This document shows positions 1-64,000 of a DNA stretch of 64,000 bases, one piece after another. Position 1 is the stretch's first letter. Each line of letters starts with the position of its first letter. The notes beneath the pieces are model-generated. The model was given only the letters and a program-made list of their open reading frames with translations, did no database searches and had not been told where the DNA came from. The position numbers and the translations under genes were made by a program. The DNA comes from an uncultured Verrucomicrobiae bacterium (GTDB lineage: Bacteria; Verrucomicrobiota; Verrucomicrobiia; Chthoniobacterales; JAFAMB01), in the NCBI GenBank assembly GCA_963762565.1, contig CAVXLD010000005.1, forward strand, positions 192,001 through 256,000, given 5' to 3'.

Positions 1-1
1 A

Positions 2-265
2 CTGGACCTGGCCCTTTACGCGCAAAAGTTGCTTCGAGATGTGATGAAGGCCCAAGGGTTCAATGTCGGGTTCAACCTTGGCTCCGCGGCGGGCGCCGGG
101 GTTGAGGCGCATGTCCATCTTCATATCGTGCCTCGCTGGAGGGGAGACCACAATTTTATGCCGGTCCTCGGCCGGACACGAGTGATTTCCGAGGGCCTGC
201 AGGGTCTTTACGAAAAGCTGATAGCGGCTGTCGGGCGGAATCCTTGGGTTAATGATCAGGGGTGA
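2..265 (+). CDS. HIT family hydrolase, C-terminal part (5'-truncated by window edge)
   Basis: GFNVGFNLG..AGAGV..HVHLHIVPRW histidine-triad motif; frame open from base 2. Confidence 0.9.
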   Translation: MDLALYAQKLLRDVMKAQGFNVGFNLGSAAGAGVEAHVHLHIVPRWRGDHNFMPVLGRTRVISEGLQGLYEKLIAAVGRNPWVNDQG

Positions 266-378
266 TTCGTCGTCGAGCCAGCCATCGCGGGATAGCCGGT
301 CGTACTCGTTCTCGTCGTCGAAAGAGGGGGTGTGCTAGCTGATGTGGAGTCGATCTGGTGGACAGCAGTCGACGGTTA

Positions 379-609
379 TTGTCCCGAAGGGACTCAATGA
401 AGGTAGCCAGGCATGAAATGCCTGGTAATTGGTAAACATGATCCGTCCCGGAGGGAACGGTATGATCCAAGGCGCTAGGTTTTGTTCACGTCCAAGACAA
501 TCGTAAACTCTCGCCGACTCATCGTACCGTCCCGCCGGGACGGTACGCCTGGGATGCGTTTCCCAGGCATTTCATGCCAGGCTACTATCACCTAGTCCCT
601 TCGGGACAA
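379..609. repeat. REPIN-like long imperfect palindrome, family G
   Basis: TTGTCCCGAAGGGA...TCCCTTCGGGACAA termini with inner arms CCAGGCATGAAATGCCTGG / CCAGGCATTTCATGCCAGG; sister element at 55356-55569. Confidence 0.85.
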
Positions 610-693
610 AACCTATCCGGTACCTGTCCGCAAAATCGACGCCACTCCACCTTCGAGCACGAGGACGACGACGAGGACGATTACGAGCGATAC

Positions 694-727
694 AAAACAG
701 AAAAGGCGAACAAGCGTTCGCCTTTCT
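694..727 (-). terminator. Intrinsic terminator for the minus-strand ABC operon
   Basis: AAAGGCGAAC-AAGC-GTTCGCCTTT stem followed by a T-rich tract on the minus strand, about 60 bp past the stop at 789. Confidence 0.7.
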
Positions 728-788
728 GCCAGAGGGCTGCTTGGCCAGAGAAAGACCGCCCGGCTGCGATCCTTCCTATAAGCGCGAC

Positions 789-1847
789 CTAAAAGTTGAA
801 TTGGTCGATGTTGTCCTTGGTAAAAACAGTCGGGGGACCAAGCAAGACTTGGCTGCCGTTGATGACCTTGAGTTTACCGAGCTTGCCGCATTCGACTTCG
901 GTATCGCCCGGTTTGAGTTTTCCATCGATTACTGCCCGCATTACATAAGCTGAGGCGTAACCGAGATCGACCGGGCTCCAAAGCACATCACTCTTGACCG
1001 CGCCGTTTTTAATGAACGGCTTCATTTGATTTGGGGTGGACTGGCCTACGACTGCAATTTTACCGATCAGACCCGCTTGAGTGATTGCGTCCGCCGCGCC
1101 CGGGAACGCCACACTGGAGAGACCGATAATCCCTTTGACGTTGGGATATCCTTTAATGATTTCGCCGGTCACTTGAAACGCCTTCTGCTGATCTTCTTCA
1201 GCGGGAACGATCGTTACCAAGTGGAGGTCAGGGTAGGCCGACGCGATGTATTTTTTGATTTCGGCAATCCAGGCGTTTTGACCCGCTGCGGTCAAAGAGC
1301 TCGTCACGATCGCGAAATCGGCTTTTTTCCCAATCTCAGCGACCAGGCAATCGATATCAGCCTTGGCAACAGCATCCGGTGTGCACATTTGAACGAACCA
1401 CTCGCGCGCATCGGGCTGAGATTCGGCGTCATAACCGACGACGTGAATACCGGCCTTGAGCGCCTTCCGGAGCACAGGCGAGATTGCGACCGGATCGTTG
1501 GCGGCAAAAAAGATACCATCGACCCCTTTGGAGACGGCGTTGTCGATGAACTCAATTTGCTTCTGGATATCGCCTTCCGTCGGCGCATCCGTGCTGACTT
1601 CGGTCGGAACACCGTTCTTGGTCATTTCGGCGCATGCATCCGCGATCCCTTTGGAAGTCGCATTGAAATACCCGATGCCGACGAGCTTCGGAATATCAGC
1701 TAGCACGACCTTCTTGCCCTTCAAGTCTTTTGGATTGGTGGCTTTGCCGCCGTTGTAAGCAGTATCGGCGCCGAACGCAGTCACGGTCAGAGCCGTAACC
1801 AAAGCGAAAATCGATTTGGTTAAGGTAATTGGTGTAGGTGGTTTCAT
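789..1847 (-). CDS. Sugar ABC substrate-binding protein (RhaS/LsrB-like)
   Basis: Signal peptide; PKLVGIGYFNA, QIEFIDNAV and LW.PVDLGY motifs; last gene of the ABC operon. Confidence 0.9.
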   Translation of the reverse strand: MKPPTPITLTKSIFALVTALTVTAFGADTAYNGGKATNPKDLKGKKVVLADIPKLVGIGYFNATSKGIADACAEMTKNGVPTEVSTDAPTEGDIQKQIEFIDNAVSKGVDGIFFAANDPVAISPVLRKALKAGIHVVGYDAESQPDAREWFVQMCTPDAVAKADIDCLVAEIGKKADFAIVTSSLTAAGQNAWIAEIKKYIASAYPDLHLVTIVPAEEDQQKAFQVTGEIIKGYPNVKGIIGLSSVAFPGAADAITQAGLIGKIAVVGQSTPNQMKPFIKNGAVKSDVLWSPVDLGYASAYVMRAVIDGKLKPGDTEVECGKLGKLKVINGSQVLLGPPTVFTKDNIDQFNF

Positions 1848-3889
1848 GTAGGTGTCGGGGGTGGGTTGGATTTGGTAAATCGGCGACCGGAACGCATAAG
1901 GCTTTCGAGCAGCTGATTTAGCAAAATGGAGATGATCAGAACGGCTCCGATCAGGATGACGGTGGCTTCGCCGCGGAAACCAGACAGCTGGAGGCCGTTC
2001 TTCAAAAGTTCGATAGTGACGACGCCGAGAGCGGTGCCAACAATAGTCCCGCGGCCGCCGACGATGCTGGTGCCGCCAAACACCACGGCCGCAATGACGT
2101 CCAGCTCCATTCCGGTGGCGGCATCGGCTCGAGTGCTAGTAAACCGGGAGGTTAGGATGAAGCCGGCGATGCCGGCCATAAAGCCGCTAAAAGTGTAGGC
2201 AAACAGTTTGATCCGATTAACTGGGATCCCGGCAAAGCGAGCGGCGGTCTCATTGTTCCCGATGGCGTAGATCGAACGACCTAAGGGGGTGGCTGCCAAT
2301 ACGACCGCGCTAATGATCAGGACCAGAAGTAAGAGGTAAAACTGGAAAGGCAACCCGAAGATCTCGCCGCTGCCGAAGAAAGCAAAAGAATCCGGGAATC
2401 CGTTAGCGGATCGAGATTCACTAATACCCAACGAAAGACCCCGATAGATAGCCAGGGTGGCCAAAGTGACGATCAGCGGAGGAACGCGCAGATAGACGAT
2501 AGCCAAGCCATTTAATAACCCGGCCAAAGACCCGGTCACGATGCCGACCATTACGGCCAGCCAGAGAGGCAATCCAAAGCTCTCCCAGGAAAATCCTAGC
2601 GCGATGGCGCTGAGCGCCAGCATCGATCCGACCGACAGATCGATGCCGCCAAGGATGATAATGAAGGTCATGGGTACGGCCAGCAGAGCAACCTCGGCTA
2701 GGAACCGAATTTGATTCATGAGGTTTGCGGCCGTGAGAAACCGATCGGTCCTAAAAGATAGGACGATCATCACGATGACCAGCACACCGAACAACAACGT
2801 CTCTTGCAGAGTCAGCCAACGGATACCGAAAAGTGTCGGAGAAGCAGCTTCCTGACCGCCGCCTGCCGTGGCTAATGCAACTGAGGCGCCCGGAGTGCGG
2901 CGCCGCCGGAAAACGTCCAACAAAATGGTCAAAAGGATGAGCGCACCCTGTACGGCCTGAAACCATTCCGCCCGGATGTGTAAGAAGACCAAAGCGGTCC
3001 CGATGGTTTGGAGAAGAATCGCTCCAAACAGCGCTCCGATCACCGTTCCGGTGCCACCAAGGATGCTGACTCCTCCGATTACCGCGGCCGTGATAACGGT
3101 CAGTTCAAAACCAGGCGCAACATTGGACTGAATCGCTGTGAAGTTAGTGGCGTAAATGATAGAGGCGACTCCCACCAAAAGTCCGTTCAGGAAGAATACC
3201 TTGATGGTTACCGCCCGCTGCGAAATCCCGGACAACCGTGCAGCCTCCCCATTGCCGCCGACTGCATAAGGTTCGCGGCCGGTAGAAAAAAACTTGAGCC
3301 AGATCGAGAAGATCGCGCCCAACGCGAGCATGCCGAAAATCGGGACCGGTATGCCTAAAACGTGTTCGCGACTGATGCTAAAATCCGGCGGTAAGCCATA
3401 GATCCATCTGCCGCCCGTCGCGAGAATCAGTCCACCCTTGAGGATGCTGGCCATGCCGAGAGTCGTCACGATGGCGGGAATGCGGCCATACGCGATCAGC
3501 ACCCCGTTGAGCAGACCGATCACGCCTCCGGTTAAAATCGTAACCGGGAAGACCAAATACATCGGTTGATGCGCGACCGCGAGTTCGCCCGCGACGGTCG
3601 CACAAATACCCAGGGCTGCTCCGACGGAGATGTCGATATGACCGCAAAGTATGACCATGGTCATACCGATCCCGGCGACGCCGATATAGGAAGAATTGTA
3701 AAGGATGTCGACTAGATTGCTCGGTTGGGCGAAGCCGGGATTAACCAGCGTGACTCCGGCAAAGACGATAATGAACGTCAGAACCAGCACTGTTTCCTGC
3801 TGGTTCAGCCAAGAAAGCCAGCCGGCGACAGAAGCGCGAGTAGAGGGTGAAAGGCCCGGAGCCGAGGGCGGTAAGGTCTCTGTACTCAT
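1844..3889 (-). CDS. Sugar ABC permease, two BPD_transp_2 domains fused
   Basis: Two complete permease units (IDISVG...YAVGGN and IDLSVG...YAIGNN); ATG at 3889 just downstream of the ATPase stop. Confidence 0.9.
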   Translation of the reverse strand: MSTETLPPSAPGLSPSTRASVAGWLSWLNQQETVLVLTFIIVFAGVTLVNPGFAQPSNLVDILYNSSYIGVAGIGMTMVILCGHIDISVGAALGICATVAGELAVAHQPMYLVFPVTILTGGVIGLLNGVLIAYGRIPAIVTTLGMASILKGGLILATGGRWIYGLPPDFSISREHVLGIPVPIFGMLALGAIFSIWLKFFSTGREPYAVGGNGEAARLSGISQRAVTIKVFFLNGLLVGVASIIYATNFTAIQSNVAPGFELTVITAAVIGGVSILGGTGTVIGALFGAILLQTIGTALVFLHIRAEWFQAVQGALILLTILLDVFRRRRTPGASVALATAGGGQEAASPTLFGIRWLTLQETLLFGVLVIVMIVLSFRTDRFLTAANLMNQIRFLAEVALLAVPMTFIIILGGIDLSVGSMLALSAIALGFSWESFGLPLWLAVMVGIVTGSLAGLLNGLAIVYLRVPPLIVTLATLAIYRGLSLGISESRSANGFPDSFAFFGSGEIFGLPFQFYLLLLVLIISAVVLAATPLGRSIYAIGNNETAARFAGIPVNRIKLFAYTFSGFMAGIAGFILTSRFTSTRADAATGMELDVIAAVVFGGTSIVGGRGTIVGTALGVVTIELLKNGLQLSGFRGEATVILIGAVLIISILLNQLLESLMRSGRRFTKSNPPPTPT

Positions 3890-3899
3890 CAGAAACGCA

Positions 3900-5465
3900 T
3901 TAGTTTGAATGCCCGTTCTCCGGCTGGCCAATGGCGGCCGCCAAGATCGCTTCCTCGCTGGCATCGCGCCGATCAAATTCCGCAACGGAACGACCTTCCC
4001 GCATTACACAGATGCGATCACTGACCCGCAGAATCTCGGGCAAATCGCTGGAGATAACGAGCACGGCGATTTTTTCATTTCGAGCGAGGTGATCAAGTAA
4101 ACGATGAATTTCGGCGCGAGCTCCGACGTCGATGCCTCGGGTTGGCTCATCGACGATGAGTAACTTGGGTTTAGTGGCCAGCCATTTCGCCACTACAATC
4201 TTTTGTTGGTTGCCGCCGGAAAGATTGCGGGCGACTTGGCGGATACTGGGTGTCTTAATTCGCAAAGCGGCGACGTACTCTTCGGCCAACCGGTCCTCCG
4301 CCCCGAAATCGAGGAACGGACCTTTGGTTAGTTTCCACAAACGAGTAAGGCCGATATTTTGGCCGACGGTCATGGCAGTGAGTAAGCCTTGCCTTTGCCG
4401 GTCTTCTGGAACGTAGGCGATGCCGAGTTCAATAGCCTGTTCCGGGCTCCTGATGTCCACCGGCTTACCATCGAGTTCAATCGAACCGGCCTCAGGCGGC
4501 GCGATACCAAAAATGGTCTGCGCGAGTTCAGTCCGCCCGGATCCGATCAGCCCAGCCATGCCCACAATTTCACCCGCTCGAAGCTCGATGCTGGCATCCT
4601 TGAGCAACGGCCGTCTTGCCAGGTTCTTCGCCCGCAACACAACCGGAAGACTTTCAGATAACTGACCCAAGTGCGGCGCCGGTTCTTGCGCTAGAGCGCG
4701 CCCTACCATCATGCGAATGAGCTCGTTTTCGTTGGTCTCTTTTGCCGATTTTACTCCGACCAGCTTTCCATCTCGGAGGACCGTGACTCTATCCGCCAAC
4801 ATGAAAATTTCTTCCAAACGGTGGCTAATGTAGATGATGGCGACCTCCTGTTCGCGTAGCCGGCGGATTACGCTGAACAAACGTTCAGTATCATGCTGGG
4901 TAAGAACGGCGGTCGGCTCATCGAGAATCAGAATCCGGGCCTGACGCGATAGCGCCTTTGCGATTTCGACTCGTTGACGATTCCCTACGGAAAGCGCGCC
5001 AACCCGGCTCGTGACTTCAAGGTCGGTCGCCTCCAATGAATCCAGCAGGGTACGAGCTTGGCGGTTCGCCTTTGGCCAGTCCAGCGCGGTTCCGAAGAAC
5101 GTCCGGGGCATATGGCCGGTGAAGATATTCTCTGCCACGGTGAGTTCCGGGTAGAGGCTGAATTCCTGATAGATGGTGGCGATACCAAGGCGTTGGGCTT
5201 CTCCCGGGTTTGCTAGATTAACGGGTTGGCCGTTGACAAGGATCTCTCCCCGATCAGGGCGATAAACGCCGGATACGATCTTGATCAAGGTGGATTTGCC
5301 GGCGCCGTTTTCTCCCAGTAAGGCGTGCACCTCGCCCGGCTTTACGTCGAAAGACACATCAGCCAACGCCACCACACCGGGGAAAGCCTTCGTAACGTTC
5401 CGAAGCTCCAGGGCTGGCGGTACGCTGGTCGGGGATGAAGATTCCGTGGCGGCTAGGTCGGCCAT
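3900..5465 (-). CDS. Sugar ABC ATP-binding protein (RhaT/LsrA/RbsA-like)
   Basis: [29 protein letters not shown]; two-NBD architecture. Confidence 0.95.
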   Translation of the reverse strand: MADLAATESSSPTSVPPALELRNVTKAFPGVVALADVSFDVKPGEVHALLGENGAGKSTLIKIVSGVYRPDRGEILVNGQPVNLANPGEAQRLGIATIYQEFSLYPELTVAENIFTGHMPRTFFGTALDWPKANRQARTLLDSLEATDLEVTSRVGALSVGNRQRVEIAKALSRQARILILDEPTAVLTQHDTERLFSVIRRLREQEVAIIYISHRLEEIFMLADRVTVLRDGKLVGVKSAKETNENELIRMMVGRALAQEPAPHLGQLSESLPVVLRAKNLARRPLLKDASIELRAGEIVGMAGLIGSGRTELAQTIFGIAPPEAGSIELDGKPVDIRSPEQAIELGIAYVPEDRQRQGLLTAMTVGQNIGLTRLWKLTKGPFLDFGAEDRLAEEYVAALRIKTPSIRQVARNLSGGNQQKIVVAKWLATKPKLLIVDEPTRGIDVGARAEIHRLLDHLARNEKIAVLVISSDLPEILRVSDRICVMREGRSVAEFDRRDASEEAILAAAIGQPENGHSN

Positions 5466-5646
5466 TTTTATGACGCAATCAGGGTCACAAACGGGGGGAT
5501 GGACTATTTTTCTAGGAGCAACGGTATCCGTTTGTTCTGGGGTTTTCGGAAAAAGATGCCGGTAATACATGCATGGAAAAAGGAGGGGGTGTCAATAAAT
5601 AAATCGGAATGATTTATTTTTGGAGAGAGGTATCGACCTCATGGCT

Positions 5647-5891
5647 AATTTGGTGGGGCGAGGCTCCGGAAAGGCCGTCAACATTTCGCAACGCGACGTC
5701 GTTTGCATAGACCATGGTAGTGCTGGTCGAAAAAGCTGCCGAGCCGGACCCAGGGTTTGCCATGTCCTCGAGATTAAGAGACGTTGGGATCGGCTCGGCG
5801 GCGAGTCGGTGCTGCACACAATGTCGGTACGAAAGCCCAGTCGTTCTGTTGGATTTCTGTCGGCCGTTCCGGAGCCTCGCCCCACCAAATT
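5647..5891. repeat. REPIN-like element, family C
   Basis: 25-bp terminal IR AATTTGGTGGGGCGAGGCTCCGGAA / TTCCGGAGCCTCGCCCCACCAAATT; related copies at 20641-20931 and 21427 (partial). Confidence 0.85.
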
Positions 5892-5989
5892 AACGACCCG
5901 CCCTACCGCCCGCGCACCAATTTCCGACATCACAATACTCCAGTACTCCGCTACTCCGCTACTCCATCAACCCCGCGCACCGATTCCGA

Positions 5990-6048
5990 GGACGAGAACG
6001 ACGACCAGAACGAGAACGAGAACGAGAACGAGAACGAGAACGAGAACG
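5990..6048. repeat. Hexamer tandem repeat (GAACGA)n
   Basis: Directly visible; degenerate relatives at about 300-320 and 655-690. Confidence 0.95.
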
Positions 6049-6061
6049 AAGCGATCGTGCG

Positions 6062-6820
6062 CTACCAGCAAGTATACCCGCCGTCGACAACCAAATTGCT
6101 GCCGGTGAAATAGCTGCTCGCATCCGACGCCAGGAAAACAACGGCGGCAGCGACCTCGCGTGGTTCGCCGACGCGTCCCATCGGAGTGAAATCCAGCCAA
6201 TACTTGTACCACTCGGTATTGGTCATTCCTTCCTTGGTCATCTCCGTACCAATGTAACCTGGAGACACGCTGTTCACCCGGACGCCGCGCTTAGCCCATT
6301 CACCGGCCAGGGATTTAGTGAGCATAATCACGCCTGCTTTCGACGTGTTATAGGCAGATTGCGGTTGAGGAACGTTTGAGATCACACCGGACATCGATGC
6401 CGTATTGATGATGCTGCCTTGGCCTTGCTTAAGCATCACCTTCCCGAATTCGCGGCAACAGAAAAAAACCGCGTTCAGATTGATGTTGATCACCTTAAGC
6501 CATTGCTCGTCGGTGCATTCTTCGGAGGGCACATTGACCGCGATTCCCGCGTTATTGAATGCGATATCGATGCGGTTGTGCTTAGCAACGATATCGGCAG
6601 CCAGCTGAGCGACCTGGTCGGATTTCGTGAGATCAACGGGAAAGAAATCGGCTTCGAGCTCTGCAGCTGCTTTGGGTCCGGCTTCGCGGTTTATATCGAC
6701 AATAACCACCTTGGCGCCGCATTCTCGCAATGCCTTGGCTGATTCGAAGCCGATTCCGCGAGCACCGCCAGTTACGACGGCGACCCTGCCGTCGAGTGGG
6801 GTAAGGGGGGAGTAAGTCAT
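6062..6820 (-). CDS. SDR oxidoreductase (sugar/polyol reductase-like)
   Basis: [24 protein letters not shown]. Confidence 0.93.
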
Positions 6821-6889
6821 GGATGACCAATTGTTCGCGATGAGAACGGTTGTCAAGCGCGCGCAGCGCGCTTAGCGCTTACAGCGCTT

Positions 6890-7124
6890 CGCGCATAGCC
6901 AATAGCCAATAGCCGATAGCCAAGACGCGAAGCGCATGACAGATGACAAATGACAAATGGGCATGGCCACATGGGCGAATCGTGGAGCGTGCCATCTAGT
7001 GGCAAAGGGAAAGAGGCCGAATGGTCGGGTAGTCAGGAATTTTTTATGTCTGACCGGTCAGCGAATGAGATTCAATCTGTCATTTGTCATGCGCTTCGCG
7101 TTGGCTATTGGCTATCGGCTATTG
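6890..7124. repeat. Inverted arrays of heptamer repeats (AATAGCC / ATGACAA) forming a long hairpin
   Basis: (AATAGCC)n-ACGCGAAGCGC-(ATGACAA)n mirrored by (TTGTCAT)n-GCGCTTCGCGT-(TGGCTAT)n. Confidence 0.85.
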
Positions 7125-7160
7125 ATCATTCACGCTGCGCTAATAGCGGCGTGATTCGGC

Positions 7161-7188
7161 TTGCCATCGTAGGCACAATCTGTAGTAT
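7161..7188 (+). promoter_or_regulatory. Sigma70-like promoter
   Basis: TTGCCA-N16-TAGTAT, 11 nt before the ATG at 7200. Confidence 0.5.
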
Positions 7189-7199
7189 CTGAAATCGTC

Positions 7200-7430
7200 A
7201 TGGCCACCTATATCTATGAGACGGTGCCCGACTCCGCAGAAATTCCAACGCGGAGGTTTGAGGTTCGGCAGAGCATGCTTGATGCGCCGCTGACTCGCGA
7301 TCCCGAAACCGGACAGCCAGTACGGCGCGTTATCTCCGGCGGTTTCGGGCTCATGACCGGGTCCAAGAATGCTCCTTCATCAGGGTCATCCTCGTCCTCC
7401 TGTGGCTCTGGCCACTGTGGCTGTTGCTAG
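7200..7430 (+). CDS. FmdB-family zinc-ribbon-like regulatory protein
   Basis: MATYIYE...FEVRQSM.DAPLT..PETG.PVRRVISGG pattern; Cys-rich tail CGSGHCGCC. Confidence 0.8.
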   Translation: MATYIYETVPDSAEIPTRRFEVRQSMLDAPLTRDPETGQPVRRVISGGFGLMTGSKNAPSSGSSSSSCGSGHCGCC

Positions 7431-7440
7431 CGCAAGCTTG

Positions 7441-8946
7441 ATGTCTACTACGGATACCCAACCTGGGCTCTTTCAGGAATCGGCCCGGCCAACGGTTACA
7501 CCGGCCGGTTCGCGGAACGGTCATAGCAGCCAGATCAAGAACTACGTTCTTGATACCAATGTCCTACTGCATGATCCCCATTCCGTTTATCGATTTGCCG
7601 ATAATCACGTTTGGATCCCCATCGATGTGCTCGGGGAGACCGACAAGTTTAAGAACGAACAGACCGAGCGAGGAGCGAACGCTCGCGCTGTTCACCGGTT
7701 CTTATCCCGCTGCTTTAATCAAAATCGAAAGCTGGTGACGAATGGGGCTAAGACGCCCGGGGGTGGGACTATACGGATCGCGGTCAACGAGTTCCTGGGA
7801 GACCTCCGCACCAACAAAGAGTTTCGTCGATTTCAACAAACGTTCCGTGACCTCGAGCACACGGATAATCGGATCCTAGCCTTTTGTTTGTATGTTCAGG
7901 GCAAGCACTTAGAGCGCACGATTCTGGTCACTAAAGACCTGAATATGCAGTTGAAAGCTCTCTCCATTGGCATCGAGGCTCAGGATTACGAGAACGATAA
8001 AGTCGCTTTGGCGGACGTCGAAGATTATGGGCATCCGATCGTGGAGATCGATCCTAAGAGTCTGCAGCGGTTTGCCAGCTCACGAGAACTACAGCTGGAT
8101 CCCAAGCCAGCCGCCGGCCTAGCCACGAATGAATATGTCTTCCTTTCCGATGGCGATAATAAGTTGATGCCGGCTCGACATTTTGGGGGCGGTCTCTGCC
8201 GGCGTTTAAATCTTCCACCCGCTCTGACGAACCCGCGCGGGGTACATTTGAAACCCATGAACCTCGGCCAACAATGTTTGCTCGATGCGTTACTGGATCC
8301 GGAGATTGCGTTAGTGACCTGCTACGGCCCGGCTGGTACCGGCAAAACTTTGTTGGCGGTTGCCGCCGGACTGCACCTTTACTGGAATGACGTATTTAGC
8401 GGGATCACCGTGAGCCGGCCGGTGGTAGCGATGGGTGACACGCTTGGTTATTTACCGGGCACGCTTAACGAGAAGATGAAGCCGTGGTTGCAGTCGATTT
8501 ACGATGCGTTCGAGTTGTTGCTGCCGCCCAATGTCGCATCCGACAGCTCGCGAAAAGTGAAACGTAACAAAGCGGACCTGAACGGGATGGCCGCTCCGAT
8601 TCCGCAGCTTCGGCCATATGAACAATTGATCGATCAAGGGGTCGTTGAAATCGAGGCCCTGTGTTACATCCGTGGGCGCTCGATCCCGAAGCGTTATTTC
8701 GTTCTCGACGAAGCGCAGCAATTGACGCCGCTGGAAGCGAAGACGGTTGTGACCCGAATGTCAAAAGGCTCTAAGCTAGTCATGGTGGGTGACCCGGCGC
8801 AGATCGACAATCCGTATGTCGATAGCCGTTCCAATGGCCTAGTCTACACCCGCAACCGCCTGAAGAATCAACCGATCACCGCTCATGTTTGTCTGACTAA
8901 GGGTGAACGGAGTGCGCTGGCAGAAGCCGGGGCGTCGCTGATGTAA
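7441..8946 (+). CDS. PhoH family protein with N-terminal PIN domain (PhoH2/YlaK-like)
   Basis: YVLDTNVLLHDP, DNRIL, VTKD (PIN); GPAGTGKT, IRGRS, DEAQ, GDPAQID (PhoH ATPase). Confidence 0.95.
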   Translation: MSTTDTQPGLFQESARPTVTPAGSRNGHSSQIKNYVLDTNVLLHDPHSVYRFADNHVWIPIDVLGETDKFKNEQTERGANARAVHRFLSRCFNQNRKLVTNGAKTPGGGTIRIAVNEFLGDLRTNKEFRRFQQTFRDLEHTDNRILAFCLYVQGKHLERTILVTKDLNMQLKALSIGIEAQDYENDKVALADVEDYGHPIVEIDPKSLQRFASSRELQLDPKPAAGLATNEYVFLSDGDNKLMPARHFGGGLCRRLNLPPALTNPRGVHLKPMNLGQQCLLDALLDPEIALVTCYGPAGTGKTLLAVAAGLHLYWNDVFSGITVSRPVVAMGDTLGYLPGTLNEKMKPWLQSIYDAFELLLPPNVASDSSRKVKRNKADLNGMAAPIPQLRPYEQLIDQGVVEIEALCYIRGRSIPKRYFVLDEAQQLTPLEAKTVVTRMSKGSKLVMVGDPAQIDNPYVDSRSNGLVYTRNRLKNQPITAHVCLTKGERSALAEAGASLM

Positions 8947-8960
8947 GGTAGGGCGAGGGT

Positions 8961-9200
8961 GGGAGGGATCACGGCTTGTCCGCCATAGCCCTGATTTCGG
9001 TCGCGTCCTGTCGCGATGATGTTGGCGACGGCGGATCCTCGTGATCCGTTGTTCTCGAAGCCCAGCACAGACCCGATTGGACCGTTCGGCTATTCAGCGA
9101 CGCAGACCGGTTCGCGGCGCGCGGGGATCCGACTTCGCCGAGCCAATCGGAAAGCACGCCAAAGACCGCAGGCTACGTCGGACAGGCTGCGCGCCCTCCC
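8961..9200. repeat. Family A REPIN with nested inserts in both REP hairpins
   Basis: GGGAGGGATCAC...GCGCGCCCTCCC ends; each REP loop is interrupted by a TGTCCGNCRTAGCC...GGCGANGNCGGA element. Confidence 0.85.
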
Positions 9201-9307
9201 CGTCAGGGGACGATCATGCGTCGATCCTCTCTTTTTTCGGTTGCTAGGACTCGCAAGCTCGATAAGCATCCGGCTGTGTTGTCCGTTGTCTTTAATCACT
9301 GCTGCCC

Positions 9308-10336
9308 ATGAGAATTGCTTTAGATGCGATGGGTGGCGATTACGCCCCGAAAAATACAATTGAAGGTGCTGCCTTAGCGCTCCAAGCCCTGCCCGAGATT
9401 GAAAAGCTGGTTTTGGTCGGTAGCACCCCAGCTATCGAAGTCGAATTGCAGCGTGTGGGCTGTCGTGACTCGCGCATCGAGATTTTTCACGCCACCGAGG
9501 TTGTCGATATGCATGAATCCGCTGCCAGAGCCATCCGGCAGAAGAAAGATTCATCCGTCGCGCGAGCAATCGACCTGGTAAAGAATAATACAGTCCAAGC
9601 CATGGTGTCTGCCGGCCATACCGGAGCGGTAGTGGCGGCATCCGTATTGAAGTTGCGAACTCTCCCGGGCATCATTAGGCCGGCGGTCTCTTGTCTGATT
9701 CCTACCGAAACCAAGTTGTTCGTGCTGATCGATGCCGGCGCCAATCCCGATTCCGATGCCCATCACATGGTCCAATTCGCGATTATGGGCAGCATTTACG
9801 CCCGCTATGTCCTGAACCGACAGAATCCGAGGATCGGGCTGATGTCCATCGGTGAGGAGGACACGACTGGAAACGAAACCACCAAAGAGGCGTTCAAGCT
9901 ATTGAAACGCACCCGGTTGAATTTCTACGGGAACATTGAAGGCTTCGATCTATTTGCAAATCCGGTGGATGTGGTCGTTTGCGATGGATTCACCGGTAAT
10001 GTCGTGCTGAAGACGGCCGAAGCGGCGGCTATAGCTATTTTTGCATCTTTAAAGCACGAGCTCTTCAAGAGTCCGATTCGCAAGTTGGGAGCGTCCTTCG
10101 CCAAAGGCGCATTCCAGACTATCCGGCGGAAAATGAATCCGGATACCTACGGAGGCAGCCAATTACTGGGAGTCAATGGCATCTGCATCATTGCGCACGG
10201 CGCCAGTTCTCCACTGGCGATCAAAAACGCCATTCGCGCGGCTGCAGATTCAATCAAGTACGAACTGAACCCTCAGATTATCAAAGAGATCGAAGCCTGC
10301 GAGGCGAGTCTCAAGGAGACAGCGAATAGCCAGTAG
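9308..10336 (+). CDS. plsX: Phosphate acyltransferase PlsX
   Basis: MRIALDAMGGDYAP, SAGHTGA, DVVVCDGFTGNVVLKT, LLGVNG..IIAHG. Confidence 0.97.
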   Translation: MRIALDAMGGDYAPKNTIEGAALALQALPEIEKLVLVGSTPAIEVELQRVGCRDSRIEIFHATEVVDMHESAARAIRQKKDSSVARAIDLVKNNTVQAMVSAGHTGAVVAASVLKLRTLPGIIRPAVSCLIPTETKLFVLIDAGANPDSDAHHMVQFAIMGSIYARYVLNRQNPRIGLMSIGEEDTTGNETTKEAFKLLKRTRLNFYGNIEGFDLFANPVDVVVCDGFTGNVVLKTAEAAAIAIFASLKHELFKSPIRKLGASFAKGAFQTIRRKMNPDTYGGSQLLGVNGICIIAHGASSPLAIKNAIRAAADSIKYELNPQIIKEIEACEASLKETANSQ

Positions 10337-10352
10337 GGAGGCGGTCGGAACG

Positions 10353-10476
10353 GGGAGGGATCGCGTCCTCGCGATCCGTGAAGGCGTTCCTAACCTTGAG
10401 GCGTGTTTTTAGTCATTCAACAATCGCCTGGCGCTCGACTTCGCGAACAACGGCGCGCGGGGACGCGCGCCCTCCC
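10353..10476. repeat. Family A REPIN
   Basis: GGGAGGGATCGCGTCCTCGCGATCCG...CGGCGCGCGGGGACGCGCGCCCTCCC. Confidence 0.9.
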
Positions 10477-10517
10477 GATTTGGGCGAAGGCCGGCGTCTG
10501 TGTTCAAACTTTTTTCC

Positions 10518-10551
10518 GCAAAAGTCCGACAGAAATAGCAAAACTGCGACA
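10518..10551 (+). promoter_or_regulatory. Tandem direct-repeat operator, AraC-like
   Basis: GCAAAA-N3-CGACA twice at 20-bp period; same pair at 11999-12032. Confidence 0.6.
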
Positions 10552-10691
10552 GCAGGGTAGGTCCGACCTGCTGTAGTAATCCTACGTGGGGAGGGGCTTT
10601 TCTGGGGTTAAGCCGGCAATTTCCCGACCGGTGGAACTGATTTGCTAGCCGCACTCGCGAAAACGATTAAATTGGGAGCAATACTACAGCT

Positions 10692-11744
10692 ATGAATAAT
10701 ACAAAGGCTTATGCCGCTAACAGCCCGACCGATCCGTTGGGCCCGTTCAGTTTTCAGCGGCGCGACGTTGGCCCGCACGATGTCCAAATTGATATCCTCT
10801 ATTGCGGAGTCTGCCATTCCGATATTCACCAAGCCCGCGATGAGTGGGGCGGTTCTATCTATCCGATGGTGCCTGGTCACGAGATTGTTGGGCGAGTGAT
10901 CAAGACCGGCAATCACGTAACCAAATTCAAAGCAGGTGATCTGGCTGGAGTCGGATGTTTCGTCGATTCCTGTCGCGAATGCCCGGAATGCAGAGCTGGC
11001 CTCGAGCAGTATTGCGACAAAGGGATGAGTGCTACGTATAACGGTTACGAGCAGGACAAAAAAACGCCGACCTATGGCGGCTATTCTACCCAGATTGTCG
11101 TGGATGAAAATTATGTGCTGTCTGTTTCTCCAAAGCTGGCTGTAGAAGGGGTAGGGCCTCTGTTGTGTGCCGGTATCACGACTTACTCGCCGCTTCGCCA
11201 CTGGAAAGTCGGACCGGGGCAGAAGGTTGCCGTTCTTGGGCTGGGCGGATTAGGTCATATGGCGGTCAAGCTAGCGTCGTCCTTTGGTGCTGAGGTCACC
11301 ATGCTGAGCACATCTGCCTCAAAGGAGGCCGACGCGAAGCGCCTCGGTGCTGAACGGTTTGTGCTGACAAAGGATCCGGAAGCGTTCAGCAAATTGGCTA
11401 AAACGTTCGATGTCATTATCGATACCGTCTCCGCGCAACACGACTTGGAACCCTATTTTTCGACTTTGAAAACGGACGGGGTCCTCGTGCTCGTTGGTCT
11501 CCCGCCTGAACCGCTCCCGGTATCGGGTTTCAGCCTGGTACCGAAACGCAGGAGCCTGGTTGGGTCGATGATCGGTGGGATTCAGGAAACTCAGGAAATG
11601 CTGGATTACTGCGCCGCACATAACATCACGTCTGACGTGGAAGTGATTCCGATCCAACAAATCAACGAGGCTTGGGAACGCACGATCAAGGGCCAGGTGA
11701 AATATCGGTTCGTGATCGATATCGCATCCTTGAAGAGCGAGTAA
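10692..11744 (+). CDS. Zn-dependent NAD(P)-dependent alcohol dehydrogenase (CAD/YahK-like)
   Basis: CGVCHSD, GHEIVG, structural Cys cluster, GLGGLG, YRFVID. Confidence 0.95.
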   Translation: MNNTKAYAANSPTDPLGPFSFQRRDVGPHDVQIDILYCGVCHSDIHQARDEWGGSIYPMVPGHEIVGRVIKTGNHVTKFKAGDLAGVGCFVDSCRECPECRAGLEQYCDKGMSATYNGYEQDKKTPTYGGYSTQIVVDENYVLSVSPKLAVEGVGPLLCAGITTYSPLRHWKVGPGQKVAVLGLGGLGHMAVKLASSFGAEVTMLSTSASKEADAKRLGAERFVLTKDPEAFSKLAKTFDVIIDTVSAQHDLEPYFSTLKTDGVLVLVGLPPEPLPVSGFSLVPKRRSLVGSMIGGIQETQEMLDYCAAHNITSDVEVIPIQQINEAWERTIKGQVKYRFVIDIASLKSE

Positions 11745-11998
11745 GGGACGGCGCATTGGAGGCGACGCGCCGGAGCATGGATAGCGTTTCGGTGGGTGCA
11801 GTGTGGGGCAGAGCGCCCGAATAGGACTTATAGGACCGATATGACTTATAGGTCATATAGGTCCTATCCGTTGTCAGCATCTATGGTGATGAGGCACCTG
11901 AGCCTTTGCTGGGCGCCTTAGTGGCTCTCTGGGAGACGTCGGGCTTCGCGAACGGCGGATCGCGAGGACGCGATCCCTCCCGGCGTGGCTCTTTTTCC

Positions 11999-12032
11999 GC
12001 AAAAACCCGACAAGCTCAGCAAAACCCCGAGA
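11999..12032 (+). promoter_or_regulatory. Tandem direct-repeat operator, AraC-like
   Basis: GCAAAAACCCGACA and GCAAAACCCCGAGA at 20-bp period. Confidence 0.6.
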
Positions 12033-12277
12033 GAGGGATCGGGTGGCGGACTGTATGTTCGGCTTGTGAGAATTGACTCAGGAATGAACAATAATAAGGC
12101 GCGTGTTCGCACTAGTCCGGCCTCCTTAATCTTTTCGGCGGTTTGGGGGTTCGATTCTGCTTCGACGACCTGCGGGCGTCGCAAGCGAAAGGAATTAGCG
12201 ACCCTGTACGCCGCGTACGCCTCCTTTCTAACCCACTAACTAAACGTTCAAGATAGAAATACCTAACGAATCATATT

Positions 12278-13276
12278 ATGGCATCGATTCCTTTTCGTCC
12301 GCTTGGCAGTTCCGGCATCAACGTCTCTGCCCTCGGTTTGGGCTGCATGGGGATGACTTGGGCTTACGGGCCCAGTGATGAAGCAGAAGCACTGCGGGTT
12401 CTGCGGCGCTACGTTGAGTTAGGCGGCAATTTTCTTGATACCGCCGAAGTCTACGGTCCTTACACGAACGAAGAATTGCTCGGACGATTTCTCCGGGAAG
12501 TACCCCGGGAAAGAGTGGCGGTGGCAACGAAGTTCGGTTTCAAATTGGTCAACGGCGAGCGGCTAGGGCTGGATAGTTCGCCGGAGAACATCCGCCGTGC
12601 CTGCGATGGCAGTCTACGCCGGCTAGGCATCGACCACATCGATCTGTATTATCAACATCGGGTCGATCCTAATGTGCCGATCGAAGATACCATTAGTGCG
12701 GCTAAGGAGTTGGTTGCGGCTGGAAAGGTCCGGGCCATTGGCTTGTCTGAGGCTCATCCGGACACGATTCGGCGAGCGGCCAAAGTGCATCCGATCGCGG
12801 CGCTGCAGAATGAGTATTCGCTCTGGACGCGCGACATCGAAACCAACGGCACTCTGGCGACCTGTCGAGAATTGGGGATCACGCTTGTTCCCTATAGCCC
12901 GTTAGGGCGCGGCTTCTTAACGGGAGCGATCCAGAAACCTTCCGATCTCGACCCGAGCGATTGGCGGTTAACTAATCCGCGCTTCGCTGAAGCGGTGTTT
13001 GAGACTAACCTCAAACTTGCTGAGGCGGTGAAAGCGCTGGCCGCGAAGAAAAACTGTACACCCGCTCAGTTCGCTCTGGCCTGGGTTCTGGCTCAAGGGA
13101 ACGATATGATCCCGATCCCGGGCACCAAGCGGCTGAAGTATCTGGAAGACAACATGGGCGCGCTAGCCGTGCAGCTAACCGAGGCCGATCTGAAGGAGAC
13201 AAATGCGACCTTCAGCGAGCTGGCCGTGGCCGGCGAACGTTATACGCCCGAGTTGATGGCCGCGGTGCATCGCTAA
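12278..13276 (+). CDS. Aldo/keto reductase
   Basis: [36 protein letters not shown]. Confidence 0.95.
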
Positions 13277-13279
13277 TCG

Positions 13280-13401
13280 GGGAGGGCGCGCGTCCCCGCG
13301 CGCCGCGAGGGTGTGCCACAACCCTAAGGCGTATTTTCACCCGAGATCACAATACATCCTCGGCTTCGGTAACCACGGATCGCGAGGACGCGATCCCTCC
13401 C
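13280..13401. repeat. Family A REPIN (canonical 122-bp form)
   Basis: GGGAGGGCGCGCGTCCCCGCGCGCCG-N70-CGGATCGCGAGGACGCGATCCCTCCC. Confidence 0.9.
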
Positions 13402-13626
13402 GGCGTTGGGCCTGGCACTCAATCCGAGAACGGAGGCGCCGCGAGCGGCGCGACGGTGTAAGCGCGCCCGCATCCGGTCTGTCAAGGGAACGTTACTTGA
13501 CACTATTAAAGCCCGACCTATCAAATAGGGCTTCTCGCGAACATGGAGGATTCATTACCGGATGTTGATGCTGTTCCCAAGGCGTGGTTGTTCGATTTGG
13601 GCCCCGGTCGAGCGCAAATCCAGTAA

Positions 13627-13661
13627 ATTAGTGTTAGCTAATATTATTTGTTCACACTAAT
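13627..13661. promoter_or_regulatory. Double palindromic box, candidate DtxR/MntR-type operator
   Basis: ATTAG-N6-CTAAT (13627-13642) and ATTTG-N6-CTAAT (13646-13661). Confidence 0.5.
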
Positions 13662-13683
13662 ATCGCCAGCTTTACACCTTTCT

Positions 13684-15087
13684 GTGATCAATACCGCGAG
13701 ACTTTCCTTTCAGCTCCTGATCGTCTCTGCCCTCATAATTCCGTTCACCTTCGCCGCACGGGCACAGGATAACTCGCTACAGACCGCCGACGACTCTGAC
13801 GGCAAAACGCCGGTCCCCCTGGAAAAGAAGGCAGAACCGTCAGAGGCACCCGAACAACAGAACTGGGCCATTCATGTCGACGCGATTGAAGTCTTTCAAG
13901 GCCAACCAGGGTTTCATGCACCCTATAGCGGCACGAACAGCCTGTATCCGGACGAAACCTTTGACCAGACCAGCGAGGCCGATCTTTTTATCGATTTTCG
14001 TCTCTGGCCGGGCGCCGAATTTTATTTCAACCCTGAGTACTATCAGGGTTTCGGTCTGGGCATTACCCATGGGCTCGTCGACTTTCCGAATTCGATGGCC
14101 TACAAAGTTGGCAAATATCGAGGCGACGTAAATATTCCGCATCTTTTCATTCGCCAGATCATCGGTTTCGGTGGCGAACAAGAGCAACTGGACGCTGACG
14201 AACTGCAATTGGCTGAGAAAGTCGACATTTCGCGGCTAACCATCCAAGTCGGGAGAATGGCGGTTACCGATATCTTCGATAATAACGCTTATGCACACAA
14301 TCCAAGAGGCGATTTTCTTAACTGGGGCGCGGTCGATGGCATCGCTTTTGACTACCCGGCGGATGCGCTCGGGTATGAAGAAGGTGCGACCATTGAGCTG
14401 AACCAGAAAGGATGGGCCTTACGATACGCCTGGTTCACGATTCCGGAGCGTGGCAATCAAAACGCGACCAACGGCCGATATCTCGAGGGTTGGGATCAAG
14501 TTATTGAACTGGAGGAGCGCTACAACCTATTCGGCCATCCAGGTAAGCTCCGTCTCTTGGGATATCTCGAGCGAGCGAATATGGGCAGTTACCGAGCGAC
14601 CACAGACGAACCAAGTCTGCAGGCGGATATTATCGCGACGCGAAGATACCGATTAACCGAGGGGTTCGAAATCAACTTCGAACAAGAAATTACTTCGGAT
14701 CTCGGTGCCTTTCTTCGCCTGAGCGCGCGCAATCCGAACTATGAGGCCTGGCAATTCACTGATGCTTCGCGTGGCTTGGAAGTCGGTCTCTCTCTCAAGG
14801 GCACTGCTTGGCGGCGCCCGGACGACACGGTTGGGATAGCAGAGATGGCCACAGGAATCGGCCGCGCAGAGCAGGCTTGGTTCAACGCTGGCGGCCTCGG
14901 CATCTTGGCCGGCGATGGCAAACTACCGAATTACGGTCTCGAGAATGTGATTGAATTCTATTACAACTTCGAAGTCTACAAAGGGATTAACTTTACCTTC
15001 GATTATCAATTCGTGGCGAACCCGGCTTTCAACGAGGACCGCGGACCGGTCAATATTATCGGCGGGCGTATTGATGTGAAATTCTGA
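13684..15087 (+). CDS. OprB-family porin (resembles high-affinity Mn2+ porin MnoP C-domain)
   Basis: Signal peptide; PYSGTNSL, FDNNAYAHNPR..FLNW, NPAFNEDRGPV; C-terminal Phe; start uncertain (13648 or 13684). Confidence 0.85.
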   Translation: MINTARLSFQLLIVSALIIPFTFAARAQDNSLQTADDSDGKTPVPLEKKAEPSEAPEQQNWAIHVDAIEVFQGQPGFHAPYSGTNSLYPDETFDQTSEADLFIDFRLWPGAEFYFNPEYYQGFGLGITHGLVDFPNSMAYKVGKYRGDVNIPHLFIRQIIGFGGEQEQLDADELQLAEKVDISRLTIQVGRMAVTDIFDNNAYAHNPRGDFLNWGAVDGIAFDYPADALGYEEGATIELNQKGWALRYAWFTIPERGNQNATNGRYLEGWDQVIELEERYNLFGHPGKLRLLGYLERANMGSYRATTDEPSLQADIIATRRYRLTEGFEINFEQEITSDLGAFLRLSARNPNYEAWQFTDASRGLEVGLSLKGTAWRRPDDTVGIAEMATGIGRAEQAWFNAGGLGILAGDGKLPNYGLENVIEFYYNFEVYKGINFTFDYQFVANPAFNEDRGPVNIIGGRIDVKF

Positions 15088-15219
15088 GAAGGAGTTCCAG
15101 CTGTTCCAGGCTTGCCCGACGTAGCTTTCCATTCTGTCGGTTGAGATTTCTGTCGGCGGCGAAGTCATCTGCTATTTGCTATTTCCTCAGGGTCGCTCCT
15201 AGCTCCTAGCTTCTAGATC

Positions 15220-16245
15220 CTAGCTCCTCAAGATTTCTTCCGACTCGTTCACCTTGCTTCCGCGGAACAGACGGCGCCCCTCGATAATTTGCCAGACAAT
15301 CAAGCCCGGCACGGTAAACAAGGCTTCCCGTCCGCGCCGGATCAAAGAAAGCGCGAGAGCAATATCGCCGGGGATCCCTAGCAGGCCGCAGACCACGACC
15401 ATGCCACCCTCGAATACACCGAGACCGGCGGGAACGATAAACAAGACCGTGCGAACCCCCTGGCCGATGATCTCGACAATCCCAGCGGTCAGGAAACTCG
15501 CGTGTACTCCGAGTGCGAAAAGCGCTATCCAGGTTTCCAGGCTGGCGATGAACCAGGTGACAATCCACAGCAGGCTATAGATCAGTAAAGCCGCGCGCCG
15601 GGAGTAAAGGGAGCGCAGTGTTTGGTCAAACGTCGCGCCTCCTCTGGTGAACGAATCCCATTTAGAAATGTCTTTTACTCGCGAAATCAGGGCCGTAGTT
15701 AAGCGAAAGAACCCAAGTCGCTGGATAACGCAGAACGCCAGCACAGCCAGCAAGGCAATCACTCCGGCAGCAGAAATGGGAAGATAGAGACGCTGGAGAC
15801 CAGTGATGCTCGCGATCAAAAGCATGGCGCCGACGGTGAACAAAATTCTCAATGTGATGCTAAGCGTCATGTTCACGACGATGACGGCGGCTGCCAGGGT
15901 CGTAGATATCCCTCTAGTGATAGTAGCCAGACGGGTAGTTAGAATGTCACCGCCAAGTCGGGACGAAGGCAAAATGTCATTCACTGACCCGCCAACCCAT
16001 CGGATCCAGACAGCGGCGAGAAGCCTGGGTCGATTTGGCTTCGGAAAAAGCGCTGCCCAAGCAGCGCCATCGCTAAATAATCGCCCTGTACTGATCGCTA
16101 CAATGACCGGGAACGCCCAGCTCGCATGGGCGAGAGCGGCGATGATTTTGGCGGCGCCTTCGCGAACGATCAGCGCGGTCAATAGCGCCGCGCCAGCGAC
16201 ACCCAAAACGTACCCGATTAGCCGAATTCTAGATCCCTTTTTCAT
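15220..16245 (-). CDS. Lysylphosphatidylglycerol synthase TM / HpnL-like flippase domain protein
   Basis: Multi-TM; VNDILPSSRLGGD, VPAGLGVFEGG, LALSLIRRGRE. Confidence 0.85.
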   Translation of the reverse strand: MKKGSRIRLIGYVLGVAGAALLTALIVREGAAKIIAALAHASWAFPVIVAISTGRLFSDGAAWAALFPKPNRPRLLAAVWIRWVGGSVNDILPSSRLGGDILTTRLATITRGISTTLAAAVIVVNMTLSITLRILFTVGAMLLIASITGLQRLYLPISAAGVIALLAVLAFCVIQRLGFFRLTTALISRVKDISKWDSFTRGGATFDQTLRSLYSRRAALLIYSLLWIVTWFIASLETWIALFALGVHASFLTAGIVEIIGQGVRTVLFIVPAGLGVFEGGMVVVCGLLGIPGDIALALSLIRRGREALFTVPGLIVWQIIEGRRLFRGSKVNESEEILRS

Positions 16246-16269
16246 GCGCTAAACTCGCCAGAAGCTCGG

Positions 16270-16515
16270 TAAGCAATAGCAAATAGCAAAAGCGGAGTTC
16301 AAGGAGTTCAAGGGGTTGCAGGAGTTCAAGGAGAAGAGCGGTGGACGAGCTTTGGACGGAGCCGCGTGCTGTCTACTTAAAGAAATGCCACGCGACAAAG
16401 CGACCCCCAAACGTCTTGTGAGTGACACCCGGCCTCCTGATCCTGGATGCCCGCCTTGAACTCCTGTAACTCCTTGAACTCCTCGAACTCCTTCTTGTAT
16501 CTGCTATTTGCTATT
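16270..16515. repeat. Inverted arrays of (GGAGTTCAA)n and (AATAGCA)n
   Basis: Arrays at 16275-16335 mirrored at 16455-16515. Confidence 0.8.
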
Positions 16516-16546
16516 ACGGAGCGAGCTTCAGGCGAGCTCCGGAGAT

Positions 16547-17284
16547 ATGAACTCTAAGCGGTTAGTGCCATTCATTGCTGGAATACTGGCTGGCCTATTG
16601 GCCATTTGGCTCCTAGTTGCTTACTTGCTGGTTCCAATGGGTTGGAAAATGTATGCCTCCCGGCACAAAGCGATCACCGATGGACCCCGGATTACCACGA
16701 CCAGCGCTGGCATACACGGTGACCCGCTTAATCTTTCTTTTATTGGAGACGAAAACGATTTGGTATCGGCGATGTTAGCTGCCGGTTGGTATCCGGCAGA
16801 TCCAATTACTCTGAAAAGCAGCCTCCGTATCGCCGAGAGTACGATTTTTCATCGGCCTTACATCGACGCTCCGGTGAGTAATCTGATGCTGTTTGGCCGC
16901 AAAGAGGATTTAGCGTTCGAAAAACCCGTCGGAAACGATGCACGTCAACGCCATCACGTTCGCTTTTGGCAGGTGCCGGCCCAGAGCGATTCCGGTAAGC
17001 CATACTGGCTTGGCGCCATCACTTTTGATCACAGCGTTGGGTTCAGCCATACGACTGGGCAAATCACCCACCATATTGCGCCGGATGTAGATACCGAACG
17101 AGACGGTTTGATCGTTGATCTTCAACGAGCCAGTAAGGTTTCTTCAATTGATTGGGAAGACAATTTCCAAGATCCTCCCCAAGGCCGGAATGGGGGAGGT
17201 GATCCCTGGAGGACGGACGGCCGTTTGCCAGTCATTACGCTGGCGACGGCAGCGCCAGTTGCGTCCCCGAGTGCGTCGCAGTGA
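16547..17284 (+). CDS. LssY C-terminal domain protein
   Basis: GDPLNL, APVSNL.LFGRKEDLAFE, RHHVRFW, QITHHIAPDVD.ERD, GGGDPW.TDG. Confidence 0.9.
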   Translation: MNSKRLVPFIAGILAGLLAIWLLVAYLLVPMGWKMYASRHKAITDGPRITTTSAGIHGDPLNLSFIGDENDLVSAMLAAGWYPADPITLKSSLRIAESTIFHRPYIDAPVSNLMLFGRKEDLAFEKPVGNDARQRHHVRFWQVPAQSDSGKPYWLGAITFDHSVGFSHTTGQITHHIAPDVDTERDGLIVDLQRASKVSSIDWEDNFQDPPQGRNGGGDPWRTDGRLPVITLATAAPVASPSASQ

Positions 17285-17370
17285 GGGGGCGATCCTCCGG
17301 CTTCGCCCTAGCGGCGTTTTCTCCGCAATCGTCCATTCCTCGATCGTCAACGATCCAAGAAAGGAGCAGT

Positions 17371-17472
17371 ATGAACCTTCCAACTCACTTATTCTTGGAT
17401 GCAGAGATCGCTAAGAGGCGCCTCCGAGAGGAGTTTATGCCGCCGTCAGAGGCGGATTCGGACGACCGCTAA
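17371..17472 (+). CDS. Small hypothetical protein (33 aa)
   Basis: AAGGAG RBS 4 nt before ATG; MNLPTHLFLDAEIAKRRLREEFMPPSEADSDDR. Confidence 0.45.
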   Translation: MNLPTHLFLDAEIAKRRLREEFMPPSEADSDDR

Positions 17473-17529
17473 CGCGGTTTGGCCCCCTGCAAGGACGTCC
17501 AACCCAGTGGCGTCGCAGCGTGCAAATCG

Positions 17530-17678
17530 GGGAGGGCGCGCGTCCCCGCGCGCCGTTAGGACGTGCCATCACCCAAGGCCGTATTTTTGTCCGGGATTTA
17601 CAACCCGTCCTCAGCTTCGCTAATAAAGCGGATCGCGAGGACGCGATCCCTCCCGCGCGCGGCGACGCGCGCCCTCCC
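17530..17678. repeat. Family A REPIN plus extra half-REP
   Basis: Canonical ends at 17530 and 17654, extra GCGCGCGG..GCGCGCCCTCCC to 17678. Confidence 0.9.
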
Positions 17679-17694
17679 CGAACGAAGCTCCTTA

Positions 17695-18603
17695 CTAGGA
17701 AGCAAGCAACGCCTTACGTAGCTTGCACACCATCGTGTAAGCGGGATCGAATATGTTTCCTAGATCATATTCAACACATTGGCCGAGGAGAATGCTGGCG
17801 CTGACGGTGTCCAAGCCATAATCCTCGCCGAGCCAACGCAGCATTTCCGTTGTGGCATGCTGCACCGCTTGATCCAGCGGCCGAGCGTTCCCAACGGCGA
17901 AGATATATTCCTGGTTTTCGCCGCGAGGCCAACGAATCCGTTTTCCTTTGCTCAAGCGGACGGTGAATTGGACTTCCATCGAGATTTCTATCCCGGTACC
18001 GACGATCTCGCCGTCGCCTTGAGTGGCATGACCATCTCCAACATGGAGCAGAGCACCCGGCGCAAAGACGGGAAAATAGACCGTTACGCCCGCAGCAAAC
18101 CCTCGGTAATCCATATTTCCACCATGTTCAGCCGAGGTGTCAGTCGAGATCGCTTGGCCTTTCGACGGAGCTACTCCGAAGCAACCAAGCATCGGCGCCA
18201 GGGGGATGGTCAGATTTCTGAGCTTGGTATCTTTTTTCAGCAAACTGGCGGTTCCGCCCTTGTTATCGATCCGCCATTCCACCACGTCCGATTCGGGGAG
18301 CTGGCGAACAAAGGATGGATCCACCACATTCGGCGCGACCACCGAACGGGTGTACCCAATCGCCCGATTCGGCGAGATCCGATCTAACTCAACGACCAGG
18401 GTGTCACCCGGTTCTGCGCCATCGACGTAAAAGGGGCCGGTCTGGGGATTCCCTCGCGGTGTCACTTCCGTATCGCTCGCGTCCTTACCCCAAGCATCAA
18501 CCGTGGTCGTGATGACGGTATCGCCGTTCGCGATGTGCAACACCGGCGGATGCGAACCGATAACAGTGTGATAATGAGTGGGCTGGAAATGGTGGGTCGC
18601 CAT
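17695..18603 (-). CDS. Acetamidase/formamidase family protein
   Basis: NPQTGPFYVDGAEPGD, HGGNMD, GDGHATQGDGE, GTGIE. Confidence 0.93.
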   Translation of the reverse strand: MATHHFQPTHYHTVIGSHPPVLHIANGDTVITTTVDAWGKDASDTEVTPRGNPQTGPFYVDGAEPGDTLVVELDRISPNRAIGYTRSVVAPNVVDPSFVRQLPESDVVEWRIDNKGGTASLLKKDTKLRNLTIPLAPMLGCFGVAPSKGQAISTDTSAEHGGNMDYRGFAAGVTVYFPVFAPGALLHVGDGHATQGDGEIVGTGIEISMEVQFTVRLSKGKRIRWPRGENQEYIFAVGNARPLDQAVQHATTEMLRWLGEDYGLDTVSASILLGQCVEYDLGNIFDPAYTMVCKLRKALLAS

Positions 18604-18690
18604 GGTCTGATCTCACGCGATGTGGTCGTGGACGCAAGGACCGAGTGGGCGAAACGGCGAAACGGCGCACGCGCGAATGGGCGAGACGCC

Positions 18691-18964
18691 TGGAGGGGAG
18701 CCGCTTTGGCGCGTGCCCAAGAATCCCGCGAATTTGCTCCGTCATGATCACGGCCGAGAAGCGTGCACAACAAGCGGCTCCCGCGATTGACCCAGCGCTA
18801 CGTTAGTTCTCCGGCCCGCGCAGAAAACGAATCAATGAAGCGTTGGATGAAGCATCCCGTTGGGTAATTTCCGGGAGCCGCTTGCTTTCACGTTTTCAAG
18901 CCAGGCTCGCGATATGACAAATATCGTGAGGTCTTTAGGCGCGCGCCAAAGCGGCTCCCCTCCA
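18691..18964. repeat. Family B REPIN-like element (about 270 bp)
   Basis: TGGAGGGGAGCCGCTTTGG...CCAAAGCGGCTCCCCTCCA; internal GCGGCTCCCG / CGGGAGCCGC. Confidence 0.9.
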
Positions 18965-19016
18965 GGCGCTCCGCGCCCGGTCGCCGTCTCGCCCATTCGC
19001 CCATTCGCCGTTTCAC

Positions 19017-20567
19017 CTAGCCCTTCCGCTTCCGCCTCGGTTTGACCGGCTTCGAGTCGAACGACCAGCGCCCAAGGCGATAGGTGCGCGCGTAACCGGA
19101 TGTGCGGTTAGCAATGGTTACCGTTAGCGATCCACTGGAATCGCATTCGTATCGTTCCTCGATGTTCTGAGAGGCAGCTTCCGGCGAACGCACCACCGGC
19201 GTTTTTTGCAGGTCGCTCTTATTTGCCAGCGCAGGATCAAAGGGAAAACGGATTTCGTCCCAGAGCGCGATTTCGCCACTGGGCACTCCCGAAGGTGGAC
19301 GATGACTGCACTCCAAGAAACGGAAATGGCCGATATTGTGGGCAGGAGAATAGCAGCGGCTTAACGAGAGATTCGGCTCCCCGGGTGATGGTAATCTCAG
19401 TCCTTTTTCAAATAACGGATCGAAAATGATGCTGGTTCCGCCGTATCCTTCTCTCCACACACCGAAGTATCGGGAAAGATGTTCGCTTAACCGATAGGTG
19501 CCCGGCTGATCGGCTTGGATCGCCAGCCCAATGGCCGTTGCCGAACGGGCGTAAGCGGACCGTCGAACCCGCCGTCCAAATCGTTCCCGCAACATTCTCG
19601 AAACCAAAGGCATTTCACTTCCGCCGCCGGTGATATAGAGAACGTCGCACTCAGGGCTTAGATCCTCTGCTGCCCGAATCGTCTCTTCTACTGCCGGGCG
19701 AGCCGTTTCGTAAAAGTCTCCGATCGGAACCTGGACCGCTTGCCAATCCTGATTCGCGTGCTCCAAGTCAACCGTGATTCGGCGCGTATTGGGGTTTAAC
19801 GCCTCCTTTTTGAGCCGGCATTCTTCCAGGAGACGAAACCAAGCGGAGGCCGGCAGGTTGTCGATGGCCTTTTGACTGAGTCCAGCCACCTCCAAAGCGA
19901 GCTCAGCCAGCATCTGGTCGAAGTCGTCTCCGCCGATGGTGGGGATGCCCTCGGAAGCAACGACGTGATGCACATTCTCATCGAGCTTGACCAGCGAAGC
20001 ATCGAAAGTGCCGCCACCAAGGTCGTACACTAGAATCGTTTCCGGGCTACTCTTGCTCTGTCTCTTGCCGTGCCCGAATTCGATGCTCGCAGCACTGGGC
20101 TCATTCAACACACCGAGTACGTCGAATCCCGCGTTCCGAAACGACTCCACGGTAAGAAAACGCTGATTGCTATTAGCATGGGCGGGAACACCAAGAACAA
20201 TCTGCAGGGTCTCACCAGTGGGGGTCTGCAAGTTTGAGCGTTGGCGCAAGGTGGCCAACAAAGCGCTTGTGAGGCCGTCAAGCAGGGCAGCCAATTTCAA
20301 TTGGTTTTCACCAAGATCGAGGAGAGTTTGCGGGCCGGCGTCTTCCAACAACCGTTTTATCGAGCGAATCACCGTCCATGATTCGTCGCCTTGTTTATCG
20401 TAGGCGTCCCACCCGTACGACCGTTCATCGCCTCGGATCGCTACCAACGACGGAAACCAATCTGCCGAAGTTCCATCGGGTGCATCGAAGCTAACGAGTG
20501 GGTAATTGCCGCGATCGGCGGCAGCGACTACGATCCGATTAGTACCAAAATCAACACCTAACTTCAC
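19017..20567 (-). CDS. Hsp70-family protein (non-DnaK)
   Basis: GVDFGT, NEPSAA, VYDLGGGTFDAS, ITGGGS. Confidence 0.9.
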   Translation of the reverse strand: MKLGVDFGTNRIVVAAADRGNYPLVSFDAPDGTSADWFPSLVAIRGDERSYGWDAYDKQGDESWTVIRSIKRLLEDAGPQTLLDLGENQLKLAALLDGLTSALLATLRQRSNLQTPTGETLQIVLGVPAHANSNQRFLTVESFRNAGFDVLGVLNEPSAASIEFGHGKRQSKSSPETILVYDLGGGTFDASLVKLDENVHHVVASEGIPTIGGDDFDQMLAELALEVAGLSQKAIDNLPASAWFRLLEECRLKKEALNPNTRRITVDLEHANQDWQAVQVPIGDFYETARPAVEETIRAAEDLSPECDVLYITGGGSEMPLVSRMLRERFGRRVRRSAYARSATAIGLAIQADQPGTYRLSEHLSRYFGVWREGYGGTSIIFDPLFEKGLRLPSPGEPNLSLSRCYSPAHNIGHFRFLECSHRPPSGVPSGEIALWDEIRFPFDPALANKSDLQKTPVVRSPEAASQNIEERYECDSSGSLTVTIANRTSGYARTYRLGRWSFDSKPVKPRRKRKG

Positions 20568-20640
20568 TACCCGTATAGTGTAACGAAGTTGTGCAATCCG
20601 CTAGGCGGGCACTGCGTTTTTTAGAAGTTAAGAGTTCTTG

Positions 20641-20931
20641 GGTGGGGCGAGGCTCCCGCAAGGTGAGATGTCTTGACCGAAGGAATCAAAATTTCCGGCC
20701 CCGATTTAATCAGGCTAGGCCAATACGTTCGCCGAGCCGCGGCCCGGCGTTCACCAGCACCCGGTGGGAGAAAACGGCGCTGAGATTCGCGCGCTGACAG
20801 GGGAGGAAACATTAGAGCTGGCAAGCGCTGGGACCGGCTCGGCGCGCGTAGAGGCGTAGGTCGCGGCTGGGAAACGGAAAGCTCAGTTTCTTCGCACGTA
20901 CCATTTGGCCATTCGGGAGCCTCGCCCCACC
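20641..20931. repeat. Family C REPIN-like element
   Basis: GGTGGGGCGAGGCTCCC...GGGAGCCTCGCCCCACC. Confidence 0.85.
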
Positions 20932-21003
20932 ATCGCGGACACGCCGCTTCGCGCTTGTCCTTGCCCGTCCACCTTGATACGCTCACTCGCCGGAGGAAAA
21001 ACG

Positions 21004-21393
21004 ATGTCGGACCGTAACACTATCAGTATCCTTATTTCTCAGGAAGCATCTGAACCGCCGAAAAGAGTCGCCGGCATTCCCTGGTATCCGGGGATCACGG
21101 TTTTGCAGGCAATGGTGATCGCACAATCGATGCACCCTGGAAGCTTCTCGTTCCGAGTGCTTTACCATTCATTTTACGGCGCCTTCGTCGACATGATCGA
21201 CGGCGCCACCGATGCGGACCCGAAGTATTGGACTGTTTCGGTCAGCAATAACCCATTACCTGTCGGTGTGAGCGAAGCGATCGTGCTCGAAGACAGGCAA
21301 GGGGAAAACGTTGAAATCGAATGGCGCTTCGGCATCCCGGAGGCCGACGACGCAGCCCAAGCGTCGCGTAAGACGAAGGCTTTAGCGGAGTGA
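21004..21393 (+). CDS. DUF4430 / transcobalamin-C-like domain protein
   Basis: GGAGG RBS; TVLQAM, YGAFVDMIDG, YW, VGVS pattern. Confidence 0.7.
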   Translation: MSDRNTISILISQEASEPPKRVAGIPWYPGITVLQAMVIAQSMHPGSFSFRVLYHSFYGAFVDMIDGATDADPKYWTVSVSNNPLPVGVSEAIVLEDRQGENVEIEWRFGIPEADDAAQASRKTKALAE

Positions 21394-21572
21394 GCGCCCC
21401 GGTAGGGACGATCCCCCGCATTTCTTGGTGGGGCGAGGCTCCCGAACGACCTAGAATTGTCAGCGAAGAATTCGAACCTGGCTAAACTGGGCGTCTGCTT
21501 CGCCGTTTGGCTTGCCGAGCCGTGTCCCAGCGTTTGGCAGCGGTTTGAGAAGGAAAAGGGACCCGGTTGCGG

Positions 21573-22319
21573 TTACAAGTGGTTCTGCCCGGTGTGTTCG
21601 AGCAACGAAATCAAGCCCTCCGGCGTGCATTCGCCGGTAATGGTGATTCGTGGCAGTCGGAGTGGATCATCGCCTAGCTTACTAATGCCTTCTTCAGTGG
21701 TAACCGCGACTGTGGTACCAGCCTCTCCGACTACCCGGCGAACGGATTCGTTTTGGTCGCCGTAAGGATAAGCAAGCGTTGGAACCGGAACCCCCAGGCC
21801 TTCTTCGAGAATCGCCCGAGTTCTCTTTGTGTCCTCCGCTAGCTCCTTGGACGTCATTTCGGTCATCTTTTTGTGGATGCAGGAATGAGCACCGAACTCG
21901 ATTCCTATCGGCTGAAGGGATTTGATCTCCTCCCAAGACATTAACGGTGCGCAGTCGCCAAAGCTTGCATCCCAAAGCGCGGTTTGGCCAATTCGCTCCG
22001 CCACTAAAAACATGGTTGCGGAAAAGTCATGGCGGCGGAGTGCCGGCACCCCTCCGCTTAGAAAATCACTGTATCCGTCGTCGAAAGTCAGTAACATGCG
22101 TTTTCCGCGGACTGGGCGAAGCTGAATCGCGGCGTCGGCCCAGTCTGCGAGCGTAATAGTTTGGTACCCGGCGCGATGAAGCGCGGCCATATGAGCATCA
22201 AAAAGCTCCGGTGCTACGCGCCATCTTTTCAGACCGGGCGGCCCGTCCGTTGCAATTCGGTGGTACATGAGGATGGGAACGCAAGAGGTGTGCGCGTCTG
22301 CTGTGTCGAGTTCCGGCAT
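21573..22319 (-). CDS. Polysaccharide deacetylase (NodB/CE4)
   Basis: VPILMYHR, LTFDDGY, GAHS..H, AYPYG, LPRI. Confidence 0.93.
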   Translation of the reverse strand: MPELDTADAHTSCVPILMYHRIATDGPPGLKRWRVAPELFDAHMAALHRAGYQTITLADWADAAIQLRPVRGKRMLLTFDDGYSDFLSGGVPALRRHDFSATMFLVAERIGQTALWDASFGDCAPLMSWEEIKSLQPIGIEFGAHSCIHKKMTEMTSKELAEDTKRTRAILEEGLGVPVPTLAYPYGDQNESVRRVVGEAGTTVAVTTEEGISKLGDDPLRLPRITITGECTPEGLISLLEHTGQNHL

Positions 22320-22333
22320 AAGGCGAGGGTTGG

Positions 22334-22729
22334 CTACAATTCTGAAACCATCAACCGAATTGTGGCGCTGCGCGCAGCGACCCGCTCCGGCTCTTCCGTA
22401 GCGATCGGCCTTAGCTCAAGCGTTTGACCGTATTTTAGGCAGGTAGCGCTGTTTGCCAGCTCGACTGCCGCCTCAAAACTCTCTGCGTCGAAGATAATCA
22501 AACCTGCGATTGCTTCTTTAGATTCGATAAAAGGGCCGTCAACAATCACATCTTTACCTTCAAATAATTTCCCCCGGTGCACCAAAGGAACCGCGACTTT
22601 GATAGTTCCCGCCTCCTTAAGGCGTGTCACCCAGGCGCTGAATTCATCGAGGATCTTTTCGATTTCAGCGTCTGAAAAGTCCTTTTGCCAAGCCGTGTTG
22701 CGGATCAACAACAAATACTCGGATGCCAT
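22334..22729 (-). CDS. YciI/DGPF family protein
   Basis: YLLLIR, DGPFIESKEAIAG, ELRPI. Confidence 0.9.
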   Translation of the reverse strand: MASEYLLLIRNTAWQKDFSDAEIEKILDEFSAWVTRLKEAGTIKVAVPLVHRGKLFEGKDVIVDGPFIESKEAIAGLIIFDAESFEAAVELANSATCLKYGQTLELRPIATEEPERVAARSATIRLMVSEL

Positions 22730-22879
22730 ATCTTGAGCGGGCGCTTTTGAAGTGGAGGTTTTTCTTCCTTTCAATCGTTAACAGAGTTCTTCGGATCGAT
22801 CAGTGACTGTAATGGGGGCTTCGAGACGACCCTAACCTCGAATGGGAGCGCACCGCCGACTGGGATGGGAAACATGCAT

Positions 22880-23152
22880 TCAAAAAGCCCTACCCACATT
22901 GGGTGATTTATGAAAAGGGGTCCGGTAAAGGTTCCGACGGAGTAGTCGAGAACGCTGGATTGGCGAATCAAGCTGGATGGCAGATTCGCGCGCTGACGCA
23001 GTATCTTGCGGAGTACAAATTGACCCTAAAGATGGAGAAGAAGTAAAACGGCGACTCAAGCAGATCAACGCCGATCGCCTCCTGGTTCAAAAGCGTTAAA
23101 GTGCCGACCAGCTCATCAGATTGCCGGAGGCGCCTGTCACCAGAATCCGCAT
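22880..23152 (-). pseudogene. Decayed NAD-dependent epimerase/dehydratase (5' fragment)
   Basis: MRILVTGASGNL then stop; another frame continues LVGTL..NQEAIGVDLLESPF. Confidence 0.6.
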
Positions 23153-23174
23153 CGCTGGCTAGCGCCAGCTTTAC

Positions 23175-23288
23175 CTAAGCGGTCTTCTTTGTGTCTTCTT
23201 TCTTAGCGGCAACGGTCTTGAGGCGTTCCACCTTAGCAGCGCGCCGTTTCCGGTGTTTTACATTCACACGACCTTTGTAAGCTCCCAT
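23175..23288 (-). CDS. Small basic protein (37 aa)
   Basis: MGAYKGRVNVKHRKRRAAKVERLKTVAAKKEDTKKTA, translated by hand; below the ORF-track cutoff. Confidence 0.55.
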   Translation of the reverse strand: MGAYKGRVNVKHRKRRAAKVERLKTVAAKKEDTKKTA

Positions 23289-23373
23289 AATCCCGAGGAT
23301 CTTAGTCGAAAGGGCCTCGGTTACAAGGGGGACGGGCAGGAAAATCGTGCCGTGCTTGAATTGGGACGTGGAC

Positions 23374-23642
23374 TGGAGGGGAGCTGCTTTGGCGCGCGCC
23401 TGACGACCTCTCGATATTTGTTATATCGCGTGCCTGATCTAAAAACGTGAAAACAAGCGGCTCCCGCGAATTACCCAGCGTTTCACCCACGGTGTCATTG
23501 ATTCGTCTTCTGCCCGACTGGTAGAACTGCACAGCGCTGGGCCATTCGCGGGAGCCGCCTGTTGAGCACACTTCTGAGCTGTGATCATGAAAAAGCAATC
23601 TTGATCTAATTCTTAGGCACGCGGCAAAGCGGCTCCCCTCCA
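23374..23642. repeat. Family B element
   Basis: Same terminal IR and internal IR as 18691. Confidence 0.9.
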
Positions 23643-23695
23643 AAGCGCTTGCTCCAAGACTCCAACACTCCAATACTCCATCACTCCGATCGCCT

Positions 23696-24943
23696 ATGAA
23701 GATCACCGAAATCCGGGCTACTACGGTCACGGTTCCGCTCGAGGCTCCTTTGCGCCATAGCAACGGCGCCCATTGGGGCCGATTCGTTCGCACAGTGGTG
23801 GAAGTCGAAACCGACGAAGGCATCACTGGACTAGGCGAAATGGGTGGCGGCGGTGAAAGCGCCGCTTCAGCCTTTGCCGGGCTAAAAACGTACTTGCTTG
23901 GACACGATCCGTTCGACCTCAATCGGATGCGGTACGCGATCTGTAACCCGACGGCGTCACTCTATAATAACCGGACGCAGCTCCATGCAGCACTGGAGTT
24001 TGCTTGCCTGGATATCATTGGGAAAAAACTGGGAGTGCCCGTCTATCAGTTATTCGGCGGCCGAGTACGCGACGAGATGAGATTCGCCAGTTATCTCTTT
24101 TATCGCTATCCCAACCCGAAATCTGGCGGTGGCGAGGTGCGCACGATCGAGCAACTCGTCGCTCAAGCGAAGGCATTAAAGGCCGAGCATGGCTTTACAA
24201 CCCACAAGCTCAAAGCGGGTGTTTTTCCTCCGGATTATGAATTGGAATGTTACCGGGCGCTGGCTGCCGCCTTCCCGGACGACACCTTACGTTACGACCC
24301 GAATTGTTCTCTCTCGTTCGAGCAGGCGTTGCGCTTTGGCCAGGCAATATCGGGGCTCCGGAACGATTTCTTGGAGGACCCGACTTGGGGGTTTGCCGGC
24401 ATGCGTCATTTGCGGGAAAAGCTGTCCACTCCGCTCGCGACCAATACGATCGTGATCAACTTCGAACAACTGGCAACCAATGTGCACGACCCCGCTGTTG
24501 ATGTGATCCTTCTGGACACAACGTTCTGGGGCGGGATTCGGCCCTGTATCCGGGCTGCCCAAATCTGCGAAACATTCGGTCTCAGCATCGCCGTGCATTC
24601 ATCTGGCGAGCTCGGGATTCAACTGGCCACGATGCTTCATCTCGGGGCGGTGCTACCTAACCTGACTTTTGCCGCGGACGCGCATTACCATCATCTTCTC
24701 GACGATGTCATCGTCGGCGGCAAGATGGGGTACCAGAATGGCTGTATCCCGGTGCCGAAAGGGCCTGGTCTCGGCATCACCTTGGACCGCGAAAAGCTCG
24801 AGACTTACGCAGAACTATATCGTTCGCTTGGCGGTTACCCCTACGATCGTGATCCAGGCCGTCCTGATTGGTACCCTCTGCTGCCAAATACCGATTTTGC
24901 TGATCCCAGGGACGGTACAACGCCAGATCTTAGCAGTCGCTAG
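23696..24943 (+). CDS. Enolase-superfamily acid-sugar dehydratase (glucarate dehydratase-like)
   Basis: GLGE, KLKAG, DPN, EDP, ATN, HS, GPGLGI. Confidence 0.88.
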
Positions 24944-24965
24944 GTCCCTCCCGGGAACGAAAGCA

Positions 24966-25239
24966 TGGAGGGGAGCCGCTTTGGCGTGTGTACCGCCACC
25001 TGGCAGCATTCGTCGCAAAACAAATGCGGCCGAAACGTGTGAAAACAGGCGGCTCCCGGAAGCGTTCCAACGTGATGCAGCTCTATTGCTCGGGTGTAGA
25101 CGAAATCGGAAGGCGCGGGCTAGAGACAGCACCGTGGGTCGTTCCCGGGAGTCGCCTGATGCGACATTCTCTGGTCGGACGGAACGCTGAAACAAATAAC
25201 GCGAGGTCGTACGACAAATGCCAAAGCGGCTCCCCTCCA
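24966..25239. repeat. Family B element
   Basis: Same terminal IR as 18691. Confidence 0.9.
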
Positions 25240-25256
25240 AGCGATTCAAACCTCTA

Positions 25257-25732
25257 CTACGCGCCACTGAACGCGGAGGATAAGTCCCCGGCACGGAACG
25301 GAAACTGATCGCGATCCGGTTCCAACTGTTGATTGCCGTAATCGCAAGCGTCAGGTTAACCAGCTCGGTTTCATTGAAATGCTCGCGCGCTGCTTGGAAA
25401 GCTGCTTCGGGAACATGCGTCTCCGAGATTCGAGTCACAGTCTCGCTCCAGGCCAATGCCGCTCGTTCGCGTTCAGTATAGAAAGGCGTTTCCCGCCATG
25501 CGGTCAACGCTACCAGACGTTGCGGAGTTTCACCGGCGGCCAATGCATCTTTGCTGTGCATGTCCAGGCAATAAGCACATCCGTTAATTTGGGATGCGCG
25601 CATCTTCACCAATTCCAGCATTGATTTTTCGAGACCGCAATTGGCGAGATAGCGTTCAAATGCCTGTAGGTGCTTAATCCCTTCGGGTGCAACTTTGTAG
25701 TAGGCGATTCGGGGCTCATCAATGTTCATCAC
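25257..25732 (-). CDS. Carboxymuconolactone decarboxylase / AhpD-like protein
   Basis: ELVKMRASQINGCAYCLDMH, WRET.FYTERERAAL, INSWNR; the frame reads on to 24815, so the 3' end is uncertain. Confidence 0.88.
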
Positions 25733-25830
25733 CGGGCAAATTGGCGCCGGAACCGGTACACCGGAAGATCCATAATCGATATAATGTACCGGTCCACTTC
25801 AGTGGCGCGCGGGGACGCGCGCCCTCCCCG

Positions 25831-25891
25831 AACGCCAAACGCCGAACCCAAACGCCAAACGCCAAACGCCGAACGCCGAACGCCAAACGCC
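25831..25891. repeat. Heptamer tandem repeat (AACGCCR)n after a family A half-REP
   Basis: Directly visible. Confidence 0.9.
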
Positions 25892-25895
25892 GCGC

Positions 25896-26618
25896 CTACC
25901 AGCGTCCAGCATGGGCGCCCCCGTCGATGTGCAGGATTTCTCCAGTGACGAAGGTGGCCGATGTGAGATACAACACAGCGTCAACGATCTCCGAAATCGT
26001 AGCCAGCCGATGAATCGGATGAAGTTGACTTAGAAGGTTGTGATCGTCGTTTTCGTGCATCGGCGTATCAACTACGCCCGGGGAAATGGTATTGATGCGA
26101 ATCCCTTTTGCCGCGTATTCAATAGCAAGTGCCCGCGTAACCGCGTTCAAGCCGCCTTTGGTTAACAATTGTAGAGCGCAGGGAGCGCCGGCGAAAGGCT
26201 GGTCGACCAGCGATGTCGAGATATTGACGATATGTCCCGACTCCTGGTGCAGCATCTGCCGAATGGCGCCTTGAGTAATATAAAAGAAGCCTCCCAAGAT
26301 CGTCGATACGAGCGCATTGAAATCTTCCGTAGTGTACTCCGTGAATGGCTTAGGTATGAAAATTCCGGCATTATTGACCAGCACATCAATGCGGCCAAAT
26401 CGTTCTATCGCGGTATCAGCGACTTTCTGCGCCGTGGGGGCATCACCGATATCTCCGTCTACTAATGCAAGCCGGGATGAAGCGGTGAGGTCCGTCGATT
26501 TGGTAACGCTGCGTGAAGTGCCGACGACGTTATAACCCTCTTCCAAAAATCGACTTACTAGCCCGGCTCCAATCCCTTTGGATGCACCTGTTACAATTGC
26601 TGTTTTTTTCGTTGTCAT
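25896..26618 (-). CDS. SDR family oxidoreductase
   Basis: TGASKGIG, NNAG, VTGEILHIDGG; catalytic Tyr position reads L..TK. Confidence 0.92.
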   Translation of the reverse strand: MTTKKTAIVTGASKGIGAGLVSRFLEEGYNVVGTSRSVTKSTDLTASSRLALVDGDIGDAPTAQKVADTAIERFGRIDVLVNNAGIFIPKPFTEYTTEDFNALVSTILGGFFYITQGAIRQMLHQESGHIVNISTSLVDQPFAGAPCALQLLTKGGLNAVTRALAIEYAAKGIRINTISPGVVDTPMHENDDHNLLSQLHPIHRLATISEIVDAVLYLTSATFVTGEILHIDGGAHAGRW

Positions 26619-26627
26619 ACGCGTTTT

Positions 26628-27563
26628 CTACTTCAATCCCTGTTCCTTCATGAAGGCTTCGGTTAGCTGAATAATCTCCGCGGCTTTCAAATCCATCGCG
26701 AAATGTCCGGCCTTCAGGATATGAACCTCGGCCTGCGGATCATCGCGTCGATAGGCTTCGCCGCCGGCGACAGTAAAGGAAGTGTCGTACCGCCCCCAAA
26801 GCACCAGCATTGGAGGCTTATGATCCCGCAACCATTGTTGCCACTTCGGATAAGATTTTACGTTGTTTTGATAGTCGTAAAACAGGTCTAACTGGATATC
26901 CGCCTGTCCGGGCTGGTTTAGGAAGTAATATTCATCGACCCAGAGATCAGGATTGTACAATGAGAGATCAGGCGATGTTCCCACATGCCGTTTCTTCGTT
27001 GCCTCGAGCGATAGAAGGTTAGTTCGTACCTCGGATTCGTGGGCAGCTCGATCCTCCCAGAAAGCGCGACGAACGGTCCAAAGCGGCGATAATCCTTCTT
27101 CATGGGATACGGCATTTTGGATAATCATGGCTTGAATCTTGTCCGGATTTGCCAATGCCATGCGGAATCCAACGGGACCTCCGTAGTCTTGCATAAACAA
27201 AGTATATCGGGTCAGATGCAGTTCATCTGCAAAATCCTGCATTACTTTGGCGAGAGCGTCGAAAGTGTAAGCAAACTCTTTTGGGCTAGGCCAAGAGGAA
27301 TGACCAAACCCGGGATAGTCGGGCGCAACGAGATGATAATCTTCTGCCAGACTCGATTCCAATAGCGGTTGAAACATCCGAGATGATGATGGCAACCCGT
27401 GCAGAAGAAGGATGACCGGACCGTCTTTTGGCCCCGCCTCTCGATAGAATATGTTTAGACCGTCCACGTGAACGGACTGGTAGACGACAGCGGACGAAGT
27501 GGCAGCGGTGGCGGTATTCATAACGAAGAACAATGCCAGGAAAACAAAGCCAAGCGGCTTCAT
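26628..27563 (-). CDS. Alpha/beta hydrolase (epoxide hydrolase-like), secreted
   Basis: Signal peptide; HGLPSSS, APDYPGFG, QDYGG, AGHFA. Confidence 0.92.
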   Translation of the reverse strand: MKPLGFVFLALFFVMNTATAATSSAVVYQSVHVDGLNIFYREAGPKDGPVILLLHGLPSSSRMFQPLLESSLAEDYHLVAPDYPGFGHSSWPSPKEFAYTFDALAKVMQDFADELHLTRYTLFMQDYGGPVGFRMALANPDKIQAMIIQNAVSHEEGLSPLWTVRRAFWEDRAAHESEVRTNLLSLEATKKRHVGTSPDLSLYNPDLWVDEYYFLNQPGQADIQLDLFYDYQNNVKSYPKWQQWLRDHKPPMLVLWGRYDTSFTVAGGEAYRRDDPQAEVHILKAGHFAMDLKAAEIIQLTEAFMKEQGLK

Positions 27564-27575
27564 AGGTTAATACAG

Positions 27576-28094
27576 TTAAATTTCAAATATTGTCTCAACG
27601 ACCACCGGCGTGCTGACCGGCAAACTGTAAACGCCATAGACGACGCGTGTGTGTCCGGCCGCAGAACCGAAGAGTTGGACGAAGAGGTTCGAGGCTCCAT
27701 CCGCTACCGTCGCGTGCTCAGTAAAATCTTCCGTAGTTGCTAACTGGACCGTGACCTTTACTAACTTTTTAATCTTGTCTAAATCGCCGAGGTATTCTTC
27801 GGCTGCCGCTAACGCGGTTAATGCTGCTAACCGGGCGGCCTCCTGACCCTGGCTGACCGAAAGATCGCGCCCGATACGCCCTTTGAAAGCGAGTTTGCGA
27901 TCGATTAGCGGTAATGTGCCGCTGATATAGAGGAGAGAACCGGCTTGAGACGCCTCAACGTAGGCACCTAAAGGTGAGGGCGGCTTCGGTAACTCAATGC
28001 CCAGATCTCGGAGACGCGAACCTGCTTTGCCGGACTCTCCCAGGGTTTGAGATGCTGGGGTCACATCGGCGGTTGTTGCTACTGGCGGGTTCAT
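27576..28094 (-). CDS. RidA/YjgF family protein
   Basis: PLGAYV, LYISGTLP, VADGASNL, GHTR. Confidence 0.9.
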   Translation of the reverse strand: MNPPVATTADVTPASQTLGESGKAGSRLRDLGIELPKPPSPLGAYVEASQAGSLLYISGTLPLIDRKLAFKGRIGRDLSVSQGQEAARLAALTALAAAEEYLGDLDKIKKLVKVTVQLATTEDFTEHATVADGASNLFVQLFGSAAGHTRVVYGVYSLPVSTPVVVETIFEI

Positions 28095-28125
28095 GAAGCC
28101 ACCTTTTGCACTTCGTAAAGGGAGA

Positions 28126-28146
28126 ATCTATTGGACCAAAGTCCTA
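28126..28146 (-). promoter_or_regulatory. 21-bp shared motif, copy 1
   Basis: ATCTATTGGACCAAAGTCCTA, 31 bp upstream of the ridA ATG. Confidence 0.65.
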
Positions 28147-28163
28147 GGGTGATGGTCCGTGAC

Positions 28164-28441
28164 TGGAGGGGAGCCGCTGTGGATCGTACTGAAGGGACCC
28201 CGCACTATTTTTCTCGGCGCGTGGATGACCACAGATTTTTTTAAACAGGCGGCTCCCGCGAACGACCCAACATGTGTGTGTTTCCTCGTTCGTGAAAAAG
28301 AGTAATCGAACCAACCGTCGGGCAAAACGTCACCCTGGGTCATTCCCGGGAGCCGCCTGTTTAACCCGACATCTTGACCTACTTCGGACTGGGAAGAATA
28401 TGTAAGGTCGTTGAGGTATGCGCCAAAGCGGCTCCCCTCCA
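28164..28441. repeat. Family B element, followed by a family A half-REP with insert (28456-28510)
   Basis: Same terminal IR as 18691. Confidence 0.88.
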
Positions 28442-28521
28442 GGCACATCCTCGGGGCGCGCGGGGATCCTCCGTCGCTAAAGCTATGGCGGACAGGCAGC
28501 ACGCCCTCCCGGATTTCCCGC

Positions 28522-28830
28522 TCAAGGAACTTTTGCCGCTAGAACTCCAACCTTTTCGATCGTGGGCGGCTCCGCCAAAAGCTCGGGAGCCTTCTGCATC
28601 AGCGCCGCGGCCAACCGGCCGGATAGATGTGCCTCTCGGCCGGACTCGTCCACAAATGTATCGAAAATTCCAAAAGTCGATGGTCCAAGCTTAAGGGCGA
28701 ACCAAGTGGTCGTACCCGCCTCTTCCTGCGCAATGGATAGTCCTGCCTTGAGAAACTGTTCTGTTTCCGCCTCTTTACCAGCCTTCGCCTCTAAGCGAAC
28801 CAGCAGCGCCAAATTCGAATCTTGTTTCAT
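28522..28830 (-). CDS. Antibiotic biosynthesis monooxygenase (putative quinol monooxygenase)
   Basis: LLVRLEAKAGKE, WFA, FGIFDTF..ESGREAHL.G. Confidence 0.9.
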   Translation of the reverse strand: MKQDSNLALLVRLEAKAGKEAETEQFLKAGLSIAQEEAGTTTWFALKLGPSTFGIFDTFVDESGREAHLSGRLAAALMQKAPELLAEPPTIEKVGVLAAKVP

Positions 28831-28865
28831 TTTGCGTCTAGGTTTTCTAAGTGTGCTGTCCCATA

Positions 28866-29108
28866 AATAACATGGCTTTCGCCGTCGGCCAGTTGGCTGT
28901 TTTTCAAGGCGCGAGCGAAGCGCCCATATCTGATTCATACGGGTCGAGCGAGCAACGCGGAAAAACAGCCAACTGGCCACGGCCCGGAGGGTTGCGATGA
29001 AAATGGGCCGGCGGCTGCGTTGCTCGTCGGTTACGTATCGATCTAGATATGCGCTCTCCTCGCGCCTTGCCGGCGGCCCATTTTGATCGCAACGAAAGCC
29101 ATGTTATT
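28866..29108. repeat. Long imperfect palindrome, family H
   Basis: AATAACATGGCTTTCG...CGAAAGCCATGTTATT; inner GGCCAGTTGGCTGTTTTTC IR; related end at about 44165. Confidence 0.8.
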
Positions 29109-29400
29109 CATGGGACAGCACACTAAGGTTGTTGTTTCGTTCAACGCGCGAGCCAAGGCGGCATCTGCGCCACAAGGTCCGCGCCATCACAAGTCGATGT
29201 CAGCGTAGTCTAGGGAGCGGTTTCAGTCCATTCCCGGCAATTTGGCTATCAGCGGCTGTTGCGGCGCCGCTATCAGCGCAGCTGATAACCGATCGCGAGA
29301 CGGAACTCCGTAAAGTACGGAATATCGGACGTGCATTTGTACAAATCCAGCTACGTACAACGTCCTCGTCGGCAGCTAGAAACAGCGCACCAGAAGGGGG

Positions 29401-29415
29401 TGGCATGCAACTTGT
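29401..29415 (+). promoter_or_regulatory. Sigma54-like promoter
   Basis: TGGCATG-CAAC-TTGT (GT instead of GC at -12), about 15 nt before ATG 29430. Confidence 0.45.
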
Positions 29416-29429
29416 TATACAAATTTTCC

Positions 29430-30407
29430 ATGAGTCTTCGTTATTTCAGAAGCCTTTTTCTGCCTGGTCTTCGACTGGAATACAGGCCTTTCATTAGCGT
29501 CCTACTTGCAATCGGCTTAGCCGGACCGGTGTTGGCAGAGAAGAAGCTTAACTCTGTTGCTGTAACGGTAGGGGATCTCGGCAATCCTTTTTTTGTGCAG
29601 ATCGCGCACGGTGCGCACGATCAAGCAGCGAAAATCAACCCGGCGGTGAAATTCACGGCGCAATCGAGCAATTACGATGTTAATAACCAGGCTAACCAGA
29701 TCGATAACTTTATCTCTGCTGGCGACCAGTTGCTGATTTTGAACGCGGCCGACAGTAAAGGGATCGCGCCAGCGGTTATTCGGGCGAAAGCGGCCGGTAT
29801 GACCGTGATCGCCGTCGACGTCACTGCAGCCGGGGGCGTCGATGCTACCATTACTTCAAACAATAAGCAGGCAGGGGAGATAGCCGGGCAGTACCTCGCG
29901 GATCGTTTGAAGGGTAAGGGAAATGTTGTGATTGTAAATGGACCGCCGGTTTCATCCATTGCCGACCGGGTAGCGGGTTTCCTTGAGGTAATGAAGAAAT
30001 ATCCGGGCATCAAAATTCTGTCCCAAGACCAAAACGGTGGTGGTAGCAGAGATGGCGGTCTGCGGGTGATGACGGATTTATTGACTGCGTTTCCAAAAAT
30101 CGACGCCGTCTTTTCCATCAATGACCCGCAAGCTGTAGGCTGCGATTTGGCTGCTAAACAGGCCGGCCGAAAAGATTTCTTTATCGTCAGCGTCGATGGC
30201 GCTCCCGAAGTAGTGCCTTTTCTCAAGGATCCGAATAGCTTAGTCGCGGTTACTGCCGCCCAGGATCCTTATACCATGGCAGAGAAAGCCGTGAGCGTGG
30301 GTTACGACATTATGAATGGCAAGAAGCCAGAGTCACCAACCATTCTGATTCCGGTGCAGTTGATCACCAAAGAAAATGTCAATACCTACCAAGGATGGAC
30401 TAAGTAA
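29430..30407 (+). CDS. Ribose-type sugar ABC substrate-binding protein
   Basis: LGNPFF, VIAVD, NDP.A.G, VSVDG, AAQDP. Confidence 0.92.
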
Positions 30408-31929
30408 CGAGCAGCCGCTCCTGGAAGTACGCAAGATCAGTAAGAGTTTTCCAGGAGTACGTGCTCTCAATAGCGTCGATCTTCGGATCTGGCCCGGTGA
30501 GGTGCATGCCTTGATGGGTGAAAACGGCGCCGGCAAGAGCACGTTGATGAAAATCCTCTCCGGAGCCTATCATCCAGACTCCGGTGAGATTTTGATAGAT
30601 GGGAAAGCAGTACAATTCCGTAATCCTTACGATGCGCGAGCGGCTGGAATCGGCATCATTTATCAAGAACTAACGGTTGCGCCGAATCTGACGGTGACCG
30701 GTAACGTTTTTCTTGGATCCGAGCTTAAGCGGTTTGGGTTCATGAAAGATACGGCAACCATGGATCGAAAAACCCAAGAGGTGCTGCACCGGCTTGGGGC
30801 CAGGTTTCAAGCATCGGATCGCGCGGCGAATCTGGTAGTGGCGGAACAGCAACAGGTCGAAATTGCGCGCGCCCTATTTCATAAGAGCCGCGTGCTGGTT
30901 ATGGATGAACCGACAGCGGCTCTTTCCGATCGCGAGACTACCCGGCTTTTTGAAATTGTGAAGCAACTCCGTTCCGAAGGACTTGCTATCATCTACATCA
31001 GCCACCGTATGGCCGAGGTTTACGAGTTGGCCGATCGTCTCTCCGTGCTCCGAGACGGCGAGTACGTTGGCGAACTCAAACGCGCCGAATTTTCTGCTGA
31101 TAAGGTAATCGAGATGATGGTTGGCCGGCGGGTAGAAGAGTTCTATGAACGCGCCAGCCACACGGCAGGGCCCGTTGTCTTGGACGTCAAAGATGTGGGC
31201 GACGGCAAACGGGTGAAACACGCCAGCTTTCGGCTCCGGAAAGGCGAAGTGGTAGGACTGGCCGGACTGGTCGGAGCGGGTAGAACCGAGCTGGCCAGAA
31301 TGGTTTTTGGGGCCGACAAACGGAAGTCAGGCGACATCTTTCTAGACGGGCGAAAGCTAAAGATTAACCGGCCGCTGGACGCTATCCGGTCGGGGATCGG
31401 CTACGTGCCGGAGGACCGAAAGCTGCAAGGTCTTTTTCTCCAGATGTCGTCTTCAGCAAATATAACGATGAATATCCTCGGGCGTAGTGCGACCGGCGGC
31501 GTCCTGAACTTTGGTAAGCTAAAGGAACGAGCCAAAGCCGAGGTAGCGGCCATGCACGTGCGCACGGCGTCACTTGCATCTGTGGCCGGAGGGCTGTCCG
31601 GCGGTAACCAGCAAAAGCTCCTATTGGCGCGCTGGCTGGAAATTCAGCCGAAAGTTTTGCTGTTGGATGAACCAACTCGAGGTGTGGACGTAGCAGCCAA
31701 AGCCGAGATCTACGCGTTGATCCAGCGGTTGGTCGAAAAAGGGATGGCCGTGTTATTCATCTCCAGCGAATTGCCGGAAGTCGTCGGCGTGTGCGACCGA
31801 GTCCTGGTCATGCGAGAGGGAGAAATCTCGGGCGAGGTTGGGGGTGATACTGGGATCGAAATTACTCAGCAAAACATCATGAAACTGGCGACAGATGTCG
31901 CTCGGAGTGAACTAAACAATGGCAACTGA
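30376..31929 (+). CDS. Sugar ABC ATP-binding protein (RbsA-like)
   Basis: [25 protein letters not shown]. Confidence 0.95.
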
Positions 31930-32910
31930 TATCTTAAGCCAACCGACCGATCTGGCGCCAACGAAGCGTAAGGATCTCAGGCGTTCCTGATTCAAGTGGC
32001 GGGCATGCTTCCCGTGCTCATTCTCATTTGTATTTTGTTTGCAGTTCTCACCCCAAATTTTCTGACGGAGAACAATATTATCAACGTCGTGCGCCAGGCT
32101 TCGATCAACATCGTGTTAGCCGCAGGAATGACGTTTGTGATTCTCACCGGTGGAATCGATCTATCCGTCGGCTCTGTGCTCGGGCTTACCGCGGTGATTG
32201 CGGTCGTGGTTTCCTTGGTTCCACAACTCAGCTGGGCGGCTGTTCCGGCGGCTTTGTTGGCCGGATTAGTGATCGGCGTATTAACCGGGGCAATCGTCGC
32301 CTACATGGGATTGCCGCCCTTTATCGTTACACTTGGGACCTACACCGCCATCCGGGGCGCCGCCTACCTGGCCGCGGGAGGCACCACGGTTATTAATAGT
32401 AACATTGACTTTGCTTGGATCGGGAATGGTTACTTTGGGCCGATTCCCTGGTTAGTCATCCTTGCGCTTATCACCATCGCAGTCAGCGCGTTTATCCTGC
32501 AGGGCACAGTTTTGGGGGTGCATGTGTATGCGGTGGGTGGCAACCCGCAAGCTGCCCGGCTGACGGGCATCCCAGTCTCGTCCGTATTAATCTTTGTGTA
32601 CGGCGTCAGCGGGCTACTTTCCGGCCTGGGTGGAGCGATGAGCGCGAGTCGTCTATATAGCGCTCAAGGTCAGCTAGGTATCGGCTATGAGTTGGATGCG
32701 ATCGCGGCAGTGATATTAGGTGGTACCAGTTTCTCGGGCGGGATTGGGAATGTTTTCGGGACTTTGGTTGGTGCACTAATTATTGCTGTGCTCAATAATG
32801 GCCTAACTCTGCTGAACGTCTCGTTCTATTGGCAACTGGTCATAAAAGGAGCGGTTATCGTCCTGGCGGTTGCACTCGATAAACTGCGGACCCGCGGCCA
32901 GGCCGCGTAA
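31919..32910 (+). CDS. Sugar ABC permease (RbsC-like); probable 1-nt frameshift near 31978
   Basis: [30 protein letters not shown] 31919 is one base out of frame with the ORF starting at 31996. Confidence 0.9.
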
Positions 32911-33083
32911 GGGATGAAGGTTTAACACTTTAACTCGGAGCATTTATGCCAGCACTTTTCGTTTCGTGGATTGCAATGACTGTCCTGATGACAGCCGCGC
33001 TTGTTCACGCCCTGAGAAGGGACTAGTGATCCGCAGAGATTTTTGCAAAGCGGTTTCGACCAGCCGCGAAGCGGCTATAGACG

Positions 33084-33295
33084 GGGAGGGCGCGCTGCCT
33101 GTCCGCCATAGCTTTAGCGACGGAGGATCCCCGCGCGCCGCGAGGACATGCCACGACCCCAGGCGTATTTTCGTGTACGACCGTGAGAGTCCCCAGCTCC
33201 GTTAACAACGGATCGCGAGGATCCGACGTCGCCAACATCTCGAAGAAAAGAGCCTGAAGGCAGAAGGCTATGTCGGACAGGCAGCGATCCCTCCC
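33084..33295. repeat. Family A REPIN with nested inserts in both REPs
   Basis: Left insert has a 2-nt loop; right insert has a 32-nt loop identical to the one near 36010. Confidence 0.9.
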
Positions 33296-33513
33296 GGGCG
33301 TTGGGCGGCACGCAATCCCAGGAAGAAGCGCCTCCCGAGTGGCGCTCGACGTCGGTACGATCATTCGAACGGCCAGCATTTCGAGCGATTAGGCTTCGCA
33401 ACCGAGAATCTATAACCTGCACATATTCAGCAAGTTATGATTATGAAGCCAGTTGGCACAGAAAGTGATCCAAGGTTTCAGAAACAGAAGATTCATTGAG
33501 GAGGAGCCTCATT

Positions 33514-33639
33514 ATGATAATCCGTTCAACCATCAAAAACATTTACTATCCAAGACCAGAAAAAGGCGGACGCATTGTCCACCGAAGCGGAAGAATTCGT
33601 TACGTTCACGGTGCGCTCGTGGTGCAGTCGAAGGGCTGA
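33514..33639 (+). CDS. Small hypothetical protein (41 aa)
   Basis: GAGGAGG RBS; MIIRSTIKNIYYPRPEKGGRIVHRSGRIRYVHGALVVQSKG; sigma54-like site at 33454. Confidence 0.5.
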   Translation: MIIRSTIKNIYYPRPEKGGRIVHRSGRIRYVHGALVVQSKG

Positions 33640-33684
33640 TCGGCTCTTCGTTCTTGTCCTTCCGCCTTCGCCGACGCCCTGGTT

Positions 33685-33742
33685 GTGGAGCGCGCCTCGC
33701 TTGCGAGGCCGACATTGGGCGGTCGGCAACGTAGAGCGTGGG
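33685..33742. repeat. Family D REP-like element
   Basis: GTGGAGCGCGCCTCGCTTGCGAGGCCGAC...CGGCAACGTAGAGCGTGG; copies at 34875 and 55672-55854. Confidence 0.8.
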
Positions 33743-33972
33743 CTACGGCGGACGAGCTGTCCTCGAATCCAGGCGAGCAGAGTGACTGAGTATTGGAGTA
33801 CTGCGCTAGTTGGAATTACCCCCGCGGTCGCGGGGTTGGGTTGCTGAATGGGCACACCGACGGGTGCTCAGTCTAATCGCTTCCCTCGTCGCCCTTGCAG
33901 ACTCGTTGTTGTGGAGCGCACCTTCCCGCGGCCGCTGGATGAGGCCGATCTTGGCCAGATCTTAACGCGGTG

Positions 33973-34072
33973 CTCCAATGCTCCATTACTCCATTACTCC
34001 ATTACTCCATTACTCCACTACTCCACTACTCCACTACTCCACTACTCCACTACTCCACTACTCCACTACTCC
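33973..34072. repeat. Octamer tandem repeat (CTCCAYTA)n, about 12 units
   Basis: Directly visible; shorter relatives at about 5935-5965 and 23652-23688. Confidence 0.95.
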
Positions 34073-34198
34073 GCTCGGCTGGCTATCTAGTGCGGCTCGC
34101 AGAACGTATCCTACCCGGCAAGTGCCAGGCAGAAAAGAAAGGCCGACATGCAGAGGAGTAGAATAAAGGTCTCCATTGTTAGGCGCTAAATGGCTGGT

Positions 34199-34510
34199 CT
34201 AACAGCTTGCATCTAAACCGTAGCCGCGTGCGACCCACTCGCAGAATCGTTTGGCTTCACCGACGGTCTTGGCAGAGCTGAGTACGGCATAACAATCTCC
34301 GGCAAAAGAAAACATCGCCGAAAACATGCCGCCGACTCCGGAGTTAATCTCGAATTTTGCCGGTCCGATTCTGCCGACGAAATACTGAGCCTGCTCGTGA
34401 TTTTCCCAGCTTATCCGTCGACCAGGCCTCAGGTTTAAGCCTTCGGTGCGGCCGTGTGAATCCTCGGGTCCCAGTTCGGCGACAGGATGGGCTTTTGGTT
34501 CGTCTTTCAT
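34199..34510 (-). CDS. Hypothetical protein (103 aa)
   Basis: ATG-initiated ORF outside repeats with protein-like composition; no family recognised. Confidence 0.5.
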   Translation of the reverse strand: MKDEPKAHPVAELGPEDSHGRTEGLNLRPGRRISWENHEQAQYFVGRIGPAKFEINSGVGGMFSAMFSFAGDCYAVLSSAKTVGEAKRFCEWVARGYGLDASC

Positions 34511-34930
34511 TGCTTTCAGTCACAGTGACATCATTTTCTGTGCCAAAGTCGTGGACATCTACAACACTCTCATAGTGTTGTCCTTATAAGGTTTGAGCCG
34601 ATAGGTTACTCAGAACGAAAAACGGGAAGTTCTGAGAATCGTCTCTCGGTTCCACGCTCGGGCTTCGTGTTCGTCCTCGATTCGGCTCCTGGGGGACCGA
34701 CATGTGCAAGACGTCAGACGGGGCCGGGGAGCCGCGGCGGTCCTGGAACTGGGACGGCTGATGCCGATTTTGTAACGGTTTGGTAGCCGTCGATCCTGGC
34801 ACAGTAACGTCAACACCTGTGATCACCTCGTGTGGATCCCCGGGGCGCGATCTTTCAGTTTACGTTGCCGATTTGTGTAGCGCGCCTCGCTTGCGAGACC
34901 GACTTCGAGCGTTCGGCAACGTAGAGCGTG

Positions 34931-35052
34931 GGGAGGGCGCGCGTCCCCGCGCGCCGCGAGGACCTGCCACCAGCTGGCGGCGTATTTTCGTCTCCGATCA
35001 AAACACGTCCTCGGTTTCAATCAAAACGGATCGCGAGGACGCGATCCCTCCC
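34931..35052. repeat. Family A REPIN
   Basis: Canonical ends. Confidence 0.9.
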
Positions 35053-35107
35053 GGCGATGGACCCGAAAAGCATCCGCCTTGGCGGCTTGTAGATGCTGAA
35101 GGAATAG

Positions 35108-35142
35108 TTGAAAAGCAAGGCTGATGCGATAGCATCTGATGC
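35108..35142 (+). promoter_or_regulatory. Leaderless promoter with operator palindrome for vapBC
   Basis: TTGAAA-N16-TAGCAT, ATG 7 nt later; GATGC-GATA-GCATC overlaps the -10. Confidence 0.65.
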
Positions 35143-35388
35143 ATGCGCACTACGCTAGACGTCGATGATGACGTGCTACAGGCCGCCAAGGAACTCGCGC
35201 GGCGACACAAGAAGACTGCCGGGAAAATGCTGTCTGAGTTGGCTCGGAGAGGTCTAACCCTCCCGCAAGTCGGTTCGACAATCTCGACGGAGCCAGCCTT
35301 TCTCGGTTTTGAGCCGTTTCCCCGTCGCGGAGGTGTCGTCACAAACGAACTGATCAACCAGATCCGCGCCGCGGAGGCAGGGGAGTGA
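35143..35388 (+). CDS. vapB: VapB-type antitoxin (RHH/CopG)
   Basis: MRTTLDVDDDVL.AAKELAR...G..LSELARRGL. Confidence 0.9.
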   Translation: MRTTLDVDDDVLQAAKELARRHKKTAGKMLSELARRGLTLPQVGSTISTEPAFLGFEPFPRRGGVVTNELINQIRAAEAGE

Positions 35389-35816
35389 GACGTGCCCTGC
35401 TCGACATCAATATTCTGATAGCGTTACTCGATCTTGATCATTCCCATCACCAGGAAGCCAGAAAGTGGCTTGAACGAGAAGCCAAATACGGTTGGGCGTC
35501 CTGCCCAATTACGCAAAACGGCTGTATCCGGGTGATGTCTCAGCCGAGCTATTTGAACCCGTTGCCGGCCAGATCTGTAATTGCTCGATTAGCAGTCGCA
35601 ACTCGCTCGAACTATCATGAGTTCTGGCCCGACGACATCAGCATTCTGAACGAGTCTTTGGTCCGAGCCGAACGGCTGCACGGACCGAAACAACTGACCG
35701 ATATTTATCTGTTGGCTCTAGCGGCGCATCATGATGGGCGGTTCATCACCTTTGATGGAACTGTGCCGGCATCGGCTGTGGTGAACGCCCGGAAGAATCA
35801 TCTGGTTGTTATTTAG
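35385..35816 (+). CDS. vapC: VapC PIN-domain toxin
   Basis: LLDINILIAL, CPITQNG, QLTD.YLLALA, TFD; GTGA overlap with the antitoxin. Confidence 0.92.
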   Translation: MRRALLDINILIALLDLDHSHHQEARKWLEREAKYGWASCPITQNGCIRVMSQPSYLNPLPARSVIARLAVATRSNYHEFWPDDISILNESLVRAERLHGPKQLTDIYLLALAAHHDGRFITFDGTVPASAVVNARKNHLVVI

Positions 35817-35888
35817 GCGGGCGTGTGGAGCGTGGCGTCCCGCGGCCGCGCCTGCGCGTCAACATAAGCGTTCGAGGAGCCCCTGACA

Positions 35889-36072
35889 GGGAGGGCGCGC
35901 GTCCCCGCGCGCCGTGATGGTGTTCTCGAAGCCAACGGTGTATTTTCCGTCCTTGATTAGGCTAGGCTGTGGGCTTCGGGAACGACGGATCGCGAGGATC
36001 CGACGTCGCCAACATCTCGAAGAAAAGAGCCTGAAGGCAGAAGGCTATGTCGGACAGGCAGCGATCCCTCCC
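35889..36072. repeat. Family A REPIN with nested insert
   Basis: Right REP insert identical to that in the 33084 element. Confidence 0.9.
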
Positions 36073-36121
36073 AGCGCTGGGTCGGCAGCCGCCACCTGCT
36101 CAAGAGCCGAGTGGAATTGGA

Positions 36122-37690
36122 ATGATTCAATTTTCTGCAAAAACAGCGCGGATGGCATTCGCTGCTTTGCTTCTGTTTGCCAATGCAGATTGGGTTACCG
36201 ATTCGGCGGCATCGCCGGCCTCACTGTCAGTATTCGTCAAAAAAGCAGACGACGCCTACCGAAATCTTCCAGGCTCGATTGCGACTTACAATCTTGCCAT
36301 GCGAGAACTTTGCCTGGAGATGGAGGTCGAAAGTCCCCGGCAATTCGCCTCGAATTTAAGGAGGTTGGGGGTAGAGTTCGATTCGCCAAAGGTCGCGCTT
36401 CCGCTGAGGCGTATTCAGGTTGCCGCCTTTTCACCCGGATCGGATTGGAAACAGATCGGTGTTCCGTTAGTAGTTGGTTATGAAACGAAAGACGCGCCGC
36501 TTTATCCACCGGAGGGTCTTTTCGTGGACGGTACCGCAATCTATGAGCGGGCAAGGGGACACGCGAAATTTTTGATAGTCTCCCACAAGAACGATGTCCT
36601 GCTCAACGGGCGTTCTTATTCACTTGCTGCAAATCACAATGCGGCCGGCGATCACTTAAAGCTCAGGGCAAAACGTCTCGCGGCCTCGGGGTTTGCGGGC
36701 ATGATCCGTCCGCTCTCAGCGTCGCGGAAGCCGCAGATTTATCTCCTGGATCCGTATGATCCGAACAAAATACCACTGTTGATGGTGCACGGTTTGCAAT
36801 CGACGCCGGTGGGATTCGCCGCGCTCGTGAATGCGCTTCGCGATGATCCGGAAGTTCGGGCCAAATATCAGATCTGGCAGTTCTATTACGCGAGTGGCAC
36901 CCCTGTTTTGCTTAACGCTTTGGAGCTTCGAGACAGTCTGAAGGAGACGCTCCAGCGGCTTGATCCAAAAGATCGCGATGCTGCCACGAAGCGGATCGTG
37001 GTGCTTGGGCATAGTATGGGTGGCGTTATTTCACACACGCTGGTGAGTTCTAGCGACGATCGAGTTTGGGGAAGTGTCTTCCGAGTTCCTCCGGATCACC
37101 TGAAAGGCGATCGCGAAACAATTCATGAATTGGCGCGCATTCTCTTTTTCCGCCGGAACCCGCGTGTCGTACGGGTGATTTTCATGGCGGCGCCGAATCG
37201 CGGCAGCCCGATAGCCGATTCGTTGGCGGGGTTAATCGGCAACTCTCTTACCCGCGAGGCTCCGATGCTTGAACACGGATTCAGCCAGTTGGCCCGTTTG
37301 AATCCGCAAGCGATGACTCCGGAGGCAGCGGTTTACTATCGGGGCCGATTTTCCGCAGTGCGAACGCTTTCGCCGCGAAGCCCGGCGCTAATAGCGGTTT
37401 CCAAGCTGCCAATAGAAGTTCCTTACCACAGCGTGATCGGACAGCATTATTCAGGTCCGAAGGACCGAGGATCGGATGGGGTAGTGCCATACTGGAGCAG
37501 CCACCTGGACGGATCCCAATCTGAGCTGATCGTGCGGAGTGGACACGGAGGCATCATCTCCAACCGCGACGCACTGGGTGAGACCATTCGGATTCTGCAT
37601 GTCGAAGATCGTCTCAGGAGACTGCCCATCCTGCGGCCCGATTCACCGAAGCACGAAGGGTGGGGAGGGCGCGCTGCCTGTCCGACATAG
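36122..37690 (+). CDS. Alpha/beta hydrolase (lipase/esterase family)
   Basis: PYDPNKIPLLMVHGL.S, GHSMGG, SDGVVPY.SSHL. Confidence 0.88.
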   Translation: MIQFSAKTARMAFAALLLFANADWVTDSAASPASLSVFVKKADDAYRNLPGSIATYNLAMRELCLEMEVESPRQFASNLRRLGVEFDSPKVALPLRRIQVAAFSPGSDWKQIGVPLVVGYETKDAPLYPPEGLFVDGTAIYERARGHAKFLIVSHKNDVLLNGRSYSLAANHNAAGDHLKLRAKRLAASGFAGMIRPLSASRKPQIYLLDPYDPNKIPLLMVHGLQSTPVGFAALVNALRDDPEVRAKYQIWQFYYASGTPVLLNALELRDSLKETLQRLDPKDRDAATKRIVVLGHSMGGVISHTLVSSSDDRVWGSVFRVPPDHLKGDRETIHELARILFFRRNPRVVRVIFMAAPNRGSPIADSLAGLIGNSLTREAPMLEHGFSQLARLNPQAMTPEAAVYYRGRFSAVRTLSPRSPALIAVSKLPIEVPYHSVIGQHYSGPKDRGSDGVVPYWSSHLDGSQSELIVRSGHGGIISNRDALGETIRILHVEDRLRRLPILRPDSPKHEGWGGRAACPT

Positions 37691-37875
37691 CCTGAGGCAA
37701 CCAATCGATTTTTCTCCCAGCGGGGCGACGTCGGATCCCCGCGCGCCGTTAGGAGGACGTGCCATGACCCAAGGCCATATTTTTGTCCGCGATTACAACC
37801 CGTCCGCGGCTTCGTTGACGAAGCGGATCGCGAGGACGCGATCCCTCCCGGGCGCGCGGGGACGCGCGCCTCCCC
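37663..37875. repeat. Family A REPIN with 31-nt-loop insert plus extra half-REP
   Basis: Directly visible; overlaps the end of the hydrolase gene. Confidence 0.88.
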
Positions 37876-37906
37876 AATTTGCACCTGCGCGAGAGTTTCC
37901 TACCCG

Positions 37907-38767
37907 CTAACCTTTCGCGGATGGGCCACCAAGCTGCCCGACATAGTATCCCAGTCGAGTTTCCACATCGCCGGCCCGGTGGAAGCCGAGCTTCATCAAA
38001 GCCTCAAGTCTAGTTTTGGCGGCTGGGCGCCCAACCGAGGCAACAAAGGCATCCCATTCGGGCACGATTTCCGCGTCTTTTGGCAGGCTGGCAACATCGA
38101 CCAGCCGTTTTGTTTCGGCGAGGGCTTGTTTGTCGAAGGAAGAGATTCGCACCGCAAGCGCTTCCACAAAAGAATCGAGCTCTGCGTCCGGGAAAGCACG
38201 ATTCACATAGCCGTAACGCTCGGCGAGATCTCCTGGAATATCGTCTGCTCCCAGCAGCACTTCTAACGCACGTCCACGACCGATTAGACGAGGCAAGCGC
38301 GCCATGGGGCCGCCCCCTGGAACCAAGCCGGCGCCGACCTCCCATTGCGATAAGATGGCTTTTTCCCGACTGGCAAAACGCATATCACATGCGAGCGAAA
38401 GCTCGCTTCCAACGCCGGTAGCCCGTCCCCGAATCGAGGCAATGGACACGACATGGGCGCGGCTCAGGCGCGCAAACATGTCGGGAAGCGGCTGCAGACC
38501 TGTCGGGCCGGGAGACATGCCTGGGTCGTCTTCCGGCTTAGCTAGGAAATCCCAGTGGGTTATAAAGAAGCCTTCAACCGCGCTGTCAAAGACCACCACC
38601 TTTAGCTGCTCATCAGTTTCGATTTTGGAAATAATCTTGTTCAACGGGGAAAGGTTTTTCGGGCCGAAGATGCCCACTGGCGGAAGGTCAAAAGTAACCC
38701 GCCAATAAAATGGCGAACGTTGTTCCAGACGGATCTGTCCGCCGTCCGCGATAGGTGTTTCGTTCAT
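37907..38767 (-). CDS. Enoyl-CoA hydratase/isomerase family protein
   Basis: IRGRATGVGSEL.LACD.RFA, E.GAGLVPGGG, GRGRALE. Confidence 0.92.
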   Translation of the reverse strand: MNETPIADGGQIRLEQRSPFYWRVTFDLPPVGIFGPKNLSPLNKIISKIETDEQLKVVVFDSAVEGFFITHWDFLAKPEDDPGMSPGPTGLQPLPDMFARLSRAHVVSIASIRGRATGVGSELSLACDMRFASREKAILSQWEVGAGLVPGGGPMARLPRLIGRGRALEVLLGADDIPGDLAERYGYVNRAFPDAELDSFVEALAVRISSFDKQALAETKRLVDVASLPKDAEIVPEWDAFVASVGRPAAKTRLEALMKLGFHRAGDVETRLGYYVGQLGGPSAKG

Positions 38768-38797
38768 CCTCTGAACGACGCCTATAAGCGTTGTTGT

Positions 38798-38818
38798 ATC
38801 TATTAGACCTACGTATCG
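38798..38818 (-). promoter_or_regulatory. 21-bp shared motif, copy 2
   Basis: ATCTATTAGACCTACGTATCG, 30 bp upstream of the hydratase ATG. Confidence 0.7.
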
Positions 38819-38907
38819 GTTCGATGATTTTCCCGTTCTCTTGTCCTAAGAGACTCAGCCGGGCTTTCGCAGCCTGACGACGGGACGAAGTTCTGGCTTT
38901 CCTCCAC

Positions 38908-38928
38908 CAATACTTTGGTACAATGGAT
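38908..38928 (+). promoter_or_regulatory. 21-bp shared motif, copy 3
   Basis: CAATACTTTGGTACAATGGAT upstream of the haloperoxidase-like gene. Confidence 0.7.
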
Positions 38929-39091
38929 TTGCCCGCAAGTCTCCGCTTAATTCGATCAGGCGATCGAACGCCTAACTTTTATAACTATCGCAACCCCCAG
39001 CACGCGGAAGGACTCTAAGACCGGTTCACAAATTCTGGTGAGGCCATTCTCGAACGAGCCGCTGCCGCGTTGCAGATAACCAGCGAAAACT

Positions 39092-39916
39092 ATGAGCCAC
39101 ATCACAACCAAAGACGGAGTACAAATCTACTATAAAGACTGGGGCAACGGCCAACCGATCGTGTTTAGTCATGGCTGGCCGCTTTCGGCGGACGATTGGG
39201 ACCCGCAAATGCTGTTTTTCCTCTCCAAGGGTTATCGGGTCATTGCACACGACCGGCGCGGGCACGGCCGTTCGACGCAAGTAGCCGACGGTCACGACCT
39301 TGATCACTATGCCGACGATCTGAAGGCCGTCACTGACCATCTCAACTTGAGGGATCCGATTCACATCGGCCATTCGACCGGCGGCGGCGAAGTGGTGCGT
39401 TATCTGGCCCGCCATGGCGATAAAAACGTGGCCAAGGCGGCGATCATCTCTGCCGTGCCGCCACTGATGGTGAAGACCCCGGCCAATCCGCTAGGCCTGC
39501 CTAAATCGGTGTTCGACGATCTCCAAGCCCAACTCTTCGCCAACCGGGCCAAGTTTTATTACGACGTGCCGGCCGGTCCGTTCTACGGCTTCAACCGTCC
39601 CGGCGTGGAAAAGATCGAGCCTACCGTTTGGAACTGGTGGCGCCAAGGGATGATGGGCGGCGCCAAGGCTCACTATGACGGCATCGTCGCGTTCTCGCAG
39701 ACCGACTTCACGGAAGATCTGAAGAAGATTTCGGTGCCGGTTCTGGTCATGCATAGCGAGGATGACCAAATCGTGCCCTATCAAGCATCCGGCCCACTCT
39801 CGGCCAAGCTCCTCAAGAACAGTACGCTGAAGACATACAAAGACTACCCGCACGGGATGATCACGACACAGGCGGACGTCATCAACGCCGACCTGCTCGC
39901 CTTCCTCAAAGGCTAA
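39092..39916 (+). CDS. Non-heme chloroperoxidase / perhydrolase-type alpha/beta hydrolase
   Basis: [32 protein letters not shown]. Confidence 0.93.
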
Positions 39917-39947
39917 GTCATCGATTCGCACCACAATACGGAAAGAT

Positions 39948-40223
39948 CACGGCGCGGCATAGCCGGAACCCACGCACAGAAAATCTCACGCAAAGCCGCA
40001 AAGGCGCAAAGGTCAAGAGCATGCAAATGTCGCGCAAAGTACGATGACCATCAGGGAGGTAATAATTCTTAACCAGCGCGTTTTTTGGTGGCTCGGCCAA
40101 TCTTCGCCGGCCAACGCCATCCATTGCTTCGAAAATCAAAAACGCTCAGTCCTGCATGGTTTTAACCTTTGCGTCTTTGTGTGAGATTTTTCTGTGGTTG
40201 GGTTGCGGCTATGCCGCGCTGTG
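39948..40223. repeat. Long imperfect palindrome with (CGCAAAG) units
   Basis: GCGCGGCATAGCCG...CGGCTATGCCGCGC arms; related palindrome at about 52833-53020. Confidence 0.8.
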
Positions 40224-40419
40224 ACCTTTCTGTGTTGTGCGAAATCGAATTGGGCCAGCTCCTCATTATTTCTATCCCACGGATAAAGGATGGAAATTCA
40301 ACGGACCGCTGGAAACCGATGAGGCCACCATCGGTACCGGGTTGCATAGACATCAATTCGCTTCTACCCATAGCAAGGCGGACGTAAGAACTAACTAATT
40401 TCGACAAAAGGAGAATGAT

Positions 40420-41832
40420 GTGAGTGCTACAGAGACGAGAATAGAGAAAGATTCCCTTGGCGAAGTCAGGGTCCCTGTCAACCGGTTATGGGGAGCGCAA
40501 ACCCAGCGTTCACTGGAACACTTCAGCATAGGCAAGGATTTAATTCCGCGCGAGATGATCAGCGCGTACGCGATTTTAAAGAAAGCTGCGGCTAACGCGA
40601 ACCATGCCGGCAAACGGCTGGATGAAAAACGTCACCAGCTCATCGTTCAAGTTTGCGACGAGATCCTCGCTGGCCAGCACCACGAGATGTTCCCTTTGCA
40701 TGTGTGGATGACCGGCAGCGGTACGCAGTTTAACATGAATGTTAACGAGGTGATTTCAAACCGGTGCTGTCAACTCGCGGGCACGCCGCTGGCCAGTAAA
40801 GATCCGGTCCATCCGAATGATCACGTCAACATGGCCCAATCATCCAACGACTCGTTTCCCTCTGCGATGTATATTGCGGCAGCGGTCAATACCAAGCAGA
40901 GGCTGATCCCGGCTGTGAAAGCGCTACACGATGCGATCAGGCTGAAGGTTGAGGAGTGGAAAGATGTCATCAAAATCGGTCGCACACATATGCAGGATGC
41001 GACCCCGTTGACGCTCGGTCAGGAGTGGTCCGGTTACGAAGGAATGCTCGCGGATAATGTCGAGCGGATCGAGGATGCGCTAAAGGGGGTCTACAAACTG
41101 GCGCTGGGCGGCACCGCCGTTGGCACTGGCATCAATTCCGCACCTGGTTTTGCTGAAGCCGCCGCGGCCGAGATCGCGCAGCTTGCCGGATTGCCGTTCG
41201 TTACGGCGCCGAACAAGTTTACCGTGCAAGGATCGCATGATGCTTTGGTCCAACTCTCCGGCACACTGCGTACGCTGGCGGTCTCTCTCTATAAAATGGG
41301 AAATGACATCCGGTTGATGTCTTGCGGCCCACGGACCGGGTTCGCCGAGCTTCTCATTCCGGAGAACGAACCGGGCTCGTCTATCATGCCGGGTAAGGTC
41401 AACCCGACGCAAGCCGAGGCCCTGACCATGATCGCGGTACAGGTAATGGCGAACGATGTGGCAGTGGGTTTTGGAGGTGCGGGCGGGTATCTGGAGATGA
41501 ACGTTTATAAACCATTGCTCATCTTCAATATCACTCACTCCATCACAATCATGACGGATGGTTGCACGAACTTCCGCAAGTTCTTGGTTGAAGGTACACG
41601 GCCGAACCTGAAGAAGATCAAGGAGTATGTAGATCGGTCGCTAATGTTGGTGACTGCGCTTGCTCCGGTTATTGGTTACGACAAAGCCTCTCAGATTGCT
41701 CACTATGCTATGGACCATGATCTGACCCTGAAGCAAGCCGCACTAAAGCTCGGCTTTGTAACCGAGCCGGAGTTTGATCGGGTTGTTGACCCCGCAAAAA
41801 TGGTGAAGCCATACGTGGCGGCTGAGAGCTAG
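40420..41832 (+). CDS. fumC: Class II fumarate hydratase
   Basis: [30 protein letters not shown]. Confidence 0.97.
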
Positions 41833-42092
41833 CCGTTGTCCCACAATTTTACGAACTCAACACCAGGGTGAAGGTCAAAGGTGAAAAGTGAAAGATGAAG
41901 GCGACGAGCATTGAGGATTTCGTTGAGCTCGGCCGAGGCAAGCTCAAAGCGAGTCGAATGGATTGTTAGTGATTAGTGAAGCATCACTGCTTCTCACCTT
42001 TGACCTTTCACTTTTGGCCCCTTGCGCCTTTGCGCGAGATTTGATTTCTTTCGGACTTTCAAAACTCAAGAACGGCGTAAGGCACCAAGATC

Positions 42093-42788
42093 ATGCAAAC
42101 CGGCCTGGGAGACAGTGCCTTCGGAACCTCACTTGGGCTCGCTTTTGTAGGTGGCTATGCAGATGCATCAAGCTTCTTAACTGTTAGTACGTTTACTGGA
42201 CACCTGACCGGGAATTGTGTTCTAGCTGCAGTCAGCGTTGCCACCAAAGAGTGGTATGTCGCTATGGATCGGCTATTGGCGGTGGCCGCTTTTTTGGGCG
42301 GGATTCTAGCAAGCTTGACCTTGAGCCGCTTTCTTCCTGTCTATACAAGACGTTACTCCTTGCCCTTAACCATGTTTATTGAGCTTGTCCTGGTCGGGGC
42401 CGCCTTTGTTTTTCTCTGGAACCATGCGAACAACGAATTATTCATTCTCTGCATGTGCTTGGCACTCGGCATGCAGAACGATGCTCTCCGAAATACCCAC
42501 CGAGTCAGCGTCCATTCCACCTATATGACCGGAATGGTAACAAGCCTCGTGCAGAAAGGTTTCGCCTACTTTTTATCCGAGCGGAATGCCGAAAGCAGAT
42601 CCTCAACAGATTCGGCGAGCACCGCCATTCGGATTCTAGCGCCAATGTGGATGAGTTTCATTCTTGGCGCAGTCGGAGGAGCTGTCATGGTTGCACGTTT
42701 TCACGCGCTCGGTCTCTTGGGAATGGTGCCGCTGCTTCTCGTGCTGATATGCGCAGAGATAAAGGTGAAATTGGCAACTGGCGGGTAG
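42093..42788 (+). CDS. YoaK / DUF1275 membrane protein
   Basis: GGYADA, FTGHLTGN, GMQN, TYMTG. Confidence 0.9.
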   Translation: MQTGLGDSAFGTSLGLAFVGGYADASSFLTVSTFTGHLTGNCVLAAVSVATKEWYVAMDRLLAVAAFLGGILASLTLSRFLPVYTRRYSLPLTMFIELVLVGAAFVFLWNHANNELFILCMCLALGMQNDALRNTHRVSVHSTYMTGMVTSLVQKGFAYFLSERNAESRSSTDSASTAIRILAPMWMSFILGAVGGAVMVARFHALGLLGMVPLLLVLICAEIKVKLATGG

Positions 42789-42900
42789 CAGGTTGCCGGC
42801 GGTCCAGCTCGTTTTGCGCCTTTTAAGGACGCCCAGATAAGGACAGTCTTGTGAAGAATAGCGAAGTTAGAATAGAAAGAGATTCTCCCAGGCAAAAGTA

Positions 42901-44169
42901 ATGGATGACCATTCGCCATTACCCGTTCGTGACGTGAGACTATCGCAGCCCCAGTTGGCGGCGCTGGATCTAATATTACAATGTGGGAAGCTTCTTTTCG
43001 CGAACGGACAGACAACAGAGAGAATCATCTCCGCGCTGAGAGAGTTGGCTACTGTCGGCGGCTTTCAAGCCGCGGTCTTTGCGGAGTGGGGAGAACTTAG
43101 AGTGCGCCTGGAAAGCGACATAGCCTCGTATTCCGAGACGATCGCCGTAGAACCGGCTGGCGTGGACATGAGCAAGGTGGCCGCCACGATGAACTTGATC
43201 GATAAGGTGTGCGAGGGAAACATGGATCTCGGCGTCGCGGGATCTGCTTTACAAAAAATTTCTGCATCGGGGCCGGTTCCATTGGTGCGCTTCGCCGTAT
43301 TAGCAGGAGCTGGCGCCGCGGCTCTAGGTGTAATTTTTGGTGTAGATCATCCAGCAGGCCTGGTTCTGATTGCGCTTATTGCTGGTGCCGGCGCTTGTCT
43401 GCGGAGATGGCTGTCTAGGCTAAGTCGTAACCTGTTCGTACAGCCGTTTTGCGCCGCTTTTTTAGCCGGCGTCGCCGGAGCGATTGCCGTCCGCCTGAAC
43501 CTTGGCTCCGACCAAAGACTAATTGCGGTCTGCCCCTGTATGATCCTGGTTCCAGGCCCGCACCTTTTGAGCGGCGCGCTGGACCTAGCCCGGGCTCGAA
43601 TCCCCCTCGGCATCGCCCGAATCGTCTACGCTACTGTGGTTACCCTCACCATCTCGACGGGGCTGGTATTGGGACTTGCTTTGGGAGGTGTTGGACTGCC
43701 GCCGTCAGGTGCCTTGGGGGCCATACCATTTGGATATGATGTTTTGGCGGCCGGAGTGGCCGTTGCGGCATACGGCACTTTTTTTAATATGTCATGGCAG
43801 ACATTGCCGATCCCTATAGTGGTCGGAATGCTCGCACACGGATGCCGTTGGGGCGCAATCACTCTGGCAGGCGTGAACCCGGCAACCGGAGCACTGCTAG
43901 CGTGTCTGATCGTCGGGACTCTAATGACGCCGATTGCTGATCGTTTGCGACTGCCGTTTGCGGGGCTCGCTTTCGCATCAGTCGTCTCCTTGATTCCGGG
44001 GTCCTACCTTTTTCGGATGGCCGGTGGAATGGCTAGTGTGCTCGCCGCCGGGGCAAAGGCTAGTCCCGAGCTTTTCTTCCAAGTTATGGCTGACGCAACC
44101 AGCGCGATTCTAATCGTCGTGGCGATGACCTTTGGCTTGGTCATTCCTCGTCTCCTGTCCGATAAATAG
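42901..44169 (+). CDS. ThrE-family exporter (ThrE + ThrE_2 fused)
   Basis: GKLLFANGQTTER, ILVPG, VSLIPG; about 10 TM segments. Confidence 0.88.
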   Translation: MDDHSPLPVRDVRLSQPQLAALDLILQCGKLLFANGQTTERIISALRELATVGGFQAAVFAEWGELRVRLESDIASYSETIAVEPAGVDMSKVAATMNLIDKVCEGNMDLGVAGSALQKISASGPVPLVRFAVLAGAGAAALGVIFGVDHPAGLVLIALIAGAGACLRRWLSRLSRNLFVQPFCAAFLAGVAGAIAVRLNLGSDQRLIAVCPCMILVPGPHLLSGALDLARARIPLGIARIVYATVVTLTISTGLVLGLALGGVGLPPSGALGAIPFGYDVLAAGVAVAAYGTFFNMSWQTLPIPIVVGMLAHGCRWGAITLAGVNPATGALLACLIVGTLMTPIADRLRLPFAGLAFASVVSLIPGSYLFRMAGGMASVLAAGAKASPELFFQVMADATSAILIVVAMTFGLVIPRLLSDK

Positions 44170-44402
44170 CATGGCTTTCGCCGCGCTCTAGCTTGACCAC
44201 GGGTACTACGGACACGGAACGACTTTTTGGTCGCACGATATTTCGACCTTTTTTTTAGCCGCAGGATATAGGTGTAAGATGCTAAGCAAGAGCATCTTAT
44301 GAATTGATTGAGTTCTTGGCACGTTACCTGATTAAGGGTTTGGCCGTACCGAAACGATACCTCAACACGAAATCGCTTCCCCAAAAAACAAGAAAAAACG
44401 CG

Positions 44403-46085
44403 ATGAAGTACTCGATGAAAATCAACGTTCCTGCCGGACTCCGGGGGATGGATCTGTTGGATACGCCGCTGTGGAATAAGGGAACAGCGTTTAGTGACAA
44501 TGAACGGGTGACGCTTAGCCTGGAAGGGCTCTTGCCGCCACAGATCGAATCGATTGAGGAACAGTCAGCCCGTGCTTACGAGGCGTACCAGGCAAAGACG
44601 ACGGATCTCGAGCGCCATATCTATTTGCGCCAGTTGCAAGATGCGAACGAGGTCCTGTTCTATCGCCTGATGCTGGATCATGTCGAGGAAATGATGCCGA
44701 TGGTTTACACACCCACGGTTGGCCTGGCCTGCCAGCAGTTTAGTCATATTTACCGCCGACCGCGTGGTCTATTTGTTTCCTATCCTTTGCGCGACTCGAT
44801 TCCTACCATTTTGCGGAATCGACCTAACCCTGAGGTTGATGTCATCGTAGTGACGGATGGCGAGCGAATCCTGGGACTAGGGGACCAGGGCGTTGGGGGC
44901 CTGGGTATTCCCATTGGCAAGCTATCGCTTTACACTTTGATTGGTGGAATTCATCCATCAAGGACTCTGCCGATCGTTTTGGACGTCGGTACGAATAATC
45001 AAGAACGATTGAATGATCCTGAATACCTCGGTTGGCGTCACGAGAGAATCGGTGGGCAAGAGTATCTCGATTTCGTAGACCGCTTCGTGCAGGCCGTGAA
45101 GCAGGAGTTACCTGATACCTGTCTGCAATGGGAGGATTTTGCGACTCCCCATGCCCGTCCATTGTTGCTACGTTATCAAAACGATCTTTTGACCTTCAAT
45201 GACGATGTCCAAGGGACGGCCGCGGTCGTCTTGGGAGCCGCTGTAGGCGCATCCAAAGTCGCCCAGAAAAACATGAAGGATCACAAGATCGTTTTCGTTG
45301 GCGCCGGCTCAGCGGCAATCGGTGTAGCCGATTACCTTCGCTTTGCCATGATCGAAGAAGGCCTTTCCGACAAGGAAGCTCGTGCTCGCTTTTGGATCAT
45401 CGACAGAGAGGGGCTGTTAGATAGTGATCGCCGGAATCTTTCGGATGAGCAAAAAACTTATGTGCGAGATCGGAACGAAACCGCCAATTGGCCACGCAAT
45501 CCGCATGGTCAAGTTGGTCTAACGGAGGTGATCGGTCAGATCGACGCTACCGTGTTGATTGGCTTATCGACCGTGAAAGGTATTTTCTCTGAGTCGATCG
45601 TTCGGGAGATGGCTCGAAAGACTGAACGACCGATTATCTTTCCTCTGTCGAACCCTACGAGCCATTCCGAGGCCGAGCCTGGGGAGCTTTTGGCCTGGAC
45701 TGATGGTCGAGCGCTGGTTGCCACCGGGTCTCCGTTCGCGCCGGTGAAATACGGGAGTAGGAGTATCGCAATCGCCCAATGCAACAATGTCTTTATCTTC
45801 CCTGCAGTAGGCCTCGGCTTGGTCGCTTCAGAAGCTCGGAGGGTGACAGATAAAATGATGCTGGCAGGAGCGAAAGCCCTCGGTGAGCAGTCGCCCGCAC
45901 TAAAAGATCCATCGGCTTCTTTATTACCGAACGTCGGGACGATCCGAGCAGTCGCGCTTGAGGTCGCTTATGGCGTTGCGCGGAGAGCGCAGGAAGAGGG
46001 TTTGGCGGCTGAATCTAAACCGGAGGCGCTTCGGCAAGCCTTGGTTGAGAGTCAATGGAGCCCGGAATACGCGGTTGAAGCGTGA
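44403..46085 (+). CDS. maeA: NAD-dependent malic enzyme
   Basis: NKGTAF, YTPTVG, VTDGERILGLGD, FNDDVQGT, PLSNPT, QCNN. Confidence 0.95.
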   Translation: MKYSMKINVPAGLRGMDLLDTPLWNKGTAFSDNERVTLSLEGLLPPQIESIEEQSARAYEAYQAKTTDLERHIYLRQLQDANEVLFYRLMLDHVEEMMPMVYTPTVGLACQQFSHIYRRPRGLFVSYPLRDSIPTILRNRPNPEVDVIVVTDGERILGLGDQGVGGLGIPIGKLSLYTLIGGIHPSRTLPIVLDVGTNNQERLNDPEYLGWRHERIGGQEYLDFVDRFVQAVKQELPDTCLQWEDFATPHARPLLLRYQNDLLTFNDDVQGTAAVVLGAAVGASKVAQKNMKDHKIVFVGAGSAAIGVADYLRFAMIEEGLSDKEARARFWIIDREGLLDSDRRNLSDEQKTYVRDRNETANWPRNPHGQVGLTEVIGQIDATVLIGLSTVKGIFSESIVREMARKTERPIIFPLSNPTSHSEAEPGELLAWTDGRALVATGSPFAPVKYGSRSIAIAQCNNVFIFPAVGLGLVASEARRVTDKMMLAGAKALGEQSPALKDPSASLLPNVGTIRAVALEVAYGVARRAQEEGLAAESKPEALRQALVESQWSPEYAVEA

Positions 46086-46160
46086 CTCCGCCTGCATGGG
46101 CGCCGCCTATTAAAACCGATGTTTAGCCGGATTCCGCAAAAGATTCGCGACCGATAAGAC

Positions 46161-46181
46161 CAATACTTTTGTCCACTAGAT
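46161..46181 (+). promoter_or_regulatory. 21-bp shared motif, copy 4
   Basis: CAATACTTTTGTCCACTAGAT upstream of cydA. Confidence 0.7.
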
Positions 46182-46288
46182 TTAGCCGCAATTCTCCGCT
46201 TAGTTCGGTCGGGTAGTCGAAATCGCGTTCACCAAGAGCTAGGTCATTCTTTTCGTTCACTGCGGTTAGTGGCCAAAAAATCCCTCGT

Positions 46289-47656
46289 ATGGAAGCTTCA
46301 TTAACAGATGCAGCCTTCTGGCATCGAGTCCAATTTGGATTCACCATCACTTATCACTATCTATTTCCCCAACTTACTATGGGGCTTGCGTGGTTCCTGG
46401 TTTATTGGAAATGGCGAGCTCTGCGAACCGGGGACGAGAAGTATAATCGAGCGGCGCGATTCTGGGCCCGAATCTTTGGACTCAACTTTGCCGTCGGTGT
46501 GGTCACAGGGATCCCGATGGAGTTCCAGTTCGGCACTAACTGGGCTGAGTTCTCCAAGTATTCCGGGGCGATTATTGGTCAGACGCTCGCGATGGAGGCA
46601 ATGTTTGCGTTCTTTCTCGAGAGCGCTTTCATTGGCGCATTAATCTGGGGCGAGAAACGGCTTGGGCCGCGAAACCATTTCTTGGCCGCCGTCGGCGTTG
46701 CTACTGGTAGTTGGTTGTCCGGGTTTTTTATCCTGGTCACGAATGCCTTTATGCAGCACCCAGTCGGATACGCGATCACGCCTGATGGCACCCTCGCGCT
46801 GACGGATGTCTGGGCGTTTGTCCTCAATCCCTGGGCCCTGGTTGAGTACTCACACAATCAGTGCGCAGCTTTGGTGACTGGGGCATTTGCCGTCTCCGGA
46901 TTGGGAGCATTCTACGCTTTGCGCGGGATCCATTCTGAACAAGCCAGTGTTTACCTGAAGACGGGAACATTGGTCGGCCTAGTTGCTTCTGTGCTGGTCG
47001 CGTTTCCGACCGGTGACTCTGAAGCGAAGATGGTCGGAAGCTATCAGCCGGCGACTTTGGCATCGATGGAAGGGCTTTTCCACGGTACGCGTCTCGCTGA
47101 TGTCAGCATGATCGGTCAACCGAACGTTGGTCAACAGCGTTTGGAAAATCCTATCGGATTCCCGGGCGCATTGAGCTTCTTAGCCTACGGAACCTTTCAG
47201 AGTTATGTCAGGGGGCTCGATGAGTTTCCCAAGGACGATTGGCCCGACAATATCGAGCTAATCTATTATGCTTTTCATATTATGATTACGCTGGGCACGA
47301 TCTTTATCCTGATCATGGCCTGGGCCAACTGGAAACGCTGGCGCGGCCGCTTGGAATCAAGCACTGCTCTTCTTTGGGTCCTTATGCTGGCGTTTCCGTT
47401 TCCTTATATTGCGACTAGCTTGGGTTGGATGACCGCGGAAATGGGCCGGCAACCTTGGCTGATTCATGGCTTGTTCCGGACTAACAGCGGCTATAGCCAC
47501 GTTGTGAGCGCCGGCGATACCATCTTCACCCTCATCGGTTTTGTCGGACTCTACTTTGTGCTCGGTCTTCTCTTTCTTTATCTTACAGGGCGCGAGATTT
47601 ATAAAGGTCCGGACGCAGAACACGGCGTCCCTGGACACCAGGAGGTGTCAGTATGA
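46289..47656 (+). CDS. cydA: Cytochrome bd oxidase subunit I
   Basis: HYLFP, MEFQFGTNW, FFLES, MQHP, EMGRQPW. Confidence 0.96.
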   Translation: MEASLTDAAFWHRVQFGFTITYHYLFPQLTMGLAWFLVYWKWRALRTGDEKYNRAARFWARIFGLNFAVGVVTGIPMEFQFGTNWAEFSKYSGAIIGQTLAMEAMFAFFLESAFIGALIWGEKRLGPRNHFLAAVGVATGSWLSGFFILVTNAFMQHPVGYAITPDGTLALTDVWAFVLNPWALVEYSHNQCAALVTGAFAVSGLGAFYALRGIHSEQASVYLKTGTLVGLVASVLVAFPTGDSEAKMVGSYQPATLASMEGLFHGTRLADVSMIGQPNVGQQRLENPIGFPGALSFLAYGTFQSYVRGLDEFPKDDWPDNIELIYYAFHIMITLGTIFILIMAWANWKRWRGRLESSTALLWVLMLAFPFPYIATSLGWMTAEMGRQPWLIHGLFRTNSGYSHVVSAGDTIFTLIGFVGLYFVLGLLFLYLTGREIYKGPDAEHGVPGHQEVSV

Positions 47657-48702
47657 TCGCGCTCTGGTACGGAATTCTGGCGTTCATGTTGACGACTTAT
47701 ATTGTGCTGGATGGCCGCAATTTCGGGGTCGGCGTCCTGCATTGGATCGTAGCTCGTAATCAGCAAGAAAGGCGGCAAGTGATCGCTGCCATCGGACCGT
47801 TGTGGTCTTGGCACGAAGTTTGGTTAGTGGGTACGGGCGGCGTCATGATAATGGCTTTTCCTCGCTTGATGTCGGCCTCATTTTCCGGGTGTTATCTGGC
47901 CTTGATGCTGATACTTTGGTGCCTGTTGCTGCGTGGCATCTCCATCGAAGTGGGAGGCCATATGCCGGACCGGCTTTGGCAGGAATTCTGGGATGCAGTT
48001 TTCGTTTTCAGCAACGTCTTGCTGTCGGTGTTATTCGGTGCGGCGTTTGGCAATGTCGCTCGGGGGGTACCCCTGACCACCGATAGCACATTTTACCTAC
48101 CATTCTTTACTAACTTCGGCATTACCGGGAATGTCGGTTTGCTGGATTGGTACACCGTGCCAATAGCGCTTTTTTGCGTTCTCATCTTGGCCGCTCACGG
48201 AGCAACCTACCTTACCATGAAAACTACAGGGACGGTTCACGAGCGATCAGTAAAGTTAGCTCGCAGACTTTGGGTAGGAGTGGGTCCTGCTTTTATCATC
48301 ATCACCATACTGACTTGGCTTGTGCGCCCGGAATTATTGGAAGGGATTGCGGTTCGTCCGTTGTCCTGGGTAACGCTCATCATCGTCGGGGCAAGCGTCT
48401 GGGCACTTGTGACCGGTCTGCGCTACGCGCGCGAACGCCTGGCTGTGCTGGGCTCTAGTTTTTTGCTGTTTGGAATCTTGATGACGGGAGCGGCTGCACT
48501 ATTCCCTGTCATGCTGTTCTCAACAACGGATGCCGGTCTTCGATTGACAGCCGCTGAATGCGCCGCGCCCACATTTAGTCTGGCAATTGGCGTTGCTTGG
48601 TGGATCCCGGCGTTAATCCTGGCGTTTGTGTATCTCTATATCATTCAGAGACATTATTCAGGTAAAGTGAATGTCTCGAAAGACAATCAAGGGCTCTACT
48701 AA
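47653..48702 (+). CDS. cydB: Cytochrome bd oxidase subunit II
   Basis: YIVLDG.NFG, IGPLW..HEVW, LRG; ATGA overlap with cydA. Confidence 0.95.
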   Translation: MIALWYGILAFMLTTYIVLDGRNFGVGVLHWIVARNQQERRQVIAAIGPLWSWHEVWLVGTGGVMIMAFPRLMSASFSGCYLALMLILWCLLLRGISIEVGGHMPDRLWQEFWDAVFVFSNVLLSVLFGAAFGNVARGVPLTTDSTFYLPFFTNFGITGNVGLLDWYTVPIALFCVLILAAHGATYLTMKTTGTVHERSVKLARRLWVGVGPAFIIITILTWLVRPELLEGIAVRPLSWVTLIIVGASVWALVTGLRYARERLAVLGSSFLLFGILMTGAAALFPVMLFSTTDAGLRLTAAECAAPTFSLAIGVAWWIPALILAFVYLYIIQRHYSGKVNVSKDNQGLY

Positions 48703-48980
48703 CGCCGAACTCGCTGAGGCTCGTTCGGAATAGCAGATAGCAGATAGCAAATAGCAGATGGCGCTGTGAGTTACCCCGCATTGGGTAGCTAGGACTATCT
48801 GTTATTTGCTAATTGAAGGAGCCTCAGCGACTGAAACGGGTCCGGATTTCGGACGTCCCAAATTTCAGCCCGGCGATCATTCAATCCTGTATTGCCTAAT
48901 TGCCTGAAATACAACGAGTTATGAGGTTGTGCTGAGAGTGGTGCGCAACCTGCGTTGCCACATCGGCCATGAAGATGAGC
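48701..48980 (+). repeat. Direct-repeat block, copy 1 (family F hairpin plus sigma54-like promoter)
   Basis: Colinear with 52156-52462. Confidence 0.8.
48939..48953 (+). promoter_or_regulatory. Sigma54-like promoter
   Basis: TGGTGCG-CAAC-CTGC (GG-N10-GC). Confidence 0.55.
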
Positions 48981-49052
48981 CCTTTAAAGGTAGCGGAGCA
49001 AAAACCGAGGGTAAGCAAGGATCAGCGGGTAAGGGGAGGTTCTTAATGTCAC

Positions 49053-50537
49053 ATGGACCCCTCCATGAAAAAGAGCTCCGATTCGTCTGCGTCATCTAAT
49101 CAACATGCGGTTTCGGACCAGCCATCGAACCCAACGGTCAAGCTGCCGCGTAAGCGTCGACGTTGGCCGATCTTAGTCGGGATAGTAGTGGGGGCGATCG
49201 TCCTTTTCATTGGAATCCCGCTTGTCATCCGCGCGTTTAACACCATCTCGACCGATGACGCCTATGTGAATGGGTATGTGACCTTCGTCGCCCCGCGAGT
49301 CAGCGGTCAGGTAACCCGTGTTTTAGTCGAAGACAATAATCGGGTGAAAAAAGGCGACGTGCTCGTTGAGCTTGACCCAAAGCCGTACCAGGTGCAGGTC
49401 GCGATTAAACAGGCAGCGGTTGATACCGCCCAGGCGAACCTGGCGTTAGCGCAAGATAACGTGCGAGGCTTGATCGGCCAGGCGCGGAGCAACCGTTTCA
49501 AACTCGCTCACGCCATCGAGGACGTCGACAATCAGATCGCGTTGCTCCGAGCCCGGGTTGCCACCTGGGAGCAAGAAAAGGCAACTCTGGTACTGGCCCA
49601 GCAGGAGTTTGACCGGGCTGAACGCTTGCTCGCAACGAAGGTCGTGAGCCAAGAGGACTATGACGAGAGGCGAGAGGCACTGGAGGTCGCCAAAGCACGG
49701 GTGGCGCAGGCGCTGGAGTCGGTTTACCAGGCGCGCGTTGCTCTCGGGCTGGAACCCCAACCTTCCGAAGGAAAGACGCTGGCCGATGTGCCGGAAGATC
49801 TCGACCAGACGTTCTCCTCGGTTCGCCAAGCCCAGTCAGAGCTTCGTCAAAGCGCTGCTCAGCTTGGTGTCTTTCCATCGTCTTACGATCTGACACCCAA
49901 GCAAATGTTGGACGAGTTCCATCGGCGCGATCCTGGCGGGAGCCTTGATCGAATCTATGCCGAGATCGTCAAGACTGCCCCAACTCTAAAAGTAGCTGAA
50001 ACGAATTTGGTACAGGCCCAAAGCGATTTGGATGACGCAAATCTCAATCTAAGCTACTGCACAGTCTACGCGGAAATTGATGGCGTTATTACCCGCCGCA
50101 ACGTGAATCCCGGCGATAACCTTGAGGCCAGACAAAGCGTCATGGCCATCCGTTCGCTGCGCGATATCTGGATAGACGCGAATTTCAAGGAGACCCAGCT
50201 CCGGGAATTGCGGATTGGCCAACACGTAGATCTGGAACTGGATATGTATGGCGGCAAACACCTGTTTGAGGGACGCATCTCCGGGTTCACTTTCGGTACT
50301 GGCTCTACGTTGGCATTACTGCCGCCAGAGAACGCCACCGGTAATTTCGTCAAAGTAGTACAGCGACTGCCGGTTCGAATCGACGTGATCAATTACGATC
50401 CCGACAAGCTGCCACTCTTCGTTGGGCTGTCGGTAACCCCAACCGTGGATTTGAGGAGCGCTCCTACCGGCCCGAATGCCGGAAAGTTTCTTCAGGCGCC
50501 GGAACAAAGCGTGGGGTCCGTTAGCCCGACGCCATGA
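49053..50537 (+). CDS. HlyD/EmrA-family membrane fusion protein
   Basis: STDDAYV, ANFKETQL, LLPPENATGNFVKVVQRLPVRI. Confidence 0.95.
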   Translation: MDPSMKKSSDSSASSNQHAVSDQPSNPTVKLPRKRRRWPILVGIVVGAIVLFIGIPLVIRAFNTISTDDAYVNGYVTFVAPRVSGQVTRVLVEDNNRVKKGDVLVELDPKPYQVQVAIKQAAVDTAQANLALAQDNVRGLIGQARSNRFKLAHAIEDVDNQIALLRARVATWEQEKATLVLAQQEFDRAERLLATKVVSQEDYDERREALEVAKARVAQALESVYQARVALGLEPQPSEGKTLADVPEDLDQTFSSVRQAQSELRQSAAQLGVFPSSYDLTPKQMLDEFHRRDPGGSLDRIYAEIVKTAPTLKVAETNLVQAQSDLDDANLNLSYCTVYAEIDGVITRRNVNPGDNLEARQSVMAIRSLRDIWIDANFKETQLRELRIGQHVDLELDMYGGKHLFEGRISGFTFGTGSTLALLPPENATGNFVKVVQRLPVRIDVINYDPDKLPLFVGLSVTPTVDLRSAPTGPNAGKFLQAPEQSVGSVSPTP

Positions 50538-52157
50538 ATACCAGTAGCCCTGCCGTACCGGTGCCCTTTGAGCCCGCCGGTGCTCGAGTATTTAACCCGT
50601 GGCTCATTGCACTCGCAGTGGTGGTGCCGACTTTTATGGAGGTGCTCGATACCACCATTGCCAATGTGGCGCTGCGCTATATTGCCGGAGGGCTCTCTGC
50701 AGCCGTTACCGATAGCGAATGGGTCATTACTAGTTATCTGGCTGCTAACGCGATCATCCTGCCGATCTCCGGTTGGCTTGCCGCGTATTTGGGACGCCGG
50801 AACTATTTTCTGCTCTCCATCGCTGTCTTTACCATCAGCTCCATGATGTGCGGCATGGCGACGAGTCTCGACCAGTTGATCTTCTTCCGGGTGCTGCAAG
50901 GTCTCGCCGGCGGTGGTCTTCAACCCTCCAGCCAGGCGATTCTGCTGGATAGCTTTCCTCCCGAAAAGCAGGGCGCCGCCCAGACTCTCTTTGGCGTTGC
51001 GGCATTGCTGGCGCCGGTGATCGGACCAACCCTGGGGGGTTACATCACCGATGCGTATTCCTGGCGGTGGATCTTCTATATCAATGTGCCGGCGGGTGCG
51101 CTCGGCATTGTTTCTCTGCTGGATCATGGTGCAAGACCCCGACTACCTCCGCGACCAACGGAAAGGACTCAGGAAGCAGCCGCTGAATTTCGATTTCATT
51201 GGCCTTAGCCTCCTGGTGCTCACGATCGTCTGCTGGGAAGTGGTGTTAAGCAAGGGGCAGGAGTGGGATTGGCTCAGTGACGCTTTCGGACGCGTGCAGG
51301 TTTTACTCGCCCTTTTTTTAATTGCCGGCGCCAGCCTGGTGTTTTGGGAAACGCGTCGCGCTAGCCCCATCGTCAATTTCCGGCCGCTCCGTGATCGGAA
51401 CTTTATTTTTTCTTCGCTGATTATTTTCCTTTCCTTCGCCGTGCTCTACGGGACTAGCACCCTTTTGCCGGCCTTATTGGAATCGCTTTTTGGCTACGAC
51501 GCTTTCCATGCCGGCCTCGTTCTTTCTCCATCCGGCGTTTCTGCGATTCTGGCCCTGATCGTCGTTGGCGCTTTGCTGGGTCGCAGAGTAGATGCGCGCT
51601 GGCTGATTGCCGCCGGCTTATTGATTCTCGCCGCTGGTAATTACTGGATGTCGCAACTCAACCTGAATATTTCCCCTTGGCAGGCCGTGTGGCCGCGAGT
51701 GGTCATGATAGCCGGCTTGGGTATGATCTTCGCCCCGCTGAATGTTGCGGCTTATCTCTACATCCCGCTTCCCTTGCGCGGTGCGGCCGTCGGCCTCTTC
51801 GCGCTGCTCCGGAACGAGGGCGGTAGCTTCGGCACTTCGATGGGCCAGACTATCATCGAACGCCGCGAGATATTCCATGCGCTGCGGCTGAACGAACACC
51901 TCGGTCGGCTGAACCCCGCAGTGCGTTCCTACTTTGGCCAGGTCCAACCAGGCTTCCTGCAACAAACAGGAGATCCAGCGGCTTCGCACTGGATGGCTCT
52001 ACAGTCACTTGAAGATCTCCGCGAACAACAGGCCTCGGCTCTTGCCTATTTTGACGCGTTTCTGATTTTCGCGGTGGTTGCCGTTGTACTCGCCTTTCTG
52101 GTGGTGCTGATGAAACGCTCCGTTGCTGAAAAAGGGGCCCGTCTCGCCGCTGAGTAA
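50534..52157 (+). CDS. DHA2/EmrB-family MFS efflux permease, frameshifted near 51104
   Basis: MEVLDTTIANVAL and WRWIFYINVP in one frame; GQEWDW and RNEGGSFG in the next. Confidence 0.9.
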
Positions 52158-52462
52158 CGCCGAACTCGCCTGAGGCTCCTTCGGAATAGCCAATAGCCAA
52201 ATAGCCTATAGCCAATAGCAGATAGCGTTATGAGCTGCCACGCGTTGGGTAGCTCGGACCATTGGCTATCGTATTGGCTATTGGCTATTGGCTATTGGAA
52301 GGAGCCTCAGCGACTGACCGGTCCCGGATTTCGGACGTCCCAAACTTGGGCCCTGGCGAGCATTGAGGTCTACCCGACATAATAGACTGATGTCCAGCGA
52401 GTTACGACTTTGTATAGAGCGTGGCCCGCAACCTGCATTTCACTGCGCGTATGAAAATTAAC
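52156..52462 (+). repeat. Direct-repeat block, copy 2
   Basis: Colinear with 48701-48980. Confidence 0.8.
52422..52437 (+). promoter_or_regulatory. Sigma54-like promoter
   Basis: TGGCCCG-CAAC-CTGCA. Confidence 0.65.
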
Positions 52463-52786
52463 TCGTCACACTCTCCGGAAACGGGCCAACGTCTTCGACG
52501 GTCGCCAGAAGGCACGACGATTCTGAAAATTGTCGCCGCTGGTGTAACCGGGACGGCCTCGTACGTCGCTGCGGTCTTAACCACTGTCGTAGAATCAGGT
52601 GGATTCTGGCAGTATTTCTGTTTGGGCGCCTGTATTCTTTTCTTCGTTTGCGCTGTGTCTCTTGTCATTATGGCGAGCAGAGAGGGGCTGCGCATCGATC
52701 ACACTGGGCTTAGCTTCGAAACGCATGACACCTCACCCGTAGCGGAGCAAAAAGTGAGTATCGGCGACAATGATCGGGTAATGTGA
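52451..52786 (+). CDS. Hypothetical two-TM membrane protein
   Basis: Two hydrophobic segments; ATG directly after the sigma54-like site. Confidence 0.6.
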   Translation: MKINSSHSPETGQRLRRSPEGTTILKIVAAGVTGTASYVAAVLTTVVESGGFWQYFCLGACILFFVCAVSLVIMASREGLRIDHTGLSFETHDTSPVAEQKVSIGDNDRVM

Positions 52787-53049
52787 GACGCTGGACGCGA
52801 CCGGGCGAGAACCCGTTACCCAATTCGATTCTCACAATACGGAAAGATCGCAAAGGCCACAAAGACACAAGGCTTTTTACAGAAGTTAACGAAGTCAACC
52901 AAGGGCAAAGGCGTTCAATCTCAGTGTAGAGGTTTCCCCGTGGGCAGACCTTTGTTTGTTTCGTTAGCTTCTGTCGGAGTTTCTGTCTTTGCGATCTTTG
53001 TGATCTTTACGTATTGTGATTTGAGGATTTTAAGACGTTCAGAAAAGTA

Positions 53050-55296
53050 CTACAAAGCGTAATCGCCCCAGTAGCGCTCAATCCGTAGCTCGCGAATTAA
53101 CCGTGAGCACTCCTCCAGATCGTCTGCGATTAGGTGGTAGCGTCCTACGAGATCCAACATTCGTAAGGGTTCGGTTACTTTATGTACATTTAAGATTCCG
53201 CTCTGGCGGATGTCGCGGACCACTTCATCCATGGCGTTCACCGCACCGTGCAGGGTTGGAAACTCACGCCGGCAATCGCCTAGCCGGAAGCATGCAGAAA
53301 AAGTGTCTAACATCTGATGAAACTCGGTTTCAAGGCTTTCCAGTCTTGGCCGCAGCAGTGGTTCAGCAGCTTTCGGCAGGTTCTTTCGGTAAGAAACAAG
53401 ATGTCCGACCCGAGGCGCCATGGCTTGCAATTGGCGTAACAAAGCGCTGAGACCAGCTTTCTCGTTCGCAGAACACCGGGGCATCCGAATCCTCTGAATC
53501 ACTTGTTGAGCCTCCACCGATCGAAGGGTCAATTTTGCCTTAATTCTTTCTTGATGGGGATCTTCTCGCAGGAGACCCCTGATGCCAGCGAAAAGATCAA
53601 GTAGATTGTCTCGGAGCAGTTTTTGGGGCAAGACGGGCCAGATCAATCGACTCACCAAAGCCCCGAGAAACATTCCCGTCATCAAACCAATGAACGAGTC
53701 GATGATGTTCTGTGAGTCGACCGGTTGTTGCGGATTTAGTCCCACAAAAACGCTGACGAATAACCAGGTGAGCAGGACCCAAAGATTGACCCCGGCATTC
53801 CGCGCGGTCAGGAATCCTAGGCCGAAAAGAATAGCAAACAGCGTCAGATTCATAACCAGATAATTGGCGAGAAACGGGGTGGTCAGCAGGAGCACAAAGA
53901 TGCATCCAGTTAGAACCAGAGAGCCGAAAAACGCGTTTTGAATAATTCCCCTGTCGCCAGTGCCTCCCGCCCGGACAAATGGTCGTGTCAGTACGGTCTG
54001 GATCCAGGCCATGAGCGGAAGTGCGGCCGATCCGGGAGGATGAATCCACTTGAGCAGGGTTATCCCGATGACGCCGACCAACCCGCTCTTGATACCAACC
54101 TTTACCCAGAACCAATCGATGTTGGGTAACAGGTCCCAATGGGGTTTGGCTTCAGGCAACGGCTGGCCAAAGCGCGGCAGCCCTTGGGTCACATTCCGGA
54201 TGTTGAGTAATTCGTCCCGCAGTGAACGTATGGCGGCGAAATGGGTCCCGAAGACAATGGCCTTATCGGTCGGTTGCGTGGCGAAGAAACCCTGATCACG
54301 AAGTTCCTCGGTCTTTTTTATCAAGATCGCAAAGGCATCCTGCAAAGAACCGAGTGGCAGCTTCTCACCCGGACGATAGGATGCTGACAAAATATTAGCT
54401 TCCTCAGAAATGGCCTTGCTTACGAGCGTTAGTTCGGTGCGCAGGCGTTCCACAATAGCGGCATCGACCTTGCGCCAACGGGTTAGTAGAAGTGAGCCTT
54501 CAAAAAGGCTAATAAGCGACGACAGATAAGCATTGTAGTTGGAGAGACGAGCGGCGAAAAAGGTGCTCTCCATCGATCCGGCTTGCAGCAGATTCCTGAG
54601 AGCTGACAGTCGCGCTGGAAATGTCTGCCGGATTTCTTCCACTTTGGCGGGGGATTCGGTGCCGAGCGCGAACGCTTCGGTTTCACTGGATATCAATTGG
54701 CCAATTGCTTCGAGACTCTCGCGGCTGGCGGCAACAAATTCTTCGCGGGCGGAACGAGGCCATAAGACAGTTGATACGAGGAGCGCGACCGTTGATCCGA
54801 GCAAGATCTCCTCCGTCCGATCTATACCGACCTGCCAAGCTTGATCCGGAGTAGCGATCCCATTTGTAACGACACTGAGTGTTGTCAACCCTAGCAGATA
54901 GTAGGCATAGGGGACCTGCCGCGCGCCGAACTGGCCGTATTTGTAACTCGTGATCGCCAGCACTAAAAAAAAGAGCAGCAAAAAAATCATCGGCGCGGAC
55001 GTATAATCGCCGACCAGCCAGACCCCAACGATTCCACCAGCAATAGTTCCGACCGTCCGCAGAATCGCTTTAACCGCAATCGAACCGGTATACTGAGTCG
55101 TCATCATGACCAGGACCGTCAAGATGGCCCAATTGTCATGGGGTAACGGCAGAACTTGCGTCAGGTACAAGGACAGAGTGCCGGCCAGCCCCATTTTTAT
55201 GCCTTGTCTCACTCGCAAGTCGCGAAACACTCCTCCAAGTGGCCAGCGCCACTTTCGCGCTGACGAGAGGAAATGATTCTTAACCGCCGTACTCAT
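53050..55296 (-). CDS. FUSC family (aromatic acid exporter-like) membrane protein
   Basis: GIKMGLAG, WAILTV, LRTVGT..GG, R.EEI.LG, LWP; two TM-helix modules. Confidence 0.9.
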   Translation of the reverse strand: MSTAVKNHFLSSARKWRWPLGGVFRDLRVRQGIKMGLAGTLSLYLTQVLPLPHDNWAILTVLVMMTTQYTGSIAVKAILRTVGTIAGGIVGVWLVGDYTSAPMIFLLLFFLVLAITSYKYGQFGARQVPYAYYLLGLTTLSVVTNGIATPDQAWQVGIDRTEEILLGSTVALLVSTVLWPRSAREEFVAASRESLEAIGQLISSETEAFALGTESPAKVEEIRQTFPARLSALRNLLQAGSMESTFFAARLSNYNAYLSSLISLFEGSLLLTRWRKVDAAIVERLRTELTLVSKAISEEANILSASYRPGEKLPLGSLQDAFAILIKKTEELRDQGFFATQPTDKAIVFGTHFAAIRSLRDELLNIRNVTQGLPRFGQPLPEAKPHWDLLPNIDWFWVKVGIKSGLVGVIGITLLKWIHPPGSAALPLMAWIQTVLTRPFVRAGGTGDRGIIQNAFFGSLVLTGCIFVLLLTTPFLANYLVMNLTLFAILFGLGFLTARNAGVNLWVLLTWLFVSVFVGLNPQQPVDSQNIIDSFIGLMTGMFLGALVSRLIWPVLPQKLLRDNLLDLFAGIRGLLREDPHQERIKAKLTLRSVEAQQVIQRIRMPRCSANEKAGLSALLRQLQAMAPRVGHLVSYRKNLPKAAEPLLRPRLESLETEFHQMLDTFSACFRLGDCRREFPTLHGAVNAMDEVVRDIRQSGILNVHKVTEPLRMLDLVGRYHLIADDLEECSRLIRELRIERYWGDYAL

Positions 55297-55355
55297 TGCT
55301 GGGTGATGCGGGTAATGTGAGTTTCGATTTTGCGGACACGTGTGAAGGAGGTTTT

Positions 55356-55569
55356 TTGTCCCGAAGGGACTACAGGACTCAGCCTGGGGTTTCAACCCCA
55401 GGTACGCACAAAGAAAAGGCGCGCCCTGAAAGGGCGGTAGAACGGTCGCCTCAAGGTACCGGAACGAGCCCTCGATAAAAACTCTCTGGCGCCCCTTCAG
55501 GGCAGCGCATTTTTTTAAATTATCTGGGGTTAAAACCCCAGGCTGAGTCCTAACGTCCCTTCGGGACAA
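55356..55569. repeat. Family G REPIN-like palindrome
   Basis: GTCCCGAAGGGA, CTCAGCCTGGGGTTTCAACCCCAG and GCCCTGAAAGGGC arms all mirrored. Confidence 0.88.
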
Positions 55570-55671
55570 TAAAGCAGCATTGCGAGACGAAGCCGATTTT
55601 ACGATTAACTTGACTTGCTCACAACTGCGAGATCGCGTCGACGACCTCACTGGTTGTCTGGGCGGCAGTCC

Positions 55672-55854
55672 GTGGAGCGTGCCTCGCTTGCAAGGCCGAC
55701 TGTCAGCAGGGCTGAGGGCTTGCCAGGCCCATCGTCGGACTAGGCGCTTATCGGTCGAGAGGTGGACGTCGTGACAGAGCGTGGCGAGGCAATAATATGC
55801 CAGGCACGGTCTTCCCTTGCTCACCACGGCCTCGCAAGCGAGGCAACGCTCCAC
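55672..55854. repeat. Family D REPIN (paired)
   Basis: GTGGAGCGTGCCTCGCTTGC...GCAAGCGAGGCAACGCTCCAC. Confidence 0.85.
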
Positions 55855-55892
55855 AAAACTCAACGCCGACAACTATCCGAAACGAAGAGGCG

Positions 55893-55913
55893 ATCTATTA
55901 GACCAAGGTATCG
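55893..55913 (-). promoter_or_regulatory. 21-bp shared motif, copy 5
   Basis: ATCTATTAGACCAAGGTATCG, 19/21 identical to copy 2. Confidence 0.7.
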
Positions 55914-56267
55914 TTCAGTCCGAAAAATCGTACCTCGATTTACCGGGACAAACATTTCGTAAGACCCTCATAATCAGGGAGAAACGCCTCGAACGCCAGG
56001 TTGGTACACAACTTGTTATTGTCTCTCTTGCTGTCCCCAGGAGCTAACCGCGAATCGACCGAATGAAAGCCGACAAAAACCAACCGCAGATTAACGCAGA
56101 TGCACGCAGATTGAAGGCCGTTGCGTGTTCGCAGCCGCTGACCGGAATCTGCGTAAATCTGCGTCCATCTGCGGTTAGGCTTTCAGTTTCTTGTCCATTT
56201 GCGTTGGCTCCTCGATCCTCAATTGAACGAGCCGGAGCTTATCCCCACAACACCGAGGTGCGCGATT

Positions 56268-56927
56268 ATGATTCTAGTGAACACATTTGAGCATGAATCG
56301 ATACTGTCACCGGCTCTGATGCCGATTGTCTTCATCGTGGACGATGATGTTTCTGTCCGCGAATCATTGGAATCGCTCGTCCGCAGTGCCGGCTGGCGAG
56401 CCGAGACCTTTGCCTCTGCCAAGGATTTCCTGGTTCGCCCCCGAGCCTTCGGTCCCAGCTGTTTGGTGTTGGATGTTCGGCTTCCGGATCTGAGCGGTCT
56501 CGACTTACAGAAGCGCGTTGTCGATCGGATCGATATGCCGATCATTTTCATCACCGGCCATGGAGATGTGCCGACGATCGTTCAGGCCATGAAGGCTGGA
56601 GCCGTCGAATTCTTGACCAAGCCCTATAGCAGCGACGTGATACTGCCTGCGATACAAAATGCCATCGAACGCAGTCGCGCGGCGCTTGGCCGCCAGGCGA
56701 AAGAAAGGTCGATCAGGGACCATTACGAATCACTTAGCCGCCGTGAACGGGAAGTCATGGCGTTGGTGGTATCCGGCCGCTTAAACAAGCAGGTCGGCGG
56801 CGAGCTCGGCATCAGCGAGATCACCGTTAAGGCTCACCGAGGTAATGTCATGCGAAAGATGAAGGCCGGGTCGATCGCCGATCTGGTGAGAATGGCTACT
56901 AGCCTCGAAATCGTGCCCGCACTGTGA
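56268..56927 (+). CDS. FixJ/NodW/StyR-like response regulator (REC + LuxR HTH)
   Basis: VDDD, LVLDV, ITGHGD, FLTKP, LS.REREV, ITVKAHRG. Confidence 0.95.
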   Translation: MILVNTFEHESILSPALMPIVFIVDDDVSVRESLESLVRSAGWRAETFASAKDFLVRPRAFGPSCLVLDVRLPDLSGLDLQKRVVDRIDMPIIFITGHGDVPTIVQAMKAGAVEFLTKPYSSDVILPAIQNAIERSRAALGRQAKERSIRDHYESLSRREREVMALVVSGRLNKQVGGELGISEITVKAHRGNVMRKMKAGSIADLVRMATSLEIVPAL

Positions 56928-56961
56928 GCGTGGCTAGGCCGAAGGCAAACAGAAAAAAGCC

Positions 56962-57291
56962 AACCGCAGATGGACGCAGATTTACGCAGATAAGAAAGGG
57001 CGGACGGGCAATACAAAAGAGCGAAACATTTCGCTAGGCCGAACAACGCCGTGCAGAGGGGATCATCCGCAGATTACACAGATTTCGTTCTGAGGTGAGT
57101 TTAGCACCGCGAGGTAAAGGAGAACTGTAGGTATGAAAGATTTATTGATCTAGCTGGTCGTATCAAAGCTCCAAACGTAATCTGCGTAATCTGCGGATCG
57201 TTTCTGTTTTTGCCGGCGTTGCCTGATCCGGCGCTTGTTCCGCTATTTTGTTGCCCGTCCGCCCGTCCCCAGCTGCGTAAATCTGCGGTTA
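56962..57291. repeat. Family E palindrome with (CGCAGAT) units
   Basis: Nested IRs; homologous to 60965-61337; short version at 56082-56176. Confidence 0.85.
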
Positions 57292-57332
57292 GAGTTTTTT
57301 TTGCGTTCTTTTGCCGCTATTTGTTCCGAATC

Positions 57333-58049
57333 ATGTTCGAAGATTTCGGCCGTTATGAATTTGTCGGTACTCCCGGCTTACGCATGCCCTACCGGCTGCT
57401 GGAGCCGAGTGATTTGAGCTCTCACGCCAAATATCCACTGGTCATCCTTCTCCACGGCTCAGGTGAACGAGGGGACGACAATGAAAAGCAGTTAGTCTAT
57501 GGGGTAGAGAGATTCGCCAGACCGGAATCCCGGGCCCAATATCCGTGTTTTGTGCTCGTGCCGCAGTGTCCAACGGATTTGGACAACCAATCGATCTTCT
57601 GGACTGGCGAACGTGAAAAGGTGCATCTTTTGAAGTTAACCCCTGAACCTGCGGCTCCAATCCGGACTGCCCTAGAGCTCTTATTCATGGTTCAGGGGAA
57701 GTATCCAGTCGACCTGGACCGTGTTTATATTACCGGGATTTCCATGGGTGGTTTCGCCACCTGGGAAGCGTTAATCAGACATCCACAGAATTTCGCAGCC
57801 GCTGTCCCGGTTTGCGGCGGTGGAGATGTGAGCTACGCCGACCGGTTTAAGCATGTTCCCGTGTGGGCATTCCATGGTGCGGAAGATCCGATCGTACCAG
57901 TTACTTATAGCCAGTCGATGATCGAGACCCTCAAGCAGACCGGCGGTCACCCGCGTTATACTGAGTATCCCGGGGTCGGACATAACTCCTGGGATCCTGC
58001 CTATGCCGAGCCGGAACTGCTTTCCTGGCTCTTTGCCCAAAAAAGATAG
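57333..58049 (+). CDS. Phospholipase/carboxylesterase-like alpha/beta hydrolase
   Basis: YPLVILLHGSGERG, PQCP, GISMGG, FHG.ED..VP, GHNSW. Confidence 0.9.
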   Translation: MFEDFGRYEFVGTPGLRMPYRLLEPSDLSSHAKYPLVILLHGSGERGDDNEKQLVYGVERFARPESRAQYPCFVLVPQCPTDLDNQSIFWTGEREKVHLLKLTPEPAAPIRTALELLFMVQGKYPVDLDRVYITGISMGGFATWEALIRHPQNFAAAVPVCGGGDVSYADRFKHVPVWAFHGAEDPIVPVTYSQSMIETLKQTGGHPRYTEYPGVGHNSWDPAYAEPELLSWLFAQKR

Positions 58050-58207
58050 ATCTCACTCGCGAGGACGCGCGCCCTCCCGCCGCTGACAGACGGGGCACCC
58101 CGTGGAGATTTGCTGTTCGCGAAGCGCCCCTGGCTTCGGCTCTCGACTTTCATTCGCCGCATTTTATGTTTTTACCTGTGCACCTCCATGGGAATCAGAG
58201 AACAAGA

Positions 58208-59092
58208 ATGACAGGGGTACTCAGGGTCAGTCGCATCAAAATGGTAACCGCTCTGATAATGGCAGCTTCAGCATCAGCGTGGGCTGCCAATCAGACGGTT
58301 AACGTTCTTTACGCTGGCTCGCTAGTGAATTTGATGGAACGGGGCGTGGGCCCTGCATTCGACCAGACGAGCGGCGATCGGTTTCAGGGATATGCCGGCG
58401 GTTCTGTTAAACTTGCCAACGAGATCAAAGGTAAGCTCCGGCGCGGGGACGTATTTATCAGCGCCAATCCGAAGGTGAACGACCAGCTGATGGGACAGGC
58501 TAACGGGAACTGGGTACAATGGTACATCACCTTCGCCCAGTCGCCGTTAGTAATCGGTTACAATCCCTCTAGCCGGTTCGCGAATGATCTGAAGAATAAA
58601 CCCTGGTACGAAGCGCTGGCCGAACCGGGACTGAAGCTCGGAAGAACCGATCCAAAACTTGATCCTAAGGGCGCACTAACGGTTGAACTTTTTAAGCGAG
58701 CAGAAACCTTGTACAATAACCCCAATCTTTCCCAACAAATTCTCGGCGATCCGGAAAATCCGGACCAGGTGCTACCGGAGGAAACGCTGGTCGGACGCTT
58801 ACAATCTGGACAGCTCGATGTCGGATTCTTTTACTCAACAGAGACAACCGACGCCAAGATCCCGGCGATTGACCTTCCCGGACAAATCGCACTGCAAGCC
58901 CGCTACACCATCACAATCCTGCAAGGTGCGCCAAACCCATCTGGTGCTGAAGCATTTCTTAGCTTTCTTGTCGGCGCCGATGGTCGCGCTCTGCTCAAGG
59001 AACATGGCCTTGAATCGGTTAGACTAAAAGTGAGCGGCGCTACTGACGTAATACCTAATGCGATAAAATCGCTCGTCGGCGGTACCCAGTGA
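58208..59092 (+). CDS. Molybdate/tungstate ABC substrate-binding protein (ModA/WtpA-like)
   Basis: YAGSL, GGS..LA, DVFISA, RTDP..DPKG, PEETL. Confidence 0.85.
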   Translation: MTGVLRVSRIKMVTALIMAASASAWAANQTVNVLYAGSLVNLMERGVGPAFDQTSGDRFQGYAGGSVKLANEIKGKLRRGDVFISANPKVNDQLMGQANGNWVQWYITFAQSPLVIGYNPSSRFANDLKNKPWYEALAEPGLKLGRTDPKLDPKGALTVELFKRAETLYNNPNLSQQILGDPENPDQVLPEETLVGRLQSGQLDVGFFYSTETTDAKIPAIDLPGQIALQARYTITILQGAPNPSGAEAFLSFLVGADGRALLKEHGLESVRLKVSGATDVIPNAIKSLVGGTQ

Positions 59093-60939
59093 TCCGGCGT
59101 CCTCCTGCGCCGCTGCCGTGGCTAGCGGCATTGCTAGCGTGTTACCTGTGCGCCCCTTTTGTGGCCGCAGTGCAGCAAGCCTGGCTCACCGATTGGCATT
59201 CGGTAAACGCGACCGAGCTTTGGCGCGCCCTCGCAGTGTCAGTAGTTAGCGCCACAGTGTCCGCCACTCTAATCCTCATCGGCGGTGTGCCACTCGGTTA
59301 CTGCCTGGCGCGCGTGCCCGGGCGCAGAATGGCCTTGCTCGGTTTTATTGTGCAATTGCCCTTGGCGATCCCGCCTTTGGCGAGCGGCATCCTTTTGCTC
59401 TTTTTGATCGGACCCTACGCGCCACTTGGCCAGCTCGGGCACGGAGCACTCACCGACTCGTTTGCCGGTATTGTGCTTGCCGAGACTTTTGTGGCGGCGC
59501 CTTTTTCGATCGTTGCTTCGCGCTCAGCCTTCGCTTCGGTCGATCCTGTCCTCGAAGATGTAGCCGCTACCATGGGACGAGGAAGGCTGGTGACATTTGT
59601 AAAGGTTAGTCTTCCACTCGCTTGGCCAGCCATTCAAGCGGGTTTGCTTCTCTCTTGGTTGCGCGCCTTTGGTGAATTTGGGGCGACAGTCATGGTTGCC
59701 TATCATCCTTACTCACTCCCGGTCTATACGTACGTCGCGTTTGGGAGTCAGGGTCTGCCGGTGATGATGCCCATATTGCTTCCCGGCTTGGCGGCAGCAA
59801 TTGCGGTTTTTGCTCTCAGTACCATTCCTAACGTAAGGCCGCGGCGTGTGAGCGTCCCTCTCCGTCCATCGGACGCTCCGGTGGGGCACATTAGCGCATC
59901 GAGAACAACTCGTACACCAAGCTCAAGGGACATCTCGAAAGGCGGCCTTAGCTTTCAATTTCATCGCCACCTCGGTACCTCCTTCGAGTTGAATGTCAGT
60001 TGGACGACCCGCGCTCGACGTCTCGTTATCCTCGGTCCTTCGGGATCGGGAAAGACGCTCACGCTGCGTTTGTTGGCTGGACTCGACAGGCCAGACAGCG
60101 GTGTCTTCCGTCTCGGCCTAACCGACCTGTCCAGCCTGCCTCCGGAAGCTCGCGAGATAGCCTATGTCCCGCAGACTTACGCGTTGTTTCCTCATATGGA
60201 CGTGTTTGCCCAACTACTATTTCCAGTTGGTGCAGAAGCGCGCACCGCGCACCACTGGATCGAGCGGCTTGGCCTCGCCAATCTTGAGCATCGACTCCCG
60301 GCAACTTTGTCGCTTGGACAGCAACAGAGGGTGGCCTTGGCGAGAGCTCTGGTTCGGCCGGCAGACCTCATTCTACTTGATGAACCCTTATCCGCCCTGG
60401 ACGCGCCGCGGCGGCGCCGGCTTCGGAGAGAATTGCGTCAGTTGCAGCACGAAATCGAAGCAACCATGGTGATCGTTACCCACGACCCGGACGAAGCAGC
60501 CCTGCTTGGCGACGAAATCCTGATACTAGATCAAGGCCGCGTTCTTCAGACAGGCACAACCGAGGCGGTATTCACACGACCTGCAAGCGAAACGGTGGCT
60601 CGCCTGCTTGGTGCAGAAAACATCGCTTTTGGTGTCGCCGTGGACGACGAGCACATTGAGATCGGGGACGGCGTAAAACTTCATGTGACAGGTCCGCCTC
60701 TCCCGCCAAACGAACGTGTGGGTTGGACTGTGCGACCAGAGCACATATACCTTAATAGCAACGGCCCCTATGCAGCCATCATCGAAGACATCGTTCCATT
60801 CGGGAGCAGGCTGCAGGTCTATGTCAGGCTTGGTCACACTTCGTTGCTTGTGCTGACCAACGAACAGGTGGCTCAAATCAATGAAGTATGTCGCTTGGAC
60901 ATCGATCCGCGATCTATCCAGGTTTGGAAAGCCCCATGA
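59089..60939 (+). CDS. Fused ModB-like permease and ModC-like ATPase
   Basis: LPLAIPP, RAFGEFGAT; GPSGSGKT, LSLGQQQR, DEPLSALD; TOBE-like C-terminus. Confidence 0.9.
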   Translation: MIRRPPAPLPWLAALLACYLCAPFVAAVQQAWLTDWHSVNATELWRALAVSVVSATVSATLILIGGVPLGYCLARVPGRRMALLGFIVQLPLAIPPLASGILLLFLIGPYAPLGQLGHGALTDSFAGIVLAETFVAAPFSIVASRSAFASVDPVLEDVAATMGRGRLVTFVKVSLPLAWPAIQAGLLLSWLRAFGEFGATVMVAYHPYSLPVYTYVAFGSQGLPVMMPILLPGLAAAIAVFALSTIPNVRPRRVSVPLRPSDAPVGHISASRTTRTPSSRDISKGGLSFQFHRHLGTSFELNVSWTTRARRLVILGPSGSGKTLTLRLLAGLDRPDSGVFRLGLTDLSSLPPEAREIAYVPQTYALFPHMDVFAQLLFPVGAEARTAHHWIERLGLANLEHRLPATLSLGQQQRVALARALVRPADLILLDEPLSALDAPRRRRLRRELRQLQHEIEATMVIVTHDPDEAALLGDEILILDQGRVLQTGTTEAVFTRPASETVARLLGAENIAFGVAVDDEHIEIGDGVKLHVTGPPLPPNERVGWTVRPEHIYLNSNGPYAAIIEDIVPFGSRLQVYVRLGHTSLLVLTNEQVAQINEVCRLDIDPRSIQVWKAP

Positions 60940-60964
60940 TCGAACGGAGGCGAAAATGGAAACC

Positions 60965-61337
60965 TAACCGCAGCCCCGAAATCCTCCGGGGCGAAATGGA
61001 CGCAGATTAACGCAGATCATCAAATCGCCAGTCTATACGATAGAGCGAAACACGCGCAGGATGGGACAATGCCAGCAAAAACAGGAACGATCCGCAGATT
61101 AACGCAGATTACGCAGATTACGCTTGGCGGCGGCTCAAGAAGACGAGGTAAAGGAAAACGTGTCGCCTACGAAAGTTTTGTTTCTCTCCCCGGCCGTATC
61201 AACGCTCAAAACGAAATCTGCGTAATCTGCGTAATCTGCGGATGATCCCCTCTGCAGGGCGTTGCTCGGCCTAATGAGATGCTTCGCTCTACTGTGTTGC
61301 CCGTCGGCACTTTCTCATCTGCGTTCATCAGCGGTTC
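60965..61337. repeat. Family E palindrome
   Basis: Homologous to 56962-57291. Confidence 0.85.
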
Positions 61338-61484
61338 GGTTCCTATGGCACCCCTCAAAAAAATGTTGCTGTTAACCAACATATTCAGCTTTCCTTGGTT
61401 GAAACGGCTCTCGGGCTCAGAGAAGATACCGAAGAACGCCCAAAGTCAGGATGGCGGTTGATCGACATCCTGGAGAGGAAGCTG

Positions 61485-64000
61485 GTGAACCAAATCGATT
61501 TTGCCGGAGGCACTGAGCACGCTGGAACAGCGTCCACCGCAGCACAGGGCCAGCATCATGAATTCGATGAGCCGGCGCCGGTTGCGATCAGCCCGCTCAT
61601 TGGCCGGGATGCAGAGCTCAGGTTGCTGGAAGATCGTTGGGAACAAGCTTTGGAAGGGCAAAGCCAAACGGTCCTGGTATTAGGAGAGGCGGGTTTGGGC
61701 AAGTCGCGCCTGGTACGGACCATCGCCCGTCTTATTCGAGAAGGCAGCGGCGAAGAGACCGGTACGGGCGATAAGCTTCAGATTCAGGTTGTCGAATGGC
61801 GTTGTGCTGAGCATTTCAGGAATTCTGAACTCCACCCGGTTTCGGGGTTTATGAACCATTTCCTCGGCTTTGGTGCTAACGATACGCCGAGTCTTCGGTT
61901 TGAGCGTTTGGCCCGGCATTTAGAAGAGTACGGTCTGAATTCGCCGGAAAGTGTCGGTCTTTTTGCAAAATTGCTTTTTCTGCCGGAGGACGAGCGTTAT
62001 TTGGCTGCCGGGTTAACCCCTGCTCGGCAGCGAGAAGAAACCTTTCGTCTGCTGCGCAGGTGGCTTGATGCCGGTTCCGCTAAGCGACCCACTCTATTCA
62101 TCGTGGAGGACCTGCACTGGAGCGATGCCTCAACCCTGGAGTTTCTTGGCCAATTGATTGGTGAGAGACAATCCGAAAAAATCCTCACGGTTCTAACCTT
62201 TCGTCCGGAATTCAAAGTCCCGTGGCCGGCCGCCCCGCATCAAACCATCCTGGCCCTGAACCGGCTTAACCGGAGGCAACTGGCGGAGTGGATGCGGATC
62301 GCCTCGAACCGGCCGTTACCGGACTCTCTAATCTCGCAGATCTATCAACGCACCGGCGGTGTTCCGCTCCTGGTAGAAGAGTTTACCCGAATGGTTTGTG
62401 AGTCGGCAGAGGTCCCGGCTACTCTCCAAGATCTGGTGATTGCGCGCTTGGATCGCATGGCTTGTGATCGGGAGGTCGTTTTATTGACCTCAACGTTAGG
62501 GCACCAGTTCGACTATGAATTGCTGGCGTCGACAGCGTCTATCGACGAAGAACGGCTACGAACCGAACTAGCCAAGCTGGTTTCAGCCGGCATCTTGTAC
62601 AGCAAAGGTGAATGGCCCCACTGTAGTTACCGATTCAAACATGCGCTGCTTGAAGAAGCGCTTTACACGTCCATCGACGAGTCGAAGCGCCGCGAATTCC
62701 ATCGACGAGTTGCCGAGACCATGGAAGCCCGGTTTCCAAAGGTGGCGGAGACGCAGCCGGAATTGCTGGCCGAACATTTTACTAAAGCGGGTCAGGTATT
62801 AAAGGCGATCGGGTATTGTTTGAAGGCCGGGCTACGTTCGCGGGACCGGTTTGCCAACGTCGAGGCGGTCAGTCATTTTAAGAAGGGAGTCCACCTCCTG
62901 GAGAAGCTGGAGCCATCGGCCAGGCGAGACGCGCTCGAACTGGAGTTGCTGGGCCCGCTGAGTACAGCCTATATCGCCTGGCGAGGTTATGCCGATCCGG
63001 AGGTAGATCCGATTCTCAGCCGAGCTCACGCACTTTGTGAGCGGGTTGGGGAAACACCTCAGGTGTTCGCGGTCATGTGGGGGAATTTTGCCTATCACAT
63101 TGTGAGGGGTGATTTCCGGATGTGTGCTGCCCTAGCGGAAGAAGCGATTGCCTTCGCCGAACGCCTTAATCATCCCGGGATCCTGATGGAATCTCTTTTC
63201 CTGAGGGGTATTACCTTTTTCTATCGCGGAGACTTTAGCAGCAGCCGGAAGACGTGTGCGGATGCTCTCGCTCGGTTCGATGATCGGGAACGCGCCGCCT
63301 CGTTAGCCAAGCTCATTGGCGAAGATCCGGGTATTACTTGCCGGTGCTATCTGTCCCTTGCCTTGTGGCATCTAGGGTTTGCCGATCAAGCTCTCGAGCT
63401 CAGTCGGCAAACGGTCGAACTGGCCCGCTCGATCAACCATATTTTTAGTTTGGAGTACGCGCTACATCATGCCGGCTGGCTGCTTCAGCATTGCCGCCTT
63501 GGGACCCAAACTCAGGTTGTCGCCGAGGAACAGGGACAGATTGCCAGCGAGCAGGGGTTCCTTTTCTGGCAAGCCACCGGAACTCTTTACGCCGCCGGCG
63601 GGTTGCTTCTACAAGAACGGATCGACCGCGGGCTGCCGTTGCTCGAGAAAGGGCTCCAAGCTTATCGAGCCACGGGCGCTCAGTTGGGGCTTCCGTACTA
63701 TTTCAGTATGTTAGCTGCCGCCTGCATACGGGTGGGCCGCTTTGCTGATGCCGGGAATGCTTTAGGGGAAGCACTCGATTTAGCAAACCAGAACGATGAA
63801 CGTTTTCAAGAAGCGGAACTGTACCGGCTCAAGGGCGAATTGTTGCTAGCTGAGTCCAATGATCAAGCCGGAGCCGAGGAATGGTTCAACCGGGCAATTG
63901 AGACGGCTGAGCGACAGGGGAGCAGAGTATGGAAGCTTCGGGCAACGACCAGTTTAGTGCGACTCTGGCAGAAACAAGGTCAGCGGGAAAAAGCTTTTAC
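61485..64000 (+). CDS. AAA_16/STAND-like ATPase with TPR-like C-terminus (3'-truncated)
   Basis: Translated by hand: LIGRDAEL, GEAGLGKSRL, VEDLHWSD, GGVPLLVEE, FKHALL, AELYRLKGE; GTG after GGAGAGGA. Confidence 0.88.
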   Translation, partial: MNQIDFAGGTEHAGTASTAAQGQHHEFDEPAPVAISPLIGRDAELRLLEDRWEQALEGQSQTVLVLGEAGLGKSRLVRTIARLIREGSGEETGTGDKLQIQVVEWRCAEHFRNSELHPVSGFMNHFLGFGANDTPSLRFERLARHLEEYGLNSPESVGLFAKLLFLPEDERYLAAGLTPARQREETFRLLRRWLDAGSAKRPTLFIVEDLHWSDASTLEFLGQLIGERQSEKILTVLTFRPEFKVPWPAAPHQTILALNRLNRRQLAEWMRIASNRPLPDSLISQIYQRTGGVPLLVEEFTRMVCESAEVPATLQDLVIARLDRMACDREVVLLTSTLGHQFDYELLASTASIDEERLRTELAKLVSAGILYSKGEWPHCSYRFKHALLEEALYTSIDESKRREFHRRVAETMEARFPKVAETQPELLAEHFTKAGQVLKAIGYCLKAGLRSRDRFANVEAVSHFKKGVHLLEKLEPSARRDALELELLGPLSTAYIAWRGYADPEVDPILSRAHALCERVGETPQVFAVMWGNFAYHIVRGDFRMCAALAEEAIAFAERLNHPGILMESLFLRGITFFYRGDFSSSRKTCADALARFDDRERAASLAKLIGEDPGITCRCYLSLALWHLGFADQALELSRQTVELARSINHIFSLEYALHHAGWLLQHCRLGTQTQVVAEEQGQIASEQGFLFWQATGTLYAAGGLLLQERIDRGLPLLEKGLQAYRATGAQLGLPYYFSMLAAACIRVGRFADAGNALGEALDLANQNDERFQEAELYRLKGELLLAESNDQAGAEEWFNRAIETAERQGSRVWKLRATTSLVRLWQKQGQREKAF

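Follow-up and report, generated by a model that had tools for sequence, protein, structure and literature searches.

REP/REPIN-like palindromes nested in three layers in an uncultured Verrucomicrobiae bacterium, with a central filler that is probably inherited

The nested repeats in the window (the whole 64,000-nt stretch of DNA that was analysed) are non-coding and probably selfish, and we consider it likely that they are three-layer palindromic repeats of the REP/REPIN kind in which a central filler is inherited together with its hairpin module and the REP arms. If the 31–33-base centres descend as copies from a few repeat families, as this reading holds, then the elements are selfish repeats of a known sort in elaborate form, rather than an immune-like system of a new kind. 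Behind this reading stand the anatomy, copy numbers and subfamilies of the repeats and the age and spread of the module, together with searches that found no external match of the fillers and no bracketed gene.

Seven REP ends in the window had been described as carrying a second hairpin where the canonical repeat has a single apical G, and re-reading the window confirmed all seven, with their loop lengths (2 nt near 28480 and 33113, and the 31–33-nt fillers in Table 1) and the identical copy, near 36010, of the 32-nt loop. The inner left arm TGTCCGNCRTAGC occurred in 7 copies against 0.02 expected, a count reached by 0/100 shuffles, and the REP head GGGAGGGMKCRC in 20 copies against 0.13 expected. 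The loop position is indeed fixed, but the module does not simply replace the G. Read from sequence, a canonical unit folds as GGGA[GGCGCGCG]TCCC[CGCGCGCC], and the module (GCYTGTCC...GGA) follows the final base of the 5' arm (G, A or T) and precedes the TCC(C/T) loop. The apex G is retained at 8973 and in 2/22 module-bearing copies listed for a relative, G012. The five window fillers look dissimilar because they are members of different subfamilies, every one of which has more copies elsewhere in the genome.

Table 1. Positions of nested and partner repeats in the window (window coordinates).
Feature	Position	Strand	Details
A-type family-A REP unit with nested hairpin module	8961..9047	+	head GGGAGGGATCAC; clamp arms 8977-8990 and 9024-9035
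33-nt filler, apex of inner hairpin	8991..9023	+	sparsely populated CCGCC/GGCGG-arm group
68-nt linker of tail-to-tail REP doublet	9048..9115	.	
C-type REP unit with module, GTAGCC/GGCGAAG arms	9116..9200	-	head GGGAGGGCGCGC; 31-nt filler 9140-9170
C-type REP unit with 28-nt mini hairpin TGTCCGCCATAGCTTTAGCGACGGAGGA	28455..28510	-	head GGGAGGGCGTGC; hairpin 28467-28494, TT apex; no partner REP unit adjoining
C-type REP unit, 28-nt mini hairpin as at 28467-28494	33084..33139	+	hairpin 33100-33127
Linker of 33084/33210 doublet	33140..33209	.	
A-type REP unit with module	33210..33295	-	32-nt filler 33234-33265
Canonical C-type REP unit, single-base apex G	35889..35913	+	partner of 35987..36072 unit
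A-type REP unit with module	35987..36072	-	filler identical to 33234-33265
C-type REP unit with module	37663..37747	+	31-nt filler 37693-37723, identical to copy at G000:C3:539049
Head of A-type REP	37838..37849	-	partner of 37663 unit

The outer layer, family A, consists of lineage-restricted hairpins 25 nt long, which are either C-type (GGGAGGGCGCGC...) or A-type (GGGAGGGATCGC...) in sequence and are usually paired tail to tail with a linker of ~72 nt between the units. Genome-wide, 533 strictly defined units in the genome under study (G000) had an apex of 0–2 nt (one base; 414 units), an insert of 28–36 nt (the 28-nt mini hairpin; 18 units), an insert of 55–68 nt (hairpin plus ~31-nt filler; 96 units) or another tip state (5 units). 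Empty and filled states thus coexist, as first reported, and a second hairpin is nested in about 1/5 of the units. Among 188 doublets with 60–80-nt linkers, the module was absent from 121, in the C-half only in 31, in the A-half only in 25 and in both halves in 11, and the states of the two halves were independent (OR 1.7, p=0.19). Linkers had a mean identity of 62%, and their similarity barely predicted module presence. Among module-bearing units, 167 pairs had ≤2 mismatches; their similarity ended at the unit borders, extending by a median of 0 nt past the head and of 4 nt on the linker side, and the units at 33210..33295 and 35987..36072 adjoin unrelated linkers despite their identical filler. 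The unit of copying is about one REP unit. Canonical and module-bearing units numbered 106 vs 22 in G012, which belongs to another genus, and 119 vs 12 in another species, G003; both states are old.

The second layer is a module of the form TGTCCGNC-(G/A)TAG-C...G-CGA(A/C)G-GNCGGA, in which a 3x3 internal loop separates a 6-bp stem from a 3-bp one. A strict regular expression for this hairpin had 136 matches genome-wide, and their loop lengths fell into discrete classes (2 nt, n=22; 11/14/21 nt, n=4 together; 29–35 nt, n=89; 40 nt, n=1; 57–70 nt, n=20). Nearly all of the 'empty' hairpins nested in REPs share the arm variant CCGCCATAGCT-tt-AGCGACGGAGG, unlike that of most filled hairpins, so they form a lineage and are not vacant acceptors. 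The stem shows covariation, with 145 A:T and 70 C:G pairs at one position and 219 T:A and 9 C:G pairs at another. The clamp in relatives encloses 2, 5, 12–16, 21 or ~28 nt, with similar sequences within each length class. Single-stranded DNA folding recovered the nested fold in 4/6 units, none of them unusually stable against shuffles (z -1.64 to +1.02).

This inner hairpin is an ancient module, older than the REP family that carries it, and its occurrence without any REP in many distant genomes makes it an independent entity. It was present in 83/401 sampled genomes of the phylum (51/185 genera), with 0 matches of a reversed control in each of the 401 genomes, and 50 stretches of IMG/VR contigs also carried it. 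In distant genomes, palindromes composed of repeated words have the module at their centre. Among 230 parsed hairpins in G000, those outside REPs comprised 67 'class-3' and 46 other contexts. The mini hairpin also sits in the apical loop of the class-3 repeat's internal GC hairpin in 5 copies, and the interiors of two such nested copies differed when compared. Its fixed position in the REP loop, its place in the class-3 hairpin loop and its stand-alone occurrence across the phylum bear out the view of the inner hairpin as a separable module.

The third layer, at the module apex, is either TT or a filler of ~31 nt, mostly pyrimidine-rich (on the head strand, mean 67% pyrimidine and >60% in 66/95). 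One loose cluster with clear subfamilies held 86/95 parsed fillers; 79/95 had a relative in the genome that beat all 20 of their own shuffles, and 63/95 matched another module copy at E<=0.01. Many have near-identical copies at unrelated loci. The subfamilies co-vary with arm variants and outer REP type and are almost strictly confined to one REP type each, tgatgcatcc... occurring in C-type and ttctcttcctgg... in A-type REPs, while tgcggtctt... is accompanied by GTAGCC/GGCGAAG arms. A similar filler (...ggtttctcccag...) was found in an A-type unit of G003 (locus L010). No filler (0/95) matched G000 DNA outside modules, and phage and plasmid searches returned chance-level matches only (best E=0.2 and E=2, respectively). 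Sixteen of 95 fillers were indistinguishable from shuffles, and about four look unique (C3:146889, C1:314539, C1:444837, C10:274133). Common descent of the 16 is assumed, and the 29–35-nt span of unlike fillers is unexplained by sequence evidence alone.

These results speak against the capture of spacer-sized DNA that the preliminary description had inferred, as no external source emerged when the loops were compared with the host genome and with viral and plasmid DNA. The alternative it offered, that the loops are fast-diverging homologues, is the better reading. Most of the pattern expected in the absence of capture was found, apart from the length distribution, which is discrete and not continuous. 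We infer that insertion brought the module into the REP apex, presumably the sole place where a palindromic insert keeps its host hairpin intact. Doublets already present may then have received REP-plus-module units through copy-and-paste or through short-tract gene conversion, the latter between REPs of the same type. The filler, copied along with the module and REP arms, would have given rise to a handful of fixed-length subfamilies that subsequently drifted, and its near-constant length would reflect common descent and not a measuring or capture step.

A single orthologous spacer carried a comparable doublet, which was canonical in G003 and had modules in both halves in G000, with no repeat in G004. 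The flank junctions differ and the linkers of the G003 and G000 doublets are 66% identical (tied fourth to sixth among 188), so the two may be separate arrivals. Comparison of 11 further intervals between species revealed no common family-A doublet, and no insertion event of the module was caught at this spacer or those intervals.

The inner hairpin could instead be a tiny non-autonomous mobile element (28–60 nt) pasted into the apical loops of hairpins, an alternative that we regard as unlikely. It would be cut out and pasted without target duplication by an enzyme acting in trans, e.g., a Y1/HUH transposase of the RAYT kind, and nested REPs would be its insertion products. The module does have constant borders at one loop position in two REP types, it recurs in the loop of the unrelated class-3 GC hairpin, and flanking duplication was absent at every junction inspected; HUH enzymes (IS200/IS605) leave junctions of this sort. 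The module top, (G/A)TAGC-stem-loop-GCGA(A/C)G, resembles the REPs flanking a RAYT-sized gene in G000 (TAGCGGCGAAGCCGCGA, TAGCAGCGAAGCTGCGA), and one IMG/VR clamp copy (L166) carries exactly GTAGCGGCGAAGCCGCGAAG. IS1397 inserts in the REP loop, and we know of no transposase for the module insert. REPs are insertion-sequence targets, with IS1397, IS621, ISKpn1 and ISPpu9/10 landing specifically within them according to the sections of Tobes and Pareja (2006, PMC1525189) compared here; unlike those elements, the insert in our repeats is 28–62 nt long, non-coding and itself a hairpin.

The search for an enzyme partner counts against such an element. A RAYT/HUH gene flanked by the motif had been anticipated, and none was found among the Y1 loci examined: the clamp bracketed 0/12 in G000, 0/30 fetched from the close relatives G002–G005/G012 and 0/30 fetched from the distant genomes G233/G216/G387/G210. 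Family A flanked a RAYT on both sides at 0/12 Y1 loci, with a head beside the Y1 gene on a single side only at up to three of the 12, and no recurrent or bracketed neighbour gene could be linked to either the REP or the module. In G338, which is 94% complete, the clamp matched 16 times and Y1_Tnp not at all. The 401 genomes showed only weak co-occurrence of the clamp with a RAYT homologue (both in 20, clamp only in 63, RAYT only in 52, neither in 266; OR 1.62, p=0.11, kinship not corrected). The near-strict assignment of filler subfamilies to one REP type also agrees more with joint copying of REP and module, or with homology-dependent conversion, than with a module that transposes freely.

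It is rather improbable that the long form is ancestral and lost its inner palindrome precisely, through replication slippage across the hairpin, to give the 25-nt REP with a one-base tip, which then out-multiplied it, so that empty and filled units would be stages of decay and not of filling. Palindromes are prone to precise deletion, and precise loss of the inner hairpin would yield the same states; three discrete lengths are what single deletion events leave, and, with both forms present in similar proportion in two genera, there is no visible sign that either is the younger. However, this history needs identical deletion end points in both REP types and leaves aside the arm variant peculiar to the REP-nested 28-nt form, and the module occurs both without REPs in many distant genomes and in the loops of other hairpins.

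A role as RNA, with the clamp as a protein-binding or stabilising 3' UTR element and the filler as a functional single-stranded region, is quite improbable. Ordinary genes (PhoH/PIN, PlsX, ABC permease, hydrolase) immediately precede or enclose the units, and the clamp's internal loop (GUA/GAA or AUA/GAC) is, we presume, reminiscent of loop-E / sarcin-ricin motifs. Covarying stem pairs with G:T pairs on the head strand, the pyrimidine bias of the fillers on that strand and conservation of the 28-nt core sequence across a phylum would all suit such a role, but DNA palindromes can co-vary without selection on RNA and the folds are no more stable than shuffles. Because doublet units face each other, any one transcript carries one of them in complementary form. 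Rfam had no family at gathering score across the whole window and none at E<=1 over 32900–38000 and a class-3 locus.

The dispersed repeat-spacer system of the preliminary description, in which REP loops acquire spacer-sized foreign DNA, is largely refuted and extremely improbable, for although filler lengths are narrow (29–35 nt in 89/136 strict matches) and a few fillers lack a recognisable relative, most have relatives, often near-identical at unrelated loci, none matches non-module, phage or plasmid DNA beyond chance, the sister species G003 has a similar filler, neighbour genes are neither bracketed nor recurrent, and the clamp contents of relatives are alike within each length class. Like CRISPR arrays, the nested REPs place palindromic repeats around variable segments of 30–33 nt; they differ in being dispersed instead of arrayed, in having 'spacers' that form repeated families with no external match, and in that no associated genes were found.

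MITEs, and mosaic repeats with internal insertions such as BIMEs and ERIC, are small non-coding elements, and the nested REPs are likewise small and non-coding, with inverted ends and short and long forms. Unlike MITEs, they show no target-site duplication at the junctions inspected, and their sizes are far below the 70–300 bp given for MITEs in the background of Di Nocera et al. (2013, PMC3733652).

Among the closest known systems are REPINs, or REP doublets, with RAYT transposases, as far as they are set out in the portions of Bertels and Rainey (2011, PMC3116915) and Nunvar et al. (2010, PMC2817692) used for comparison. Like REPINs, family A comprises short GC-rich intergenic palindromes in hundreds of copies that form inverted pairs at conserved spacing and are inherited by lineage. 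It differs from them in that each doublet pairs two unlike sequence types, its linker changes much more quickly than its ends, none of the 12 Y1 loci has family A on both flanks and about a fifth of units hold a nested hairpin. Nesting itself has precedents in the excerpts considered from Di Nocera et al. (2013, PMC3733652), where REP dimers or elements are inserted in longer palindromes (A. variabilis GTAG-15, T. roseum GTAG-23, H. neapolitanus CGTC-1) and some REP families have self-complementary loops of short and of long form, reaching 27 bp in Bradyrhizobium. In our repeats, unlike in those cases, the nesting host is the REP family itself and the 31-nt filler adds a third layer. By description only, the inner module is like the GTAG-tagged REPs of that survey in having GTAG or ATAG followed by a stem-loop and unlike them in that the tag lies within the outer 6-bp stem, not at a free end, and the stem after it is just 3 bp. 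The same excerpts list a verrucomicrobium, O. terrae, as rich in GTAG repeats.

Family A, the 25-nt REP hairpin of this genome, is best read together with its inserts as a set of nested REP/REPIN-like repeats with inherited centres. All seven REP units that the preliminary description had reported to carry a second hairpin were recovered in the window with the loop lengths it gave. The inner left arm TGTCCGNCRTAGC occurred seven times (0.02 expected from 100 shuffles), and family-A REP heads numbered 20 against 0.13 expected.

Module-bearing family-A REP units in the window, with the length of the loop at the apex of the inner hairpin
Feature	Position	Strand	Loop
Module-bearing family-A REP unit	8961-9047	+	33 nt
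Module-bearing family-A REP unit	9116-9200	-	31 nt
Module-bearing family-A REP unit	28455-28510	-	2 nt
Module-bearing family-A REP unit	33084-33139	+	2 nt
Module-bearing family-A REP unit	33210-33295	-	32 nt
Module-bearing family-A REP unit	35987-36072	-	32 nt, identical to the loop of the 33210-33295 unit
Module-bearing family-A REP unit	37663-37747	+	31 nt

Read from the sequence, the canonical 25-mer fold is GGGA[GGCGCGCG]TCCC[CGCGCGCC], and the single G that the inner hairpin had been said to replace is therefore the final base of the 5' arm. The G is not simply replaced: the inner hairpin (the module, or clamp), GCYTGTCC...GGA, sits after this arm base and before the TCC(C/T) loop. The arm base preceding a module was G, A or T; the G persists at 8973 and, among the 22 listed module-bearing copies of G012, a genome of another genus, in 2. 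Single-stranded DNA folding recovered the nested fold in four of six units, and extra stability relative to shuffles was not found in the six (z -1.64 to +1.02, not significant). None of the seven units or the class-3 copies described below matched Rfam 15 at gathering level, and a search of the elements at E<=1 returned nothing.

Two of the units adjoin a possible reading frame. A 547-aa open frame at 36047-37690 (+) had weak alpha/beta-hydrolase matches under the Pfam cut-offs. As listed, its ATG lies inside the clamp of the 35987-36072 unit and its stop is the TAG of the ATAG in the clamp of the 37663-37747 unit, so the repeat provides the stop codon; the real start is probably further downstream than the listed ATG. 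Beyond this frame, at 37748-37768, a linker variant gttAGGAGGacgtgccATG resembles a ribosome-binding site plus start codon.

The PlsX protein encoded in the window was closest, at 70% identity, to Verrucomicrobiae and Chthoniobacterales MAGs. Across the host genome (6.12 Mb in 15 contigs, 54% G+C, 94% complete), a strict definition yielded 533 REP units falling into three discrete states. Tips of 0-2 nt were found in 225 C-type and 189 A-type units, inserts of 28-36 nt in 18 C-type and 0 A-type units, and inserts of 55-68 nt in 48 units of each type, leaving 5 of the 533 with other insert lengths. Three modes were again obtained under a looser definition (1, 32 and ~61 nt). With hundreds of copies in three discrete states, these are unusually clear layered palindromic repeats. 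The copies were dispersed, single or as doublets, and 376 units formed 188 tail-to-tail doublets in which a C-type unit is followed by a 60-80-nt linker (mode 72) and an inverted A-type unit, a spacing that was the same in G012 and in G003, another species of the same genus. A consensus can be recognised in the linker, including an inverted repeat of its own, GAGGACGTG...CACGTCCTC, but mean identity is just 62%. Its consensus start, gcGAGGACGTGcc, is met by the complement CACGTCCTC about 40 nt on (for example at window 33140-33209), which makes the linker a further hairpin.

Module states of the two doublet halves were independent of each other (odds ratio 1.7, p=0.19), with no module in 121 doublets, a module in the C half only in 31, in the A half only in 25 and in both in 11. 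Module presence also barely followed linker similarity (C halves, 0.38 vs 0.22 permuted, p=0.03; A halves, 0.08 vs 0.19 permuted).

The inner hairpin is a module in its own right, and an ancient one. In the host genome, relaxed parsing gave 230 complete clamps, 117 in REPs, 67 in a separate stand-alone hairpin repeat (class-3) and 46 elsewhere. The sequence of the class-3 repeat is ggattcgaggacagCCTGTCCGCCGTAGCC - 67 nt - GGCGAAGGCGGAaggacgacgac, and five of its copies hold the mini hairpin, the 28-nt form of the clamp with a TT apex, in the apical loop of an internal hairpin, cggcctcgc|...|agcgaggcg; the interiors of two of these that were compared differ. The clamp pattern occurred in 83 of 401 genomes sampled from the phylum, spanning 51 of 185 genera, with the 28-nt clamp conserved nearly letter-for-letter, and a reversed control pattern had 0 matches in any of the 401. 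In distant genomes the 28-mer TGTCCGCCGTAGCCTTGGCGAAGGCGGA forms the centre of palindromes whose left arm repeats TTGTCCGCCGTC and right arm repeats AGCCTTGGCGAAGGCGGA. Stem positions co-varied (A:T 145 and C:G 70 at one, T:A 219 and C:G 9 at another), and the 3x3 internal loop occurred as ATA/GAC (117), GTA/GAA (46) and GAA/GAA (41). The 28-nt clamp was also present in 50 stretches of IMG/VR contigs filed as viral (L161-L210), several near-identical to one another. In this soil phylum, which has been little studied, the clamp is a concrete candidate for a protein-binding site or for the substrate of an undescribed enzyme.

One stand-alone class-3 repeat lies in the window at ~33640-34100 on the minus strand, reading TCCGCCTTCGC...67 nt...GCTACGGCGGACG, then agctgtcctcgaatcc. 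After it come another, related hairpin and ACTCC-type words in tandem. All of this is absent from the orthologous spacers of G003 and G004, two other species of the genus. Genes neighbouring class-3 repeats were ordinary or unassigned (baeRF-like, amidohydrolase, WYL regulator, G6PD and MFS, with a DDE transposase ~1 kb off), and no gene recurred beside the repeats among the neighbours examined.

Four of five genomes of the same genus, and a second genus, have family A together with its doublets and the nested form; canonical and module-bearing units numbered 106 and 22 in G012, and 119 and 12 in G003. The extent of copying was visible in 167 pairs of module-bearing units with <=2 mismatches, in which similarity stopped at the unit borders, extending a median of 0 nt past the head and 4 nt on the linker side. 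In the window, the identical fillers (the ~31-nt segments at the module apex) at 33234-33265 and near 36010 likewise adjoin unrelated linkers. The recently copied or homogenised block was therefore about one REP with its module, placed within older doublets. Fillers were also tied to REP type. The subfamily tgatgcatccaatcgattttctccca... goes with C-type units, ttctcttcctggtttcttttctcccag... with A-type units and tgcggtctttggcgtg... with GTAGCC/GGCGAAG arms; two C-type copies carried an otherwise A-type filler, so cross-type events occur, rarely. The unit-sized block and this near-strict tie favour copy-and-paste of whole REP units, or conversion over short tracts between REPs of one type, and agree less well with free movement of the module by itself.

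Orthologous sites were compared by searching the window flanks in genomes and by local BLAST of 54 loci of relatives against the host genome, which gave 13 intervals with matched flanks on either side. A comparable family-A doublet was present only in the spacer that follows the PhoH/PIN gene (window 8946-9308), where G004 has 44 bp without a repeat, G003 a canonical doublet and the host a doublet with modules in both halves. The junctions of the G003 and host doublets differ and their linkers are 66% identical, tied fourth to sixth among 188, so the two doublets may represent separate arrivals. No common family-A doublet was seen at the other 11 compared intervals. Intergenic repeats were nearly all replaced between species of the genus (e.g., G000:C14:139712-140014, C4:87079-87243 and C13:46254-47179 of the host), and where one species has a family-A doublet, the same spacer of another has a class-3 repeat, a RAYT-type REP pair or no repeat at all. 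Parts of window 28100-38000 occurred in 20 sequencing runs, all metagenomes and 19 labelled soil, with no RNA run listed. In Logan contigs from 4 runs covering window 18400-38300, the listed long X1 contigs reaching 28455, 33084, 35987 and 37663 end inside the units.

Of greater interest is the possibility that the 28-nt clamp is a mobile module that targets shape. The phylum-wide hairpin would then be the smallest mobile DNA, excised and inserted precisely and without duplication, and it would recognise its target, a single-stranded hairpin tip in another repeat, by shape instead of by sequence. Tip-of-hairpin targeting would make repeats pile up as nested dolls, each layer able to carry a 31-nt or 67-nt filler as cargo. 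We consider this reading unlikely. If tip placement were a real targeting mechanism, it would offer a testable model for the building of mosaic repeats (BIMEs, nested REPs).

Capture of foreign spacers, the interpretation first placed on the loops, was rejected because most fillers have relatives within the genome and no external matches beyond chance. We parsed fillers from 95 of the 96 long inserts, and 86 of the 95 fell into one loose cluster with obvious subfamilies. The nearest neighbour beat all 20 of a filler's own shuffles in 79/95 cases, and 63/95 matched another module at E<=0.01. No filler among the 95 matched host DNA outside modules, since the 14 with apparent outside matches all led to three decayed or variant modules. 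Whole doublets searched against 50,697 phage and 72,556 plasmid records, collections that contain few if any phages of this group, returned chance matches only (best E 0.2 and 2, respectively). The 2-nt ('empty') hairpins form a separate lineage when nested in REPs and are not unfilled acceptors; nearly all of them have the arm variant CCGCCATAGCT-tt-AGCGACGGAGG. The clamp of relatives encloses 2, 5, 12-16, 21 or ~28 nt, with similar sequences within each length class, and a similar filler occurs in an A-type unit of G003 (L010). Sixteen of the 95 fillers were indistinguishable from shuffles and about four look unique; unlike fillers still stay within 29-35 nt, a narrow range that descent explains only by assumption. 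Excluding capture removes a tempting false lead, as palindromes around ~32-nt segments resemble a scattered CRISPR.

An HUH/RAYT-type nuclease had been suggested as a possible driver, and none of the 12 Y1_Tnp loci in the host genome was flanked on both sides by family A or the clamp. Five of the 12 are RAYT-sized, each bracketed by other REP families, and at no more than three loci does a family-A head adjoin the gene, always on a single side. No clamp-bracketed Y1 locus was found among 30 fetched from relatives and 30 from distant clamp-rich genomes. At 94% completeness a cognate RAYT gene could have been missed in the host; one sampled genome (G338) had 16 clamp matches and 0 Y1 matches. 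Across the 401 genomes, clamp and RAYT homologue co-occurred weakly (both 20, clamp only 63, RAYT only 52, neither 266; OR 1.62, p=0.11). The host's 14 matches to PDDEXK_3 ('GxxExxY') nuclease genes have flanks with other word repeats, and none is bracketed by the clamp. A clamp-like GCCGTAGGCTTTGCGAAGGCGGA lies within the long flanking inverted repeat of one, C11:64902, and this single copy is too little to link the family to the clamp. An unbiased search for a bracketed gene family gave 26 genes between inverted elements, with no common family and 0 blastp links.

Compared with known systems, family A resembles REP/REPIN-RAYT elements as a short intergenic palindrome at high copy (533 strict units in 6.1 Mb) and in its inverted doublets of conserved spacing (188), and differs in that no RAYT was found bracketed on both sides by its own REPs. 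The nested units operate like the systems of PMC3733652 and PMC1525189 and like REPINs and RAYTs (PMC3116915, PMC2817692). Passages of Di Nocera 2013 (PMC3733652) describe REPs inserted into further palindromes, families of REPs whose self-complementary loops come in a short and a long form, and GTAG repeats abundant in a verrucomicrobium, and a passage of Tobes and Pareja 2006 (PMC1525189) describes REPs as insertion sequence targets. The GTAG class is characterised there (PMC3733652) by a terminal GTAG directly followed by a 6-9-bp stem-loop, whereas the GTAG/ATAG of the module is internal, inside a TCCGNC/GNCGGA stem, with a 3-bp stem after it; GTAG is absent from family A itself in the seven units. 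The module arms can be read as the 12-14-bp inverted ends of a MITE, but REP and class-3 junctions have no target-site duplication. Hairpin ends and the absence of target duplication would fit single-strand transposition of the IS200/IS605 type; no linked Y1 enzyme was found, and the co-occurrence with a RAYT homologue was weak. Unlike CRISPR spacers, the fillers form families, most with relatives in the genome, and the copies are dispersed without dedicated adjacent genes. We did not find the clamp described in the literature on REPs in general, and it may be in print.

One lead to a protein partner concerns a RAYT-sized gene of the host. REPs flanking the RAYT-sized gene C9:102235-102681 have the form TAGC-stem-GAA-stem-GCGA, in the same frame as the clamp top, and one IMG/VR clamp bears exactly this top. 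Within G000:C9:102100-102820 (L004 1330-2060), the 149-aa RAYT-like gene lies amid small hairpins of the forms TAGC-stem-GAA-stem-GCGA and ATAGCCTAGGG-TGAAG-CCCTAGG. The corresponding gene of another genus (L072) has the same ATAGCCTAGG hairpins on both sides, with a clamp-like hairpin just outside one. The only gathering-level Rfam matches in the window, to Acido-Lenti-1 at 55357-55402 (-) and 55523-55568 (+), are the arms of a single inverted doublet, whose words GTCCCGAAGGGAC, GGACTCAGCCTGGGGTTTCAACCCCAGG and GCGCCCTGAAAGGGCG closely resemble repeats bracketing the RAYT-sized Y1 gene G000:C1:119032-119367, and the 'sRNA' motif here looks like a RAYT-associated REP.
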